From Candidatus Undinarchaeota archaeon (GTDB taxonomy: Archaea; SpSt-1190; JASMDC01), in assembly GCA_964519305.1 (NCBI GenBank), contig CAZFHY010000002.1, positions 64,001 to 128,000 on the forward strand: a stretch of DNA of 64,000 nucleotides, read 5' to 3'. The notes beneath the pieces were generated by a model. That model saw only the letters and a program-made list of their open reading frames with translations. It had not been told where the DNA came from and made no database searches. This document shows, piece after piece, positions 1-64,000 of this stretch (position 1 is its first letter; each line of letters opens with the position of its first letter). The translations under genes and the position numbers were made by a program.

Positions 1-319
1 AGCGGGCGACCTATACAAGTATCTGGGCCCTACTGAAATAGAACGCTAGACGCGGGCGCAATTATTCGACCGTTGCGCAACGGTTTCATGGTTGTTACAG
101 GCAAGTGTTTTATATAGGGACGGACATCGACCTAGAGGAGAGGAAGTAGTACCGCTGGAACGTGAGATTAATGACGTCGCTAGCATGTGGACGTACTGAT
201 AGGGCGCGGGGGGTCGAAGTAGAATGACCTCCTTCTATTCCATGGTCCGGCGACAGGATCCTATATCCCCCGTGACACCTAGGACATGGTGGAAAGGGCC
301 TCTCCACCTCTTCGCCCGA

Positions 320-628
320 TCTAGGAAAGGGCAGACCGCGCTCGACTTCCTTCTGTGCTACGGCTGGCTCGTTCTGGTCGTGGCCATGGCGGCCTTTGCA
401 CTGTACACGGTGGGGTAGGTCGCGGTATAGGTAATGAACGTTCGACGTTGATGGTGAGATGAGACGTCTGCGTTGGTAGCGTGCTTGTGCATGGTGATGT
501 GGAGCCACCTGGAAGACGCTGATTATGAGATATACTACAGCACGTGGGACGGGAACGCATGGAGCTCCAGAGTCGCCGCCACCGACAACTTCGTTGAGGA
601 CTTCCACCCATCGGTCTCTACCCAATAG
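320..628 (+). pseudogene. Fragmented class III signal peptide (pilin-like) surface protein with a beta-propeller-type repeat remnant
   Basis: RKGQTALDFLLCYGWLVLVVAMAAFALYTVG ends at TAG 416-418 straight after the hydrophobic helix. A separate piece at 491-628 reads MVMWSHLEDADYEIYYSTWDGNAWSSRVAATDNFVEDFHPSV, resembling one propeller blade. Confidence 0.5.
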
Positions 629-651
629 GCCCAAGACGACTGAGCTTTCGT

Positions 652-1239
652 CTATCGAGTCAGGTCATAGAGCGCATCGATTGTCCTGACGACATCCTGC
701 ACCACGATGTCGGACACAGAGAAGTTGCTATCGTCGGTGATCATGGCGGCCAGCCGTCGTGGCTTGTCGTCCTCGGGGACCAGGACCCGCAGGTCGTACA
801 GCTGGCCGATCCTGGCAACGGCACCCTCCCTGTCCGCGGGAGATACCTCCGCCTCGGTCGAGATCCACACCTCGTAATGGTAACCGATACCCTTGTAGCT
901 GGCGTTGTAGAGCATGGTGAACGACCTGCCGTCCAGGGTGGTAACGCGGATCGTGGCACTGCGCAGGTAGGCGATGAGCTCCACTTCGACCACCCGCGGA
1001 CCCAGCTCCCTGACGACGGCTGCCAGATGGCCGTACTCGGCCAGAGCCCAGACAGAGAGACCTGTGGAGATAGCGAGCACGATCCCGAGAGCATCATTCG
1101 CGAAGGCCGCCTCGACCTGTTCCTTGATCCCTGAGCCTAACAGATCACCAAAAGCGATCAAAAGGAAGACGAACAATGTCACCAGAGGTGGTACGAGGAA
1201 CACGCGAGGATTCTCCAGGTACCATGGGAGTTCGGCCAT
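652..1239 (-). CDS. Hypothetical membrane protein (2 N-terminal TM helices)
   Basis: 195-aa ORF with two hydrophobic segments followed by a soluble alpha/beta domain. Confidence 0.6.
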   Translation of the reverse strand: MAELPWYLENPRVFLVPPLVTLFVFLLIAFGDLLGSGIKEQVEAAFANDALGIVLAISTGLSVWALAEYGHLAAVVRELGPRVVEVELIAYLRSATIRVTTLDGRSFTMLYNASYKGIGYHYEVWISTEAEVSPADREGAVARIGQLYDLRVLVPEDDKPRRLAAMITDDSNFSVSDIVVQDVVRTIDALYDLTR

Positions 1240-1263
1240 GTACTTACATTGGTATAGCTGGCA

Positions 1264-1309
1264 TAAAAAGGAATGGGGTTTTCCCGGGCGCCCCGCATGA
1301 GGCGCCCGG
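1264..1309 (-). terminator. GC-rich hairpin plus T-tract (minus strand)
   Basis: CCGGGCGCC...GGCGCCCGG inverted repeat at 1284-1309, followed on the minus strand by CCTTTTTAT. Confidence 0.55.
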
Positions 1310-1319
1310 TGTGTCCTCT

Positions 1320-1370
1320 CTATTCCTCTTCCGCTTTCGCCTTCAATGCTGCAAGCACCATATCCTCTGA
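1320..1370 (-). pseudogene. Orphan copy of the 3' end of the xanthine dehydrogenase large-subunit gene
   Basis: Minus strand reads SEDMVLAALKAKAEEE*, against PDRVLAALKAKE* at the end of the 2938-5301 gene. ctttcgccttcaatgctgcaagcacc and ctttcgccttcaacgccgctagcacc differ only at synonymous positions. Confidence 0.6.
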
Positions 1371-1599
1371 TCGGGCAGAGTAGTCCCGACTCAGGACAAA
1401 TTATTGTACCCTAGCGCGTCCTCTGGGAACTTCCCCTGTTCGAATCCTCCTGTCCTTCGTTATACCCGGGTCTAACCACAACATTTATCTTGAATGAACG
1501 ATACCTAATGGGAAGGTAGCGGTGGCAAGACGGGGACGAATCCTGGCAGGGAGCAATCTAAGCATCGACATGCTTGAGCGTCGTATACGTAGATTGCAT

Positions 1600-2157
1600 A
1601 TGTCCAAGGGCCAGTCGGCCATGGAGTACCTCATGACCTACGGGTGGGTTTTCCTCATCCTCGTCATCGCCGGTGCCGCTATGTATGCCATGGGCATCAT
1701 CAAGCAGGGGGCCTACGTCAAGGAGGGATGCGTGGGCTTCGGCAAGATGCAATACGAGGACCACCGGTTCAAGGCCATCGGCGCTGACGGCACCTTCGAT
1801 GTGGGCGATGACGACCGGGAGAGTATGTTCAGCATATCTTTTACCAACGGTTACACGTCCCTGATCCACGTGACGGAGCTGCGGGTGGAATATCCCGACG
1901 ATGTATGGGCTGAGTGGAGCGTTAAGGGCGTCAGCTGCGATAATTACAACACCCCTGGAGACACAACATCGGGGTGCGCCAGGACCTCTTTAGGTGAGGC
2001 TCAGAAGTTTGAGCTCCACTTGGAGGACGCGGGCGGTGGGCTTATCGAGATGGTCCGCGGCGATGTCTACTCAGTGCAAGTAGAGATTATCTTCGATCGG
2101 GAGGGCACCTTTGACGACCATAGCACCACCGGCACCTGCTCAGGTACGATCGAGTAA
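1600..2157 (+). CDS. Archaeal pilin-like protein, class III signal peptide
   Basis: MSKG/QSAMEYLMTYGWVFLILVIAG prepilin motif, C-terminal CSGTIE. Start may be 1570 or 1600; the ORF is open from 1522. Confidence 0.85.
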   Translation: MSKGQSAMEYLMTYGWVFLILVIAGAAMYAMGIIKQGAYVKEGCVGFGKMQYEDHRFKAIGADGTFDVGDDDRESMFSISFTNGYTSLIHVTELRVEYPDDVWAEWSVKGVSCDNYNTPGDTTSGCARTSLGEAQKFELHLEDAGGGLIEMVRGDVYSVQVEIIFDREGTFDDHSTTGTCSGTIE

Positions 2158-2233
2158 GCAGGATCTTCGCGCTCCACAGACTGAAGGTATCTTGGATATC
2201 GTGAAGACTAGCGTATTTGCGGGGACGCGACCT

Positions 2234-2824
2234 ATGTCGACACTAGGACCCAACCAACGTGCCCAGGCCGCCATGGAGTTTCTGATGACCTACGGGTGGG
2301 TTCTCCTCATCCTCGTCATCGCCGGTGCCGCCATGTATGCCATGGGGATCATGAACAGGGGGACGTACCAGAATACTGGGTGTGTTGGATTCGTCCACCT
2401 CCACTACCAGGACCACCTGTTCCGGCGCACGGGGCAGGACGACCTCTGGGACGTGGGGGACGACCTTATGGAGAGCAGATTCCGTCTGGCCCTCCAGAAC
2501 GGTGCCGGGGTACTGGTACAAGTGACGGGAATTGATGTGGAATACCCTAAGGAGGTGCATGTGACGTGGAGCGAGCGCGGGTATGACTGCGAAGCTTACA
2601 ACACCGCCAACGACACCGACAGCGGGTGCAACCACCAGAACGTGACTGAAGGGGAGATCACCCTGCTCTCCATGGAGGACGTGGGGTACGGGATGAAGAA
2701 GCTTGAGGTCGGAGAGCCCTACGCGCTCACGGTAAAGATATCTTATAACGCCTTCGGTGCACTCGCCGGCCACACGGAGATGGCGTTGTGCTCGGGCAAA
2801 GTGGAGGGTACATCCAACGTATAG
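2234..2824 (+). CDS. Archaeal pilin-like protein, class III signal peptide (paralog of 1600-2157)
   Basis: QRA/QAAMEFLMTYGWVLLILVIAG. Shares GCVGF, Y.DH.F, DVGDD, VEYP, C..YNT..DT.SGC and CSG motifs with the upstream gene. Confidence 0.85.
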   Translation: MSTLGPNQRAQAAMEFLMTYGWVLLILVIAGAAMYAMGIMNRGTYQNTGCVGFVHLHYQDHLFRRTGQDDLWDVGDDLMESRFRLALQNGAGVLVQVTGIDVEYPKEVHVTWSERGYDCEAYNTANDTDSGCNHQNVTEGEITLLSMEDVGYGMKKLEVGEPYALTVKISYNAFGALAGHTEMALCSGKVEGTSNV

Positions 2825-2937
2825 CGTGCCGTTCCCACCGTCCCACCACTGCAGCACCCCCGATCGGACGTGATGAGGGGCCACAGCCAGTCACTGGTGG
2901 GGTCTGAATCATCCCGTTCCCCTTGCGAAGGGGGAGG

Positions 2938-5301
2938 CTACTCTTTCGCCTTCAACGCCGCTAGCACCCGGTCGGGAGTGAACGGCGTCTCGTACAGCCT
3001 GATCCCGCATGCATTGTAGATGGCGTTGGCGATCGCCGGCATGGGGCCGTTGATCCCGATCTCCCCTACGGACTTCGCCCCGCACGGACCGGTCGGCTCG
3101 TACGTGGGACACAGGATGATCTTGAGCGGCGGTTGGTCCACCGTCGTCCAGATCTTGTAGTCGAAGAAGTTCGGGTTGAGCATGGCGCCCTTGCTGCTGA
3201 AGACGTACTCCTCGGTGAGCGCGAACGACAGCCCGTTCATGATGCATCCTTCCACCTGACCCTCTGCGAGGTTGGGATTGAGAGCAGTACCACAGTCGGT
3301 GGCGGCCGCGTAATCGACCACCTCCACTTTCCCAGTTTCAGTATCCACCTCCACCTCGGCGAAGTGCGCCGTGAACGGTGGCGGCGAGGTCATGGAGACA
3401 TGCGAGGCCCCTGCTACCAGTTGCTTCTTATCCTCAGCATAGAACCATGCGTGCAGGCCGACCTCCCCCAGGGTGAGGGACTTGCCCGACGGCGAGACTA
3501 CCTTCTTGTCCACGATGTCGAGCGTCTGGGGATCCTCTCCGAGCATGTCGCCGGCGACCTCGAGGATCCTGCGCCGCATCTTGTCCGCACACTTCACAAC
3601 GGCGCCACCGGAGATGTATGTAGTCGATGAGGCGTACGCCCCCACGTCGAAGGGCGTGAGGTCCGTGTCGGAGCTGAGCACCTGGATGTCCTCCAGCTCC
3701 ACGCCCAACCGCTCGGCCGCGAGCTGTGCCAGGATGGTGTCCGAACCAGTACCTATGTCGGTAGCGCCTATGAAGAGGTTGAACGATCCGTCCTCGTTCA
3801 TCTTTAAGGCGGCCGCGCCCATATCGATACCGGCGATACCCGAGCCCTGCATGAGGATACACATCCCCACCCCGCGCTTCTTGACGCCCTGCTTGCCAGC
3901 GGCCCGCTTGGCGGCCCATCCGATGGCGGTAGCGCCCTGCTCGATGCACTCAGGCAGCGATGAGGACTCGACGTTCTGCTCCATCCCCTCCCGGCCCTCG
4001 CCGAGCTTCTTGAAGATGGGCGATGTCCCGCCTTCCTCGATGTGGTTCATCTGGCGGAACTCGAGCGGATCCTTGCCGCACCACTCGGCCATCTCGTCGA
4101 TGAGCGACTCGAGAGCGAAGTAACCCTGCGTAGCCCCGTAACCGCGATACGCACCGCCCACGGGCATGTTGGTGTAGACCGCATGCCCCTTGAAGCGAAC
4201 GTTCTCGCACTTGTACAGCGGAAGGGTCTTGGAGCCGGTGTTGGAGAGCACCGTGAGCGCGTGGGAACCGTAGGCGCCGGTATTGGATAGAGCATACATG
4301 TCTATCGCAGTGATCGTCCCGTCCTTCTTCACCCCGGCCTTCAGCTTCACGGTCATGGGGTGGCGGGTCCGCGACGACACGAACTCCTCCTTGCGCGAGT
4401 ACTCAATCTTCACCGGGCGCCCGGTCTTGAGCGTCAGGGCGACCACCACATCCTCCAGGAGCATCTCCTGCTTGGTACCGAAACCGCCGCCGATGCGTGG
4501 TTTGATGACCCTGATGCGCTTGAGCGGGATGTCGAAGATCATCCCGATGATGCGACGCACGTGGAACGGCACCTGGGTGGCGGTGACGATGATGATACGA
4601 TTGTTCTCGTCGATGTACGCCATCGAGATGTGAGGCTCGATGGGGGTATGCTGGGCGTAGTGTGTACGCCAGGTCCCTTCGAACACCTTGTCGGCCGCTT
4701 TTAGGCCGCTCTCCACGTCACCCACCTCGATGCCGACCTCGGCAGCCATGTTGCGTGATGCGTCAGGGATGCCCGAGGCATCCTCCTCGTCATGTATTAC
4801 GGGCTGTCCCTCGTCCATGGCCGTCTCGTGGTCAAGGATGGCCGGAAGCTCCTCATACACGACCTTGATGAGCTTGAGCGCCTTATCGGCGATCTCGGCC
4901 GTCTCGGCGGCCACGAAGGCCACCCGGTCGCCTACGAACCGTACCTTTGTGTCGAGCACGTACGTGTCATAGGGCGATGGCTCGGGATAGCCCTGGCCAG
5001 CGGTGGTGTGCGGTGTGCGCGGCACGTCCTTGTGTGTTAGCACGCACGCCACACCGGGCAGTTCCTCGGCCGCGGACGTGTCGATGCTCTTGATCCTCGC
5101 ATGGGCGAGAGGGCTCGTGAGGATGCGGCCTATCAGAGGCCGCTCCACGGGCCAGTCGTCCACGAACAGTGCCTTGCCCGTTGCCAGGCCGAGCCCGTCC
5201 ACCTTGCGCGTGCGCTTACCGACTACGTTGAACCCATGATCGTTGGCGTCCGCTGCTGGAGCTGTCTCCTTTGAAGCGGCCCCGGGGAATATGCCTGCCA
5301 T
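2938..5301 (-). CDS. Xanthine dehydrogenase family molybdopterin-binding subunit (XdhD-like)
   Basis: VVGK..RKVDG, SPLAHARI, GGGFGTKQE, AYRGYG, GQVEG and GAKSVGE motifs. Probable start MAGIF at 5301. Confidence 0.92.
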   Translation of the reverse strand: MAGIFPGAASKETAPAADANDHGFNVVGKRTRKVDGLGLATGKALFVDDWPVERPLIGRILTSPLAHARIKSIDTSAAEELPGVACVLTHKDVPRTPHTTAGQGYPEPSPYDTYVLDTKVRFVGDRVAFVAAETAEIADKALKLIKVVYEELPAILDHETAMDEGQPVIHDEEDASGIPDASRNMAAEVGIEVGDVESGLKAADKVFEGTWRTHYAQHTPIEPHISMAYIDENNRIIIVTATQVPFHVRRIIGMIFDIPLKRIRVIKPRIGGGFGTKQEMLLEDVVVALTLKTGRPVKIEYSRKEEFVSSRTRHPMTVKLKAGVKKDGTITAIDMYALSNTGAYGSHALTVLSNTGSKTLPLYKCENVRFKGHAVYTNMPVGGAYRGYGATQGYFALESLIDEMAEWCGKDPLEFRQMNHIEEGGTSPIFKKLGEGREGMEQNVESSSLPECIEQGATAIGWAAKRAAGKQGVKKRGVGMCILMQGSGIAGIDMGAAALKMNEDGSFNLFIGATDIGTGSDTILAQLAAERLGVELEDIQVLSSDTDLTPFDVGAYASSTTYISGGAVVKCADKMRRRILEVAGDMLGEDPQTLDIVDKKVVSPSGKSLTLGEVGLHAWFYAEDKKQLVAGASHVSMTSPPPFTAHFAEVEVDTETGKVEVVDYAAATDCGTALNPNLAEGQVEGCIMNGLSFALTEEYVFSSKGAMLNPNFFDYKIWTTVDQPPLKIILCPTYEPTGPCGAKSVGEIGINGPMPAIANAIYNACGIRLYETPFTPDRVLAALKAKE

Positions 5302-5302
5302 G

Positions 5303-5764
5303 CTAGTCACCTCCCTGTTTGGCGACCCGTTGGATCGCGTTGATCTGCTTGGTATAGGTACCGCATCGACAGAGGTTCCCTGACAGGGCGTCCCTGATCT
5401 CCTCTTCACTGGGATCCGGGTTGTGCTTGAGGAGTGCGTACGCTGTGATGATGGCTGCAGGTGTGCAGAATCCGCACTGGATTGCGCCTTCCTCGTCGAA
5501 GGCCGTCTGGAGCGGGTGGGGCGCGTCAGGTGTCCCTATACCCTCGATTGTGATGATCTCCTTGCCTTGGACGCTGGCGGCGAACACGATGCATGAGTTG
5601 ACGACGACGCCGTCAATGATGATGGCGCAGGCGCCGCAGTCGCCAGTATTGCATCCACGCTTGACGCCCTTGTATCCCTCCCTACGGAGCACATCAAGGA
5701 GCATCTCCTGGGGTTCGGTCTCGAAGGCGACCTTCTCGTCGTTGATTGTTGCTATGATCCTCAT
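5303..5764 (-). CDS. Xanthine dehydrogenase family 2x[2Fe-2S] subunit
   Basis: GCNTGDCGAC...NSC and QCGFCTP...GNLCRCG motifs. Confidence 0.95.
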   Translation of the reverse strand: MRIIATINDEKVAFETEPQEMLLDVLRREGYKGVKRGCNTGDCGACAIIIDGVVVNSCIVFAASVQGKEIITIEGIGTPDAPHPLQTAFDEEGAIQCGFCTPAAIITAYALLKHNPDPSEEEIRDALSGNLCRCGTYTKQINAIQRVAKQGGD

Positions 5765-6612
5765 GACGATCCCTCCTTGGAGGCGAGCTGGGCGAGCGCT
5801 CGCTTCACCGCCACCTGGAGCAGCTCTGAGCGGTACTCACCGGTGGCGCGGACATCGGATGTCGGAGTGACGTCCTGTAGGGCCGCCGTCGCGGCCGCTG
5901 CTAGCACATCGTCCGATGCCTCTTTACCCTCTGCTGCAGCCTCAGCTGAAGGGAGACGTACGGCCTGGCTAGTCACACCTGCTACGGCGAGGCGAACGTT
6001 GGAGAGCTTCTTGCCCTCCACGTTGGCAGTGCCTGCGATGGTGACGATACCTATATCCGATTTAGTGCGTCCGAACTTGAGGAACACGCCACACCGGTCG
6101 GCCGCTTCTTTCTCGATGACAATCTCAGCGAGGAGCATGAGGTCAAGCCCAAGCTCCTTACGCATCTCAGCGTACCGTTCGACGGGCACTATGAGCTCTC
6201 TTGCACCCATGAAACGCAGCTTGGCGTCGAGGACGAGGAGGATGGGCGGCATGTCGGCCCAGTTGTACGGCGAGAGCACGTCACCACCGATGGTCGCCAT
6301 GTTACGTACGATCGCCGAGGAGAAATGATCGGACGCCTGGACGATGATGCCTGATCCGACCTTCTGCAGGGTAGGGCTCTCTCTGGCCGCAGAGAAAGTG
6401 ACGGTAGCGCCGATGCGCACCCCCGTGTCGTCCTCTGCGATATAGTCCATCCCCGCCTTGGTGATATCGACGAGCTGGGTGATCCTCGGGCTCGAGGACC
6501 GTGCAATGACGGTCCCTCCTGCGATGATCCGCGCCCCCTCGTTCCTTGTGAGGAGGAGCACGGCCTCGCGAACGCTCTGCGCAACGGTGTAGTGCTGAAG
6601 ATTTGGGAGCAT
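5761..6612 (-). CDS. Xanthine dehydrogenase family FAD-binding subunit
   Basis: IAGGT, RNMATIGG and SDVRATGEYR motifs; 4-bp overlap with the Fe-S subunit gene. Confidence 0.92.
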   Translation of the reverse strand: MLPNLQHYTVAQSVREAVLLLTRNEGARIIAGGTVIARSSSPRITQLVDITKAGMDYIAEDDTGVRIGATVTFSAARESPTLQKVGSGIIVQASDHFSSAIVRNMATIGGDVLSPYNWADMPPILLVLDAKLRFMGARELIVPVERYAEMRKELGLDLMLLAEIVIEKEAADRCGVFLKFGRTKSDIGIVTIAGTANVEGKKLSNVRLAVAGVTSQAVRLPSAEAAAEGKEASDDVLAAAATAALQDVTPTSDVRATGEYRSELLQVAVKRALAQLASKEGSS

Positions 6613-6691
6613 TGTATGGACCTCCCGTCCGTTGAAACGGTCAGGGGACTAGCCTTTAAATCTTGAACGGTCGGCCACGTCGCGGCCTGGA

Positions 6692-7165
6692 CTACCACGC
6701 GTAGCCGAAGTCTTCTTCCTCATCGTTCTTACGGTGGTACTGGGACTTGATATCGTAGGCGGTGGTTCCGCCATCCGGCCTGAAATGGATGTCGAACCCG
6801 GGCATCTTCCGCTGCATCTCGGGATCGAGCTTGTATCGGAGGAAAGCGCACACTACCTGCATGGAGTGGTAGTTGCCGCCCTGGCCATCGGACACTCCGA
6901 ACACGCGGCCCCGTCCTTCTACGTTCCTTGAGCCATTGTACGCGCTGAAGAGGATGGACATATCCTCTCCGGGGAGCCCTGATCCTCCCGGACGGTATGA
7001 TTGCCCGCTCTTACCTGCACCCTTTGCGTATTTCGATTCACGGCTGTCTTGCAGGTCGTCCAGCGGGAGATCGTCATACCTCTCGGAAAAGAAGTGTTCC
7101 TCGGGCGGGTCGAACAGCTCGTCCCGTTCCCGGTCCCCGTCGGATTCTAAGGATGGGTCAATCAT
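6692..7165 (-). CDS. Hypothetical acidic protein
   Basis: 157-aa ORF with an AT-rich TATA-like element about 30 nt upstream; no motif recognised. Confidence 0.55.
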   Translation of the reverse strand: MIDPSLESDGDRERDELFDPPEEHFFSERYDDLPLDDLQDSRESKYAKGAGKSGQSYRPGGSGLPGEDMSILFSAYNGSRNVEGRGRVFGVSDGQGGNYHSMQVVCAFLRYKLDPEMQRKMPGFDIHFRPDGGTTAYDIKSQYHRKNDEEEDFGYAW

Positions 7166-7423
7166 CCAGTCACGTACGGTGGGCTAAAGATTATTTATAC
7201 TTTTCGTCGCCGCGACGCATACTTTTATTAAGGATTATTCCGGCAGACGCCAGTACTTTTAGGTAAGCCTATACCTATGTTTTATACCATTAATAAAAGA
7301 CTGCTGATAGAATAGTAAAAAAGCCTTGCGGCGGACCACATCCGTGTTTAGTAGTGACACGATGCCTTCTTTCTCTCTGGACTCTTCGCATGGTTTAAAA
7401 ACGTGGCCTTCCTTTCGGGTAGC

Positions 7424-8281
7424 ATGCACATCCTAGCCGGACCGGGTGGTATCGAGGTCGCTAGAAAGGTCGGGCTTGGGCTTGGTGTTCCCGTCCAGGA
7501 GGTAATGGTACGAACGTTCCCGGACAGTGAGCGCCTGCTGTGGGTACCCCGCGTACCTGAAGGGCCTTTGGCACTGATACAGTCCACTGCAGCACCCCAG
7601 GACGCGCGCCTCATGGAGCTATTCTTTACTTTGGACGTGTTACGTGAACTGGGAAGGTCCACTACCCTTGTCATCCCGTACTTCGGGTACGGACGCCAGG
7701 ACAAGGCTTTCAAGACCGGGGAGGCGGTCAGCGCCATGGCGGTGCTCCGCATCCTTGCCACCTATCCAATCGATCGCTTGGTGCTCGTGGACCCGCATTT
7801 CCACCGCACGCCCGGTAACTTCTCATCCCAGGGACTGTCCTGTACATCATTATGCGCAGCTCCGCTCATGGTGGAGAGGATCTCGTCCACCCTCAAGGAT
7901 CCACTTGTCATCGGACCGGACCAAGGTTCGGCCAATCTTGTTCGAAATGCTTCTGGAGACGCAATCGCCCTATCGAAGACACGTACCGGGGACCGAGATG
8001 TGTCAATCGATGATGAGAAGCTAGCGGTCGAGGGACGGGATGTGATCGTGTTCGACGATATGGTGAGCACTGGTGGTACGATGATCGAGGCAGTTCGCAT
8101 CATGCGGGAGCAGGGAGCACGGCGCATCGTGGCAGCATGCACACACGGCGTGTTCGTGGAGAAGGCCGACGCTCGCATACTCGCCGCAGGTGCCGACGAG
8201 ATCGTGTGCAGCGACTCAATCCCGGGAGAATATGCATCCGTGTCAGTGGCACCGCTGATCACGAAAGCATTGCAGGAGTGA
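7424..8281 (+). CDS. prs: Ribose-phosphate pyrophosphokinase
   Basis: FPDSE, PYFGYGRQDK, GPDQG and FDDMVSTGGT (PRPP loop), CTHGVF. TTTAAAA box at 7394. Confidence 0.95.
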   Translation: MHILAGPGGIEVARKVGLGLGVPVQEVMVRTFPDSERLLWVPRVPEGPLALIQSTAAPQDARLMELFFTLDVLRELGRSTTLVIPYFGYGRQDKAFKTGEAVSAMAVLRILATYPIDRLVLVDPHFHRTPGNFSSQGLSCTSLCAAPLMVERISSTLKDPLVIGPDQGSANLVRNASGDAIALSKTRTGDRDVSIDDEKLAVEGRDVIVFDDMVSTGGTMIEAVRIMREQGARRIVAACTHGVFVEKADARILAAGADEIVCSDSIPGEYASVSVAPLITKALQE

Positions 8282-8288
8282 GCCGCGC

Positions 8289-8951
8289 TCAATCGTTCTT
8301 GATTGTCTTGAGTGCAAGGGCGAGCTGGTTGTGAGCCGAGAGGAGCGTGTCCTTCCAATCAGCGGGCTCACCTGAGGGCGCCCCTTCCGCGTGTGACTCG
8401 ATCTGGGGGATTTCTTCCATCCCTACGGGCCCTTTGGCCTGAACGATGTCGACAAGCGTGTCCACGAGGGTCTCGAGCTTGCCCATTCGCGCCTCAAGAG
8501 GGCTACCCTTCTTGACGACCGCGTTCTCAAGGGCGCTGATCCGACCGGCGATATCCATGACCCGCGTGTCCAACTTCTTCTCCAGTGAGGCGTCCAGTTC
8601 GTCGAGGTTCAAGGTAGCGGCACCTTTCTCGTCGCTAGCCCCGGCCAGGGCCGACAGGTCCGTCTCGAACGAGCGCAGGCGCTTGTGAAGGGACTCCATC
8701 TTATCGAGGATGTCACGGTTCACCTTGGGTGTCGGGAGCCGGTTGATGATCTTCTCCAGCTTCGCCACACGTACCTCAAGCCCCTTGAGGGATTCGACCG
8801 AGTCTCGAAGCCGTTCCTCTTCAGCAATGGCCTTGAGAAGGATGTCTCGCTCCTTTTCACTGAACTTGCCCAATGCACGGAAGAGCCGAGCGTACTCGGT
8901 GCACTTCCTGTCCAGTTCATTGACCTTGTTCTCGAGCGTGGCGTCCGGCAC
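8289..8951 (-). CDS. Coiled-coil hypothetical protein
   Basis: Repeated heptads such as LEVRVAKLE, IAGRISALE and LEARMGKLE. Confidence 0.65.
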   Translation of the reverse strand: MPDATLENKVNELDRKCTEYARLFRALGKFSEKERDILLKAIAEEERLRDSVESLKGLEVRVAKLEKIINRLPTPKVNRDILDKMESLHKRLRSFETDLSALAGASDEKGAATLNLDELDASLEKKLDTRVMDIAGRISALENAVVKKGSPLEARMGKLETLVDTLVDIVQAKGPVGMEEIPQIESHAEGAPSGEPADWKDTLLSAHNQLALALKTIKND

Positions 8952-9014
8952 GTAAGCACCCGGCTCCCACTTAGGTGGAAAACATTAAAAAGACCACCGA
9001 ACGAGGGAGGGCCT

Positions 9015-9656
9015 ATGAGGGCTATGCTATGTCCCACATGCGGCGTTGCGGATGTGAAGCCCTACGTTGCATTCGAATGTGGATTCCTTTACATGTGCGA
9101 GAACTGTGGTTACATAGGCCCCGTGGTCATTACAGTGGAACCTACGGATGCTGACACGTTCCTCAAGGATCCGGTGTTCGCCACCGAGGATTACGACTTC
9201 ACGCTCATTGATGTGATGCTCCTCCAGCAGCTGGCCAACGGGCAGGTTGCACGTGGGAAAGTGCTGGAAGGCCTCAGCCTCGCCAGCCGACATCTCGATG
9301 ATGCTCGTGAGAACCTCGCGAAGCTCGTGGGATTCGAGCTTATTGTCGAGAGCAAGAACGATGCGCTCAACCTCACAGATGCGGGTAAGGCAGCCCTTAA
9401 AGAACTGGAGGATAATTATAGCATTGATGAGGTCACCCCGCACGGTTTTGCTATAACCAAGGAGATCAAAGCAAAGCTTGCAGCCGTGTACCCTTCCCGG
9501 TTCACAGTCGAGGACATCTCGGAGGCAAGTTCGATTGATGAGATCGATGCCCAGCTCCTCATCCGCCATCTTGTGGAGCGCGAGCTCGTGCGCGAGGTGT
9601 CGGACCTGGGGATATTCGCCTTCACGGATAAGTTCGCAGAAGATATGGACCTTTAG
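9015..9656 (+). CDS. Zn-ribbon protein with probable winged-helix domains
   Basis: CPTCG...CENCGYIGP N-terminus and LNLTDAGK wing motif. Start inferred from TTAAAA about 25 nt upstream. Confidence 0.65.
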   Translation: MRAMLCPTCGVADVKPYVAFECGFLYMCENCGYIGPVVITVEPTDADTFLKDPVFATEDYDFTLIDVMLLQQLANGQVARGKVLEGLSLASRHLDDARENLAKLVGFELIVESKNDALNLTDAGKAALKELEDNYSIDEVTPHGFAITKEIKAKLAAVYPSRFTVEDISEASSIDEIDAQLLIRHLVERELVREVSDLGIFAFTDKFAEDMDL

Positions 9657-9772
9657 TGACGCCCTGTCACTATCACCACAAGTAATACTTGTCACTACAT
9701 CATAATGACAAGTTTTATATAGGAAGCGCGCCTAGTAATATACAGAGGATAATCGTCGGAAAAGCCAGGAGG

Positions 9773-10045
9773 ATGAGAGCGATGCAACCATACTACAGGT
9801 ATGCCTCGTATGCGCCTTCCTATAACTACCACCCCTATCGGCGCCCGGTCGACAATTCCCTCCGGCGCTCCGTTCTCCTGGCCACACTCTTCGTTGTCAT
9901 AAGTGGGATAATTAGCACATCGCTTGTTTCCTACGCGGCGACATTTTCCTGTATCGTGATCGCCTTCACGCAGGACCTTGAGCCGGTGGAGCACATGCTG
10001 TTCGGGATCCACCGGATGCCCCAGCGCTACAACCTTCGCTATTAG
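9773..10045 (+). CDS. Small membrane protein with Tyr/Pro-rich N-terminus
   Basis: YYRYASYAPSYNYHPY followed by a long hydrophobic stretch; TTTTATA upstream. Confidence 0.5.
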   Translation: MRAMQPYYRYASYAPSYNYHPYRRPVDNSLRRSVLLATLFVVISGIISTSLVSYAATFSCIVIAFTQDLEPVEHMLFGIHRMPQRYNLRY

Positions 10046-10104
10046 GGGAAGAGTCCGGCCAGCCGGGGATATATTTTAAAAACATCAGTACAATCTCCGC
10101 TCCG

Positions 10105-10683
10105 ATGGCAGCAACGAACGAGACTGATGATTACAATGAGCTTATGAACGCTTGGCTCTACAGATTGGGCCGGTACACGCTCATATTCCTGATCCTTGTG
10201 GTCCCTTACCTGTCGCTCCTGCGATACAACGGGTTCTTCGAGGACTACAACATCAATAATGCTCGCTACATGATCAGCTCGCTCATTCAGAGCGAAGCTG
10301 CAATGATCTCCATCCTCGTGGCAAGCAGCCTGATCGTCCTGAGGCTCTCCCCCCGGTCCATAGTGGCAAGCGAAGTAAGGAAGTTCCGTGAATCCCCGGA
10401 CCTGTGGATACTCATGGGCATCTACCTAGTAGCAATGGGCTACGGTCTTGTGACGCTGAACACACTTGGTATGGGATCCACGGAGGAGAACATAATCTCG
10501 AACTTCCAGATCGCATTCGTGCTCTATCTGGGCATCTTCGCCTTTGCATCGATCATCCCCTACGTCTGGAACCTTCTCAGCCTGATGGAGGGGGCCGCTT
10601 CGACCACTAAGGCCCCTGTCGCTGAAGAAGATGAAGGGGATGAGAAGAAGGAGAAGAAGGGAAAGGTCAAGAAGAAGAAATAA
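10105..10683 (+). CDS. Multi-pass membrane protein (possibly DUF2254-like)
   Basis: About four TM helices, ARYMISSLIQSEAA motif, Lys-rich tail. Confidence 0.65.
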   Translation: MAATNETDDYNELMNAWLYRLGRYTLIFLILVVPYLSLLRYNGFFEDYNINNARYMISSLIQSEAAMISILVASSLIVLRLSPRSIVASEVRKFRESPDLWILMGIYLVAMGYGLVTLNTLGMGSTEENIISNFQIAFVLYLGIFAFASIIPYVWNLLSLMEGAASTTKAPVAEEDEGDEKKEKKGKVKKKK

Positions 10684-10753
10684 GGTCTGATCCCGCACCC
10701 CAAAAGGTTTTTATACAACCTGGGTCGCCCAGAATAACAGGACAGGGTATAAG

Positions 10754-12229
10754 ATGTTGTGCAATGAGGCCGAGGAGCCATTTGCAGCACCGGTCGCAAA
10801 GGCCTATGATGCGTTCGTCGAGGCCTTCGACACCCGTGACGATTACGAGACCATCAACGGTATGCGGGAGTCGCTCGCCAAGTCGTACGATCCAGTGCGC
10901 AATGGTAACATCGTTCTTGCACTGAACAAGTACGACATATTCACCGATAAGGACCGGGGGACGAGCCACGGCTCCCCGTGGGACTACGATCGTCATATCC
11001 CTCTCATCTTGTACGGGAAGGGGGTGCAGAAGGGTGTGGAGATCGATGACGATGCCATCCAGCAGGACATAGTCCCCACCCTCGCCTACCGCATCGGGAC
11101 CGATGCCCCGGCCACCGCCGAAGGGCGGGTCCTGCATGAGGCCTTCGACACCCGTGATGGCGAGCGTCCGAAGGTGGCCGTTATGATGGTTCTCGACCAG
11201 GTGGCGTTCCGCTACCTGGAAGAATACAAATGGGCGCTTAGCAACGTGCGGAAGATCGCTAGGGACGGGGTATCGTATAATAACATGCGCGTGGCCCACC
11301 TCCCCACCATCACAACCGTTGGCCACAGTGCTCTGGGAACGGGCGCGTTCCCGGGGACCACCGGTATAGTCGGTCACAATATCTACGATCCCGACCTCGA
11401 CGCCATGGTGTACGCAATGGAGGGGGGAAGCCCTCAGTACCTGGAGGCCGAGACCCTCGCGGACGTGTACGATCAATCCGTGGGCAATCGCGCCCGCATC
11501 GTTAGCGTTGGTGGTGCTGACCGGACAGCGATCGGTATGGCGGGTCATGGTACCATGTCTGCGGGCGGGGACAGTGACGACGTGTTCTGGTTCGATCCGG
11601 ACACAGGTCGGTTCGAGACCAACGATGCCTTCTACTCAATGCCCGACTACCTGCGCGGTATGGACATCATGGACTATTCCACACCCACCTTCAAAGGTCA
11701 TACGGTGGACGATCCCGAGGTGGCCATGGCATCACCTGCCCTCCCCCTGATGATGGGGGACGCCCTAATAAATGTGCTCGAGAACGAGGACCTGGGCTCG
11801 TCGGACGTCACCGACCTAATGTTCGCTAACTTCAAGTCACCCGATTACGTAGGCCACGCCTACGGCCAGGGGCCGGAGCTCTTCCTTACACTGCTGGCAG
11901 TGGACCGCTCCATCGGACGGGTCAAGGAGAAACTGGATGAGCTCTATGGGGACGACTACATGCTCATTATCACCGCTGACCATGGTGCCGCCCCGAATCC
12001 AGAGCGCTCCGGTGGCCACCGCGTCAACCCCGACCAGTTCGTGGAACGAATCAACACCGAGTTCAACGGTGCTGTTCGGTTCAATGAACCTGCGGGAGGT
12101 CTCATGAACCTCTATGTGGACGAGGACGCCTTGGCCCTCCAGGGGAAGACCCTTGAGGATGTGAAGGATACCCTGGAGTCTTACGACGAGGTATTCCATG
12201 CCTTCACGAAGGACGAGATCCAATCCTGA
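10754..12229 (+). CDS. Alkaline phosphatase superfamily protein (PafA-like), circularly permuted
   Basis: VLDQ, PTITTVGH (Thr nucleophile), DYVGHAYG and TADHG motifs. The normally C-terminal HGSPWDYDRHIPL...DIVPTLA block is at the N-terminus. Confidence 0.88.
   Translation: MLCNEAEEPFAAPVAKAYDAFVEAFDTRDDYETINGMRESLAKSYDPVRNGNIVLALNKYDIFTDKDRGTSHGSPWDYDRHIPLILYGKGVQKGVEIDDDAIQQDIVPTLAYRIGTDAPATAEGRVLHEAFDTRDGERPKVAVMMVLDQVAFRYLEEYKWALSNVRKIARDGVSYNNMRVAHLPTITTVGHSALGTGAFPGTTGIVGHNIYDPDLDAMVYAMEGGSPQYLEAETLADVYDQSVGNRARIVSVGGADRTAIGMAGHGTMSAGGDSDDVFWFDPDTGRFETNDAFYSMPDYLRGMDIMDYSTPTFKGHTVDDPEVAMASPALPLMMGDALINVLENEDLGSSDVTDLMFANFKSPDYVGHAYGQGPELFLTLLAVDRSIGRVKEKLDELYGDDYMLIITADHGAAPNPERSGGHRVNPDQFVERINTEFNGAVRFNEPAGGLMNLYVDEDALALQGKTLEDVKDTLESYDEVFHAFTKDEIQS
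10820..11157 (+). repeat. Exact 20-bp direct repeat gaggccttcgacacccgtga (10820-10839 and 11138-11157)
   Basis: Read directly; encodes EAFDTRD twice. Confidence 0.9.
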
Positions 12230-12233
12230 GCAG

Positions 12234-12926
12234 CTACCTGTTCATAGCCTGGTTGTATGATCCGAAGTTGACACGGTCGTAGTAGTAGCAGCGTGAGGCC
12301 TCTGGGCCATAGAGCGGTTGTGTCTGGTACTGCTGCTGTTGCTGTCCCTGGCCATACATCCCCTGGGTCTGGCCATAACCAGCATATGCGGGAGGCTGGG
12401 CAGCTACGGCCGCATGTGCTCGTGAGGCCCGTAGGGTGAGGACCACGACCGCACCAAGAAAGATGACCGCCAGCCCTCCGGCGACGATCATCGCCTTCGA
12501 GCTGCCCTCATCGTCACCCTCGCCTGAGGTACCGGACGCATCCTGGCCGCAGTCCTTGACCGTGAGCGTGCTTGATTCACTGCTCTCCCGTCCCTCGACG
12601 CCCATGGAACCCGTGAGAGTGAACTCGTACGAGCCCGCCGGGGTTCCGTCAGCGATGCGGAACGAGACCATTTGCTTGGCCTGTTTGAACGCTCCCAGGT
12701 TGATGGAGAATGTCTCGTCCGTGGCGTATTTACCGGCATCGCCCAAGACCTTCACGGTGAACATGACGTTGTCATCGATGAGGTTGCGGAATGTCGCTTC
12801 CGCTTCCACGATGTCCATTGGGCACCCGGGCGGTGGCTCGGTGATGGTCAGTTCGAGCACATCAACTGCGACCGCGCTCATGACCAAGATGAAGATGAGG
12901 GCAACAGCGCAACGCATAGGATTCAC
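12234..12926 (-). CDS. Single-pass surface protein: signal peptide, Ig-like domain, TM helix, Q/Y/G-rich tail
   Basis: N-terminal hydrophobic signal, TPAGSYEFTLTG Ig-like strand, TM near residues 146-165, tail YAGYGQTQGMYGQGQQQQQYQ. Confidence 0.7.
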   Translation of the reverse strand: MNPMRCAVALIFILVMSAVAVDVLELTITEPPPGCPMDIVEAEATFRNLIDDNVMFTVKVLGDAGKYATDETFSINLGAFKQAKQMVSFRIADGTPAGSYEFTLTGSMGVEGRESSESSTLTVKDCGQDASGTSGEGDDEGSSKAMIVAGGLAVIFLGAVVVLTLRASRAHAAVAAQPPAYAGYGQTQGMYGQGQQQQQYQTQPLYGPEASRCYYYDRVNFGSYNQAMNR

Positions 12927-13915
12927 TTTTCCGTGTTCAGGATGATGCGGTTCACCTTACCGATATGCTCTTTCTGGATAATGTTCCTAGCTTCGAGGGC
13001 AGTGATGGTACGTGATATCTTGGATTTCGAGTAGTCGAGTTCGCGGGTGAGGTCGGATTGCATCATGGTGCCGCCCGCTCGCACGACCGCTCGGACCACG
13101 TCACCTTCCTCCTCGCTGAGAGAGGGGAACAGTTCGAAGATATTGCCTTCCATTGTCTCGGTGCGTGGGGCCATGAAGAATCGCTTGACCACGTAACCTA
13201 TGGTAAAACCGAACATGAAGATGACCACCAGGGTCTGTATCGTATACCCGTTCTCCGTCACGGGCGGGCAATTACCTCTGATTACGGGTTTCTCGAAGGC
13301 CACCGAGAACTCGAGAGTGGTCCGCGGATCGAGGTTGCGGCGCGTCCAGGCCATGATGAGCGTACGTCCGTCGGTCTCTACCGACCCCTCAGGGTACATG
13401 AGCGAGGTCCCCTGGCCGGCCCGGTCGAGTGAGGCGGGGAGTACATAGCCCGGGGGCAGTCGTACACGGAGGCGAAAGTCCTCGATAGGGCGATGGGGTC
13501 TGAGGCGCATGGAGAATGTGTAGGTGGAGTTAACGCGCTTCACTGGTCCGCCCTTGTTAGCCTCCATGTCGAACTCAAGGTTCAGGGTGCGTCGCTCGGT
13601 CGGCTTGATGGGTGTCGTGAGGTTGATGGCCGCTACCCAGACCCCGGCCTCACGCACGAGCTTCCAATCTAGTGGTTGCATCGCGTCACGTACCTCGAAG
13701 TTACGGGCTTCGAATCCGAGGGGGAACGGTACCATGTGGATTGGATCCGTGCCCCAGTTCCATATAGTGGCGGTTACGACCTCGTGCACGTTCCCATTGG
13801 GCTCCACATACAGTTCCATGGCGTAGGTCTTGAACTTGAAGTCGTCGGCCACTCCCAGTCCGATGAGCGTGATGAGGGCGCAAAACAGGAGAATGGCCGT
13901 CCTACCTCTTCCCAT
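12923..13915 (-). CDS. Membrane-anchored HTH protein (COG2512-like): extracellular beta domain, TM, C-terminal wHTH
   Basis: LSEEEGDVV...GGTMMQSDL...YSKSKISR....LEARNII.KE..GKVNRIIL C-terminus. Confidence 0.8.
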   Translation of the reverse strand: MGRGRTAILLFCALITLIGLGVADDFKFKTYAMELYVEPNGNVHEVVTATIWNWGTDPIHMVPFPLGFEARNFEVRDAMQPLDWKLVREAGVWVAAINLTTPIKPTERRTLNLEFDMEANKGGPVKRVNSTYTFSMRLRPHRPIEDFRLRVRLPPGYVLPASLDRAGQGTSLMYPEGSVETDGRTLIMAWTRRNLDPRTTLEFSVAFEKPVIRGNCPPVTENGYTIQTLVVIFMFGFTIGYVVKRFFMAPRTETMEGNIFELFPSLSEEEGDVVRAVVRAGGTMMQSDLTRELDYSKSKISRTITALEARNIIQKEHIGKVNRIILNTEK

Positions 13916-13954
13916 TGCTCCCTATACGCACTGTATCCTATTTAAAAGCTGGCG

Positions 13955-15802
13955 TCAGCAGCGGTCGCAGCGCTCCACATTGTCCACGAGTACTGTGGCA
14001 CCATCCTTCATTACGGGCGTCACCGGTTTCATCACGATCTGGTGTTCGTTCTCGCCAGGTCGGACGAGCACGCGTTCGGTTGATGGGACAACGCGGTACC
14101 CTACGTTCCCGACATCATCCATTGATGGGACCGCGGCGAGTATGTACCATCCGGAGCGGATATGGGGGAAAGAGTATTCGCCCTTCTCGTCGACGACGGC
14201 CGTGTAGCTCAGACCCGGTTCATCAAGCGATGCTATGTGAATGGATATGTACCGCTCGGGCGAACCTCTAACGAACGATAGACGGGCGTTCCCCCTGTCG
14301 AGGATCATGTTCTTGCACCCGGTCGCTGAGCGGGTATTGCACAAAACAGCCGAACGCTTGAGCACCTCGCCTTTGAGGTTAGCCGCCGCAGTGAGGCGCA
14401 CTGTGACATTATTGACAACGTGCTCGCGCAGCTCGATAAGACGGGTGGATAGGAAATACGTATCCGTGTCCGTAGGTGTGGCCGAGAGACGGACATTGCC
14501 GCAGGGGACGTTCTCCACGACCGTCTCGTGGAACGAGCTAGGGAACGAGTGGATGATGGACATGTCGCAAACGTCCATGTACGCTCCGTCAATGATAGGG
14601 GTATCATCGGCCGCACCCAGTACCGTGAGTTTCATCGTGCAGGCGCCCAGACATTCCTCGCTAATGTCAGCTGCAGTCGAGCGGTATATCTGGTTCTCCC
14701 TTACCTCCCCCATGTACAAGACGTTGAATTTGAGGCCCGCCGCCGCAGACACTTCCTGGCCCAGGAGGACCTTGGATGTCTTGCGAAGGTCGACCACCGA
14801 TACTAGGGTGGGCATGGTGAAGTTGTACCACGCCTGCCAGCTACGTATGCAAGGATAGGTACGTCGAGCGACCCATTTATGGATGAGGTCGCGGTTACCA
14901 AAATAATCAACGAAGGTAAGATCTATCTGTGGGCGGACGGGTGACATGCGCCAAAGCACCTCCGCCTCCCGCCCGGTCAGGGTCTCATTGGTGCGGAGAC
15001 GGACGAGGGTCTGGGATATTGCCAGCTTGAGGTCCTCCTCCATAGGGGCGATGAGGTTGCGCTTATGCACGAACTCCTCTCTACAGGTGATCTCAGGGAG
15101 ACCTTCTGGTATCGGGAACCGGGGATCCTGACGCATGAAGTAGATGAAGTGTCGCTCGACGCTCTCGTTCCGGGCCATGAGACCTATCGCCTGCTCTGTG
15201 ATATCACGAAGGAACTTCAGGCGCAGCTCGAGCACCACCGACGGTGTATAGGTCTGTGTCTGGGGTCCAGTGCGGCCATCATGGGTGAGCACGACCGTGG
15301 CCGAGGCACCGACGTATGTGTCGCCGAGCTCGGCCTGTACCCTGACGTCCTTGGTGCGGAGGTGGACCGCTGCATACTCAGGCCGCTTCTCCAGCTCTTC
15401 GAGCCGCTCACGGAGCCGGCTGTCGATCTCATCCTCGAGCATAGAGCGCATAAGTTCGGTCGAAGGGATCTGTACTACACGTCCTCCGTGGAACCAGTAC
15501 GGGATCTGCTCGAACGAGACGGGCGGCACCAGCTCTCGGCGGTATCCTCCATGGGATGCGACTTCCTCGGTCGCCTCGTAAGTTGCCTCCTTCAGGGCAC
15601 TGGCCACGATCTCGTTGAGCTTTACCGCGGTGAACCGCTCCTCTTCTCCCTCCCGATTGTCCGAACGGCGCTTGTCATCAGCGCTCTGTCGTGCGTACGA
15701 ACCCGCGATGATGACCACGATTATGAGGGAGAACGCCATGAGCGCCAGCATGACGAACGCACCGCTCCCGCGATGCTGCTGTACGAGCGTCCTACTCCTC
15801 AA
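13955..15802 (-). CDS. Large surface protein with pilin-like N-terminal anchor (module protein B1)
   Basis: HRG/SGAFVMLALMAFSLIIVVII N-terminus, SHGGY...IPYWF.GG....PS motif, C-terminal GEYSF..I.SGWY beta-sandwich. Paralog of 42006-43814. Confidence 0.75.
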   Translation of the reverse strand: MRSRTLVQQHRGSGAFVMLALMAFSLIIVVIIAGSYARQSADDKRRSDNREGEEERFTAVKLNEIVASALKEATYEATEEVASHGGYRRELVPPVSFEQIPYWFHGGRVVQIPSTELMRSMLEDEIDSRLRERLEELEKRPEYAAVHLRTKDVRVQAELGDTYVGASATVVLTHDGRTGPQTQTYTPSVVLELRLKFLRDITEQAIGLMARNESVERHFIYFMRQDPRFPIPEGLPEITCREEFVHKRNLIAPMEEDLKLAISQTLVRLRTNETLTGREAEVLWRMSPVRPQIDLTFVDYFGNRDLIHKWVARRTYPCIRSWQAWYNFTMPTLVSVVDLRKTSKVLLGQEVSAAAGLKFNVLYMGEVRENQIYRSTAADISEECLGACTMKLTVLGAADDTPIIDGAYMDVCDMSIIHSFPSSFHETVVENVPCGNVRLSATPTDTDTYFLSTRLIELREHVVNNVTVRLTAAANLKGEVLKRSAVLCNTRSATGCKNMILDRGNARLSFVRGSPERYISIHIASLDEPGLSYTAVVDEKGEYSFPHIRSGWYILAAVPSMDDVGNVGYRVVPSTERVLVRPGENEHQIVMKPVTPVMKDGATVLVDNVERCDRC

Positions 15803-18800
15803 TGTTCATCACCACACTCTTGGACGAGAGCACTAGCGACCGACCTTCCACTGGTGCCTCGATGTACACAGCGACTGCGTAGGAACCGGGCGCGAGAGCG
15901 TTGTCGAGGGTACAGGTCAAATGTCGTACCTCATTGGGCGCGATAGAAGCCACGTCGTACCTCTGGACAAGGATAGGTCGTTCAGCGAATCCCTTGGCGA
16001 TCTTCAATACCAGCTGTGCTTGAGGGGGCCACATACTCTCACCCGTATTGCGCACCGAGACGCTCAGATGGTCAAGTGTCCTCTCTTCGATGATGATGTT
16101 CCCGTAGGAACCCTCGTCACTGGTGACCTCACATGTGTCAAAGAGGTACCCGCCGGGATTCTGACGCACGAACAGGTGGGTCTCCGCGCTCGAGAATTCC
16201 TTTCCGGTCACAGCTATGCGCACCTTTAGGAGCTTGGGGAGGAAGATGACGGGGCCACAGAACCGCACGCTGCGTACGAACACCTGGATGCCCTGAGGTG
16301 TGTTCACGAGGTTCATCTCATCGTACGGGATTGTGGTCGTATTGACGCCTTCACCGTAGTCGTTGGTGATCGTAATGTAGAGGTTACGGAAGTCCTCGTT
16401 GCTGAATCCGCGGAGGGCAAGAGTGAGAGTGAAGTCGAATCCTAGAACGCTCTCTGCCTGGAACACGTAGTCGGCGGGCTCCACGGAGACTATGTCGATG
16501 GTCGTAGGCGCCACCTCGTGCAGCTCTACGGGTGGTGCTGTGAGGTTGATGCCTTGACCGAGATGGGATACGTTCACCTCAAGGGCCGCGTAAGGACCCA
16601 TCTCCTCGGGATGTGGGGATCGGAAGATGACGAGCATGTCCCACAGGCCCCTGATGTCGTCGTACTCGGCGGAGTTGACAATCATCTCCTCTCCACCAAG
16701 ATATGCACGAAACGCGTCCTTCGGGAAGGATGTGACAAGGTTACCCCGGTCCGAGAGACGCAATAGGATATGCTTACGTATGCCGAAGTGGATGTCCGTG
16801 TGCTCGAATGTCGTGGGCGCGGCCACTACTCGTCCGTTCAGGTCCCCGGCGTGTCGGGGGTACCACACCTCGATGGTGCGCGCCATTGACCAGACCTCCC
16901 CGTGATAGAACACCTTGATGTAAACACGATAGAAACCGGGTTCGGGATTTGCTTGGATGGGGAACCTGAAGCGCCACCTCCCACTGCCCAAATACTCCGA
17001 AGGTCGTACTTTGGGGAGGCGCTCCCGTCCAACGGTGAACTGGGCATGGAGGTCCCGGGTGAGCTCGTCGGAGAGGTCGACCTGGCGATAGCCCAACTTC
17101 AAGACAAGGTCGAAGGTGACACCCTCAGCAAGGTCCTCCCGGCGTACAGTGAGCGGGGTCAGTCCCTCCACTTTAGCCGTCAGCGTCGGCTCTATACACC
17201 CGTTGAGTGTGCACAGCTGGCTAAAAGCGCAAGTATCCAATGTGTTGGACGTGTCGTCAAGACATGAACACGTCCTTTTTGCACACGTCTCTCCGTCGAA
17301 CGCACAAGCATATGATACAAGACCGGCGCGGATGGAGCATCCGCCCTCGGTAAGGTCGAAGCCCACGTCCCTACCACCCTGACAGCCGTCCTCGGTGCAG
17401 AGGGCCTCCATCTTGCACACGAACACCTCGCGTCGGTTGGCACACAAGCAGGAAGGGAGCTCATCGGGCCCCGGTCTGCACCGCATCCCCTCGTTCAGGC
17501 AGGGCATGGCGAGGTCCGGGCCCACAATGAACTGTCCATTTTGGCAGATACCGAAAAGGCGGTTATCGGGTTCGATGTCGTGGATGATGACCGATTGGCT
17601 ACGAGTCGCCACCGTGCGACCCCCTTGGACGACCCGGATACGGAGCGTGTACTCGCCCCTGCGGGCACCAGCAGGCACCTCGAGGAAGAAGCCGGCACAT
17701 TGCTGAGGCTCGTTGTGGGCCGCAACCATCGAGCCCACAGCGTCCAGTAGGGTGGCGTAGCACATAGCGTTCGACAGATGCGAGAGCGTGATGGAGATTG
17801 TCTCACCGGCCATGAACTCCCGCTTGGCGGTGAAGTTGCCCTCGAGCTCTCGTGTTTTGGAGGTGATCACCTGGAACACACGGGAGAGAGAGTTGCGCTC
17901 TGGGCCGCTCACTCCTTCGGCCTTGAAGACATAGGTCCCGTCATCGAGCTGAGTGGTGTCGACGGGCACCTCTGCATCGCACCCCACAGCGCTGTCGAAC
18001 ACGGCCTCCCCCCGGGCGTCTACCAGTCTCACTGTGCAGCTCGCATCCAGCTTGCGGCTCTGCAGCCGGGCCGTAGTGGTCTCGCCACGGTACACGATAC
18101 GTGAAGGTCTGCTCACCGTTGTCTGGAATGAGATGAACTGCTGGGGTGGAGTGGTTACTGCGAAGGTGAAGCTCTTGTGGGCGACATGAAGGGTTTCCTC
18201 CACGCTAACAGCGAATGTCTCAATCGTGTAATCAGAGGCGACCGGCCACGGTCCCACGTGAACATATGTGGGGGCACAGTTGGGCGATACCTGGGTGAAG
18301 TACACGGCCCGTCCACGTCGGACGTAAGTAAGGCACAGGGTCGGTTTGACCTCAGTGGCCTCGTCGATGTTGAACTCCAGACCTACCGCGGAACGTTGTG
18401 TGGCCGCTGGTGTCGAGAGCATAGGATTGAAGCTGATTCCTTGGATGTCAGCGAACACGCCAACGTTGAGGGTGACGCCCTGGCCTGATACACCGCTCTT
18501 TCTAAACCGCTGGGCAGGGGGGATGAGCACGTTCTCTTCCCAGGTGATCCCTATGTTCTCAAAGAGGTCGAGATAGAGTGGTGTGTACGATACATGGAAC
18601 GAGACCTCACCTGTCGGTGCAAGGTCCTTGAGCACGATGAAACGCGAGATGTCGTCGATGAACACGTGTACATAGAGCTTCTCGTGTTCGAAGGATACGA
18701 AGCAGAAGCTCAGCGCATAGTCCTTGAAAAGTGACCTGCAGACGTACTCTCGTAGTTTCTCCTCCTCTGTTGAGAACAGTGATGCGACCTCGTCCGGTTC

Positions 18801-18947
18801 GAGCGCCATGGTGAAGGAGATATCGGCCCGGCGCATCTCAAGAAGATTGGTCGTGCCCGATACGGTAGCAGATGTGGCCGCCCTGCTCGTAAGTAAGACT
18901 ATCAGTAGAATGAGCGGTAGCGCACGGCCGACCAAGCTCATGCTCAT
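15792..18947 (-). CDS. Large secreted Ig-like/Cys-repeat protein (module protein A1)
   Basis: Sec signal, serial beta-sandwich units (DGTYVF, GEYTL, PGFY, PGSY), central tandem Cys repeats, CARDB-like end. Paralog of 43814-46531. Confidence 0.75.
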   Translation of the reverse strand: MSMSLVGRALPLILLIVLLTSRAATSATVSGTTNLLEMRRADISFTMALEPDEVASLFSTEEEKLREYVCRSLFKDYALSFCFVSFEHEKLYVHVFIDDISRFIVLKDLAPTGEVSFHVSYTPLYLDLFENIGITWEENVLIPPAQRFRKSGVSGQGVTLNVGVFADIQGISFNPMLSTPAATQRSAVGLEFNIDEATEVKPTLCLTYVRRGRAVYFTQVSPNCAPTYVHVGPWPVASDYTIETFAVSVEETLHVAHKSFTFAVTTPPQQFISFQTTVSRPSRIVYRGETTTARLQSRKLDASCTVRLVDARGEAVFDSAVGCDAEVPVDTTQLDDGTYVFKAEGVSGPERNSLSRVFQVITSKTRELEGNFTAKREFMAGETISITLSHLSNAMCYATLLDAVGSMVAAHNEPQQCAGFFLEVPAGARRGEYTLRIRVVQGGRTVATRSQSVIIHDIEPDNRLFGICQNGQFIVGPDLAMPCLNEGMRCRPGPDELPSCLCANRREVFVCKMEALCTEDGCQGGRDVGFDLTEGGCSIRAGLVSYACAFDGETCAKRTCSCLDDTSNTLDTCAFSQLCTLNGCIEPTLTAKVEGLTPLTVRREDLAEGVTFDLVLKLGYRQVDLSDELTRDLHAQFTVGRERLPKVRPSEYLGSGRWRFRFPIQANPEPGFYRVYIKVFYHGEVWSMARTIEVWYPRHAGDLNGRVVAAPTTFEHTDIHFGIRKHILLRLSDRGNLVTSFPKDAFRAYLGGEEMIVNSAEYDDIRGLWDMLVIFRSPHPEEMGPYAALEVNVSHLGQGINLTAPPVELHEVAPTTIDIVSVEPADYVFQAESVLGFDFTLTLALRGFSNEDFRNLYITITNDYGEGVNTTTIPYDEMNLVNTPQGIQVFVRSVRFCGPVIFLPKLLKVRIAVTGKEFSSAETHLFVRQNPGGYLFDTCEVTSDEGSYGNIIIEERTLDHLSVSVRNTGESMWPPQAQLVLKIAKGFAERPILVQRYDVASIAPNEVRHLTCTLDNALAPGSYAVAVYIEAPVEGRSLVLSSKSVVMNIEE

Positions 18948-18996
18948 GCCAAAGGCTCAGCCGTGAAAGCTTATATGTTGTTTGGCGAGGGCTTTC

Positions 18997-19320
18997 TCAC
19001 GCCTGGAGGTCCACGTTCTCCGGGAGCATGAGGAGCCATGCACCGTCGAGACCTAGCATCCTGCCGCCGCGGTCGAGACAGGCCTGTCTCAGTCCCTTGA
19101 GCGCATTGCCCAAGTTCATTGAATCGGAGGAGATAGGTTCCCCAAGACGGATCATACAGATCTTGTCATCATTGAACGCACGCAGGACATTGTGCACATG
19201 TGGATACTCGCTCAGGTCGCACACTACAATGGAGTGTCGCATCTGGGGATCGGGGCACATCTCGTCCGCGTCGAGCACGGGCATCGCTTCGATGGGTGAT
19301 TCCTCTCGGCCGAAGAACAT
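18997..19320 (-). CDS. sepF: Cell division protein SepF-like (archaeal type)
   Basis: Size and pattern DLSEYPHVHNVL...ICMIRL...RGGRMLGLDGAWLLMLPENV resemble archaeal SepF. Confidence 0.7.
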   Translation of the reverse strand: MFFGREESPIEAMPVLDADEMCPDPQMRHSIVVCDLSEYPHVHNVLRAFNDDKICMIRLGEPISSDSMNLGNALKGLRQACLDRGGRMLGLDGAWLLMLPENVDLQA

Positions 19321-19401
19321 ATCATTTCAATCCTGGCGGGGGGGCCAGAGTAAGGATGTGTCATCATCGTATTTAAAGTTGCCAAGCGCGGTGCCCAAAC
19401 G

Positions 19402-20136
19402 TCATCGCACGATGCCTGCGGGCGTCACGCGTTCCAGACCGTTCTCTGCGGTCCTGACGTACACATCGTTATCGAACAGACCTGCCACGTCGACCGCCAT
19501 CTCTACGAGCTCGTCTCGGCTGTAGCTGGGTTCATCAGTGTACTCGGGGTCCAGTGTACCCTCCGATCCCCGGAACTGCTGGATTGTGAGACGGTCGGCG
19601 CGGATCGTGCGGGCGATGTCCAGGAGGTCCTCCTGTGTGTGGAGTCGCGGTACTACCGTGGTACGGGCCTCAAGGTACTTACTACGTGCGATGTCCTTTG
19701 AACGGCGGACGAGTTCCACGATACCCGGGAACTCCCGGCCGATGACCCGTTCGTATTGTTCTTGGACCAGGGGTGCCTTCACGTCGATAGCGACGTAGTC
19801 GACGAGGTCGATGAGCGCCTTTAACTTGTCGGGATGCGTGCCGTTCGTATCGATCTTGACCAGGAGGCCCATCTCCTTGATGCTCTTGACGAGGGGCAGG
19901 ATGTCCTGGAGCAGTGGTTCACCTCCCGTGATCGTCACAGCGTCGAGGAAGTCAGCAGACCCGCGGAGCTCGGCGAGAATATCCTCTTCACTACGCTCTT
20001 TGCAGTCCTCCCCGCTGATCAGGCTGCGGTTCTGGCAGTATGGGCAGCGGAGGTTGCACCCTCCAAGGAAAATCACGGCAGAGAGCTTGCCGGGGTAGTC
20101 CACGGTGCTCATATGAGCTATCGGAGCAAGGAGCAC
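19402..20136 (-). CDS. nrdG: Anaerobic ribonucleoside-triphosphate reductase activating protein (radical SAM)
   Basis: STVDYPGK, GCNLRCPYCQN, TGGEP, KIDTNG and DVKAP motifs. Confidence 0.9.
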   Translation of the reverse strand: MLLAPIAHMSTVDYPGKLSAVIFLGGCNLRCPYCQNRSLISGEDCKERSEEDILAELRGSADFLDAVTITGGEPLLQDILPLVKSIKEMGLLVKIDTNGTHPDKLKALIDLVDYVAIDVKAPLVQEQYERVIGREFPGIVELVRRSKDIARSKYLEARTTVVPRLHTQEDLLDIARTIRADRLTIQQFRGSEGTLDPEYTDEPSYSRDELVEMAVDVAGLFDNDVYVRTAENGLERVTPAGIVR

Positions 20137-20137
20137 T

Positions 20138-20416
20138 TCACTGGCCTGCGCGCTTGATTATCTCTGCGATGAGCTGATCCTCTGAGGGGACCTCGCCACG
20201 GAACACAGCTTCCTCACCGATGGCGATGGATGGAGTGGACATGACCTGATAGAGAAGGCCCGTGACCATGTCCGTTGAGAGATCTACATGCTTGACCTCG
20301 ATCTTGTCTGAGCGACTGGCCACCTTGTCCACGACATCCTTGGCGGCGGGACAGTTGGCGCATTTCGGCATGGTGAACACCGTCACGGTGACGGATTTCT
20401 TGAGCTCAAGGTCCAT
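20138..20416 (-). CDS. Thioredoxin/glutaredoxin-like protein
   Basis: CANCPAAK, VMSTP and FRGEVP motifs. Confidence 0.85.
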   Translation of the reverse strand: MDLELKKSVTVTVFTMPKCANCPAAKDVVDKVASRSDKIEVKHVDLSTDMVTGLLYQVMSTPSIAIGEEAVFRGEVPSEDQLIAEIIKRAGQ

Positions 20417-20510
20417 GGTCCCTCGCGGAAGGGCCAAGCTTTAAGACCCTATTGGCCGGGCACCGAACCTCTCCAATCCCTTAATAAATCTTGTCAGGGT
20501 CCGCGACCTC

Positions 20511-21584
20511 ATGGAGACATGGGCTCGCCGGGCTTCCCGCAAGGGACACCTGGGGCCCTATGAACTGGAGCTGGGGACACGCATAATCAGGCTATTCCTC
20601 CGTCATGGTGCGTCCGATGCTGCCCAGCGGAGCGCAGATGCACTTACCGAGGCCCTTGGTGAGGCAGCGAACTCATGGGAGCGCTGGGAGCGGTACGGTC
20701 TGGCAGCAGAGGAGCTGGAAGCAGCGTCCGCCCTCCGGCAGATGGTCGGTGACGCTGAGAGTTGCAAGGTTCTTTCCCGCAAGGCCATAGTACTGCGCAA
20801 GCGTGAGGCCAAGCAGGACGTAAAAGTGTTGAAAGAAGCCCAACGCATCATCGCAGAGCATCGTTCGATATTTGAGAGTGGTGAGATGACTTGGGAAGAC
20901 CTACTATGGCTCCACGATGCAGCAGTGACTGTCCATTCACATCTCTGCAGGGATGTGGGGCCTGACGACGACCATTACGTCATTGTAGAGGCCTCTTGGG
21001 AGCGGCTCCTTCAAAAGCGGGATGAACTGGCAGTGCTGGACGTCATTAGGGGCTGCCCGGACTGCAGAACTGCGTTGTTGCCCCTGGTTTGTGCCCAAGA
21101 TCTACCCGCAGTAACCCTCCACTTCTGTCCTCAATGCGGACGGTGTTTCGGAACACGCTCTGCACTAGGATGGCGTGGACGGGGGCCGGTTGTGCTCACG
21201 CTCACTCGCGTAACCAATGTATCGCTCTCCGAGCGATTGTACACGATATTACGCGAGGATAGGGGAGCAGTCCATCTAGTGGTAAATCCCGACCGTAAGA
21301 TAGTCCTTGGCTTCGAGCTCACGACTTCTGGTCCCGTTGCGTTCAAGCCGGGGACCGCAGTTATCTATTCCGGTCTGGACGAGCCCTTGCGCTACTTGGC
21401 ACTTGAGGGTGGTCCCACGCTCGATGCCCTCCTGACGGCCTGGGGTGAGCACAGAGAGCATTTCCAGCATGTCGAAGAGGAGCTAACGCGTGCCCTCAGG
21501 GAGGAGACTGCCCGGTTGCTGGAGGAATCGGACCTATTGGAAAAGGCTGGTGCGACGCCGGTAGTGGGGCCCCCTGCGGGGTAA
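20511..21584 (+). CDS. Hypothetical protein with helical N-terminus and internal Zn ribbon
   Basis: CPDC...FCPQCG pair in a 357-aa ORF. Confidence 0.6.
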   Translation: METWARRASRKGHLGPYELELGTRIIRLFLRHGASDAAQRSADALTEALGEAANSWERWERYGLAAEELEAASALRQMVGDAESCKVLSRKAIVLRKREAKQDVKVLKEAQRIIAEHRSIFESGEMTWEDLLWLHDAAVTVHSHLCRDVGPDDDHYVIVEASWERLLQKRDELAVLDVIRGCPDCRTALLPLVCAQDLPAVTLHFCPQCGRCFGTRSALGWRGRGPVVLTLTRVTNVSLSERLYTILREDRGAVHLVVNPDRKIVLGFELTTSGPVAFKPGTAVIYSGLDEPLRYLALEGGPTLDALLTAWGEHREHFQHVEEELTRALREETARLLEESDLLEKAGATPVVGPPAG

Positions 21585-21595
21585 TGACCCCGCCC

Positions 21596-21666
21596 GCGGC
21601 GATGATGAGAGCTTTTGTCTCGCAGGGCCTTTGGCCCGATGATGCGTGACGGGCGATCTGAGCCGC
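21596..21666 (+). ncRNA. Box C/D guide sRNA, predicted target 16S rRNA C1402 (E. coli numbering)
   Basis: Terminal stem GCGGC/GCCGC; C box ATGATGA 21602-08; 12-nt guide; degenerate D' CGCA; GGGCC-TTT-GGCCC hairpin; C' ATGATGC; 12-nt guide GTGACGGGCGAT complementary to the conserved 16S CGCCCGUCA; D box CTGA 21658-61. Confidence 0.85.
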
Positions 21667-21745
21667 TGGCCCCTGACGGTTTAAAATCGGGATACTGCAT
21701 CGAGATTTTTAACATCACAAGTACACAAGATGTTATGGAAGGCAT

Positions 21746-22459
21746 CTATGCAACACTAGAGTGTAGATAGTACAGTCCGACCACGATGAAGATGAAAGCT
21801 GTAATCTTCCTCAACACAATCTCAACTGATGTAACCTGCTTAACGATGCGTTCGACCGAACTGTATCCCAGACTGAGGATAAGAGCGAACACAGCCACGG
21901 GTAAGGCGGTCCCTACGCCGAAGATGGGTGGAAGTAGAACTCCTCCAGTTGTCTTCAATGAGAGCGGTATGAGCAGCGCAAAGAAGAACACAGCACTATA
22001 AGGACAGAACGCAAGAGCAAGCAGAGCGCCCAGAAGAAAGGAACCCAAGGTTCCGGATTCCCCTGCTTTTAACCGGAGTCTTTCCATGAAGGTGCTACCG
22101 CTTGGAAGTCCAAGGGGGAGCAGGTCCGCAAGGACGAGGCCACCCAGGATAAGTATAGGTCCCATGAGGCTATTGCCCCATGACTGGAGGGGGAGGGCGA
22201 CCTCGCTGGCCTTCAGCCCGATAGTGACGAGGAGGACACCCAGTATCGAATATGTGAATACACGCCCGAGGGTGTAAAGTGAAGCGGCCACGAATGTGTC
22301 TCTGGGACGTGTCATATTCCTGGAAATATAGGCGATAGCAGCAATATTGGACGCTAGGGGACAGGGGCTGATGGACGTAACGAGACCTAACAGGAACGCT
22401 GTTACGGGTGCAACCTGTGAGGAATCGACCATCAATAATACTTGCTCAACGAGGCTCAT
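21746..22459 (-). CDS. ArsG-family / CcdA-like membrane protein
   Basis: SISPCPLASNIAAI and LAFCPYS motifs, about six TM helices. Confidence 0.85.
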   Translation of the reverse strand: MSLVEQVLLMVDSSQVAPVTAFLLGLVTSISPCPLASNIAAIAYISRNMTRPRDTFVAASLYTLGRVFTYSILGVLLVTIGLKASEVALPLQSWGNSLMGPILILGGLVLADLLPLGLPSGSTFMERLRLKAGESGTLGSFLLGALLALAFCPYSAVFFFALLIPLSLKTTGGVLLPPIFGVGTALPVAVFALILSLGYSSVERIVKQVTSVEIVLRKITAFIFIVVGLYYLHSSVA

Positions 22460-23253
22460 CCCAGACCACCGAGCTTGGCCTTCAAGAGTGGTCGGAAGTA
22501 GTCCACGAATTGTTCCTGCTCATTGTTCACGTACCATGCCCTCGTGTTCTCCTCGATGTGCTCTTCTCCATCCTTGACAACGTTCAGAAAGAGAGAGGAT
22601 GACTTGACGCCATACTTCTTCGCGATTTCCGCGTTCTCAGGTAGTTCCACGTTGATCGATTCGTAAGTGATGACGCCGTTCTTTAGCTCTTCGGCGAAAA
22701 ATGTCCGGATGGTGTACTCAGCGAACTTGGCTATGTTCCTGCACCCCGTGCACTGTTGATGGCCGTGGAAGTGGCGCACATGGATGCGATCGACCGCATA
22801 TTTTTTCACTGAGGGCGTGGACGTCGGATCGAGCGTGGGTGATGGTTGAAATGGAAGGTCGCAGGATTCGCCAGTACAGTCGACCTCTGCGCCATCGGTA
22901 CAGAAATGGTCTAGGCCGCAATGTTGTTCTCCAGCACAGTGTGCATCCGAGGAGCAGCACGTCTTTCCAGCTGCACAGCATATGCTCCAGCGGCAGTTAC
23001 CGCCTCTGCATTCCGATGTAGAGAGGCAAGGCTCACCGTTTGCTCTGAGTGACGAACCATCATCATCGATATAACTTAATGGGCCGGTGTCGACACGGGG
23101 GCCTATCTCGATCGTGTCTCCCGTCTGGAACCTGTCAACGGTGATGGTCATTAGACCGATTAGCAGCGTAGCTAGGATTATCTTGTTCGCGACCATCTCG
23201 AAGGTCCAACCGGATGCCCGCCCGGTCTCAGGCATCCCGCTCAGCTCAACCAT
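22456..23253 (-). CDS. ArsF-family thioredoxin-fold protein with N-terminal TM and inserted Cys-rich module
   Basis: HFHGHQQCTGC, INVELPEN and KYGVKSSSLFL. Start uncertain (possibly MVANK). Confidence 0.75.
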   Translation of the reverse strand: MVELSGMPETGRASGWTFEMVANKIILATLLIGLMTITVDRFQTGDTIEIGPRVDTGPLSYIDDDGSSLRANGEPCLSTSECRGGNCRWSICCAAGKTCCSSDAHCAGEQHCGLDHFCTDGAEVDCTGESCDLPFQPSPTLDPTSTPSVKKYAVDRIHVRHFHGHQQCTGCRNIAKFAEYTIRTFFAEELKNGVITYESINVELPENAEIAKKYGVKSSSLFLNVVKDGEEHIEENTRAWYVNNEQEQFVDYFRPLLKAKLGGLG

Positions 23254-23471
23254 TTCCGGAGCTCCTCTTCATGTGGGACCCGTCCCGAACACTTGATATC
23301 ACCATCAATGGCCAGGGCAGGGATCATCATGATACCACGTTCGATAATCTCATCGAGGTCACTGATCTTGCTCACGTCGGCATGCGGATCCAGCTCCGAA
23401 ACGACCTTCATTACCAACGCTTCGAGGGCGGTGCACGCGGGGCAGCCGGTGCCGAAGACCTCGATTCTCAT
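23241..23471 (-). CDS. Small redox-active disulfide protein (thioredoxin family)
   Basis: MRIEVFGTGCPAC...GIMMIPALAIDG....GRVP. Confidence 0.9.
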   Translation of the reverse strand: MRIEVFGTGCPACTALEALVMKVVSELDPHADVSKISDLDEIIERGIMMIPALAIDGDIKCSGRVPHEEELRKWLS

Positions 23472-23498
23472 TAAGCTGTTAACTGGTAGCCAACATTT

Positions 23499-23535
23499 AT
23501 ATGAATATCCGTACATATGAATACTCGTACATATG
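23499..23535. promoter_or_regulatory. Probable ArsR operator between divergent ars transcripts
   Basis: Tandem 16-mers ATATGAATATCCGTAC / ATATGAATACTCGTAC plus ATATG, overlapping a TTTATA box and running into the arsR start codon. Confidence 0.65.
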
Positions 23536-23835
23536 GATGTCGAACGCCTGTTCCGGTGTCTGGACGATAGTACACGCCGTCGCATCCTCCTCTTCCTTGG
23601 GAAGGACGAGAGATGCGTATGCGAGATCGTCGAGCACCTGGACCGGGACCAGTCGCTCACCTCCCACCACCTCAAGCGTCTGAGGGAATGCGGGCTGGTG
23701 CAGAGCCGTCGGGATGGGAAACGTATCATGTACCGTGTGACCGATCCCTCCCTCATCGTGCTCCTTCGTGATGCCGAGCACGTTACCGGGACGATCGATG
23801 GTATCTGTCGGTGCGTGGAGTGCGACAAGGACTAG
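23533..23835 (+). CDS. arsR: ArsR/SmtB family repressor
   Basis: ERCVCEI metal site, SHHLKRLRECGLV HTH, C-terminal CRCVEC. Confidence 0.92.
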   Translation: MDVERLFRCLDDSTRRRILLFLGKDERCVCEIVEHLDRDQSLTSHHLKRLRECGLVQSRRDGKRIMYRVTDPSLIVLLRDAEHVTGTIDGICRCVECDKD

Positions 23836-23886
23836 AGGGGTTGACGTCCATAAGAGCTGAATGATCAACGAGAACGGTGGACAACC

Positions 23887-25020
23887 ATGGGGAAAAATGA
23901 CGAGAAGATGGACAAGGGGTCCAAAGGGACGACCACAGAGGAGATAACCGCGGGACGCGGTCTGAGCTTCTTCGAGCGATACCTCTCTCTATGGGTCATC
24001 CTCTGCATCGTTGCAGGGATCGTCCTCGGGAGAGTTGCCCCTGGCGTTGCCACGTCCCTGGACCAGATGGCCGTGTACCAGGTGTCTATCCCCATCGCGA
24101 TATGCTTGTTCTTCATGATGTACCCCATCATGGTGAAGATCGACTTCGCCGAAGTGGTCAAGGCAGGCAAGACCCCCAAACCGGTCGCGCTCACCCTGTT
24201 CGTCAACTGGTGCGTGAAGCCCTTCACCATGTACCTCATCGCCTCATTCTTCCTAGGGTCCATGTTCGCTCCGCATCTGGTGGGTACCGAGATAATCAAG
24301 GATGGAAGACAGGTGGAACTGTTCCGCTCCTACATAGCCGGCGCCATTCTTCTGGGCATCGCTCCCTGTACGGCCATGGTGCTCGTGTGGAGCCATCTTG
24401 CCAGGGCTAATATGGGCCACACCCTGGTGATGGTCGCTATCAACTCTCTGACCATGCTGTTCCTGTACGCACCGCTGGGCGGCTATCTACTGGGCGTGAA
24501 CGCCCTACCCATCCCCTGGCAGACCATCGTGCTCTCGGTAGTTGTGTACGTGGGTCTCCCTCTGGTCGCAGGTTACTTCACAAGGAAATGGATCATCGAG
24601 AACAAGGGTATGGAGTACTTCGAGGAGAACTTCCTGCCGCATCTGGGCACCGTCTCTATCGGGGCGCTGCTTGTGACCCTGGTCCTCCTGTTCTCGTTCA
24701 AGGGGGACGTCATACTGAAGCATCCCGGTACCATCTTCTACATAGCGGTCCCCCTGTTCATACAGACCATCCTCATATTCGTGCTCGGTTACGGTATTGC
24801 CAAGCTAATCGGGCTCTCGTACGAGAACGCCGCTCCCAGCGCCATCATCGGTGCGTCCAACCACTTCGAGGTGGCCATCGCAACGGCGACCATGCTGTTC
24901 GGACTGAGGTCCGGGGCCGCACTGGCCACGGTGGTGGGCGTGCTCATAGAAGTACCCGTGATGCTAATGCTCGTTGCTGTGTGCCTGCGAACGCAGGACT
25001 GGTTCCCCACAGAGGGATGA
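23887..25020 (+). CDS. acr3: Acr3-family arsenite efflux transporter
   Basis: [31 protein letters not shown] and GVLIEVP motifs. Confidence 0.96.
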
Positions 25021-25063
25021 TGGTGCCGTAACATTTAGGATTATTGTACAAAGGTGAACGACA

Positions 25064-25207
25064 ATGGCTGAAGAAAAGAAAGGCTGGCTCAAGGGATTAT
25101 TGGACAAGATGGACAGTGACCTGGAGGATAGGTCGAAGAAGAGCGGATGCTGTTGCTCTGGTAGTTCGTGCTGTCCACCGCCCAAGAAGAAGGACGAAGA
25201 GAAGTAG
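25064..25207 (+). CDS. 47-aa Cys-cluster peptide (absent from ORF track)
   Basis: MAEEKKGWLKGLLDKMDSDLEDRSKKSGCCCSGSSCCPPPKKKDEEK*. AGGTGA RBS upstream; stop lies 2 nt before the arsP ATG. Confidence 0.75.
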   Translation: MAEEKKGWLKGLLDKMDSDLEDRSKKSGCCCSGSSCCPPPKKKDEEK

Positions 25208-25209
25208 GG

Positions 25210-26187
25210 ATGGTAGATCCGTTCTACCCTGTCCAGGTCCTGGCGGACCGGACGGTCCTAGCTCTCCTCGGGACCGGCGAAGGTCCCGCTGCAGCAGCGC
25301 TGAACTTCTTCCTCTACGATACTGTGAAGATACTCCTGCTTCTCTTCGTGATGATCGCTGCTATCGGCGTGCTGCGGACATATCTGCCCCGCAAGCGGGT
25401 GAAGGAATGGCTGACGCGGGGGCCTCCCGGCCGGGGGAACGTGCTCGCTGCGGTGTTCGGTGCGATTTCTCCCTTCTGCTCGTGCTCCTCTGTCCCCATC
25501 TTCATCGGATTCATGGAAGCGGGCATTCCGCTCGGGATCGCATTTTCCTTCCTCATCACCTCACCGCTCATCAACGAGTACATAGCCATCATCATGCTCG
25601 GCGAGTTCGGCTGGCGTATCACAGCAGCGTACATCGCGAGCGGAATGACGATCGGTATCGTCGCGGGCATGGTGTTGGGCCGTATGGGGCTGGAAGTGCA
25701 CCTTGTCGAGGACCTCGTGTCGCCTGACGAGGAGCTGGATGACGAGGAGTTCGGTTCCATGAGAGAGCGTGTGGACTTCGGCCTGGAAGAGGCCCGCGAT
25801 ATCGTGGGTAAGGTATGGCGCTGGGTCGTGGCGGGCGTCGCGATCGGTGCGTTCCTCCATGGCTATGTACCAGCAGAGACCATCCAGGGCATCATCTCGA
25901 GGGGCGGTGTGTTCATGGTCCCGATCGCCACGGCCCTTGGAGTTCCGCTCTACGCCAACTGCAGCGCAGTGGTCCCTATCGCCGTGGTGCTCTTTCAGAA
26001 GGGCGTACCCCTGGGCACGGCACTCGCCTTTATGATGGCAACGGCAGCCCTCTCCGTCCCCGAGGCCGTCATCCTCCGACGGGCAATGAAGCTACCTCTG
26101 ATACTGGTGTTCTTCGGTACCGTCGCGGCCGGTATAGTTGTCACAGGCTACCTGTTCAACGTGCTGCAGGTCGTGCTCATCGGTTGA
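25210..26187 (+). CDS. arsP: ArsP/DUF318 permease
   Basis: FFLYDTVKI, PFCSCSSVP, GVPLY and GTALAFMM...LSVPE motifs. Confidence 0.92.
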   Translation: MVDPFYPVQVLADRTVLALLGTGEGPAAAALNFFLYDTVKILLLLFVMIAAIGVLRTYLPRKRVKEWLTRGPPGRGNVLAAVFGAISPFCSCSSVPIFIGFMEAGIPLGIAFSFLITSPLINEYIAIIMLGEFGWRITAAYIASGMTIGIVAGMVLGRMGLEVHLVEDLVSPDEELDDEEFGSMRERVDFGLEEARDIVGKVWRWVVAGVAIGAFLHGYVPAETIQGIISRGGVFMVPIATALGVPLYANCSAVVPIAVVLFQKGVPLGTALAFMMATAALSVPEAVILRRAMKLPLILVFFGTVAAGIVVTGYLFNVLQVVLIG

Positions 26188-26193
26188 AGGGGG

Positions 26194-26928
26194 CTAGTAT
26201 TCTCTCTCCTCGGTGTAGGGTATACCTGTGATGCCGAGCTCCTTCTCGGCCTTGCGCATGAACTCGAGCAGTCCCGGTAGCTCTGAGTCGTAGTGGCCGA
26301 GGAACACGACATTGAGCCCAGCCTCCTCGCAGCTGAGCAGTCCGTGGTACGAGCGCTCTCCTGTGACCAGGGTGTCGAGCCCCAGGGACTGCGCTTCGGC
26401 GACGACGTGACCCTTGGCACCACTACCTGTGACCACTCCTACACGGCGCACACCGCGGTCCGCCATGTGGACCGAGGCTGTGCTCATGCCTGCTAGGGCC
26501 TTGTGGAACGCCTCCGGATCGGTGGTCCCGTACACTCCCGCCTCGAATCCATCGAAAAATGCGAACCGGCCCTCGACCTTCACACCAAGGCGCTCGGCAA
26601 GCACGGGACCGTTGAAGACCGCGTCCAGTGGGAGATGGGCGGAGTATAGTGAGATATCGTTCGCGAGCAGCTTGCGGACCTTGCGTGCGACCGCACCTGT
26701 TATCCTAGGAATAGGACCATAGGTGATTGGGTGGTGTGTGACCAGAAGGTCGGCCCCTTCCTTCGCCGCGAACTCCACGGCACCCTCGGTGACGTCCAGG
26801 GCGAAGCACACCCGCTCGACGTCCTTCGATCCCTCGACATAGAGGTAGCTGACCTTCTCCGGGCAGATGGGGATCTCGAGCACATCGTTAGCGAACGACA
26901 GGAACCTGGTGAGCGGGATCGATGTCAT
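26194..26928 (-). CDS. Nif3-like dinuclear metal centre protein
   Basis: FALD, THHP, SAHLPLD, VTGE and GHYDSE motifs. Confidence 0.9.
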   Translation of the reverse strand: MTSIPLTRFLSFANDVLEIPICPEKVSYLYVEGSKDVERVCFALDVTEGAVEFAAKEGADLLVTHHPITYGPIPRITGAVARKVRKLLANDISLYSAHLPLDAVFNGPVLAERLGVKVEGRFAFFDGFEAGVYGTTDPEAFHKALAGMSTASVHMADRGVRRVGVVTGSGAKGHVVAEAQSLGLDTLVTGERSYHGLLSCEEAGLNVVFLGHYDSELPGLLEFMRKAEKELGITGIPYTEEREY

Positions 26929-26972
26929 GGAGTGTGTTCGACCGCTCAGGAATAAAAGTGCTACGTGCGCGC

Positions 26973-28376
26973 TCACTCCTCGTCAGGATCGTCCTCATCC
27001 TTCTCATCGGCGTCGCCGTCCTTTTGAGGTTCCTGATCATCTTCGTCGTCCTTCTGTTCGGTGGTCCCGCCAAGGAGGGCGATCATCAGCGATACACCAA
27101 GCCCCGGGAACAACGGATCGATAGCTGCAGGGGAAGTGAGCTTCCAGAGCACCGCGATCCCCGCACCTCCCACGATGGCGCCAACTGCCGCACGCTCAGG
27201 AAGGCGCTTTCCGAGTAGGAAGGCACCTGTGGGGACGGCGACACCGGAGATCCATACTGTGAGGAGGAAGATAAGGGCCGGAACGACCTGCTGGAACGCA
27301 AGGGCCAGCCCAAGGCTCACGACCGCGAGCAGGACGATGCATACCCGGATGGCTTTGACCGTGCCCGCCTCATCGAGGGATAGACGCTCTCTGAGCACAT
27401 CGTGTCCCAGTGAGCTCGCACCTGCATGGAGAAATGAATCAGCTGTGCTCATTATCGCAGCCAGCAATCCCACGAAGAAGAACGCTGCAAGCGCAGGGGG
27501 GAGTACTTGTTGTCCCAGCGCAAAGATGGCCTGGTCCGGATCCTCGACCTCTACGGTCGATGCGGCAACAAGGCCCGATGAAAGCACGCACAGGTCGATG
27601 GCGACCCAGATGGTGACGGATAGCACGAGCACGTTACGGATGTTGACGTCCTCGCGGGCTGCGAAGAACCGCTGGAACAATGGTGCCGAGGTCACAGGGA
27701 AAAGGAAGAGCAGCAGCGACCAAACGGCGATCTCCTGACCGGTAAGGTAGGCCATGGGATCGAAGTACTCGGGCGCGAGGGCCTGGGTGAAGTCCGGTGT
27801 ACCACGCACAGCAAAGAGAGCAAGAAGGACCATGGCCACAGCCATCAACACGAACTGAATCAGATCCGAGAACACAACCGCGCGCATACCGCCCATTAAT
27901 GTGTAGAGGGCTATCACCGTCGTTACCAGCACCATCGCGTGCGTCAGTGCCAGTTGCGGGAGGAGGAATCCAACGAGCTTTCCACCTGCGATGATGGATT
28001 CTGGCACGAGGCACAGAACGGCGAGAAGCACGGATGCCGCTGCGGCGGTCCCCCTTCCATGTTCCTTCCCTAGGAGATCGGGGAGGGTGTATGCTTCTAC
28101 TCCCTCAAGTCTGCGCAGGACGAGCACGAGCGACAGGGTTCCTAGATAGAACGGGACCATGAACCAGAGTGCACCGAGACCGAGCTGGTAGGTCAACGAT
28201 GCTCCGCCGATAACGGCGCTGGCACCGTAGAAGGTCGCGACGACGCTGGCAACGAGGAGGTGGAACGACAGGGACCTGTCCGCTAGGATGAAGTCACCGC
28301 TCGCCTCGTTCCCGCGCGTCCGGAGGCCGATGGCCAGAAGGATTATTATGTATCCGATGAGTAGCAACTCGTACAT
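26973..28376 (-). CDS. Sodium:solute symporter family protein
   Basis: DFILADR, YTLMGGMRAVVFSD, FQRFFAA and AAIMSTADS motifs. Start MYELL inferred. Confidence 0.9.
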   Translation of the reverse strand: MYELLLIGYIIILLAIGLRTRGNEASGDFILADRSLSFHLLVASVVATFYGASAVIGGASLTYQLGLGALWFMVPFYLGTLSLVLVLRRLEGVEAYTLPDLLGKEHGRGTAAAASVLLAVLCLVPESIIAGGKLVGFLLPQLALTHAMVLVTTVIALYTLMGGMRAVVFSDLIQFVLMAVAMVLLALFAVRGTPDFTQALAPEYFDPMAYLTGQEIAVWSLLLFLFPVTSAPLFQRFFAAREDVNIRNVLVLSVTIWVAIDLCVLSSGLVAASTVEVEDPDQAIFALGQQVLPPALAAFFFVGLLAAIMSTADSFLHAGASSLGHDVLRERLSLDEAGTVKAIRVCIVLLAVVSLGLALAFQQVVPALIFLLTVWISGVAVPTGAFLLGKRLPERAAVGAIVGGAGIAVLWKLTSPAAIDPLFPGLGVSLMIALLGGTTEQKDDEDDQEPQKDGDADEKDEDDPDEE

Positions 28377-28452
28377 GGGGGACGCACCTGATGGCGCTCC
28401 AATGAGCAATATTATAAGCTTCTCCCTCACCGTACAGCCTGCGTGATGGTGG

Positions 28453-29478
28453 ATGGGTGAGAAGATCAGCGAGCCCATGATCCGTATGACGGGGCTCTCA
28501 AAACACTTCGGCGAGCTGAAAGCGGTCGATGATGTCTCTCTCGAGGTCGCCAAGGGCGAAGTTTTCGGCCTCCTGGGACCCAATGGTGCGGGCAAGACCA
28601 CAGCCATCTCCGTACTCTGCACACTCCTGGCGCCCACTGCGGGGGCAGGGATTGTCAACGGCTTCGACGTCGTAGGGGATCCTCTCGAGGTTCGGAAATC
28701 CATCGGTGTGGTGTTCCAGGACCCGAGCCTCGATACGAAGCTCACAGCACGGGAAAACCTGACTCTTCACGCCATGCTCTACGATGTACCGAATGACCTT
28801 GCTGCACGACGTATTGCTGAAGTGCTGGAGCTTGTGGAGCTGACGGACGATGCCGATCGGGATGTCAAGACGTTCTCGGGAGGCATGAAGCGTCGGCTGG
28901 AGATCGCCCGCGGCCTCATCCATCACCCCCAACTGCTCTTCCTGGACGAACCCACACTCGGGCTCGATCCCCAGACCCGCCACCACATCTGGGAGCACGT
29001 CCGCACCCTGAACAAGGAGAAGGACGTCACCATAATCCTCACCACGCATTATATGGACGAGGCGGACGCGCTCTGCGACCGCATAGCCGTCATAGACCAC
29101 GGACGGATCGTGGCCATGGGCTCACCGACGGAGCTCAAGGAGGGGGTGGGCGGTGATCTGATAACCGTAGAGACCGCTTCCGGGAACGACGTGGCCGTCG
29201 CCAGGACCGCATTGGATAGGCTTGACGGCGTGCTCGACGTGGACGAGAGCGATGGGAAGCTAATGGTCACGGCCAAGGGCGGCGACACCCTGATCCCCCT
29301 CGTAGTGGACGCGTGTCGGGATGCCAAGGTCCGTATCCGCTCGGTGAACCTCCGAACCCCCACGCTCAATGACGTGTTCCTGAAGCATACCGGCACCGAC
29401 CTCAGGGCCGAGAACGGGGATGCTATGGACCACATCCGGCAGATCGTACACAGGAGGGATGGCCGATCTCGGAGATAA
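28453..29478 (+). CDS. ABC transporter ATP-binding protein (DrrA-like)
   Basis: GPNGAGKTT, FSGGM, LFLDEPT and TTHYM motifs. Confidence 0.95.
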   Translation: MGEKISEPMIRMTGLSKHFGELKAVDDVSLEVAKGEVFGLLGPNGAGKTTAISVLCTLLAPTAGAGIVNGFDVVGDPLEVRKSIGVVFQDPSLDTKLTARENLTLHAMLYDVPNDLAARRIAEVLELVELTDDADRDVKTFSGGMKRRLEIARGLIHHPQLLFLDEPTLGLDPQTRHHIWEHVRTLNKEKDVTIILTTHYMDEADALCDRIAVIDHGRIVAMGSPTELKEGVGGDLITVETASGNDVAVARTALDRLDGVLDVDESDGKLMVTAKGGDTLIPLVVDACRDAKVRIRSVNLRTPTLNDVFLKHTGTDLRAENGDAMDHIRQIVHRRDGRSRR

Positions 29479-30218
29479 GGGGCATCTACACGATCTGGCT
29501 GCGGGAGATGATGCGCTACTCCAGAGAGAAGGTCCGTGTGGTATCCTCGCTGGCCATGCCGCTGTTCTTCCTCTTCTTCATCGGTTCGGGGCTGAACACG
29601 GCCTTCGCTGCTGAACGGTATGGCGTCGATTATCTCCAGTTCATGTTCCCCGGTATCCTCGCCATGTCCCTGCTGTTCACGTCCATCGGCTCGGGGCTGT
29701 CCGTGATCTGGGACCGTGAGTTCGGTTTCATGCGCGAGATCCTGGTGGCGCCTATCCGACGAACGTCAGTAGTGGTGGGCAAGCTCCTGGGGGGCACCTC
29801 TGTGGCCATGATCCAGGGCACCCTGCTCCTGCTGACTGCACCGCTCCTGGGGCTCCGCATTCCCCTGGCAGCGGTCCCTGGGATCCTGGGGACCATGGCG
29901 CTCATCTCATCGGGCATAGTCGGTCTGGGCCTGCTCATCGCCGCCCTCTCCGAGTCATTTGAGGGGCACTCGGTGATCATGACGTTCATCGTCATGCCCA
30001 TGTTCATCCTGTCAGGGGCCTTTTTTCCAATCGACCGGCTCCCCTCGTGGCTGGCGGTCCTGGTGGCCGTTGATCCGCTCTCCTACGGCGTGGACCTCCT
30101 GCGCCACCTCATGCTCGGGACAGGGGCCAACAGCATCGCGCTCAATGTGGGGGCTATGGTGTGCTTCTCCGTGGCGACCATCGCCGCCTGCACCAGGGCC
30201 TTCGAACGGGAGATGTAG
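29475..30218 (+). CDS. ABC-2 type permease (DrrB-like)
   Basis: FMFPGI, WDREFGFMREILVAP and SGAFFP motifs. First ATG is at 29508, but the family-like RGIYTIWLRE extends back to ATA 29475. Confidence 0.88.
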   Translation: MRGIYTIWLREMMRYSREKVRVVSSLAMPLFFLFFIGSGLNTAFAAERYGVDYLQFMFPGILAMSLLFTSIGSGLSVIWDREFGFMREILVAPIRRTSVVVGKLLGGTSVAMIQGTLLLLTAPLLGLRIPLAAVPGILGTMALISSGIVGLGLLIAALSESFEGHSVIMTFIVMPMFILSGAFFPIDRLPSWLAVLVAVDPLSYGVDLLRHLMLGTGANSIALNVGAMVCFSVATIAACTRAFEREM

Positions 30219-30343
30219 GGCCGCATCGCCGGGGCACCAAGAATAAAATATAGCTAGGTAGTATAGCCCAACACGTTATCGGGTACGAGATCATGACGTA
30301 CGATGTGATCTACGAGACACTGCGGGAATAGGTACGGTACACG

Positions 30344-31720
30344 TCATTCTTCTGCAGGGAGCCCGTTATTCTTGATGACTTGTGCATACCACAGTGCCGA
30401 GTCCTTTGGTATGCGACGCTGTGTGACGTAATCCACGTATACGATACCGAACCGCTGACTGTACCCCCGCTCCCATTCGAAATTATCCATGAGCGACCAC
30501 GCGTAGTACCCTCGCACGTCGACACCCTCCTCGATGGCGCGATGCACCTGGGAAAGGTGATCGCGGAGGAAGGTGAGGCGACGTGGATCGCGGATCCTGT
30601 CGTCAGGACCTATCTGGTCGGGGAAGGCGGCGCCGTTCTCTGTGATGTAGATCGGGATGGAGTAATAGTCGCGGTCCAGACGGACGAGGATGTCATGTAT
30701 CCCCTCGGGAGTCACATCCCACCCCATGGTCGTGTGCTCGCCCTCCTGTGGAATGTCGGTGAGCTGGAGGGGTCCGTCACGTGACGCGCGGATGACCTGA
30801 CGGAAGTAGTAGTTAACTCCAAGGAAGTCGATAGGTTCGGCCAGCGTCTCCACCTCGGAAGTGGACACCAGCGGCAGGGCCCCTTGGTGACGGTACCACT
30901 CTACCATGTCCGTGGGGTACGCTCCCGCGAGGAGCGGATCGAGGAACCAGCGATTGAAGAACCCATCGAACCTGCGGGCAGCGGCCACGTCCTGCTCACG
31001 GCCCGAAGCAGGAGTAGCAGGAGTGAGGTTCAGCACGATTCCGATGTCCCCCGTGAGCCCGGTGTCACGGAAGGCGGCCACAGCTCTTGCATGTGCGAGC
31101 AGAACGTTGTGCGCTACCACCAGAGCGGTGGACAGGTCCTTCACACCGGGAGCATGGTCGCCGATGAGGTTGCCCTTCATGGCCACGCACCAGGGCTCGT
31201 TGATGGTGGCCCATCGCGGGACGAGGTCGCCCAGCTCCTTATAGCATGTCCTGGCGTATCGGACAAAAGCGTCCACTGTGTCCTGAGATGTCCAGCCACC
31301 ACGCTCCTGGAGCTTAAGTGGCAGGTCCCAGTGATATAGGGTGACCATAGGTGAGATGCCTGCTTCATGCAGCCCTTCCAGAAGACGGCGATAGAACGCC
31401 AGTCCCTCTGGATTGATCTCACCATCACCTCCGGGTACGATGCGTGGCCAGGCCAATGACAGACGATAGGTCTGCAGGCCAAGCTCCCGCATCAGCGCGA
31501 TGTCCTCGCGCCACCGGTGGTAATGGTCACAGGCCACATCGCCGGAATCCCCTCCCTCTATGGTACTGGGGGAACGGCAGAATGCATCCCAGATGGAAGG
31601 GGCACGGCCGTCCTCGCTGACCGCGCCCTCTATCTGGTAGGCAGCTGTCGCTGCACCCCAGAGAAAGCCCTCAGGGAAGCTGAGCGTTCGCCCGGACCGC
31701 GCGTCGTCGGGCGCTCTCAC
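30344..31720 (-). CDS. GH1 beta-glucosidase
   Basis: FPEGFLWGAATAAYQIEG, TINEP, YITENG and WSLMDNFEW motifs. Confidence 0.96.
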   Translation of the reverse strand: MRAPDDARSGRTLSFPEGFLWGAATAAYQIEGAVSEDGRAPSIWDAFCRSPSTIEGGDSGDVACDHYHRWREDIALMRELGLQTYRLSLAWPRIVPGGDGEINPEGLAFYRRLLEGLHEAGISPMVTLYHWDLPLKLQERGGWTSQDTVDAFVRYARTCYKELGDLVPRWATINEPWCVAMKGNLIGDHAPGVKDLSTALVVAHNVLLAHARAVAAFRDTGLTGDIGIVLNLTPATPASGREQDVAAARRFDGFFNRWFLDPLLAGAYPTDMVEWYRHQGALPLVSTSEVETLAEPIDFLGVNYYFRQVIRASRDGPLQLTDIPQEGEHTTMGWDVTPEGIHDILVRLDRDYYSIPIYITENGAAFPDQIGPDDRIRDPRRLTFLRDHLSQVHRAIEEGVDVRGYYAWSLMDNFEWERGYSQRFGIVYVDYVTQRRIPKDSALWYAQVIKNNGLPAEE

Positions 31721-31742
31721 AGCGTACTATCACCCGTCCGCG

Positions 31743-32390
31743 CTAGATACAGTCGTGGTTGGTCTTGCACTCTTCCTCGGTATCACCATAGCAGAGGATC
31801 TTACACCCGTACTCATGGGACCAATCACTGCAGTCGGTATCTGCTGTGAAATCGGCACGGACCTCGCTGTCGGCAACCCGGCTGAGGAACTTCAGGTACA
31901 CGCGGCAATCGCACTTGGTGAGCGTCCTGCCTTTAAGATATTCGTCAATATCGATCAGGAACAGACCCGTCTCGGGGGTCACTATTGTAGCGTATACTTC
32001 AGGCGCATGGTCAAGAACCGGCGGGTCCGCCCAGGAGCTCTTCATCCATGCATCGCAGTAATCATGAATGACGTTCTCGGCCTCGGAGCGGGTCACGTCC
32101 TTCGCTGCATCCCAAGCGGCTTCAAGTGGTGATGGGATGGGCTCCTCAATAGGTTCGACCGTTTCCGTCGGTGGAGCCTCTGTGGCTACCGGCGCTTCTG
32201 TTGGTGCGGCCGTTGCAGCGGGCGTGTCAGGTGCTTCCGTTGGTGAGGTGGGGGCCTTGGTTGGTTCGGTCGTCGTCGCGGGAGCTTTGGGTGGAGTGGT
32301 GGCCGCCGGACCTTCGGTCGGGGCGTCATCTCCGCCCATGCAACCGGCCAAGAGGCATAGAGCGATGAGCAGTACTACGGTGTTTTTCAT
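31743..32390 (-). CDS. Lipoprotein with Pro/Thr/Ala/Glu linker and Cys-containing domain
   Basis: LLAGC lipobox and repeated PTEAP units. Confidence 0.75.
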   Translation of the reverse strand: MKNTVVLLIALCLLAGCMGGDDAPTEGPAATTPPKAPATTTEPTKAPTSPTEAPDTPAATAAPTEAPVATEAPPTETVEPIEEPIPSPLEAAWDAAKDVTRSEAENVIHDYCDAWMKSSWADPPVLDHAPEVYATIVTPETGLFLIDIDEYLKGRTLTKCDCRVYLKFLSRVADSEVRADFTADTDCSDWSHEYGCKILCYGDTEEECKTNHDCI

Positions 32391-32487
32391 GATTCGTCAG
32401 ATGGAACCCATCTTTAAAAGCTGTTCGCTGTCGCCAGGCCGAGGCAGGGACAATGTATATAAACAGCGTCCCCTGCCGAGCCCCCTC

Positions 32488-33192
32488 ATGAGCTGGCGGG
32501 AGGATCTTATCGCGGAACTTGATGGTGGTCAGCATTCGATCGGCCACGGTATCGAGCATGGTAGGCGTGTGTACGAGAACGCCCAGGCCATAGCCGATAT
32601 CGAGGGTGGCGATGACGATGTGCTGTTCGCGGCCTCCTACCTCCACGATGTGGCCCGCCCTCTCGTCCCATCCACGGACGGGACCCAGCACCCCATCCTC
32701 GGTGCCCAGATGGCCGGGGAGATCCTCGATGAGATCGGATTCCCTCAGGAGAAGGTCGACGCTGTCAAGCACGCCATCCTCGCACACGAGACCTACGTGG
32801 ACAATCCAGATGGACGTGAACCTCTGACCTATTCAGAGGACCTGATCCTCGCCGACGCCGACCGCATCGATGCTCTGGGCGAGCGCTGCGTGCGCACCCT
32901 CCAGTACGGCGGCTCCACACGTCCTGTGTACGATCCGGACAATCCTGACCGTGAAAAGTTATGGACCATGGGGGAGCCGGCGGTGGATTCCCTCCAGGTC
33001 ATCGAGGCCTACATAACCCGTTACGAGAACGGCACTCTCTTATCCTCCGAAGGGGGTAGGGCCGTTGCCAAGGACCGTGTCGCCTACATGAAAGGACTGG
33101 TGGAAGGTGCCAAGTTAGTGGGCGAGAAGTACTTCTACGAGGAGCCCGGCCCCGATGATGCCGCTCCGGCGGCCGCCGAGGCCTATGCGTAA
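32488..33192 (+). CDS. HD-domain phosphohydrolase
   Basis: HGIEHGRRV, YLHD, AILAH and DADRIDALG motifs. TATATAAA about 25 nt upstream. Confidence 0.88.
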   Translation: MSWREDLIAELDGGQHSIGHGIEHGRRVYENAQAIADIEGGDDDVLFAASYLHDVARPLVPSTDGTQHPILGAQMAGEILDEIGFPQEKVDAVKHAILAHETYVDNPDGREPLTYSEDLILADADRIDALGERCVRTLQYGGSTRPVYDPDNPDREKLWTMGEPAVDSLQVIEAYITRYENGTLLSSEGGRAVAKDRVAYMKGLVEGAKLVGEKYFYEEPGPDDAAPAAAEAYA

Positions 33193-33358
33193 TTAGTGAA
33201 TCCCACTAGCTCATCGTGTCACTCTGATTCGGGACAAGGTGCTGTGTCACTAAGCGTAAGTAACACATACCCCAAAACCCACACATATAAACCGAATCTC
33301 CTACTGTGCCGGGCTGGGTACGGGTCTATAGATCGCACACCTAGGGAAAGTGGTACAT

Positions 33359-34729
33359 ATGTACGAAATCGAAGACACGGTCAATCAGGATGTCGAACGG
33401 GAGAACGTCATCATCATGGGCGCCGCGGGGCGCGACTTCCACGACTTCAACGTCAAGTTTCGCGAGGACGCACAGTATAACGTCGTTGCCTTCACGGCGA
33501 CCCAGATCCCCGACATAGACGGACGGACATATCCCGCTCAACTGTCGGGTGAGCTCTATCCGAACGGAGTCCCCATCTATGACGAGGCCGAGCTACCGCG
33601 CCTCATCAAGGAGCACAACGTCAAGACCGTGATCCTATCGTACAGCGACCTGGCCCATGAGGACGTGATGCACAAGGCATCAACCGTGCTCGCAGCGGGT
33701 GCGAACTTCCAGTTGCTGGGCACCGACGATATATTCCTCGAGTCCTCCAAGCCCGTGATCGCAGTCAACGCCGTGCGCACCGGATGCGGCAAGAGCCAGA
33801 CCACGCGTGCCATCGCCGACAACCTCATCGAGCGGGGCTACAACGTGGTCGCCGTGCGACATCCCATGCCCTATGGCGATCTGGTGAAACAGGAGTGCCA
33901 GCGGTTCGAAACCTACGACGACCTGAACGTACAAGAGTGCACTATCGAGGAGCGGGAGGAGTACGAGCCCTACATCGACCGGGGTATGGTCGTGTACGCT
34001 GGTGTCGACTATGGTAAGATACTCGCCGAGGCAGAGAAGGAGGCCGACATTATCCTCTGGGACGGAGGTAACAATGACGTGCCTTTCTACCGACCTGACC
34101 TCCAGATAACCATCGTCGATCCACATCGTGCAGGCCACGAGCTGACCTATCACCCGGGTGAGGTCAACCTCCGCACCGCCGACGTGGTCCTCATCGGTAA
34201 GGAGGCCACCGCCGACTACAAGGATATTGAGACCGTACGTCACAACACGCGTGAGGCGAATCCTGATGCTACAATCATCGATTCAGCGTCGGTCATCACC
34301 GTGGAGGACGTTTCCCTCGTCGAGGGTAAGCGCGTGCTGGTCGTGGAGGACGGCCCCACATGCACTCATGGTGGCATGGGCTTCGGAGCAGGGCTCATCG
34401 CGGCCGAGAAGTTCGGTGCGGCCGAGATGGTGGACGGCCGCGACTCAGCAGCAGGCTCGCTCAAGGACGTCTACGAGAAGTTCACGCACCTGGGGAAGGT
34501 GCTGCCTGCCATGGGCTACTCGCCCGAGCAGGTGAAGGACCTCGAGAGGACGATCAACGAGAGCGATGCTGAGGTGGTGGTCATGGGCACGCCTATCGAC
34601 CTAAACCGCATCATGACCATCAACAAGCCCACAGTCCGTGTGCACTACGAGCTTGCCACGATCGGACAGCCGGACCTGGACGATGTGCTGGACCGGTTCG
34701 AGCGAGAGGTAGTGGATAAGGAGGAGTAG
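33359..34729 (+). CDS. arcE: COG2403 P-loop enzyme, probable arginine synthetase (ArcE type)
   Basis: IIMGAAGRDFH, AFTATQIP, RTGCGKSQ, RHPMPYGDL, TIEEREEYE, WDGGNND and VEDGPT.THGGM motifs. Confidence 0.75.
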   Translation: MYEIEDTVNQDVERENVIIMGAAGRDFHDFNVKFREDAQYNVVAFTATQIPDIDGRTYPAQLSGELYPNGVPIYDEAELPRLIKEHNVKTVILSYSDLAHEDVMHKASTVLAAGANFQLLGTDDIFLESSKPVIAVNAVRTGCGKSQTTRAIADNLIERGYNVVAVRHPMPYGDLVKQECQRFETYDDLNVQECTIEEREEYEPYIDRGMVVYAGVDYGKILAEAEKEADIILWDGGNNDVPFYRPDLQITIVDPHRAGHELTYHPGEVNLRTADVVLIGKEATADYKDIETVRHNTREANPDATIIDSASVITVEDVSLVEGKRVLVVEDGPTCTHGGMGFGAGLIAAEKFGAAEMVDGRDSAAGSLKDVYEKFTHLGKVLPAMGYSPEQVKDLERTINESDAEVVVMGTPIDLNRIMTINKPTVRVHYELATIGQPDLDDVLDRFEREVVDKEE

Positions 34730-34801
34730 AAGGCACCGCTGTGGTCCGTGTCCCGTCCGGGAGACCATGGGTTAATAAACTTCGACCTAGCTCTCGGTAG
34801 C

Positions 34802-35761
34802 ATGGCCGCGGTGTGCCCTGTACCGGACCGTTCGTACCTGTACAGAGCGCATGTCGTGCTTGTGCTCCTCGTGCTCACCATGGGCTGCAATGGCGGCCCA
34901 CCACCTGGCGAGAGCGACGGCCGTCTTGTCATCGTGGTAACGCTCTCCCCCCAGGTCGAGTTAGTGGAGAGGGTAGGTGGTGACCGCGTGCGCGTCATCC
35001 TCATGGTCCCGCCTGGAGCGAGCCCCCATACCTACGAACCGACACCGTCGCAGATGCGGGATATCGCCTCAGCGAGCGTCTATTTCAAGATAGGGTCGGG
35101 CGTTGAGTTCGAGACCGCCTGGCTCGACAAGCTATTGGGCGTCAATCCGTCGCTCCCAATCATCGACGGGGCCGCGGGTATCGAGCTAATCGGTGAGATA
35201 CATGAGGAGAATGGGACACCTGAAGAGGAACACAATGATGAAGGTCCTGAAGACGCCGGGACCCATCACCACACAGGCACCGATCCTCATATCTGGCTCT
35301 CCCCGGTGAACGCCAAGCGTATGGTGATGAACTTCGCCCGAGGTCTTGCAGAAGTGGACCCGGATCACTCGGGAGATTATCACGCGAACGCCATTGCATA
35401 CATAGCAGAGCTCGACGAGCTTGACGCCTATTTCCGGCAGAGGTTCGAGGGGAAGACGGACAGGACCTTCCTGACCTACCACCCCTCTTTCAGCTATCTG
35501 GCACGGGAGTACGGCCTTGACCAGGTAGGGATCGAACATGAGGGGAAGGAACCGACGCCCCAGGCGCTCCAGCAGGCCATCGAGGATGCGCGGGCGCACG
35601 ATCTGGCCTTCGTCTTCATTAATCCCCAGTTCTCGACCCGCAATGCCGAGACCGTGGCTAGGGAGCTCGATAGCACCACGCGGCCCCTGGACCCGCTCCC
35701 GCGAGCTTATATCACCGACATGAGGGCCATTGCGGACGCACTGGCCGAGGAGTTCTCCTGA
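34802..35761 (+). CDS. znuA: Zn/Mn ABC substrate-binding lipoprotein
   Basis: SPHTYEP, His/acid-rich loop, DPHIWLSP and YHPSF motifs. Confidence 0.92.
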   Translation: MAAVCPVPDRSYLYRAHVVLVLLVLTMGCNGGPPPGESDGRLVIVVTLSPQVELVERVGGDRVRVILMVPPGASPHTYEPTPSQMRDIASASVYFKIGSGVEFETAWLDKLLGVNPSLPIIDGAAGIELIGEIHEENGTPEEEHNDEGPEDAGTHHHTGTDPHIWLSPVNAKRMVMNFARGLAEVDPDHSGDYHANAIAYIAELDELDAYFRQRFEGKTDRTFLTYHPSFSYLAREYGLDQVGIEHEGKEPTPQALQQAIEDARAHDLAFVFINPQFSTRNAETVARELDSTTRPLDPLPRAYITDMRAIADALAEEFS

Positions 35762-35847
35762 GCGCCACGGGCATGCGTCAGGTTTAAGAAAAGCAGCCCG
35801 CTCTCAGTGGCGAAGGCCCGGTGCCTCATGCACATAAGGTGACCGCC

Positions 35848-36603
35848 ATGGTTGAGGAGAAGGTGATCGTCAGGCTCGATGGGGTTGACGTCTCTTTCGG
35901 TGGCAATCCTGTGCTCGATGGTGTCACTCTCGACATCCATGAGAACGACTACATGGCCATCCTCGGTCCCAATGGGGGCGGGAAGAGCACCTTGCTAAAG
36001 GTGATCCTGGGCCTCATCCCACCCGACGCCGGCAAGGTGGAGGTGTTCGACACCTCGCCTGAAGAAGGTCGACGGCGTATCGGATACCTCCCTCAGTACG
36101 CCCGGTTCGATCTCGAGTTCCCGATTTCTGTGAACGAGGTCGTGCTAATGGGGCGGTACCGTGGTCCTTTCAGTGGCTATACTGCACTGGACCACCAGAA
36201 GGTCACAGAAGCGCTCGAAACCGTTGAGATGAGCGAGTATGGTGACCGGCAGATTGGGGCGCTCTCCGGAGGTCAGCTCCAGCGCGTGCTCCTTGCCCGG
36301 GCCCTCGCGCGGGAACCAGAGCTCCTGCTACTGGATGAGCCCATGGCCAGCATCGATCCGGACATGCAGAGGTCCTTCTACGAGCTCATGGCCGAACTCC
36401 GTGACAGGATGGCCGTCGTAATGGTGACCCACGACATCGGTGTGATGTCCGAGGAGGTCGTGGAGATCGCATGCCTCAACCGGAAGCTCTTCCATCATGG
36501 GGGCGCCGAGGGCGGGGCTGAAGCCCTGGAGGAGGCGTACGCCTGTCCGATACAGCTAATCGGTCACGGCCACCCTCACCGTGTGCTCAGGAGGCATGAG
36601 TGA
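35848..36603 (+). CDS. znuC: Zn/Mn ABC ATP-binding protein
   Basis: [18 protein letters not shown] and IACLNR motifs. Confidence 0.92.
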
Positions 36604-37409
36604 TGCTCGAGGTCCTCCAGTACGAGTTCATGCGCAACGCCCTGATGGCGAGCGTGCTCGTGAGCATAGCCTGTGGTGTTGTCGGCACCTACGTGGTCGT
36701 TAAGCGCATCGTGTTCATCAGCGGCGGCATCGCCCACGCGGCGTTCGGCGGCATAGGTCTGGGGTATCTACTTGGTATCAGCCCCATCCTGACCGCAATA
36801 CCCTTCAGCCTCATGTCGGCAGTGGCCATCGGTGTGCTAGGTCACAGGGAACGTATCAGTGAGGATACCTCAATCGGGATTCTCTGGGCGATGGGGATGG
36901 CGTTGGGGATCATCTTCATAGGGCTGGCACCCGGGTACGCCCCCGATCTTATGAGCTACCTTTTCGGTAACATCCTCACCGTTCCGGTCACCGACCTGTA
37001 CATGATGCTGGCGCTGGACATCGTGATTGTGGGGACCGTAGCGGTGTTCTACCAGGACTTCCTTGCCATCTCCTTCGACGAGGACTTCGCCACCGTGTCT
37101 GGAGCCCCGTCACAAGCCTTGTACCTGCTGCTCCTATGCCTTGTTGCCCTTAGTGTTGTCGTGCTCATCCGGGTCGTTGGTGTTATCCTGGTGGTCGCGC
37201 TCCTGACCATGCCGGCCGCCATCAGCAGGCAGTTCACCTCACGACTCGACCGGCTCATGGCCCTCTCCGTCCTCGTGGGGATGGTTCTCACTGTGACAGG
37301 CTTGTGGCTCTCGTACGTGCTTGACCTGGCATCGGGCGCCACAATCGTAATGGTGCTGGGAACGGCTTTCCTGCTGACATCGTCATTGTACCGGCCATCG
37401 ACAGCATGA
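36603..37409 (+). CDS. znuB: Zn/Mn ABC permease
   Basis: [16 protein letters not shown] and SFDEDFA motifs. Confidence 0.92.
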
Positions 37410-37423
37410 TATGAGTGCAAGGC

Positions 37424-40400
37424 TCAAGCCGAGGACATACCATCTTTGGTACGCTCTGCGGTGGAACTGCAGTCACAGTCACAGTTGCGAGGTGTGAGCG
37501 TGCACTGCTCCATGTCGATACGTAGCTGACAGTCGGGCGAACAGCCCGTGCACAGTACGGTGAACCGGCATTGGCCGATCCCGATTGTGGTGTCGATGGA
37601 GGCGAACGCCGCGATGGCCGAGGGATCCGGTGGAACGACAGGTGTCGTCGGTGCGGGGAGCGCCTTGAGCTGGGCGTCCACGACCTCATCGAGCCACACA
37701 CGGTCTGATCCGTCCCGAGCTAACGCCCGGAGGACGTAGGTATCGGGAGCGACGGCGCGGACGGTCTCGGTCCGAACGAGTCGTTCCTCGCCAGGACCAA
37801 GTGCACGGCTGCCTATGAGCGTATCCTCCTTCGAGGTTACTGTACCGTGTTCTTTGGAGACGATTGTGGCCTCGATCTTACCCGAGAAGGGCGTGGCGAG
37901 AGGATTCTTGATCCACACGGCCGCCGTAGCCTCCTCATCGTCCTCAACCGTGTCCAAGACGCGACCTTCAGTATCCATGAAGACCGCGCGCATCACGGTC
38001 AGTACCAGTCTTCGGACCTGGACGAACGCGGAGGGATAGGAAGGAGGACGAGTACCCAGTTGCTCAAGACACCTGGCGGTCATCTCTTTTCCGCAGGTGC
38101 CCGGTACGATGCCCTGCTGTTGTAGGGTGCGGTCCAGTAGAACGGTACCATTAGGGCCGATGGCCTTGACGTGGATGCTCACGACCGAGTCGATATCATC
38201 CTCCTCGGCGGTGAACGGGCCGGTCGGCAAAGGTCGGCTCGGTGCGCGTCTGGTGAGCTTGTAGAAAGCGGCTCCGTTCGCCACGGGCTCGCCAGCCTTC
38301 TCAAGAGATACCGCCACTGCCACGGGTACCACATCGGGATCGATCACGACAGCACCGTTCACCGTCGTCCCCGGGTAGGTCTCGGTGGTCCTCCCGCGAG
38401 GGCCGAGGAAGTATGCATCCCGGACCGCGATGGCGCCAGCAGGCACAACATGTGAGATGGGACCCCGTCCTGTGAGGGTTATCTCGCCTCGTTCATCCAC
38501 GACCTCGATGAACGCCTGGACCGAGACGTTGTCCCGATCGAGCACGTAACTAATCCGACCGAGGTCCAGTCCCTGACCGGGCGCAAGTCGCACCGGGTGT
38601 TCCATGAGTAGCACGATCTCCTCTTGGCAGATGCATCCCTCCTCTGTGCACGAGCACTGTTCGATGATGACCAGATACAAGCGTGCGGTACCACGGAGGG
38701 TGATGCTGCCAGTATTGTTCAGTACACCACCGACGTCCACTTGGTCTCCCTTGCTGAAGACCTGGTTGGGGGCGACCGGAGCGCCGCCCCGGGTCACGAA
38801 CGCTCGGACCGTGCCGACGGGAGCACCTGCGGAGCATGCCGCCTCGCATGCGGTCCCGTTCCCGGGATGGTCCTTGATGCATGCCTCGATGCAAGGAGCG
38901 GCCAGGGGGGAGCAATCGTCGAGACATGCAAGCTCTCCTGATTCAAGGCACGACTCATCGCATGCAGGTACAACATCGTCACAACGCGCAACGCATACGT
39001 CAGCCCTCTCGTCCTTAAAGAGGTCCCTGCACAGCTCAGTGCATGCTCCCCCTGATCCGAACGCCTTACAGGCACGCTCCAAGGGGACTTCCTCGAACTC
39101 GTACTTGCAGCAGAGCCCCGGCCATCGCCGGCACCAGTCGATTGTTACACCGGTGACTATGGGGCCTGCGCACACCGATCCACGAGGGAAGTGAATTGGT
39201 TCAGCACCCGTACTGAACGCCCGCTCACAGCAAGCCATTTCACGCCCTCCGGCGGGGACCGATGGACGGCAGTGCTCGGACGTGAGCAGCCACCAGGATC
39301 CGACCTCGCACACGCAAACACCAAGGTGGGGTTGGCAGTGGGAACGGTCCACCCCGGCGCACACACGACAGACCTCGGTGCACTCCATGGGATTCGAACC
39401 TATACCTGCGAGTGCTGCCTGAACGTCATACCGGTAGCACGACTCTGTGTCTATGAAGAGGTCATCATCAACATCGATGGCGCCCAAGTTATCAACAGCT
39501 CCGCGCTCACGCCATGTGTCGAGCCCTCTCTCCTCCACCACGGCCGCGACCTCCCCGGTAGAAGCGCAGCGACCGCGGTAGTCGCCCCGGTTCGACTCGT
39601 AGCTACCTTGTGACGTAGGTCCGAGGCACCCGGCCGGACCGCTCGTTCCCCCGCAGGCGCCACATAGACGGTGACCGGAACAGTACTCGTCCCAGAGACC
39701 GTTGCCGGGACCGCCGCCCGTGACGGCGCGGATGTCGTACCCTGCACCTGTCTGCCATTCAGCGATGGAGATGTCCCGTACGAAAGCCTCGCTCTGGAGC
39801 AACCGAACCAAGCCCACGAGCTCGCCCTGGAATCCCTCAGATGTGGGGACCTCGCTGAGCAGGACCGCAAGCTCCCGGACTATGGCCTCTGTAGTTGCGT
39901 TCGAGCGATCGGCGAATCCCTGGGCATGCTCGATCCGGAGCCGCTCCGCGAGCCGACGAAGGAGAACGGTGGTCTCGTCGATGCGCGTTACGAGAAGACG
40001 GACGTCCACGACGAGGCCGGTGAGCCGGTTGGCCACCGTACATGGATCGAGCGTCCCCTCACCGAGCACGGCCGAGCCCTCGACGGTACAGACGTCCTTG
40101 AGGTCGGCGGCGTTCTGCTGGCACTCATGCATCCCGCCGGGCGACGGGATGGCGTTCCGCTTCCGACGGGTCACAAGGCTTGCCTGCGTCACCTGAGAAC
40201 ACTCGTGTTCCTCAGGGAGACACCCGGTGACCATCCACGTGTAGTCGATATACCCGTCCTGGCAGGTGAACGGCGGGCCACAGCACTGGCGCTCGGTACA
40301 CGTTCCGGGCTCCGCGTTCATCCGCATCGGTGTCCCTTCTTCCTGGACGATCTCCACCGGTTCCTCTTCCTTGCACAGGTTATCGCAAGCGATGCAGTCG

Positions 40401-42004
40401 AGCACCCATCCCTGGTCGGTCGTTGTGAATATGGTACCGTCCCCGCACCACACATCGCAGGCAGGGCAGTCAACGGTCCATGCGTCGCCAACTGTCCTGA
40501 TGGGCGAGCTCCAGATTACGCCGCTGACCTCTTCCTCGTCGCAGGTGCTGCAGTCGGTCACACCGTCGATGGCGACCAGCTCGATGTCCGACATCCATTG
40601 GCAGGAGTTACGGCAGACGAGGCAGTCTGCCACGATCTCGCCCTCAACGATCCCCACCATCTGTGAATTCTCATCGCACCACGTCGCACAGGCCATGCAG
40701 TCAGCCCCATCCTCATCGATCGGGCTCATCTTCCAGACTCGCTTGTACACGCATTGTGTACAGTCAACGTCCTCGGGCTCCTGTGCGGGCTCTTCCTCGG
40801 GGACAGGTACGCCCTCGCCCTCCGCAGGCGGCTCGCACGTGCGTGGTGAGCCCTCGGTCACGCATCCTTCGATACCCAGATCGTCGGCCCCGCTACCTAT
40901 GGTGCCCACGGGTGCATCGAACACATCGAGCTCCCCGCCAGCATTGCATGCAGTTCTGTCATCGAGCGTGAGGCACTGGTCCGGAGGCACACCTGTGTCG
41001 AAGGGAGCTATGTCGATGTCCACGTCCACGATAGTTCCCTCATCCTCGTCAGCGACTATCTCTATGTCCGCATCCACGTCGACATCGTCGCCCACATCGA
41101 TTCCTGCCCCGGCCTCGACACCGACACCCGCACCGGTGCCCACCTCACCTTCGATGGCAATGCCCACATCCCCGCTGATACCGACGTCCGCGTCCACGTC
41201 GATACCGTCCTCCCCGATCGAGGCGCACACGTTGATATCGACGAAGATGTTGATATCGATGCAGATGCCGATATCAAGACCAAAGCCGTCCCCATCGTCG
41301 CCGGGCTGTGGGAACACGCGGCCCGTATCGAGATCACCGCATGCCGCGGCACTGGCAGCATCGGGCTCCTGGGGGCAGCTCGTCGCGCCCGTAGCGCTCC
41401 GGGCGGCCGCGTTCGGTGCACCTAGCCGACACTCGTGGCCGTAGACGCAGTCCAGGGTGAGGCAGAGCGGGCATGACTCGGCCAGCGGGCCGGGGGCCGA
41501 GTCGGTCGTGCACCAGGCGGACCGGGGATCGTCAGGTGCGCAGATGGTAGTTACGGCCTCTCGGCAGACGTCGGGCCCGAAACCGGGATCGGCGGCCACA
41601 CCGGCAGGTGTAGGGATAGTCGAGAGTCGACCACCGCAGGAGCTGTACCCTTTGGTAGCGAACTCCTGTACCGCACTACGGCAGTTGCTGCACCACTGGT
41701 CGAACCCGAGCCTGATGGAATCAAGGTTGGTGGCGAGCGCATCGTAGTACTGGGAGGCACTTTCGAGGTCGCTGACCACATCGTCGAGGTGTGCGCGCAT
41801 GTTGGCCGTAGTCCGCTCCGGTGAGCAATCCGTGAGGGTAGGATCAAGGCGTGGCCCGTCACCGCCGTTAACGCCCGGTGCCGCGAGCAGCCTCGGGACA
41901 CATATGTTCGAAGCACCGTCTGGGACGCATGCCCCTAGACCCTGTACAGGTAGAACGAGCAGAGCGAGGAGAACGGCCGTCAGTACTGTGTTCCTCATAC
42001 CCAT
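37424..42004 (-). CDS. Giant secreted Cys-rich protein (module protein C, 1526 aa)
   Basis: Signal peptide, helical segments, alternating D/G-I/V beta stretch, DCxxC repeats, C-terminal Ig-like domains. Starts 1 nt after the B2 stop. Confidence 0.75.
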   Translation of the reverse strand: MGMRNTVLTAVLLALLVLPVQGLGACVPDGASNICVPRLLAAPGVNGGDGPRLDPTLTDCSPERTTANMRAHLDDVVSDLESASQYYDALATNLDSIRLGFDQWCSNCRSAVQEFATKGYSSCGGRLSTIPTPAGVAADPGFGPDVCREAVTTICAPDDPRSAWCTTDSAPGPLAESCPLCLTLDCVYGHECRLGAPNAAARSATGATSCPQEPDAASAAACGDLDTGRVFPQPGDDGDGFGLDIGICIDINIFVDINVCASIGEDGIDVDADVGISGDVGIAIEGEVGTGAGVGVEAGAGIDVGDDVDVDADIEIVADEDEGTIVDVDIDIAPFDTGVPPDQCLTLDDRTACNAGGELDVFDAPVGTIGSGADDLGIEGCVTEGSPRTCEPPAEGEGVPVPEEEPAQEPEDVDCTQCVYKRVWKMSPIDEDGADCMACATWCDENSQMVGIVEGEIVADCLVCRNSCQWMSDIELVAIDGVTDCSTCDEEEVSGVIWSSPIRTVGDAWTVDCPACDVWCGDGTIFTTTDQGWVLDCIACDNLCKEEEPVEIVQEEGTPMRMNAEPGTCTERQCCGPPFTCQDGYIDYTWMVTGCLPEEHECSQVTQASLVTRRKRNAIPSPGGMHECQQNAADLKDVCTVEGSAVLGEGTLDPCTVANRLTGLVVDVRLLVTRIDETTVLLRRLAERLRIEHAQGFADRSNATTEAIVRELAVLLSEVPTSEGFQGELVGLVRLLQSEAFVRDISIAEWQTGAGYDIRAVTGGGPGNGLWDEYCSGHRLCGACGGTSGPAGCLGPTSQGSYESNRGDYRGRCASTGEVAAVVEERGLDTWRERGAVDNLGAIDVDDDLFIDTESCYRYDVQAALAGIGSNPMECTEVCRVCAGVDRSHCQPHLGVCVCEVGSWWLLTSEHCRPSVPAGGREMACCERAFSTGAEPIHFPRGSVCAGPIVTGVTIDWCRRWPGLCCKYEFEEVPLERACKAFGSGGACTELCRDLFKDERADVCVARCDDVVPACDESCLESGELACLDDCSPLAAPCIEACIKDHPGNGTACEAACSAGAPVGTVRAFVTRGGAPVAPNQVFSKGDQVDVGGVLNNTGSITLRGTARLYLVIIEQCSCTEEGCICQEEIVLLMEHPVRLAPGQGLDLGRISYVLDRDNVSVQAFIEVVDERGEITLTGRGPISHVVPAGAIAVRDAYFLGPRGRTTETYPGTTVNGAVVIDPDVVPVAVAVSLEKAGEPVANGAAFYKLTRRAPSRPLPTGPFTAEEDDIDSVVSIHVKAIGPNGTVLLDRTLQQQGIVPGTCGKEMTARCLEQLGTRPPSYPSAFVQVRRLVLTVMRAVFMDTEGRVLDTVEDDEEATAAVWIKNPLATPFSGKIEATIVSKEHGTVTSKEDTLIGSRALGPGEERLVRTETVRAVAPDTYVLRALARDGSDRVWLDEVVDAQLKALPAPTTPVVPPDPSAIAAFASIDTTIGIGQCRFTVLCTGCSPDCQLRIDMEQCTLTPRNCDCDCSSTAERTKDGMSSA

Positions 42005-42005
42005 T

Positions 42006-43814
42006 CTAGCAATCCTCCGTCGACGTGATGCCGATGTATTCGTCTCCCACTTTCATCAGGCCAAGTGGCTCGAGCTCGATGGTCAGTTCGTTCCGGCCTT
42101 CCGTGACATCGTGGATGAATCCCGCTGACTCGACCTCCCGATAGGGCACTCCAGCTTCGTTCCGCGACGGGACCGCCATGACCAGGTATCGCCCGGGGAC
42201 CACGAACGGGACCTCGAACCCGCCGGCCTCGTCCACCGACACGCGACGTCGGTCGAGCCGGGACGAGAGGGGTTGAAGGATGACCTCCACGGTACCAGGG
42301 GTAGTCCCATCCTGAGCCCCTAGGGGAACGGATGGATCCTCACGTACGGTCATCGACGTCGAGCAGTACACACGGCGTTTCTCCATCATCGAACCCGTGA
42401 CCGTGCTGAATGGCTTGAGCGTGATGAGGGAGCGGATGTTATCGATGATCGTCACCTGCTCCACGTGCTTGGCCAGGGTGAACTGGGCGTCAGGTTCGAC
42501 GATGAGGGTGACACGTCCGCACACCGTCCCCGTCTCCTGAAGTCGTCCGCCACTATAACGGTACTTGCACGAGTCGAGCCACACACTACCTGCGTCCGAG
42601 TTGGTGATCGTGAGGTCGACCGAGCACGATCCCTGGCACAGATCATCCACCTTCTCGGGTGCTGTTACCTCGTTATCGATGGCATTGACGTCCTCGCCGA
42701 TGAGAAGGGGCATCATGTAGAACCGGAAGTCCAGCGGGCGGACCGCGAGGTTCTCGGTGGCCCCGATGGTCCTCGAGGTCGGTTGGACGTCTCGTATCGT
42801 ATAGCGCATGGGGAAATTGATATTGTACTGGACAAAGAACCGGGAGAGACACAGACCGTCGTTCAGGGCCACGGCCGGGAACGGGGTCGGGATGAGGATG
42901 ATCGTATCGGTGCTCTCGTAAGTGCCCTCACCCTGGTTCGCCAAGAAGGAGAACTCGACCTCTCGTGGATTGAGGTCCACGTCCCACTGGATGTGTTCGG
43001 ACGAGTAGGTCGGCGTCTCGAGCACGCGCTTGAGCTCCAGCGACACTGCCAGCTGTGCGGTCTCACGGAAGGGAGTAACAAGCTGGTTGTAGGTGCTGAG
43101 TACGGTCTTTCCTTCACACGGGATGGTGCGCACATCGCTACCAGGAGTGGCTATCCGGGGATCGTTCGTCATGCCGTAGAGGAAGTTCTTCTCCATCCGG
43201 CGCTCTCTGGTGTAGTCGCGCACATAGCGTTCGGCAAGGTCGCGCAACCGCTTGAGGCGGATGGGAAGGTTCGTTGAGATGGGGATGCGGGACCGTGCAC
43301 GCGTCTCCCCTTGCACCTCGACGGGAAGCTCCATCTTGGCGAGGACGTTGTCGTCAACGAGCGTGATGCGTACTTCGGGGACCGCCAGCACGACCTTCCC
43401 TTCCAGTTCACGCCGGAGCACAGCCAGCTTCGTCTCGAGCCTGCGCTTCACCTCGTCAGCGTACATCTCCTGCATGGCCTTGACCGAGGGAAGGTTCACG
43501 ACCTTTCCCCGATAGAACAAGTACGGTACACCGTAGTGGTTCAGACGTGGCACGCTCTCTGCAATGTACCCGCCATGTGACCCCATCTCGAAGGCCGCCT
43601 CGTACATGGAAGTGGCGAGAAGCGTGTCCACTTGACGCTCGAGCTTGATGAGCATCTCCCGAGTAGTCTCCGATGAGATGCGCCCGACCCTGACCTCACG
43701 CTCCGTCCGACTCCGGTACAGGAATACACCGACAATCAGCAGGACAACGAGGGCGAGAGCGATCAGGCCTAGAAGGGTCATCTGGCCCCGTTGACTTGCG
43801 GTCCTCCGCCCCAT
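42006..43814 (-). CDS. Large surface protein with class III signal peptide (module protein B2)
   Basis: QRG/QMTLLGLIALALVVLLIVGVFLY; SHGGY...VPY.FY.G.VV.LPS; paralog of 13955-15802. Confidence 0.78.
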   Translation of the reverse strand: MGRRTASQRGQMTLLGLIALALVVLLIVGVFLYRSRTEREVRVGRISSETTREMLIKLERQVDTLLATSMYEAAFEMGSHGGYIAESVPRLNHYGVPYLFYRGKVVNLPSVKAMQEMYADEVKRRLETKLAVLRRELEGKVVLAVPEVRITLVDDNVLAKMELPVEVQGETRARSRIPISTNLPIRLKRLRDLAERYVRDYTRERRMEKNFLYGMTNDPRIATPGSDVRTIPCEGKTVLSTYNQLVTPFRETAQLAVSLELKRVLETPTYSSEHIQWDVDLNPREVEFSFLANQGEGTYESTDTIILIPTPFPAVALNDGLCLSRFFVQYNINFPMRYTIRDVQPTSRTIGATENLAVRPLDFRFYMMPLLIGEDVNAIDNEVTAPEKVDDLCQGSCSVDLTITNSDAGSVWLDSCKYRYSGGRLQETGTVCGRVTLIVEPDAQFTLAKHVEQVTIIDNIRSLITLKPFSTVTGSMMEKRRVYCSTSMTVREDPSVPLGAQDGTTPGTVEVILQPLSSRLDRRRVSVDEAGGFEVPFVVPGRYLVMAVPSRNEAGVPYREVESAGFIHDVTEGRNELTIELEPLGLMKVGDEYIGITSTEDC

Positions 43815-46531
43815 CAGCATGACACCTCCTCAACGTTGTCCCAGTGGCCAGGATTGCCCTTGATGAGAATGGTTGTGCTATCATGAGCCGACCTTCCGCC
43901 GTCAGCCAGGGTCACTACCAGTGGCAGGAGTGTATCGGGAGGTTCTGGTGGGCACAAGCGCACTCCACTGACGTGGACCCGAGTACCCTCGAGCGTGTTG
44001 ATGATGTAGGTGATCATGTCCGGTCCGATCGCCCGTTCGCCGAGCCGGATATCGAAGCTCTCCTTGGTTATGCCCTCTGCTCCATGGACACGGAGGTAGA
44101 TGTCCAGTTCGAAGCCCAGGGTCGTCAGGGCGTAGAACAGAGGTTTATCCATCGTCCCGGGCTCGGCCCTCTGGATCCTGAGCGACAGTGGTGTTCGGTC
44201 GGCCACGGAGACCTGCGCTCGAAGTGTGCCCTTCCGTCCAAGATGCTCTACCGAAAGGACAACCTCCTCCTTCTCATTCGGTATACCTCGCAACGTGCCC
44301 ACGACGGTCCAGATACCTCCAACACGGTCATACGTGGCAGATACGGGATCGGCGTCAAGGCCAGCCGCCGTAAGGGTGAACGCGCGTTGAGGGACGTGTA
44401 CGAGGTCACGCCCATCGAGGTCACGTACACGCACCATGAGCTCCAGGGGGCTCCCGGTTTCCAGTTCGGTCCTAGAGAGCTTAACGGGGGATATCCGCTC
44501 CAAGAAGAGGATGATGCCGCTGTCGTCCTGGGGATGCCAGACCTCGAAGGGGGATCGGATGACATGCCTGAACCCGTTGTGCTCGACTACAAGGTAGAGC
44601 TCGTGGATCCCGGGCGGAAGATCGCCCACGAACGTAGCTGAAAGGCTCCATGATCCGTCGAACGAGGCCTCGAAACCTGTTGACCTGAGGTCGCTGAGGA
44701 ACGCCTTACCGGTGACCGCGCCCTGCGTGACGACTGGTGAACCGTCGAAGAGAACGGACCCCTTCCACGTTAGCGTTACTCCGTCCGCAAGGACGTTGGC
44801 CCTGGTATGGTTCACGGGGAGATCCTTGATCCTGAACTGAAGGCTCGTTGCCTGGCACCCATCGGGCTGACAGTTCTCACCCTCGGAACATGTGGCTATG
44901 GGGCTACCATTACCGGAGAGACAAACACATCGGTCTGTGCAGAGCTCACCTTCCTCTACACAGGATAGGGAGTCGCTCCCACGTCTAGCAATGCATCTAC
45001 CTCCCGGTTCTCTGACGATGACGTACGGGTCCGCGAGCTTGCGAGGACCGCAACCTTCCGAAGTGCACGGGCTCCCGTACCTGCATACGTCAGTAGCCTC
45101 GTCGTTCGTAAAGCACAGGCAGAAGGGTGTTGCTAGTGATGATGGTGAGCACACGTCACCTTCCGCGATGCACGGGATACGGAGCTCGTCGACGGGCAGG
45201 AATCCTTGGGCGCACAGTTCGTGACGGGCGGTACGTATCGGGGGACGCCACTCTTCCACTTCGATGGGCGTGGCCACGACGGCAGTGAGAACACCCTTCT
45301 CGTATACCTCGGTCCTGATGATGTACTTCCCCGGTGGCAGGGCGTCATCGAGCTGAATATCGAAGGTCCCACATCCGAACGTCGCTTCCTCGCTCACCTT
45401 GATCCCGTCCAGGTTGTATACGGCGGTCGTGCACCAATCCCCTGGAGTATCCACGTGGATGCGTGCCGTCTCCCCTGGAAGGAACGAGCGCTTCTCCATG
45501 TGTATTACGGCAGTTTCCATCCCGGCCGAGAGTATCTCTATGGTCGTCGCTATAGAGGCCGTTCTTTCACCGATAGTGGCGTCCACCTGGACTACGTACA
45601 TCCCGGGTATCCATCCCGATGAGGTTCCGACGGGGATGCGCTCGCATTCAGTCAGCTCAAGACGGTCCATCACGTGCCCGCCCGCGTCCTCAAGTGTCAC
45701 CACACACGAATCGACACGCCTGCCAAGCTCGATGGTGAAGCTCTCCCCCGCGACGACCGGATCGCGGTCAAGGAGCATGGAGAGGTGGAGCTCGACGGGA
45801 CGGATGGTGAGGGGGAGCACAGCGCGCTTAATCACTCCTAAGTCTACGATCACAACCAAGAGCCGATGCTCGTTGTCAGGATCGATTCCTACCGTGGGGA
45901 TGAGGGTGTTCTGACATCCGGGAAGAATGCGTCGTTGTACGATCGTGGTACCATCGAGGACGGCTAGAACACAAAGGGAGCCTTCGATACCGGCGAGACG
46001 TACGAGCTCGCCAGCGGGGATTGGGTCCGGGGGTGGGATGTCCAGTTCCTCTGCAGTGGTCAGGTCCAGAGGGATGGTGGCTGTGAGCACAGTGTCCTGG
46101 ACCCGCTCGATAGCAGTCATGTGGGATGGATATCGAACGAGCAGGCTGCGGGACATCTCCCCGAAGCCGGCACCGAGGGAGAACTGGAGCGGTCGGACAC
46201 GAGAAAGGAAGACGATCCTGTCCGGGCCCTCACCCTCGATGGACTGGATGGATATATCGTGGGGGATATCTATGTCGAAGACAATGTCCTCGCCTTCGGG
46301 CATGGTCACGACGTTAGGTATGCAGGATGACGCTTGTGGGATGCGGCGGCACGCGGTCTTGAGCGACACAGGATCACGAGCCCGTGCGTCGCGTAGATGG
46401 AAGACGACGCTCGAGCGAGCACGACCAAGGGACGTCAGGTCGACAGTCTCCTCGATGTCAGCTTCCTGTGCGGCGTGGATTGGTGTGAGAAGTAAGAGGA
46501 TAACAAGTAGGCCAATCCACCACCTCCCCAT
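43814..46531 (-). CDS. Large secreted Ig-like/Cys-repeat protein (module protein A2)
   Basis: MGRWWIGLLVILLLL signal, PGMY/PGKY/PGIH beta-sandwich units, tandem Cys repeats; paralog of 15792-18947. Confidence 0.78.
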   Translation of the reverse strand: MGRWWIGLLVILLLLTPIHAAQEADIEETVDLTSLGRARSSVVFHLRDARARDPVSLKTACRRIPQASSCIPNVVTMPEGEDIVFDIDIPHDISIQSIEGEGPDRIVFLSRVRPLQFSLGAGFGEMSRSLLVRYPSHMTAIERVQDTVLTATIPLDLTTAEELDIPPPDPIPAGELVRLAGIEGSLCVLAVLDGTTIVQRRILPGCQNTLIPTVGIDPDNEHRLLVVIVDLGVIKRAVLPLTIRPVELHLSMLLDRDPVVAGESFTIELGRRVDSCVVTLEDAGGHVMDRLELTECERIPVGTSSGWIPGMYVVQVDATIGERTASIATTIEILSAGMETAVIHMEKRSFLPGETARIHVDTPGDWCTTAVYNLDGIKVSEEATFGCGTFDIQLDDALPPGKYIIRTEVYEKGVLTAVVATPIEVEEWRPPIRTARHELCAQGFLPVDELRIPCIAEGDVCSPSSLATPFCLCFTNDEATDVCRYGSPCTSEGCGPRKLADPYVIVREPGGRCIARRGSDSLSCVEEGELCTDRCVCLSGNGSPIATCSEGENCQPDGCQATSLQFRIKDLPVNHTRANVLADGVTLTWKGSVLFDGSPVVTQGAVTGKAFLSDLRSTGFEASFDGSWSLSATFVGDLPPGIHELYLVVEHNGFRHVIRSPFEVWHPQDDSGIILFLERISPVKLSRTELETGSPLELMVRVRDLDGRDLVHVPQRAFTLTAAGLDADPVSATYDRVGGIWTVVGTLRGIPNEKEEVVLSVEHLGRKGTLRAQVSVADRTPLSLRIQRAEPGTMDKPLFYALTTLGFELDIYLRVHGAEGITKESFDIRLGERAIGPDMITYIINTLEGTRVHVSGVRLCPPEPPDTLLPLVVTLADGGRSAHDSTTILIKGNPGHWDNVEEVSC

Positions 46532-46723
46532 GTGGACCGTATGGGATGTGAAGGATAAAAATGGATACCTGAAACCAGAGTAGAACCCTTTGCGAGCATG
46601 TTCGGGGAGCATGATGATACTTCCTCGTCCCCGAAGGCTCGCGCTGTGAACTGGTTTATAAGGGTTAGTCCTGTGAATTACGGAATACCTAAATTTTCTG
46701 ACGGATTGAAAAAGATATCAGGT

Positions 46724-47599
46724 TCACTCCCGTATACGCCCGACGAGCTCCCGCAGCACCGCGTCAAGAGAGCTTTCTTGGGTATCAACCCGCAGCTCAA
46801 AGGGATCGTACTCGTTGGTCTCGGTCGTCATGGCCACGGCGCCCTTGCTCGCAGCGTAGCCCTGGAACGTGTGGGGCAGCGAGCACTCGTTCTCCCTTAT
46901 CGGGTCCATGTAACCATCTGCAGCATCCAGCACGGCCTCGATGTAACCACAGTCCTCCTCCGTGGGCGGCGCCTCATGGTTGAGAAGGAATCCGTAGAAG
47001 TTAGGTGCCCATCCGAAGATGGTGCGGAGGGCAGGCCACTTGCCTGAAAGGTAACCGAGTACCTTGAAAGGGCCGCGGTTGGCCGATGTTTCGTGCAGGT
47101 CCACTGCTACGTCGATGCTTCCGTATCCCTCCTCAACGTGGTCGGTGAACGACATAACGGCCCGTTCCTCGAGTGTGGCCCAGTCGGATTCGCCGTACCC
47201 GTCGTTGAGGTACTGGTCGAGGGCGTTCGACTGGTCGGCCATCCAGTCTGAGCTGGGAGGCCGCTTCTGGTACCGGTCTACGTTCACACAAGGGACCACC
47301 GCCAATGCGATGTGCTCCCGTGCTTCCTTGTACACGGGATCGTCCGAGGACAGGTAGCTCTCCAGGAAGTCCAGAGCGGCGGGAGGACCTGCGGCCTCGC
47401 TGAAGTGCTGGCCGGCAACGACCATCATGGTCCCACGGACCTCGCCCGTGGGCCTGACAACGACGCCAGGGATGTCGTACCCTTTTGGGGAGGCCCCTGC
47501 CGGATCGACCGTGAGCACGTCACCGTACTTATCGCTGAGCCCATCGAGCCGGTCCATGACCTCGGAATAGGTCAATGGGGTCACCTCACCCTCAGGCAT
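46724..47599 (-). CDS. M14 family zinc carboxypeptidase-like protein
   Basis: AGQHFSE (HxxE), VPCVNVD and VDLHE motifs. Confidence 0.8.
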   Translation of the reverse strand: MPEGEVTPLTYSEVMDRLDGLSDKYGDVLTVDPAGASPKGYDIPGVVVRPTGEVRGTMMVVAGQHFSEAAGPPAALDFLESYLSSDDPVYKEAREHIALAVVPCVNVDRYQKRPPSSDWMADQSNALDQYLNDGYGESDWATLEERAVMSFTDHVEEGYGSIDVAVDLHETSANRGPFKVLGYLSGKWPALRTIFGWAPNFYGFLLNHEAPPTEEDCGYIEAVLDAADGYMDPIRENECSLPHTFQGYAASKGAVAMTTETNEYDPFELRVDTQESSLDAVLRELVGRIRE

Positions 47600-47654
47600 G
47601 GTCACCAGCGGCCCCCCGGCGCGCATTTATACTTTTCCTTGCCGGGGGGAATGG

Positions 47655-48389
47655 ATGGCAACTGCGGACCCCGTTCCATTGTTGGAGGTCCCCGTCGATG
47701 CCGAGGGGGAGCTTCTGGAACGGCCGAACAGGTTCCTAGCGCTGGTGGACATCGGGACTGACGGCGGTATCCTTCCAGGTGAACGGGTCCATGTCCACGA
47801 TCCAGGGAGACTGCACGAGCTGCTCTACCCAGGCAACCGGGTGTTGGTCCGACAGGTCCTTTCTGAGAAGAGGAGCACTTCCTGGGACCTCATCGCAGCA
47901 CGTTACGCCGATGAGTGGGTGATCGTGCACTCAGGGCTCCACCGGGCCCTGGCCGAGAGCATCATCGGGAACCCGGCCCTCTTTCCATTTGGTCCGGTTG
48001 CAGAGGTCCGTCCCGAGGTCGCCGTCGGGCGCCACCGCTTGGATTTCCGGCTGGTACGGCCGGACGGTTCGGTCCTCTGGCTCGAGGTGAAAGGATGCAC
48101 ACTTGCAGAGGACAGTGTTGCCCTTTTTCCGGATGCGCCCACGGTCCGCGGCAGGGGACACCTGGAGACGTTGATGGGCCTGGCCGATGGTGGTGATTCT
48201 GCCGCGGTCATGGTCCTGGTGTTCCGCTCCGACGCTCGTTCTTTCGCCCCAAAGGCTGATACTGATCCTGCTTTTGCGGAGATGTTCTATAAAGCACTGG
48301 ACGCAGGTGTGGAGGTCGCACCCATCGTACTGGGATATCGTAATGGGACTGTCGTACACCTGCAGCGCATCCCGGTGAGGGAACGCTAG
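47655..48389 (+). CDS. sfsA: DNA/RNA nuclease SfsA
   Basis: RPNRF, HDPGRL.EL, EVKGCTL, FPDAPTVRG and DPAFA motifs. Confidence 0.95.
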   Translation: MATADPVPLLEVPVDAEGELLERPNRFLALVDIGTDGGILPGERVHVHDPGRLHELLYPGNRVLVRQVLSEKRSTSWDLIAARYADEWVIVHSGLHRALAESIIGNPALFPFGPVAEVRPEVAVGRHRLDFRLVRPDGSVLWLEVKGCTLAEDSVALFPDAPTVRGRGHLETLMGLADGGDSAAVMVLVFRSDARSFAPKADTDPAFAEMFYKALDAGVEVAPIVLGYRNGTVVHLQRIPVRER

Positions 48390-49171
48390 GCTTGGTGACC
48401 TTCTTCAGGTGCGGTGCCGTCGTCGGGACCGCCCATCATGTCCATCGTCTCATCGAGCATGCTGTCCATTTCTTTCTTTTCCTTGATGAGTCGGATGAAC
48501 TGTTTGAGCTGCTCCCGCTCGTCGGCCTTCAGCTCTAGCATGCGCTCCAGGTCGATTCCGTACTTTTCGAGGTAATTGGCCTTGATGAACTCGCGCCGCT
48601 CGGGTTGGAGACCGTCGTACTGGAACACGATGTCCATCATGAAGCTCTCGGCATGGAAGAGGTCGTTCTCCTTGAGGTTCTCGAATACCATCGACGTGTT
48701 CTTCTGGAATCGATCCCATAGACGTTCCTTCCACCGTGCCTCAAGCTCGGCCTTTGCGTCCCTGGTGTGGACACGTTCAGGGGAGATCTTCATCTTGACG
48801 TCGCCGGCGATAATCTCATCCGACAAGGTCGAAGCCTCCTCGGGTTTATCGACCACTCGGTGGATCGGGATGCCGGTCAGGCCCTCGAACTTGTCGATGT
48901 TGTATGTGTCCTTTCCCCGCAGGATATCGGCCATCCTACCGAGGTGCTCGGCTGCCAGATGGGACTTCTTCCAGCCAATGAACCGTTTGAACGCCTTGGT
49001 CTCAGCGATCAGTCGTGAGAACTGGTTCTTTGTCATGTCGCGTCGGACATATCGCCAGAGCTCCTTCGCCCAGGGAGGATAGGCGGTGGAACGGGTCTCG
49101 AACTCGTGGCCCTGAGCGGGCATAAAGAATCGGAGGAAGTCCTTAATCACTCCGAAGACGTACGAGAGCAT
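48386..49171 (-). CDS. Hypothetical helical protein
   Basis: 261-aa charged ORF with GTG start; no motif recognised. Confidence 0.6.
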   Translation of the reverse strand: MLSYVFGVIKDFLRFFMPAQGHEFETRSTAYPPWAKELWRYVRRDMTKNQFSRLIAETKAFKRFIGWKKSHLAAEHLGRMADILRGKDTYNIDKFEGLTGIPIHRVVDKPEEASTLSDEIIAGDVKMKISPERVHTRDAKAELEARWKERLWDRFQKNTSMVFENLKENDLFHAESFMMDIVFQYDGLQPERREFIKANYLEKYGIDLERMLELKADEREQLKQFIRLIKEKKEMDSMLDETMDMMGGPDDGTAPEEGHQA

Positions 49172-49218
49172 CCGACTTTTTCACTGGGGGTGGTTGCTTA
49201 TATGGTTATCCCCGGCGG

Positions 49219-49470
49219 TCATAGCCATACTTCGACCGTGTCACCCGGTCGGTATAGGTCCTTGATCCGGGATGTCGACTCTGGCTCCTCTCCATCAAGT
49301 GTCACGAAAGGATGAGCACCCCGGTCCACGATCGCTCCGAACCTCACCTCAAGCAGCTTAATTAGGTCCGCTATCGTGGCAACGTTCTTCAGATCCAGCT
49401 CCTCGTCCATCCAGGTGGTGACCTTCTCGCCGGCAACGAGCACCTCTCGCATAAGAATACGCAGGCGCAT
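49219..49470 (-). CDS. Small beta-grasp (MoaD/SAMP-like) protein without C-terminal GG
   Basis: TIADLIKLL...F, VTLDG and PGDTVEV pattern; TATATA 25 nt upstream of the ATG. Confidence 0.55.
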   Translation of the reverse strand: MRLRILMREVLVAGEKVTTWMDEELDLKNVATIADLIKLLEVRFGAIVDRGAHPFVTLDGEEPESTSRIKDLYRPGDTVEVWL

Positions 49471-49558
49471 AAGAAGAGTGGTGCGAGGATAGAATATATA
49501 GGTTGTGGCGGCCGACCATGCCACAAGCCTTATAAGTCATCCATCCCTGCTGGCAGCC

Positions 49559-50326
49559 GTGGGCCTCCCGCTCCTTCGTCCGGTATATGCACTGTACGAG
49601 CGTATCCTTGAGCGTGAGGTGCAGCGGTTCCCGCTGCCTAAGCATATCGCCATCATCATGGACGGCAACCGCCGTTTCGGGACCGAAGTGGGTCTTGGGC
49701 TCAAGGGGCACGAGTACGGAGCCAAGAAGCTCCACAAGGTGCTCGAATGGTGCTGGGACCTGGGAGTCAAGGTGGTGACCGTGTACGGTTTCTCCACCGA
49801 GAACTTCAAGCGCCCCTCCGAGGAGGTAGAAGGCCTCATGGACCTCTTCGAGAAGGAGTTCGCCAGGTACACGAGCGACTCTAGGGTTCACCGAAAGAAG
49901 GTCCGCCTCCAGGCCATCGGCCAGGTGGACAAGCTCCCCGAGCGCGTGCAGGAAGCCATCCGCGTCGCCCAAGAGGCCACGAAGGACTACGACAACCACG
50001 TCTTCAATGTGGCCATCGGATACGGTGGTCGGCAGGAGGTGCTGGACGCGATCCACAACATCTGCGAACGCGTCAAGAAGGGCGAGATCGACCTCGACCA
50101 GGTGGACGAGAACCTTGTTTCAAGCAGCCTCTACACTTCAGGGCTCCCTGATCCGGACCTCATCATAAGGACAAGCGGTGAGGAGCGGCTCTCCGGGTTC
50201 CTCATCTGGCAGTGCGCCTACTCGGAGCTATACTTCTGCGATTCCTACTGGCCGATGTTCCGCCGGATCGACCTGCTGCGTGCCATTCGGACATACCAAC
50301 AGCGTCAGAGACGGTTCGGCAAGTAG
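49559..50326 (+). CDS. uppS: cis-prenyltransferase (polyprenyl diphosphate synthase)
   Basis: HIAIIMDGNRR, FSTENFKR, YGGRQE, RTSGEERLSGF and RRFG motifs. ORF open from 49505. Confidence 0.96.
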   Translation: MGLPLLRPVYALYERILEREVQRFPLPKHIAIIMDGNRRFGTEVGLGLKGHEYGAKKLHKVLEWCWDLGVKVVTVYGFSTENFKRPSEEVEGLMDLFEKEFARYTSDSRVHRKKVRLQAIGQVDKLPERVQEAIRVAQEATKDYDNHVFNVAIGYGGRQEVLDAIHNICERVKKGEIDLDQVDENLVSSSLYTSGLPDPDLIIRTSGEERLSGFLIWQCAYSELYFCDSYWPMFRRIDLLRAIRTYQQRQRRFGK

Positions 50327-50418
50327 CGCCGTGCCATCCTGTGTCCCACGTCCGACCAAAGGGAACCATTAAAAACGCCCCGGGGGCCGGAGGTACCCTC
50401 ATCAGGACGTGACGAACC

Positions 50419-50931
50419 ATGATCAGCGAATTAGATACAGACTGCCTTGAGCGTGTCGAACTCAATTACGTTAGTGAGCGGACCCAGAACTTCCATTCGG
50501 CGTACATCAGCCCCCGCACGGAACAGACCGTGTACGACGACCGTCAGGAAGGCTTCAGTGACTTCATGACGGACTTAGGAGCGAAGATCACCGAAGAATA
50601 CGGTGCTACGGTCGATGTCAGTGCCTATGTGGGTGAGGAGCACGCGGCCATCGGCCGCTCTACTGCGGTCTTCTCGAAGACGAGCGGTGCACGGGTGTCA
50701 ATCGTCGGTAACGACGATGCCATCGAGGCCTACATGGAAGGCATCGCCGAAGGTGGTTACGGGCTGCCCCAGGAAAAATCATTCATGGCCGACTGGCACC
50801 ACCCCATCCAGAGCGTGAAGGGTTACATGACCGCAAAGGAGACCCTGAAGGACCTCGAGGAAGACTTCACCGAGGTCAGCCATCTCGAGAGCAACGTGAA
50901 CCACATCACCTATCAAGAGCGGGATGACTGA
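50419..50931 (+). CDS. Unknown-family acidic protein, tandem paralog 1
   Basis: LERVELNYV, TVYDDRQEGF, GYGLPQ and ADWHHPIQSVKG shared with the next two genes. Confidence 0.8.
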   Translation: MISELDTDCLERVELNYVSERTQNFHSAYISPRTEQTVYDDRQEGFSDFMTDLGAKITEEYGATVDVSAYVGEEHAAIGRSTAVFSKTSGARVSIVGNDDAIEAYMEGIAEGGYGLPQEKSFMADWHHPIQSVKGYMTAKETLKDLEEDFTEVSHLESNVNHITYQERDD

Positions 50932-51466
50932 GGTCGTCGCTCATCAGGAGCAGATAATCATGTACTGTGAAACTGACGGTCCCCTTGAGCGTGTCGAGCT
51001 CAACTACGTGACCGAACAGACCGATTGCTTCAACAGCAGCCTTGTGGGCGGCTTCAAGACGCACACGGTCTACGACCAGCGTCAGGAGGGCTTCACCGAC
51101 TTCATGGACGGTATGGCCGCCGAGATGCACGACATGTTCGGTGCTTCCGTCGACGTGAGCGCTTATGAGGGCAACATGCTGAGCGCTAACAGGGCGCTCG
51201 CGAATGCGTACCGGGAGACCGATGGCGTCAAGGTGACCCTCACCGGAACCAAGGAGGCCGTCAAGGGCTTCGTCACCATGGTCGCCGAGCGCGGCTACGG
51301 CTTACCGCAGGAGGAGTGGTTCATGGCCGACTGGCACCACCCCATCCAGAGCGTTAAAGGCTACTGCACTGCCCGGGACACCAAGGATGAACTCGCAGAG
51401 CGGTTCGTATTGCAGGAGACCGGGGACGCCGAGCGCGTCGCCACTTACGTAGAACGGGAGGCGTGA
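50924..51466 (+). CDS. Unknown-family acidic protein, tandem paralog 2
   Basis: Same four motifs; overlaps both neighbours. Confidence 0.8.
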   Translation: MTEVVAHQEQIIMYCETDGPLERVELNYVTEQTDCFNSSLVGGFKTHTVYDQRQEGFTDFMDGMAAEMHDMFGASVDVSAYEGNMLSANRALANAYRETDGVKVTLTGTKEAVKGFVTMVAERGYGLPQEEWFMADWHHPIQSVKGYCTARDTKDELAERFVLQETGDAERVATYVEREA

Positions 51467-51975
51467 GTATGTACGAGCTGGAGGCCGACACTCCTATCGA
51501 GCGCGTCGAGCTCGACTACGTGACACAGGAGCACGAATGGATGTCCACGCGACCGTTCCGCAACTCCAACGAGCTGACCACAGTCTATGATGACCGGCAG
51601 GAGGGTTTCGAAGAGTCCCTTTCCGAGATTGGCCAAGAAGTGGCCGAAGCGTACGGGGCCACCATCGAGGTCGCACCCTACGAGGAGCACACGAGCCACT
51701 ATGGCAGGTTCCTTGCACAGAAGATAGACACTGAGGGCATGCGCGTGACCATCACCGGTAGCGCCGAGGCCATCGAGGACATGATGATCAGTGTGGCCGC
51801 CGAGGGCTATGGTCTTACCCAGTACAGGAGCGTCCTGGCCGACTGGCGCCACCCCGTTCAGAGCGTTAAAGGCTTCTGGACCGCTCTCAAGGCGCACAAG
51901 GTAATCGAGGACTGCGTCAAGGAAGAGGCCGAGGTCGCAGACAACGTCCGCCATGTGCGGTACGTGGCAGAGTAG
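51463..51975 (+). CDS. Unknown-family acidic protein, tandem paralog 3
   Basis: IERVELDYV, TVYDDRQEGF, GYGLTQ and ADWRHPVQSVKG. Confidence 0.8.
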   Translation: MSMYELEADTPIERVELDYVTQEHEWMSTRPFRNSNELTTVYDDRQEGFEESLSEIGQEVAEAYGATIEVAPYEEHTSHYGRFLAQKIDTEGMRVTITGSAEAIEDMMISVAAEGYGLTQYRSVLADWRHPVQSVKGFWTALKAHKVIEDCVKEEAEVADNVRHVRYVAE

Positions 51976-52011
51976 GTAGTACAGGAAGAGGACTGAACCA
52001 TCCCCCAGGCA

Positions 52012-52050
52012 CCGGCTGGTCATCCCGGCCGGGGTCCTCTTCTTTCCTCG
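52012..52050 (+). terminator. Hairpin plus pyrimidine tract ending the three-paralog operon
   Basis: CCGGCTGG-TCATC-CCGGCCGG followed by TCCTCTTCTTTCCT. Confidence 0.55.
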
Positions 52051-52141
52051 TCATTCTTGGAACATTCAAGGAGCCGGATATCGCCTGCGGAACCAAAAGT
52101 GTTTATGGATAACTAGGCTTATCCCGTCCTAGTGAGTAGAC

Positions 52142-53713
52142 TTGGGACCAGAGAATGCCGCATTCTTTGCACGCATCCTCCCTCTGGCAGCAGAGGGTTT
52201 CCTGCTCGTGCTACTCCTTTTCCTAGTGCCGTTCCTCCGACGTGCTTCGCGTTGGATCGACCGACGCGATACATACCTGATGCTCGCCCTGTTGCTGGTT
52301 GCGTTCCACCTTCGTGTAGTGGTCGTACCCCACGAGCTCATCGAGTGGGAGGACGAGTACGTCCATGTGAACGTGGTCAGCAGTGTCTTCCTCAACAACC
52401 GCTGCGAGCAGTGCGTCATAGGTTCTCCTGCAGGCTGCACAGACTACGACCTGTGCAGGTATCCGCCGGGGATGTCCGTGCTAGGTGCATTGTACGCCCG
52501 GTTGTTCGGTTTCTCAGTTGATGGGCTCCTCACCCTTTCCGCCATCCTGGGCTCCCTCTCCGTACCGATGCTCTACCTCTTGGCCCGGGCCGTGGGCGGT
52601 GACCGGAACTCAGCGGTCCTCTCCGGCCTCTTCCTGGCCGTCCTTCCGCTCCATGTGAAGTACGCCACATCGTGGTCGGCCGGTGCGATCTACATGTTCG
52701 CCGTCCTCCTCGCAAGCCTCGCGTTCCTTGCCTGGGACGATCATCGGCGTCCCTCGTCGCTAGCGTTCCTTATGGCGAGCCTCGGTCTTGTCGCCTACAT
52801 TAAGCCTGAGGGTCTAATGGCCGTCGTCCCGTTCGCAGCGGTGACTATATGGCGGGGCCGGCTCCTACTCAGGTCCGGTGAGCGATGGCCGGTGGCAGGA
52901 TACATCCTTCTCTGCTCGCCCCTGGTAGTGAAATCTCTCGTGACCTATAGCCAGTGGCCGGGCTTGGGCATCACCTACTTCCGCACGAATATCGTCCCTT
53001 ATATCGGATTCTGGCTCCAGGCAGAATGGGGGCTCGGCCCGGCCTGGGCCCAGTGTCCCGTGTGGGTCTCGCTCCCGGCCGTCCTGGGTCTCGCACTAGT
53101 TCTCCGCGACCGCCGACAGCGTGAGCGCACCGCACCGTTCCTCATATGGCTGGCCTTGTTCCTTGTGTTCTACTCCTTTGTCGGTACATCGGTCCAAGCC
53201 AGACACACACTGACGTACTCCTATGTCATATGCCTGCTCGCGGGTCTCGGTGCAGGAGCCATGGCCGCTCGTACCGGGAGCGATGCCCGTCGACGACTGG
53301 CGGGCGTCTTCCTGGCGGCCGCGGTATTCGGGCTCGGTGTCCACTCCATATGGACAGGGGGACTTCTGGAGCCCATCGATGTCAGGGACGGGCTGTGGCG
53401 TGAGATCGGTACCGCCAGGGGACGGCTGGAACCCTCCTGCTTCTTCGTCTCAGACGTCCCATATCTCCCGATATCATTCTTCGGTCATGAGGCGATCGAC
53501 ACACAGATCGTAGGTTTCGACGAGAGCGTCTTCACATCGCGCTACAGTTCCCTGGGATGCGCGTACTACCTGCATATGAAGGACGAGGGATTCTATACCG
53601 AGCTCGACAGGGGTATCAGGTCCCGTTACTCGCTCAAACCCGTGTTCACAGGACGAGCGTTCACCGTGCACGCTATGACGCTCCGACCTTCGGGGGGGAT
53701 GCCCAGTGGGTGA
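52142..53713 (+). CDS. GT-C fold membrane glycosyltransferase (PMT/ArnT-like)
   Basis: WEDE acidic loop, YPPG, YIKPEG and many TM helices. Confidence 0.8.
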   Translation: MGPENAAFFARILPLAAEGFLLVLLLFLVPFLRRASRWIDRRDTYLMLALLLVAFHLRVVVVPHELIEWEDEYVHVNVVSSVFLNNRCEQCVIGSPAGCTDYDLCRYPPGMSVLGALYARLFGFSVDGLLTLSAILGSLSVPMLYLLARAVGGDRNSAVLSGLFLAVLPLHVKYATSWSAGAIYMFAVLLASLAFLAWDDHRRPSSLAFLMASLGLVAYIKPEGLMAVVPFAAVTIWRGRLLLRSGERWPVAGYILLCSPLVVKSLVTYSQWPGLGITYFRTNIVPYIGFWLQAEWGLGPAWAQCPVWVSLPAVLGLALVLRDRRQRERTAPFLIWLALFLVFYSFVGTSVQARHTLTYSYVICLLAGLGAGAMAARTGSDARRRLAGVFLAAAVFGLGVHSIWTGGLLEPIDVRDGLWREIGTARGRLEPSCFFVSDVPYLPISFFGHEAIDTQIVGFDESVFTSRYSSLGCAYYLHMKDEGFYTELDRGIRSRYSLKPVFTGRAFTVHAMTLRPSGGMPSG

Positions 53714-55073
53714 CCGGATCGTGCTAGTTTGCCCGACTCATCAGAACATCGGCTTTACTAATGCCACCCGTCAGTACGCCATAAAGCGCATCCCACCCCT
53801 TGGACTGATGTACCTGTCCTCGACGCTCAGGGCCAAGGGCTACAGGACCAGTCTCCTGGACCTCACCATCGATGCGATACCTCCAGAGCGGTTGTACGAT
53901 GAGGCCGTTGCGGCCGATACGCTCTTTCTGGGTTTCTACTCTACACTCGTCAACGCGCCCGTGGTGCTTGAGTACGTGCGGGCTGTCAAGGACCGTGAAC
54001 CTGATCTGACCGTGGTCGTGGGTGGGCCTTCGTCGATGGAACCGCACCAGTTCCTCGAAGCTGGTGTGGATGTCGTCGTGCAGGGTGAGGGTGAGCGGAC
54101 CGTTGTTGAGCTGGCTGAGGCCATTGCATCAGGGACTGATGTGACGGGAATGAAAGGGACGGCCGTCCTTCGAAAGGGGACGGTCGTGACCGGTCCGCCC
54201 AGGGAGCAGATCGCCGAACTGGACGAGTTGCCATTCCCTGACCGGGCCTTCACGGACCCGGACAACTACTATGACTATTTCAACGTCACCTCCAACCAGC
54301 CATTCACTTCGATCATCTGCTCCCGTGGATGTCCCAATAGATGCGCGTACTGCACTTCCCCCTCTTTCTGGGGCCGGCCCCGTTATCGCAGTGTCGATAA
54401 CGTCCGCGAGGAGATCGTGATGCTTCACGAGACAATGGGCATCAAGTACCTGGACATAGTCGATGACACATTCAACGCCGATCCAGCCTGGCTCGACAGG
54501 TTCCTGGACATGATGATCGGGCTCGACCTGGGTATTGAGTGGAGCTGCAATCTCTTCCCCTTTAAACGGGACCCTCCACTCAAGAAGATGCGTCGGGCGG
54601 GATGCACAACCCTCAAGCTTGGGGTCCAGTCGGCCTGTCCTGAGGTGCTCAAGGAGATCCATCGCTCGCCCGACTCGGCGGAGGCCTGCCAGCGAATCGT
54701 TACACAGGCCAAGGGATTGGGCTATTTAACCTTCCTTGACGTTATATTCGGTCTACCGGGCGAGAGCCCGGCTACCATCGAGCGGAACATGGCCTACACA
54801 TACGACGTGGACGCGACCATCACGAAATACTACCGTCACCTCATGCTCGAGGGCTCCGAACTGAGTACAAGGGCTGTCGGAGGGGAGCTGTGCGATCTCT
54901 CGTCAGAGGAGATCGATGACTTCGTGGACGCTGCATGGCGAACATTCTATCTCCGACCCGGGAAGGTGGCCGAGGTCATGACATGGTTCCTCTCGAGACC
55001 GCGGGCGTACACACGACTTGGTGCCTACCTTGCGGCCTTCAGAGGCCTGGGCCTACTGGGGGTGAAGGAGTAG
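53706..55073 (+). CDS. B12-binding radical SAM protein
   Basis: PPLGLMYL, VVGGP, GEGE, SRGCPNRCAYC, DDTF and GLPGE motifs. Confidence 0.92.
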   Translation: MGDRIVLVCPTHQNIGFTNATRQYAIKRIPPLGLMYLSSTLRAKGYRTSLLDLTIDAIPPERLYDEAVAADTLFLGFYSTLVNAPVVLEYVRAVKDREPDLTVVVGGPSSMEPHQFLEAGVDVVVQGEGERTVVELAEAIASGTDVTGMKGTAVLRKGTVVTGPPREQIAELDELPFPDRAFTDPDNYYDYFNVTSNQPFTSIICSRGCPNRCAYCTSPSFWGRPRYRSVDNVREEIVMLHETMGIKYLDIVDDTFNADPAWLDRFLDMMIGLDLGIEWSCNLFPFKRDPPLKKMRRAGCTTLKLGVQSACPEVLKEIHRSPDSAEACQRIVTQAKGLGYLTFLDVIFGLPGESPATIERNMAYTYDVDATITKYYRHLMLEGSELSTRAVGGELCDLSSEEIDDFVDAAWRTFYLRPGKVAEVMTWFLSRPRAYTRLGAYLAAFRGLGLLGVKE

Positions 55074-55799
55074 ATGGAGAGGGTCGGTATCGTTATCCCC
55101 ATGTACAACGAGGAGGAGAACGTCGAGACCATCCTCACCTCCTTGGTGCGCGTCCTGGAAGCGGAGGGATTGGAGGCCGTGGTCCTCGTAGTGGACGATG
55201 GTTCCACGGACACTACACCCCGCCTCCTTGAAGCATCAGTGGCCGAGCACTCCTATATTCGTGTGCTCACACACGATGTGAACCGTGGTCTGGGTGTGGC
55301 CATCACTGACGGTGCCAAGGCATTGAAGGACGAGGTGGACGTCATCGTCTTCATGGACGGCGACCTGACCCACGATCCGCTCGAGCTCACGCGATTGCTT
55401 GCGGCGGTGGAGACCGCGGACCTCGTGATCGGTTCAAGGTTCGCACCGGGCGGTTCTGTCGTTGGCGTCCCTGCGTTCCGGCGAGCGCTCTCATGGATAT
55501 CTAATCCTCTGTTCAGGCTCCTGCTAGGGATCCCGGTATCCGACGTGACATCGGGCTACCGGGCGGTGCGCAGCGATGTATGGCGAACGATAGATCCGTC
55601 CAGCACGGGCTTCACAATCCAGGTGGAGACCGCGTCCCAAGCCCGTAACGCGGGATTCCGGTTGGCCGAGGTCCCGATAACCCTTACCTTCCGTGAGCGG
55701 GGTAGCTCCAAGTTCCACCTCGGCCCGAGCATGATAATCGGATATCTCTCGATGCTAGCTCGACTGGTTGTCGGCCGGTTCGGAGGGGGCCGACGATGA
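55074..55799 (+). CDS. GT2 polyprenol-phosphate glycosyltransferase (DPM1-like)
   Basis: IPMYNEE, VDDGSTD, MDGDLTH, IGSRF and DVTSGYR motifs. Confidence 0.92.
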   Translation: MERVGIVIPMYNEEENVETILTSLVRVLEAEGLEAVVLVVDDGSTDTTPRLLEASVAEHSYIRVLTHDVNRGLGVAITDGAKALKDEVDVIVFMDGDLTHDPLELTRLLAAVETADLVIGSRFAPGGSVVGVPAFRRALSWISNPLFRLLLGIPVSDVTSGYRAVRSDVWRTIDPSSTGFTIQVETASQARNAGFRLAEVPITLTFRERGSSKFHLGPSMIIGYLSMLARLVVGRFGGGRR

Positions 55800-56638
55800 C
55801 TAGCTCACCGCGTGCTGTAGTGAGCTTCGACCTCGACGGCGCGAGCCCGCGGTTGCTGACCGAAATGGGTATCATCCCCACACCGTCCGATGCGGCCGAT
55901 CCCGTGCTTGTCGAGGCCGTTCCGCGCATATTGGAATTGTGTGAGCGAGTGGATTGCCGGGCCACGCTCTTCGTGGTGGGGCGCACGCTCAGAGGTATCG
56001 ACCGAGAGGTGTTCGACGGTATTGACCGACATGAGCTGGGGAACCACACGCATACACATCCTGATCGGTTCGGGACGCTCCCACCGGCACGTATCCGTGA
56101 AGAGGTGCACAGAGCCCACGAGACCATCCGTGACCATCTGGGTTCTGAGCCGGTGGGCTTCCGAGCACCGGACTACAGCTACTCGCCACGGTCCCTTGCG
56201 GTACTAGCCGAGCAAGGCTATATCTACGACTCATCTCTCCTCAGGTGCGCGCTCCCACCTTACGTGTCCCGCGAGGGTGTAAACCGGGGCGGTGCTCCAT
56301 TCGTCCAGGGAGGGATCGTGGAGTTACCTGTCCTGAGCTCGGGATTCCCCTGGTTGCCGGTGAACGGCACGACTATGCTCGCTTTCGGCCTTGAATGGTA
56401 CAAGAACCAACTGGCTCGCAGGGCCGAGGACGATGTGCCCTTGGTGGTCAACTTCCACGCCCGGGACCTTGTTAATGGAGTTTCACAGCGCATCATAAAG
56501 CAGCGGTTCCACGTCACGCCCCGGGAGAACTCCGTGAGCGCCGTTGAGGAGGCCGTGGAATACCTGGCCACTACTTACGATGTAGTTACGCTGCGGGAAC
56601 TGGCCGACGAGCTGACATTGCACAAGACGGACAAGTGA
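55796..56638 (+). CDS. Polysaccharide deacetylase family protein
   Basis: SFDLD, ATLFVVG, HELGNHTHTH, GFRAP and YDSS motifs. Confidence 0.9.
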   Translation: MTSSPRAVVSFDLDGASPRLLTEMGIIPTPSDAADPVLVEAVPRILELCERVDCRATLFVVGRTLRGIDREVFDGIDRHELGNHTHTHPDRFGTLPPARIREEVHRAHETIRDHLGSEPVGFRAPDYSYSPRSLAVLAEQGYIYDSSLLRCALPPYVSREGVNRGGAPFVQGGIVELPVLSSGFPWLPVNGTTMLAFGLEWYKNQLARRAEDDVPLVVNFHARDLVNGVSQRIIKQRFHVTPRENSVSAVEEAVEYLATTYDVVTLRELADELTLHKTDK

Positions 56639-56647
56639 GCGCCCAGA

Positions 56648-58351
56648 TCACGCTCGCTCTACGAGAATGTCCCCGATGACGACAGCATCGAGCCCGCCCT
56701 CGAGGAGGTCGGTGACAGCATGTTCTGCGGTGTGGACGATGGCCTCGCCGCTACGGTTGAAGGATGTGTTGAGCACGACCGGAACACCAGTTTCTTTAGC
56801 GAAGGCTTCGATGAGTTGTTGGTATGGTGGATTCACGCCCTTGGCGAGCACTTGGGGTCGGCATGTACCGTCAACGTGCACCACGGCCGGAGTCTCTTTC
56901 TTCGAACGTTCCGTGGCAGGAAGGGCCAGTGTCATGAACGGTGCCCTGAGGCCTTTTGGATTGACGATATAATCATCGGCAGCGCTCTCCAGCACGGTCT
57001 GACAGAACGGTTGGTAAGGGGGTCGTTTCTTGATGGTGGCCCTGATCAGGTCTGGTGAGTCCGGATTGGTCGGGTCGGCAAGAACTGAACGGTTCCCAAG
57101 GGCACGTGGTCCGTACTCCATTTTCCCCCAGTATACTCCGACCAGCTTACCTGCCGGGAGCAGCTCGGAACCGACCAGGCCGGTGATATCAGCATGCTCG
57201 GTCACCGTGATCTTATCTCCGAAGGTCCGCTCCAGTTCGGCGGCACGTGGCCGTTCGGCCTCAGGTCCAAGGAACGGATGCTCCATCCTGTCACGTCTGA
57301 GACGGCCTGAACCGGCGAACGCTAGGAGGGCAGCGCCCATGGCGCATCCACCGTCACCGGGATCAGGATGCACGAAGACGTCCTCCACACAATCGAGCTG
57401 TGATACAAGACCGTTGAGCTTGACATTGAGGAAGAGACCGCCCGAGAGGACGACCTTGTGAAGTCCGGTGGCGTCCACTGCGTTCTGGACCAGTTCGCAC
57501 ACGACCTCCTCCACCACGGTCTGGGCCGAGCAGGCCAGATCGCGTTTCTTCCCCTCGCCCAATGCACGAGAATAGGAGAGTGTGCTCAACCGCCGTAGGC
57601 GGGTTCCGTCACCGCTGAGTTCGATGCCGTCAACCTCGAATAGATTGTGGAGCATACCGTAGTCCATCGGCTCACCGTAAGCGGCCAAGGCCATGGTCTT
57701 CCCCTCATCGAATCCGAACCGCAGTCCGAGGAGCTCGGTGATGCAACCATAGAAATATCCTAGTGATGCCGATACAGGGAACCGCGAGAGGCGTTCGATG
57801 TCCCGCTCCATACATGCGAACACTCCGCCAGAGGCACCATCGCCGTAAGCGTCGATAATAATCGCGACAGAACTGTCGAAACCGCTGGTGTAGTGTCCTG
57901 CTGCTGCATGGGCGAGGTGGTGGTTCTCATGTTCGATGGTGGCGTTCACCAAATCCATGGATCGGACCTTCCGGGCGAAGAGGCGATGTGATGCCGTCGT
58001 GTCGATGAATCTGAGCGGGGAGTTGAGCACCGACCATCGATAGGCCTCGAATCCGGCCACGACGAACTGTTCGAGCGGTCGGCCGATGATCGGAGCGGGG
58101 GGCATGTTCAGTCTATCGAAAACTAGCCTTGATGCCATATCGAGGCCGCTGAAGCCGGCCTTGACCACATCCACCTCACCAGGCTCTGTCCCTGTCGAGC
58201 GGAGCACCTCGGATATAGCAAGGCGTGGGAATCCGCCGCACTTCTTGATCCGGCACAACCTCTCCTCCGCCACGCAGGCTAGGACCTCACCGTCCTCAAC
58301 GAGACACGCAGCGCTGTTCTGAGGAGCGTCAACGATCCCGAGCGCTTTCAT
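56648..58351 (-). CDS. NodU/CmcH family carbamoyltransferase
   Basis: EERL.RIK, HHLAHA, EGKTMALAAYG, EYGPRALGNRS and LNTSFN motifs. Confidence 0.95.
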   Translation of the reverse strand: MKALGIVDAPQNSAACLVEDGEVLACVAEERLCRIKKCGGFPRLAISEVLRSTGTEPGEVDVVKAGFSGLDMASRLVFDRLNMPPAPIIGRPLEQFVVAGFEAYRWSVLNSPLRFIDTTASHRLFARKVRSMDLVNATIEHENHHLAHAAAGHYTSGFDSSVAIIIDAYGDGASGGVFACMERDIERLSRFPVSASLGYFYGCITELLGLRFGFDEGKTMALAAYGEPMDYGMLHNLFEVDGIELSGDGTRLRRLSTLSYSRALGEGKKRDLACSAQTVVEEVVCELVQNAVDATGLHKVVLSGGLFLNVKLNGLVSQLDCVEDVFVHPDPGDGGCAMGAALLAFAGSGRLRRDRMEHPFLGPEAERPRAAELERTFGDKITVTEHADITGLVGSELLPAGKLVGVYWGKMEYGPRALGNRSVLADPTNPDSPDLIRATIKKRPPYQPFCQTVLESAADDYIVNPKGLRAPFMTLALPATERSKKETPAVVHVDGTCRPQVLAKGVNPPYQQLIEAFAKETGVPVVLNTSFNRSGEAIVHTAEHAVTDLLEGGLDAVVIGDILVERA

Positions 58352-58431
58352 GTCGGCACAACTCCGCGCTCTATGCTCAGCTCCACGGACGGTCGTGTCG
58401 GGAGAAGATATAAATCGTTTTCAGTGGTGTC

Positions 58432-59844
58432 GTGGTCGTGGGATTCTCCTTCGTCGCCCTGGTCAATCCTCCATCACCGGGTCAGGACGTCTTCGCCCGG
58501 GAGGGACGGTGCCAGGAACGTCTGGGAGGTAAGCTCGCCGCCTACCCTCCGCTCTCCTTGGCGACCACCGCCTCGGTGCTCCGTGCGCATGGTGTGACCT
58601 GTGGTACCTTCGACCTTGAGGCCGAGCGGGGATTGGCCGGTCCGTTAGAGGCGGCACTGGCCAGTGCGGATGGTCCCCTTGTGGTCCTGAACACTACGAC
58701 TCCCACGCTGGGAGCGGACATGACCTTTGCTCAGGGTCTCCGGGAACGACATCCAGGGACAGTCCTTTCCGCCATAGGCGTACATGTGACCGCGCTTCCT
58801 TCGGCCACGCTCCGTGCATTCCCTCACCTGGAGCATGTCGTCGTGGGCGAGCCGGAGATGACCGTGCTGGCACTTGCCCGGACGCGGAGGGGCGCTAGAC
58901 TTCCGGGGACCGTGTCCAGGGGGGCTGGAGAGAAAATGGTGGACGGCGGTCGACGACCGTTCATCGACGAGCTCGACGCCATGCCATTTCCCGACTGGGG
59001 TGGCCTTCCCCGAAGCAGGTACGTGCTACCGCTGTTCAGCGAGCCCTATCTCATGGTCCAGACATCGAGGGGCTGCCCTCACAGATGCACCTTCTGCGTC
59101 TCGCATCTGTGGTACGGACGACGACCCCGTCTCCGTTCCCCAACCTCCATCCTCGATGAGATCGAGCGGGACGTGGACCTGTTCGGCACCCGGTTGATCT
59201 ACTTGTTCGGTGACACCGTCACCCTTCAGCGGGACCAGATGCTAGGGATATGCAGAGGTATGATCGAGCGGAATATCGACGTGCGCTGGCTCTGTAATTC
59301 ACGGGTCGACGCTGTGGACGCCGAGCTCCTTGATGCCATGTCGACGGCCGGATGCGCGGCAATATCCTATGGAATCGAGTCAGCAGATCCGGACATCCTG
59401 AACGCAGTCCGTAAGGGGACCACGCCCGAGCAGACAGAAGAAGCGGTGACACTCACCCGGGACAGCGGTATCCTCACGATCGGATTCTTCGTACTGGGAT
59501 TGCCCGGAGAGACGAGCGACACCATCGACCGCACGATCGATTTCGCCCGAGACCTGCCCTTGGACCTTGCCGAGTTCTATCCGGCCGTACCCTACCCCGG
59601 TACAGAGCTTGAACGTCAGCTGCTTGGAGGTCCTCAAGAGGAGGAGGATTGGGCGGGATACGAGTACGGTACGCCCTTAGCGACGAACGATGGGATGGAT
59701 CCCGAGGTGCTCACCGCAGCGTGCAAGCGTGCCTACCGGCGGTTCTACTCCCGGCCCGAACGTATCGGTCGGCTCGCGGCGAGGGTCAACGGTCCAGGGA
59801 TCGTGGCAGCAGGAGCACGGTTCGTGCACCAGCGTTTCCTTTGA
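58432..59844 (+). CDS. B12-binding radical SAM protein
   Basis: REGRCQ..., PPLSLA, GEPE, SRGCPHRCTFC, YGIES and GLPGE motifs. Confidence 0.92.
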   Translation: MVVGFSFVALVNPPSPGQDVFAREGRCQERLGGKLAAYPPLSLATTASVLRAHGVTCGTFDLEAERGLAGPLEAALASADGPLVVLNTTTPTLGADMTFAQGLRERHPGTVLSAIGVHVTALPSATLRAFPHLEHVVVGEPEMTVLALARTRRGARLPGTVSRGAGEKMVDGGRRPFIDELDAMPFPDWGGLPRSRYVLPLFSEPYLMVQTSRGCPHRCTFCVSHLWYGRRPRLRSPTSILDEIERDVDLFGTRLIYLFGDTVTLQRDQMLGICRGMIERNIDVRWLCNSRVDAVDAELLDAMSTAGCAAISYGIESADPDILNAVRKGTTPEQTEEAVTLTRDSGILTIGFFVLGLPGETSDTIDRTIDFARDLPLDLAEFYPAVPYPGTELERQLLGGPQEEEDWAGYEYGTPLATNDGMDPEVLTAACKRAYRRFYSRPERIGRLAARVNGPGIVAAGARFVHQRFL

Positions 59845-59853
59845 TCCGGCTGA

Positions 59854-61428
59854 TCACGCGTCGGGTACCATATCGAAATAATTACCGAACCGGCTATCCA
59901 CAAGTGACTGGCGGATGGACGTGGGCGTCATGACATCGGGCACCTTCAGTTCCCGTGCACCCATGTCCAGGCACGCCATCACGAGGTTCGATTGGAGGAG
60001 GAGGTTCGTTGCATACTCGCTCTCGAGCTCTTGGGCAACCTGGGCGTTCCTGCGGGCCTTGTCCGAGCCGATGAGGAATATCCGTTCGCCGTCCACCTGC
60101 ATGACACCGTTTGCATCGTGGTATCCCGCCGACACGAGGTACTGGTTGCGCACGATGATGTTCACCCTGTCCGCAATCTCCTTGGCCTTGGCGAACTCGT
60201 TGGTGAACTCCTTCAATGCCTCGTCCACATCCATGAGCAGGCGCCCATCAGAAGCGATGAGCTTGTCGTGGACGTCCTTGAGGGCAGTGAACGTGGTCTT
60301 GGGGATAGTGGCCAGGTATTCGTCGAGGTGCTCCATGAACTTGGGATCGTAATCCTGCTGTGCGACACGACACATGGCGGCCATGGCGACTCCCGGGGTG
60401 AATACCGTACCGTCGTGGATGCGGAGGCTACCCTGGAACTGGTACTTCTTGGAGACCATCGCTTTCTCGACGCATACGGGGTACACGACGTAGTCCTTGG
60501 CGAACCGTGAGGAGAACTTGTTGAACTGTGCCAGGAGGAATGCGATACCGTAGCTTTCCAGATCGTTCACGTCCCTGACGAAATACACACCCTTTCCTGA
60601 GCCGTAAAGGAAGTTCTTGACCGTTACCAGTCCCTCGATACGGTCGAGCGCATCAACGAGCTCTCCGTAGTTGAAGGCCGCGTGGAACTCGGTCTGGAGG
60701 AGAGGTAGCCCCTCCTCCTCAGTGTACCGCTCGAGTATGATGCGCTGGACGATCTTGTTGTCCATGATCATGTTCGCAGCAGGCTCCGGGAACACATGAG
60801 GGATCGAGGGCGGTTCGCCCCCGGTGACGAAAGCGGCCTGGAACCGCTCGCCGTCCAGCACCACGGTATCACCTTCGACGCTCTCCTTCTCCGGCGGATG
60901 GACCCGGACCGTGGATTGCATACCGAGCTCACGTGCTGCACGGGCAATGTCTATGCTCTCCTTGAGCAATGCGTCACCCTTGCGGGGCATGACGAGCACT
61001 GACTCGAGGCCCCCGTGCATCTGTGAGAAGGAAAGGAGCATTGCCTTGTAGATGTCCTGGTAGAGGGAAGGTGGGATGGCAGCGAAACCCTGCCCCTGTT
61101 GATTGGATTCCAGGTAGGCCCACGTCCCATCATCTAGGGGAAAATTGTCGATGCGCAGGAATGGGATGCGCTCGAAGGGGGAAATACCCGCCTTCACCAG
61201 CTCGAAAGCCGAGCCTTTGAACTGGCCGTAATAATCCGCGAAAGCCGAGAACGTGGATGATCCCTCGAAGGCCGCGGACGCCTGACGGGCGGCATCGATA
61301 GCTATGGACCTGTTACGTGGGATGAACGAGTCCATCTCGGAAGGGTGGAGAGCTTCTGCCATACCGTTGAATGTCGATGTGAGGTGAGCGTCCTGACTGC
61401 ACAGACGTTCCGCCGCGTCGAAGTCCAT
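59854..61428 (-). CDS. Putative circularly permuted ATP-grasp ligase
   Basis: RID...YLESN comes before MDNK and VKNFLYGSGKGVYF. Start MDFDA inferred. Confidence 0.55.
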   Translation of the reverse strand: MDFDAAERLCSQDAHLTSTFNGMAEALHPSEMDSFIPRNRSIAIDAARQASAAFEGSSTFSAFADYYGQFKGSAFELVKAGISPFERIPFLRIDNFPLDDGTWAYLESNQQGQGFAAIPPSLYQDIYKAMLLSFSQMHGGLESVLVMPRKGDALLKESIDIARAARELGMQSTVRVHPPEKESVEGDTVVLDGERFQAAFVTGGEPPSIPHVFPEPAANMIMDNKIVQRIILERYTEEEGLPLLQTEFHAAFNYGELVDALDRIEGLVTVKNFLYGSGKGVYFVRDVNDLESYGIAFLLAQFNKFSSRFAKDYVVYPVCVEKAMVSKKYQFQGSLRIHDGTVFTPGVAMAAMCRVAQQDYDPKFMEHLDEYLATIPKTTFTALKDVHDKLIASDGRLLMDVDEALKEFTNEFAKAKEIADRVNIIVRNQYLVSAGYHDANGVMQVDGERIFLIGSDKARRNAQVAQELESEYATNLLLQSNLVMACLDMGARELKVPDVMTPTSIRQSLVDSRFGNYFDMVPDA

Positions 61429-61477
61429 AGGAAAAGCACTAGCAATAAGAAATAAATAACCGCGCCTACCGCCGCGG

Positions 61478-62197
61478 TCAGCCGAACAGACGTAATAGGG
61501 GATTTCCCTTCTTTCGTCGCTTCTTCCGTTTCGGCGGAGGCTCGATGTCGAGGTCACTGTCGATATCGATGGCAGCTTCCTTGGACCGTTCCTCGTCGAG
61601 GATGTCCTTGCGCACATCCTCCTCGACCACACGGTGGACGTCGTACCGTCCTGTACCCTTGACGGGCTCCATATGACCGTACCTGTCATGGTGGACCATG
61701 TGGGATAGGTCGACCCGGGGGGGGGCCTTTGGTTGTTCGTCAGGCCATCCGATAGGGATGATACCTACCGGTACTACCGACTCAGGAAGTTCGAGGATAT
61801 TACGCACTGCGTCCTCATGGAACGCACCGACCCAGCACGAGCCCAGACCCAGAGCATGCGCTGCAATGAGCATGTTCTGGACCGAAGCGGCGGTCTCGGC
61901 CAATGAGTATAGATGCTTGCCACGCATTCCAAAGCGGAGAGCACTGCGCTCGGTGTCCGCGCACACCACCACCATAACCGGTGCATCGGTGATGTAGTCC
62001 TGGTTGAGAGCAGCGGACGCCAAAGCCTCCTGGACGGACTTGTCCTCAACGATGATGAACTCCCAAGGCTGAAGGTTGCCCGCTGAGGGCGCCCACCGGG
62101 CCATGTCGAGAATAGTGATGAGGAGCTCATGGTTGACCTGCTTGCGCTTGAATTTCCGCACGCTCCGTCGCTCCTTGATGGCCCGCAGTACCTCCAT
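61478..62197 (-). CDS. Nitroreductase family protein with charged C-terminal extension
   Basis: RRSVRKF, APSAGNLQPW and GLGSCWVG motifs. Confidence 0.92.
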   Translation of the reverse strand: MEVLRAIKERRSVRKFKRKQVNHELLITILDMARWAPSAGNLQPWEFIIVEDKSVQEALASAALNQDYITDAPVMVVVCADTERSALRFGMRGKHLYSLAETAASVQNMLIAAHALGLGSCWVGAFHEDAVRNILELPESVVPVGIIPIGWPDEQPKAPPRVDLSHMVHHDRYGHMEPVKGTGRYDVHRVVEEDVRKDILDEERSKEAAIDIDSDLDIEPPPKRKKRRKKGNPLLRLFG

Positions 62198-62248
62198 GGC
62201 CGGCCCTACCCGCTCCACTTTTATATCTTTGACGGTCGCTCCCAGAGT

Positions 62249-63934
62249 ATGCGGTTCGATGAGCTCGCCGATGTGTACGCAGCTCTTGAGGCCACGTCCA
62301 AGCGGCTCGAGAAACGGGATATAGTCGCTGAGCTGCTTCGACGGACGCCGTCAGAACTGTTGGACCGCGTTCCTCTATTGGTGATGGGGCGGGTGTTCCC
62401 TACTTATTCCGGCAAGAAGCTGGAATACGGCGAGAAGCTATTCCTCAAGGCGGCCTCATCGGTGTCCGGTTTCACGGTCGAGTCGCTGGAACGGCGCATC
62501 CGGGATCTGGGTGATATAGGTCTCGCGGTGGAAGCCTGCGTCCAGGAGAAACCTCAGACGAGCCTGTTGACCTTCGCAGGTGGGGGAGGGGAGCGAACCC
62601 TCACCGTCACCGAGGTCCATGATGCGCTCCGCAGGTTAGCGCAGAAGAGCGGTGCGGACTCACAGTCACACAAGGCCAAGGTCATCATCGATCTTCTGAG
62701 CAACGCGACCGCCCTAGAAGCGCGCTATCTCGCCCGGTTGGTCCTGGAGCAGATGCGTGTGGGGGTCGGTGAGGGCGTGATGCGGGACGCCATTGCTCTT
62801 GCGTACGAAGTGGAGCCTGCTGTCATCGAGCGTGCTCACGCCCTGGTCAATGATTATGGTCGTGTGGCCGTGGCTGCACGAGAGGGCGGGCAGGAGGCTC
62901 TGGACGCCATGAAGCTGGCACCGGGGACGCCGCTCAAGTGCATGCTTGCCCAGAAAGTGCCCACGGTCGAGGAAGGGCTGACGGGTGCCGGGGGCACAGC
63001 TGCCTTCGAGTACAAGTACGATGGCATCAGGCTCCAAGTGCACCGGGATGGTGATAAAATCACTCTTTTCACCCGTCGGTTGGAGAACGTCACACGTCAG
63101 TTCCCCGAGATAGTCGAGGCCGTACGTGACGCTGTCAAGGCCGAACGGTACATCCTCGAGGGAGAGCTTGTGGCCGTTGACGAGACGGGGATGCCCCTAC
63201 CATTCCAGGAGCTTTCCCGACGCGTCCGGCGCAAGTACGATATTGAGCGTATGGTTAGGGCCATCCCTGTGATCCTCAATATCTTTGACGTGCTCATCGT
63301 TGGAGAGCGTACACTAGTAGAGCTACCCCTCCGCGAGCGGCGCCAGGTGCTCGAGAGTATCGTTGAGGAGAGTGATCGCGTGCTCCTCTCCCGTACTCTG
63401 GTCACCGACAATGCAGATGAAGCGCGCGAGTTCTACGAGGAGGCGCTTTCCCAGGGGCATGAGGGGGCCATGATCAAGAACCTCGATGCTCCCTACCAGG
63501 CCGGATCGCGTGTAGGATACATGTACAAGCTCAAGCCAACGCTCGAGACGCTTGATGTAGTGGTCGTTGGTGCCGAGTGGGGCGAAGGCCGACGTGCGTC
63601 CTGGTTCGGCAGCTTCTTGCTCGCGGTCCGCGACGGCGATGGATTCGCCCTCGTGGGACGGATGGGCACAGGCCTGACGGACGAGCAGTTTTCTCATATC
63701 ACCGAAGTGCTCCGACCGCTCATGGAGCGGGAGTCGGGACGGGAGGTCACCTTCACTCCGCGTATCGTCGTAGAGGTCGCGTACGAGGAGCTCCAGCAGT
63801 CGCCTACGTATGATTCCGGGTATGCTCTACGTTTCCCGCGACTCGTCCGGTTCCGTGACGACCTGGGTACAGAGGACGCTGACGACGTGGACCGATTACG
63901 GCGTATCTATACGATCCAGAAAGCACGGGGCTGA
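62249..63934 (+). CDS. lig: ATP-dependent DNA ligase
   Basis: EYKYDG.R.Q.H (motif I), ILEGE, EGAMIK, KLK and ALRFPR motifs. Confidence 0.97.
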   Translation: MRFDELADVYAALEATSKRLEKRDIVAELLRRTPSELLDRVPLLVMGRVFPTYSGKKLEYGEKLFLKAASSVSGFTVESLERRIRDLGDIGLAVEACVQEKPQTSLLTFAGGGGERTLTVTEVHDALRRLAQKSGADSQSHKAKVIIDLLSNATALEARYLARLVLEQMRVGVGEGVMRDAIALAYEVEPAVIERAHALVNDYGRVAVAAREGGQEALDAMKLAPGTPLKCMLAQKVPTVEEGLTGAGGTAAFEYKYDGIRLQVHRDGDKITLFTRRLENVTRQFPEIVEAVRDAVKAERYILEGELVAVDETGMPLPFQELSRRVRRKYDIERMVRAIPVILNIFDVLIVGERTLVELPLRERRQVLESIVEESDRVLLSRTLVTDNADEAREFYEEALSQGHEGAMIKNLDAPYQAGSRVGYMYKLKPTLETLDVVVVGAEWGEGRRASWFGSFLLAVRDGDGFALVGRMGTGLTDEQFSHITEVLRPLMERESGREVTFTPRIVVEVAYEELQQSPTYDSGYALRFPRLVRFRDDLGTEDADDVDRLRRIYTIQKARG

Positions 63935-64000
63935 TAGCTGTTAGGCTCAACCAAAGGCGTTCTCCGAGGTCCGAGCCCGACATTCCTTCTTCATATTCAC

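Follow-up and report, generated by a model that had tools for sequence, protein, structure and literature searches.

Bulky pilin-like subunits carry or cap an adhesive head in bacterial type IV pilus tips, where minor pilins occur with PilY1, and in the pseudopili of type II secretion (GspK-GspI-GspJ). The class III signal motif consists of a short basic leader ending in [KR][G/A], which is followed by approximately 20 hydrophobic residues, and the classical pilin helix is approximately 53 residues long. For the S-layer protein SlaB, the membrane anchor is C-terminal. Modular (bimodular) type IV pilins such as Streptococcus sanguinis PilB combine a prepilin-type N terminus with a large functional module that makes the filament or its anchor adhesive (PMC8179133), and in this they resemble protein B described below. 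PMC4858521 and PMC13705601 describe large non-filament proteins, among them those of the Sulfolobus bindosome, that have class III signals or are encoded in type IV filament (T4F) loci, as well as Ig-fold adhesin-like partners and conserved cysteines that are common in type IV pilus (T4P) loci.

The window analyzed here comprises 64,000 nt (positions 64,001-128,000 of the forward strand of contig CAZFHY010000002.1) from a marine Candidatus Undinarchaeota archaeon (GCA_964519305.1). The host genome is 3.6 Mb in size and the rest of its class (Undinarchaeia) ranges from 0.6 to 1.2 Mb, an observation that is of interest in its own right. Two gene pairs in the window, A1-B1 and A2-B2, each encode a secreted protein (A) and a pilin-like protein (B), and both are accompanied by further genes on the same strand (Table 1).

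Table 1. Locations of the two A-B gene pairs and their neighboring genes in the window
Feature	Coordinates	Strand	Product	Basis
A1	15792..18947	(-)	1051-aa secreted protein, N-terminal Sec-type signal	ORF and translation
B1	13955..15802	(-)	615-aa pilin-like anchor protein	ORF, homology to B2
DUF7343 membrane protein	12923..13915	(-)	330 aa, downstream of B1	Pfam and hydrophobic segments
Single-pass membrane protein	12234..12926	(-)	230 aa, final gene of the A1-B1 run	
A2	43814..46531	(-)	905-aa secreted protein counted from MGRWW; ORF open to 46612	
B2	42006..43820	(-)	604-aa pilin-like anchor protein	
C	37424..42004	(-)	1526-aa secreted Cys-rich giant protein, 6.0% Cys	

The initial annotation described these pairs as a duplicated surface-assembly module present in two divergent versions. 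The relationship between the pairs is clear, as A1 and A2 align with a BLASTP E value of 6e-42 (26% identity over 759 columns) and B1 and B2 with an E value of 1e-38 (27% identity over 586 columns). Every motif that had been listed is visible in these alignments, both for A (EVWYP/EVWHP, YDDIRGLW/YDRVGGIW, HLGQG/HLGRKG, LGFDF/LGFEL, NTPQG/NTLEG, and NPG) and for B (YEA..E..SHGGY...PY.F..G.VV..PS, RLK.LRD, DPR...P, and C.G.C). The two Cys-rich repeats reported for A are marked by 14 invariant Cys in a 22-paralogue alignment (A2 residues 440-559). The proteins are Cys-rich and secreted, as had been claimed, and the start of A2 at position 46531 agrees with the paralogue consensus. Coupling of the genes in each pair is borne out by overlaps of 11 nt for A1/B1 and 7 nt for A2/B2. 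The failure to recognize a characterized family is also upheld, since neither protein is covered by a family in Pfam or NCBIfam (for B, both libraries were used with B1 and B2, and Pfam also with all 21 paralogues). However, the genome contains 22 A genes and 21 B genes rather than two versions, and the window pairs are not mutual nearest paralogues. The two pairs are not a simple duplication, but are two of approximately 21 such pairs in the genome.

The coupling of A and B extends through this larger collection. A same-strand B neighbor is present for 20 of the 22 A genes, and the two genes overlap at all of these junctions; A precedes B in 15 of the coupled cassettes and follows it in five. 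The sister genome G001 yields 22 B matches and 21 A matches, and 19 of the latter are within 400 nt of a same-strand B match, with adjacency taken from coordinates. Pairwise identities among A proteins and among B proteins are strongly correlated (r = 0.93 for 190 pairs from 20 cassettes), and a value this high was not reached in any of 2000 permutations. The nearest paralogue comes from the same cassette for both A and B in 13 of 20 cases.

Other genes also recur with the cassettes. ORFs of at least 1000 aa other than A or B are found within two genes of 13 of the 22 cassettes, compared with 340 of 3186 other genes. Gene C, which begins 1 nt past B2, encodes one such giant protein, and its C-terminal ∼600-1000 residues are common to about 19 other giant proteins of the genome; no Pfam or NCBIfam family was found for it. 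One 2638-aa protein is a fusion of a B-like domain (B residues 51-472, 36% identity) and a C-type C-terminal region. Downstream from B1, the DUF7343 protein is arranged as a signal or transmembrane (TM) segment, an outside domain of ∼195 aa, a TM segment at 224-244, and a cytoplasmic winged-helix domain, where the Pfam match is located (residues 268-326, 6.6e-15). It has four full-length paralogues (327-332 aa), each no more than two genes from a cassette, and a 115-aa fragment of the same type adjoins the degraded C11 cassette. This protein is probably a membrane-bound regulator of the cassette. The last gene of the run overlaps the preceding one by 4 nt, and its product has a signal and a TM segment (142-170) and no Pfam match.

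A series of Ig/macroglobulin-like sandwiches and two Cys-rich knots make up protein A, which is secreted via Sec. The AlphaFold2 model of A2 (mean pLDDT 84.4) is all-beta, and consists of seven beta-sandwich domains, the two knots (residues ∼435-561), and an NPG...C tail. A1 is likewise composed of beta-sandwiches and two Cys-rich repeats, with an additional C-terminal domain beyond the NPG motif; residues 961-1030 give a weak match to WxLIP_HBD, under the Pfam cut-off. The one hydrophobic segment of A1 is N-terminal. Fold matches of A2 are exclusively to Ig/MG-like sandwiches. In Foldseek, A was matched best by CD109, C3, and alpha-2-macroglobulin (E values of 6e-15 to 1e-12), with TM-scores of 0.20 or lower, which means that the domain type is held in common, but not the architecture. 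We rejected assignment of A to the alpha-2-macroglobulin/C3 family, given that A has only MG-like sandwiches in common with it and carries no thioester motif.

These matches could be taken to mean that A, held at the surface by B, acts in the manner of a macroglobulin to trap proteases, viruses, or toxins or to shield against them, or that the pair has an enzymatic or uptake role through the alpha/beta domain of B. Weak matches to A2M_BRD and MG2 (each in one of the 22 A proteins, with E values above 0.005) point in the same direction, as do the conserved GGY, PYxFxG, and DPR residues in the B alpha/beta domain (residues 98-390). The low TM-scores, the absence of the thioester motif C[GLA]EQ from all 22 A proteins, and the lack of any catalytic family in Pfam or NCBIfam argue against such functions, which we consider very improbable.

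Protein B begins with a class III signal, as the initial annotation had recognized for B2. The N terminus of B2 reads QRG-Q and is followed by a hydrophobic helix, and that of B1 has HRG-S in the same position, a variant of the motif that nevertheless passes a crude class III filter. This filter is passed by 20 of the 21 B proteins and by 52 of 3229 ORFs. In the alignment, R-[G/A]-Q followed by a hydrophobic run is found in 19 of 21 B proteins, and the small candidate pilins of the genome carry the same [KR][GA]Q motif. A model of B2 includes a helix of 73 residues (9-81), an alpha/beta domain (approximately 98-390), and two beta-sandwiches (397-471 and 472-590). A charged spacer of ∼19 residues separates the hydrophobic helix from the head, and the long helix with this spacer is unlike that of a classical pilin. 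The C-terminal sandwich is transthyretin-like, as judged both by an HMM match to CarboxypepD_reg (PF13620) and by its fold. Neither Foldseek nor VIA-align matched the N-terminal domain of B to a pilin or any other structure, although this domain was barely probed, as the matches listed were taken up by the C-terminal sandwiches. Matches of B to SpaA, GBS52, and BcpA involve sandwich domains only. Two candidate identities were discarded. No solute-binding protein family of the bindosome type was detected in B1 or B2 (Pfam and NCBIfam) or among the matches of the 21 B paralogues, and the LP.TG motif of sortase-assembled CnaB-type pilins is absent from the last 60 residues of all 22 A and all 21 B proteins.

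The location of the hydrophobic segments bears on whether A and B could build a coat resembling a two-component S-layer, in the manner of SlaA/SlaB, in which A would be the canopy and B the membrane stalk, and for which the paralogues would provide alternatives. B1 has a single hydrophobic segment (residues 11-39), and the anchor of B proteins is the N-terminal class III helix, with hydrophobic segments nowhere else. Moreover, the structural matches that suggest a coat are to generic beta-sandwiches and are tied with many unrelated entries. To our knowledge, there is no S-layer system with approximately 21 diverged pairs in one genome. We consider a coat of this type unlikely.

Whether A and B form a physical complex, as the initial annotation had proposed, was assessed by modeling A2 430-905 together with B2 82-604, using our own unpaired alignments that contain only paralogues. 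The modeled part of A corresponds to the C-terminal half that alone is retained in the shortest A protein (678 aa). An ipSAE value of 0.61 was obtained (0.62, 0.61, and 0.58 in individual runs), whereas the best of three controls gave 0.00; at least 85% of the contacts agree between runs, and partner pLDDT values are at least 76. Of 80 solved complexes, 58 attained the same score mark, as did two of 110 mismatched pairs, although this calibration is only a rough guide here because our own alignments were used. The score reports the confidence of the model and not a measured binding. Invariant A residues P469, C471, C473, and C483 fall in or beside the predicted interface at 467-472 and 479-482, invariant N893, P894, and G895 are themselves predicted interface residues, and invariant B residues G543 and Y545 are flanked by predicted interface residues 544, 546, and 548. 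Binding of A to B is thus supported by the model.

The genome is equipped with T4F components, including T2SSE matches (six over the Pfam cut-off and one under), T2SSF matches (seven over and one under), and four Peptidase_A24 matches over the cut-off. One cassette (G000:C2:5478-10170) is located directly after a T2SSE ATPase (PF00437, 1.7e-14) and a 726-aa protein with nine hydrophobic segments. Matches to the latter were obtained in 195 of 401 archaeal genomes, among them every one of the 17 in the class. This arrangement, together with the class III signals of 20 of 21 B proteins, would fit a long type IV pilus whose tip contains B as a minor pilin and A as an adhesin, alone or together with the giant protein, and in which each cassette supplies a different tip. 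In the two other class members inspected, small proteins with pilin-like N-termini come after this ATPase and membrane-protein pair, in the position that the cassette occupies here. According to PMC4858521, an ATPase/TadC pair can work with several sets of pilins, and archaeal T4P loci commonly include large secreted adhesin-like proteins, as is also stated in PMC13705601. However, the other 20 B genes are outside T4F loci, neither window pair has T4F genes beside it, and no small pilin genes are present inside the cassettes. A charged spacer of this length would also be unusual for a subunit packed in a filament. The pilus-tip location suggested by the initial annotation is not established, because only one of 21 B genes adjoins a T4F ATPase and membrane protein, and we regard it as rather unlikely.

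Distant relatives of B occur in 25 other small archaeal genomes. In the three small genomes inspected, they have the same class III signal and adjoin large proteins with Sec signals; none of the B-like genes in five small genomes is beside a T2SSE ATPase. Homologs of A were not found in any of five small genomes beyond the genus, and a word-based search gave only three close relatives. The large neighbors of distant B genes showed an hhalign probability below 1% to A in three of three tests. Pairing of B with A in particular may be confined to this genus, because A was not found outside it and the neighbors of distant B genes have no detectable homology with A. A broader proposal, which we offer tentatively and as the less probable case, is that B represents an undescribed family of 'anchor pilins' of small-genome (DPANN-type) archaea, each tethering its own large secreted protein by a prepilin-type helix that is served by the conserved ATPase and 9-TM machine. 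If so, then the family has been expanded in this large-genome member of Undinarchaeia to approximately 21 A-B(-giant) cassettes that recognize different partner cells or surfaces, and would be a candidate basis of cell-cell attachment.

The analysis shows directly the homology of the proteins, the coupling and copy number of their genes, the signal motifs, and the fold classes, whereas A-B binding has the support of a model only. The reading we prefer on these grounds, to which we assign an even chance, is that the two-gene cassette encodes a heterodimeric cell-surface complex and is a diversified pilin-anchored module for surface display and adhesion. B would be made with its class III signal and cleaved after [KR][G/A], presumably by one of the four A24-type peptidase homologs. 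Its hydrophobic N-terminal helix could then anchor it to the membrane or to a short stalk resembling a type IV filament, and the putative stalk might be built by the conserved ATPase and 9-TM pair. The charged helical spacer would raise the globular head of B above this anchor. A, exported via Sec and lacking an anchor of its own, is predicted to dock on the transthyretin-like C-terminal sandwich and two helices of the alpha/beta domain of B; the parts of A involved are both Cys-rich knots, the final sandwich domain, and the invariant NPG tail. The exposed binding surface would be formed by the variable Ig-like domains at the N terminus of A, and the neighboring giant Cys-rich protein may contribute to it in many cassettes. 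Duplication of the cassette as a unit, to which the correlated identities of A and B point, has generated the ∼21 diverged versions, which could represent a repertoire of attachment or recognition specificities. The adhesive role is inferred from domain types and cassette multiplicity only, and contact with other cells or a host is a further conjecture.

Attachment of DPANN-type archaea to other cells is largely unexplained, and a family assignment is lacking for most of their surface proteins. A and B are defined here as two new protein families, with a predicted interface that can be tested and a connection to the machinery of type IV filaments, and the 21-fold expansion identifies the A-B system as one of the chief investments that this genome makes. 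Should B-type proteins serve generally as anchors for large secreted proteins, many 'hypothetical' giant genes of small archaeal genomes would gain context.

Comparison with described systems shows where A and B depart from them. The SlaA/SlaB S-layer of Sulfolobus acidocaldarius (PDB 8qox) has its anchor at the opposite end from that of B, which is prepilin-type and has many paralogues; there is no sequence similarity to A or B, and what is matched structurally is a generic sandwich. Like the MG-domain proteins (C3, alpha-2-macroglobulin, and CD109) and the Aureispira Ig-array grappling hook GhpA, A consists of MG/Ig-like sandwiches in a chain, whereas the two Cys-rich knots and NPG tail are peculiar to A. 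Bindosome proteins differ from B, which has no solute-binding domain and has been assigned to no arCOG or Pfam family, and the A-B pairing and expansion are not described in the passages of PMC4858521 and PMC13705601 that were consulted. Pfam revealed no DUF2341/PilY-type domain in A or B, and no sequence or fold match to the tip complexes of bacterial T4P and type II secretion was obtained, but the concept is the same as that of A-B. Relative to S. sanguinis PilB (PMC8179133), B is archaeal and has a head formed by an alpha/beta domain without a fold match and two sandwiches. B also has a dedicated secreted partner in A, and the two are encoded in ∼21 paralogous cassettes, 20 of which lie outside T4F loci.

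All four open reading frames (ORFs) that the initial annotation had assigned to two A–B pairs are found at those positions in the translated window: A1 (1051 aa), B1 (615 aa), A2 (905 aa when counted from its likely start, MGRWW at 46531, and 932 aa if the ORF is taken at its longest) and B2 (604 aa). The genes overlap by 11 nt in A1/B1 and by 7 nt in A2/B2, and the 1526-aa giant protein C, with 6% cysteine, starts 1 nt past the end of B2. The proposed kinship holds for A1/A2 (BLASTP E 6e-42, 26% identity, 759 columns) and for B1/B2 (E 1e-38, 27% identity, 586 columns), and every motif quoted for them is visible in the alignments. Pfam and NCBIfam scans of the four proteins give nothing over cut-off, in agreement with the view that they belong to no characterized family. 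The description as a duplicated module is correct in that the pairs are related, but this is not a simple duplication: BLASTP against 3229 crude ORFs (our own call, longest ORFs first) reveals 22 A and 21 B ORFs genome-wide, and the A1–B1 and A2–B2 cassettes are not each other's nearest relatives. RNA scans of the whole window identify no tRNA and no Rfam family. No RNA run is listed for window 42006-46612, and eight DNA runs from two studies, possibly its source, carry this stretch.

A and B genes are almost strictly paired. A same-strand B neighbor is present for 20 of the 22 A genes, with an overlap at all 20 junctions and with the order A>B in 15 cassettes and B>A in five. The remaining two A genes are a second A inside one cassette and the A of a cassette whose B is an 89-aa remnant, which looks like a decaying copy. 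The co-occurrence expected in other genomes is observed in the sister genome G001 of the same genus, where 19 of 21 A matches have one of the 22 B matches less than 400 nt away on the same strand. Pairwise identities of A and of B are correlated with r = 0.93 (190 pairs, 20 cassettes), a value reached by none of 2000 permutations, and in 13 of 20 cases A and B point to the same nearest paralogous cassette. This shows that A and B diverged in step and that the cassette was duplicated as a unit; interaction does not follow from that alone.

The host assembly (3.63 Mb, 42 contigs), in which the window spans G000:C2:64001-128000, is 99.8% complete with 4.3% contamination, and its archaeal SSU model match scores 1508 bits. 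The 15 genomes of the class Undinarchaeia outside this genus span only 0.6–1.2 Mb, and a passage of one report gives an average of 0.66 Mbp for Undinarchaeota MAGs (PMC7414124). There are 114 crude ORFs of at least 1000 aa among the 3229, accounting for 17% of all residues. Most of these giants have signal-like N-termini, and many contain 5–15% cysteine.

Protein B carries the hallmark of a prepilin-type (class III) signal. In an alignment of 21 B proteins, 19 begin with R-[G/A]-Q followed by ∼22 hydrophobic residues; of the other two, B1 has RG-S and one sequence apparently starts too late. Of the 21 B proteins, 20 pass a crude class III filter that lets through only 52 of all 3229 ORFs, and the other ORFs that pass include small (130–310 aa) pilin-like ORFs with the same motif. 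CarboxypepD_reg, matched in 8 of 21 B proteins, is the sole family detected in the paralogue scans. Because the C-terminal sandwiches dominated the Foldseek and VIA-align searches of B, these give no fold information for the alpha/beta domain (residues 98–390). In a protein atlas, the clusters closest to B2 residues 1–395 are uncharacterized ones of Nanobdellota (0.88–0.90). The nearest named cluster is DUF7286 (0.77), which we treat as a lead only.

A search of 1.84 billion representatives with a profile of all 21 B proteins gave 7415 matches at E ≤0.001, most of them to CarboxypepD_reg repeats of giant proteins. About 30 are strong and full-length, a count that fits the paralogues of this genus. 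One contig carries a 94%-identical relative of B2. Further matches are to proteins of 587–682 aa (E 1e-64 to 1e-17). Eight of these distant relatives were read: all share the GGY, PYW.Y.G..P, LRL, DP..P and Cys motifs, seven have [KR]-[G/A/S]-Q before the hydrophobic helix and one has TGN instead, and family scans assign none of them to a family. Among the 17 genomes of the class, full-length matches are confined to this genus; in a third genome, G009, the profile finds no more than a weak match (2.7e-6), to the helix at the N-terminus. At E ≤1e-6, it hits 27 of 401 sampled archaeal genomes, and the 25 outside the genus are all 0.6–2.0 Mb in size. In three small genomes inspected, the B-like genes adjoin large Sec-signal proteins without Pfam families; the A profile detects no homology in three such neighbors (hhalign probability <1%), and A was not found in any of five small genomes with B-like genes. 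Word-based searches return only two close relatives of B2 and three of A, which is little guide to the true range of either family.

Protein A has a Sec-type signal, read from its sequence, and no other clear anchor. The model of A2 (mean pLDDT 84.4) is all-beta with about seven sandwich domains, and includes two Cys-rich knots (∼435–561) with 14 cysteines invariant among the 22 paralogues. Conservation centers on the C-terminal half: in distant paralogues the alignment starts only at about residue 200–400, and the shortest A (678 aa) retains this half alone. A scan of all paralogues finds no Pfam family. Foldseek and VIA-align match A to macroglobulin/Ig-like arrays (CD109, C3, alpha-2-macroglobulin, GhpA). 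One unlikely rival reading is a macroglobulin-like trap, as these matches might suggest, or alternatively an unknown enzyme. The TM-scores are ≤0.20, however, and a motif scan finds the thioester motif in none of the 22 A proteins; the matches are to generic sandwiches only.

A predicted complex links the two proteins. A2 430–905 and B2 82–604, each supplied as its own paralogue alignment, give a complex score, which is a model confidence and not a measurement, of 0.61 (runs 0.62, 0.61 and 0.58); none of three controls exceeds 0.00. The score mark is reached by 58 of 80 solved complexes versus 2 of 110 mismatched pairs, a calibration that is approximate here since our own alignments were used. 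Contacts agree by at least 85% between runs, and the partner pLDDT is at least 76. On the A side, the predicted interface comprises the two Cys knots, the last sandwich and the NPG tail; on the B side, it comprises the transthyretin-like domain and helices at ∼216–282. The invariant A residues N893, P894 and G895 are inside it, P469, C471, C473 and C483 are in or adjoin interface residues 467–472 and 479–482, and interface residues 544, 546 and 548 lie on either side of invariant B residues G543 and Y545. We know of no similar solved complex, so it seems unlikely that the score reproduces a known structure. Both tails end in cysteine inside the modeled interface; an intermolecular disulfide between them is not claimed, as the B cysteine count is even in 17 of 21 proteins.

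The initial annotation also proposed locating filament genes elsewhere in the genome. Matches were found to the type IV filament ATPase family T2SSE (six over the Pfam cut-off, one under), the platform family T2SSF (seven over, one under) and Peptidase_A24 (four). Directly upstream of one cassette on the contig of the window, on the same strand, are a 767-aa T2SSE ATPase (PF00437, 1.7e-14) and a 726-aa membrane protein that has nine hydrophobic segments but matches no Pfam family. A match to this nine-segment (9-TM) protein exists in 195 of the 401 archaeal genomes sampled, for the most part small ones and including all 17 of the class; the best matches lie within the same class, which speaks against misbinning of this contig. 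In all five small genomes checked, it adjoins a similarly long, divergent T2SSE ATPase. The pair looks like a widespread, poorly annotated type IV filament-like core. In two other class members, our ORF calls place several small proteins with pilin-like N-termini after it, so an A–B cassette of this genus sits where its relatives carry pilin genes. Compared with two class III-like proteins from other genomes of the class, the B profile gives an hhalign probability <2%. Elsewhere in the genome, one ATPase has an N-terminal 4Fe-4S motif, and one peptidase gene precedes a CetZ-type tubulin gene.

This arrangement speaks for a less probable rival reading, a true pilus tip, and according to passages of Makarova et al. 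(2016, PMC4858521) one ATPase/TadC pair may work with several pilin sets encoded elsewhere. The remaining 20 B genes, the two of the window among them, lie at no type IV filament locus, and the B-like genes of the five small genomes are not beside a T2SSE ATPase. Because most cassettes are thus unlinked to filament genes, and because of a charged helical spacer, we weakly prefer a bindosome-like arrangement close to the membrane to a position at the end of a long pilus.

The neighborhoods add a possible third partner. A non-A/B ORF of at least 1000 aa is within two genes of 13 of 22 cassettes versus 340 of 3186 other genes. Protein C matches no Pfam or NCBIfam family over cut-off, and BLASTP against the crude ORFs finds its C-terminal region in about 20 proteins. 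One secreted 2638-aa protein joins this region to an alpha/beta domain like that of B (36% identity to B2 residues 51–472) but lacks the class III helix; it hints at cooperation between B-type heads and C-type giants. A similar fusion exists in G001. Downstream of B1 are a 330-aa and then a 230-aa membrane protein. The former has four full-length paralogues, each at most two genes from a cassette, while a 115-aa fragment adjoins the degraded C11 cassette; a role as a membrane-bound regulator of the cassettes is possible. The gene cluster just upstream of A1 (window 19402-23828) may serve disulfide handling, which could be relevant where so many secreted proteins are Cys-rich. The M14 gene and the metal uptake operon have no evident link to the A2–B2 cassette.

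Locations of cassette-associated and other features in the host genome (G000)
Feature	Location	Description
ATPase + 9-TM pair (L060)	G000:C2:1045-5533	divergent T2SSE ∼765 aa and 9-TM protein ∼725 aa
Cassette beside this pair	G000:C2:5478-10170	A 951 aa, B 658 aa
Apparently decaying cassette (L028)	G000:C11:43654-46800	full A 923 aa; B an 89-aa ORF inside a 120-aa open frame, matching the B C-terminal sandwich
B-like/C-type fusion	G000:C1:22048-29964	
ATPase with Fer4 motif	L061 5462-7678 (G000:C1:44461-46677)	738-aa T2SSE, ferredoxin-type (Fer4, 1.8e-7), then two T2SSF genes
Peptidase_A24 and CetZ-type tubulin genes	L062 4024-5813 (G000:C15:21023-22812)	peptidase gene directly upstream; an A-B-C cassette lies 7 kb away
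DUF7343 protein	window 12923-13915	∼330 aa; outside domain, one TM, cytoplasmic DUF7343 winged helix
Radical SAM protein	window 19402-20136	just upstream of A1
Thioredoxin-like protein	window 20138-20437	just upstream of A1
DsbD_2/CcdA-type membrane protein	window 21746-22459	upstream of A1
Thioredoxin_3 protein	window 23241-23828	upstream of A1
ZnuA/ABC/ABC-3 metal uptake operon	window 34748-37409	beyond C, opposite strand
M14 carboxypeptidase-like gene	window 46724-47626	same strand as A2, preceding it; PF00246, 1.7e-10

The best-supported explanation is that A and B form a cell-surface complex. B would be a stalk protein anchored by its prepilin-type helix, and A a Sec-exported partner docked on B via the conserved half at its C-terminus. 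Facing outward would be the variable sandwiches of the A N-terminus, often together with a giant Cys-rich neighbor, and multiplication of the cassette would have produced a repertoire. An S-layer-like canopy and stalk is an unlikely rival. Passages of Makarova et al. (2016, PMC4858521) describe large secreted proteins with conserved cysteines, adhesin-like or S-layer-like, as often present in archaeal type IV pilus loci, and parts of a 2026 survey (PMC13705601) report Ig-fold adhesin-like proteins as likewise frequent there. The same parts record few DPANN filament loci found with the models of that survey.

The A–B pair is undescribed in the full-text literature searched; the B family or the pair of ATPase and membrane protein may already be contained in PMC13705601 (S10 Fig, tables) or in PMC4858521 (supplementary tables). 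Nothing in the literature searched appears to describe either family, the interface predicted between them, their strict pairing or the 21-fold expansion. The general arrangement, a modular protein with a class III signal and an Ig-fold partner, is of an already known kind.
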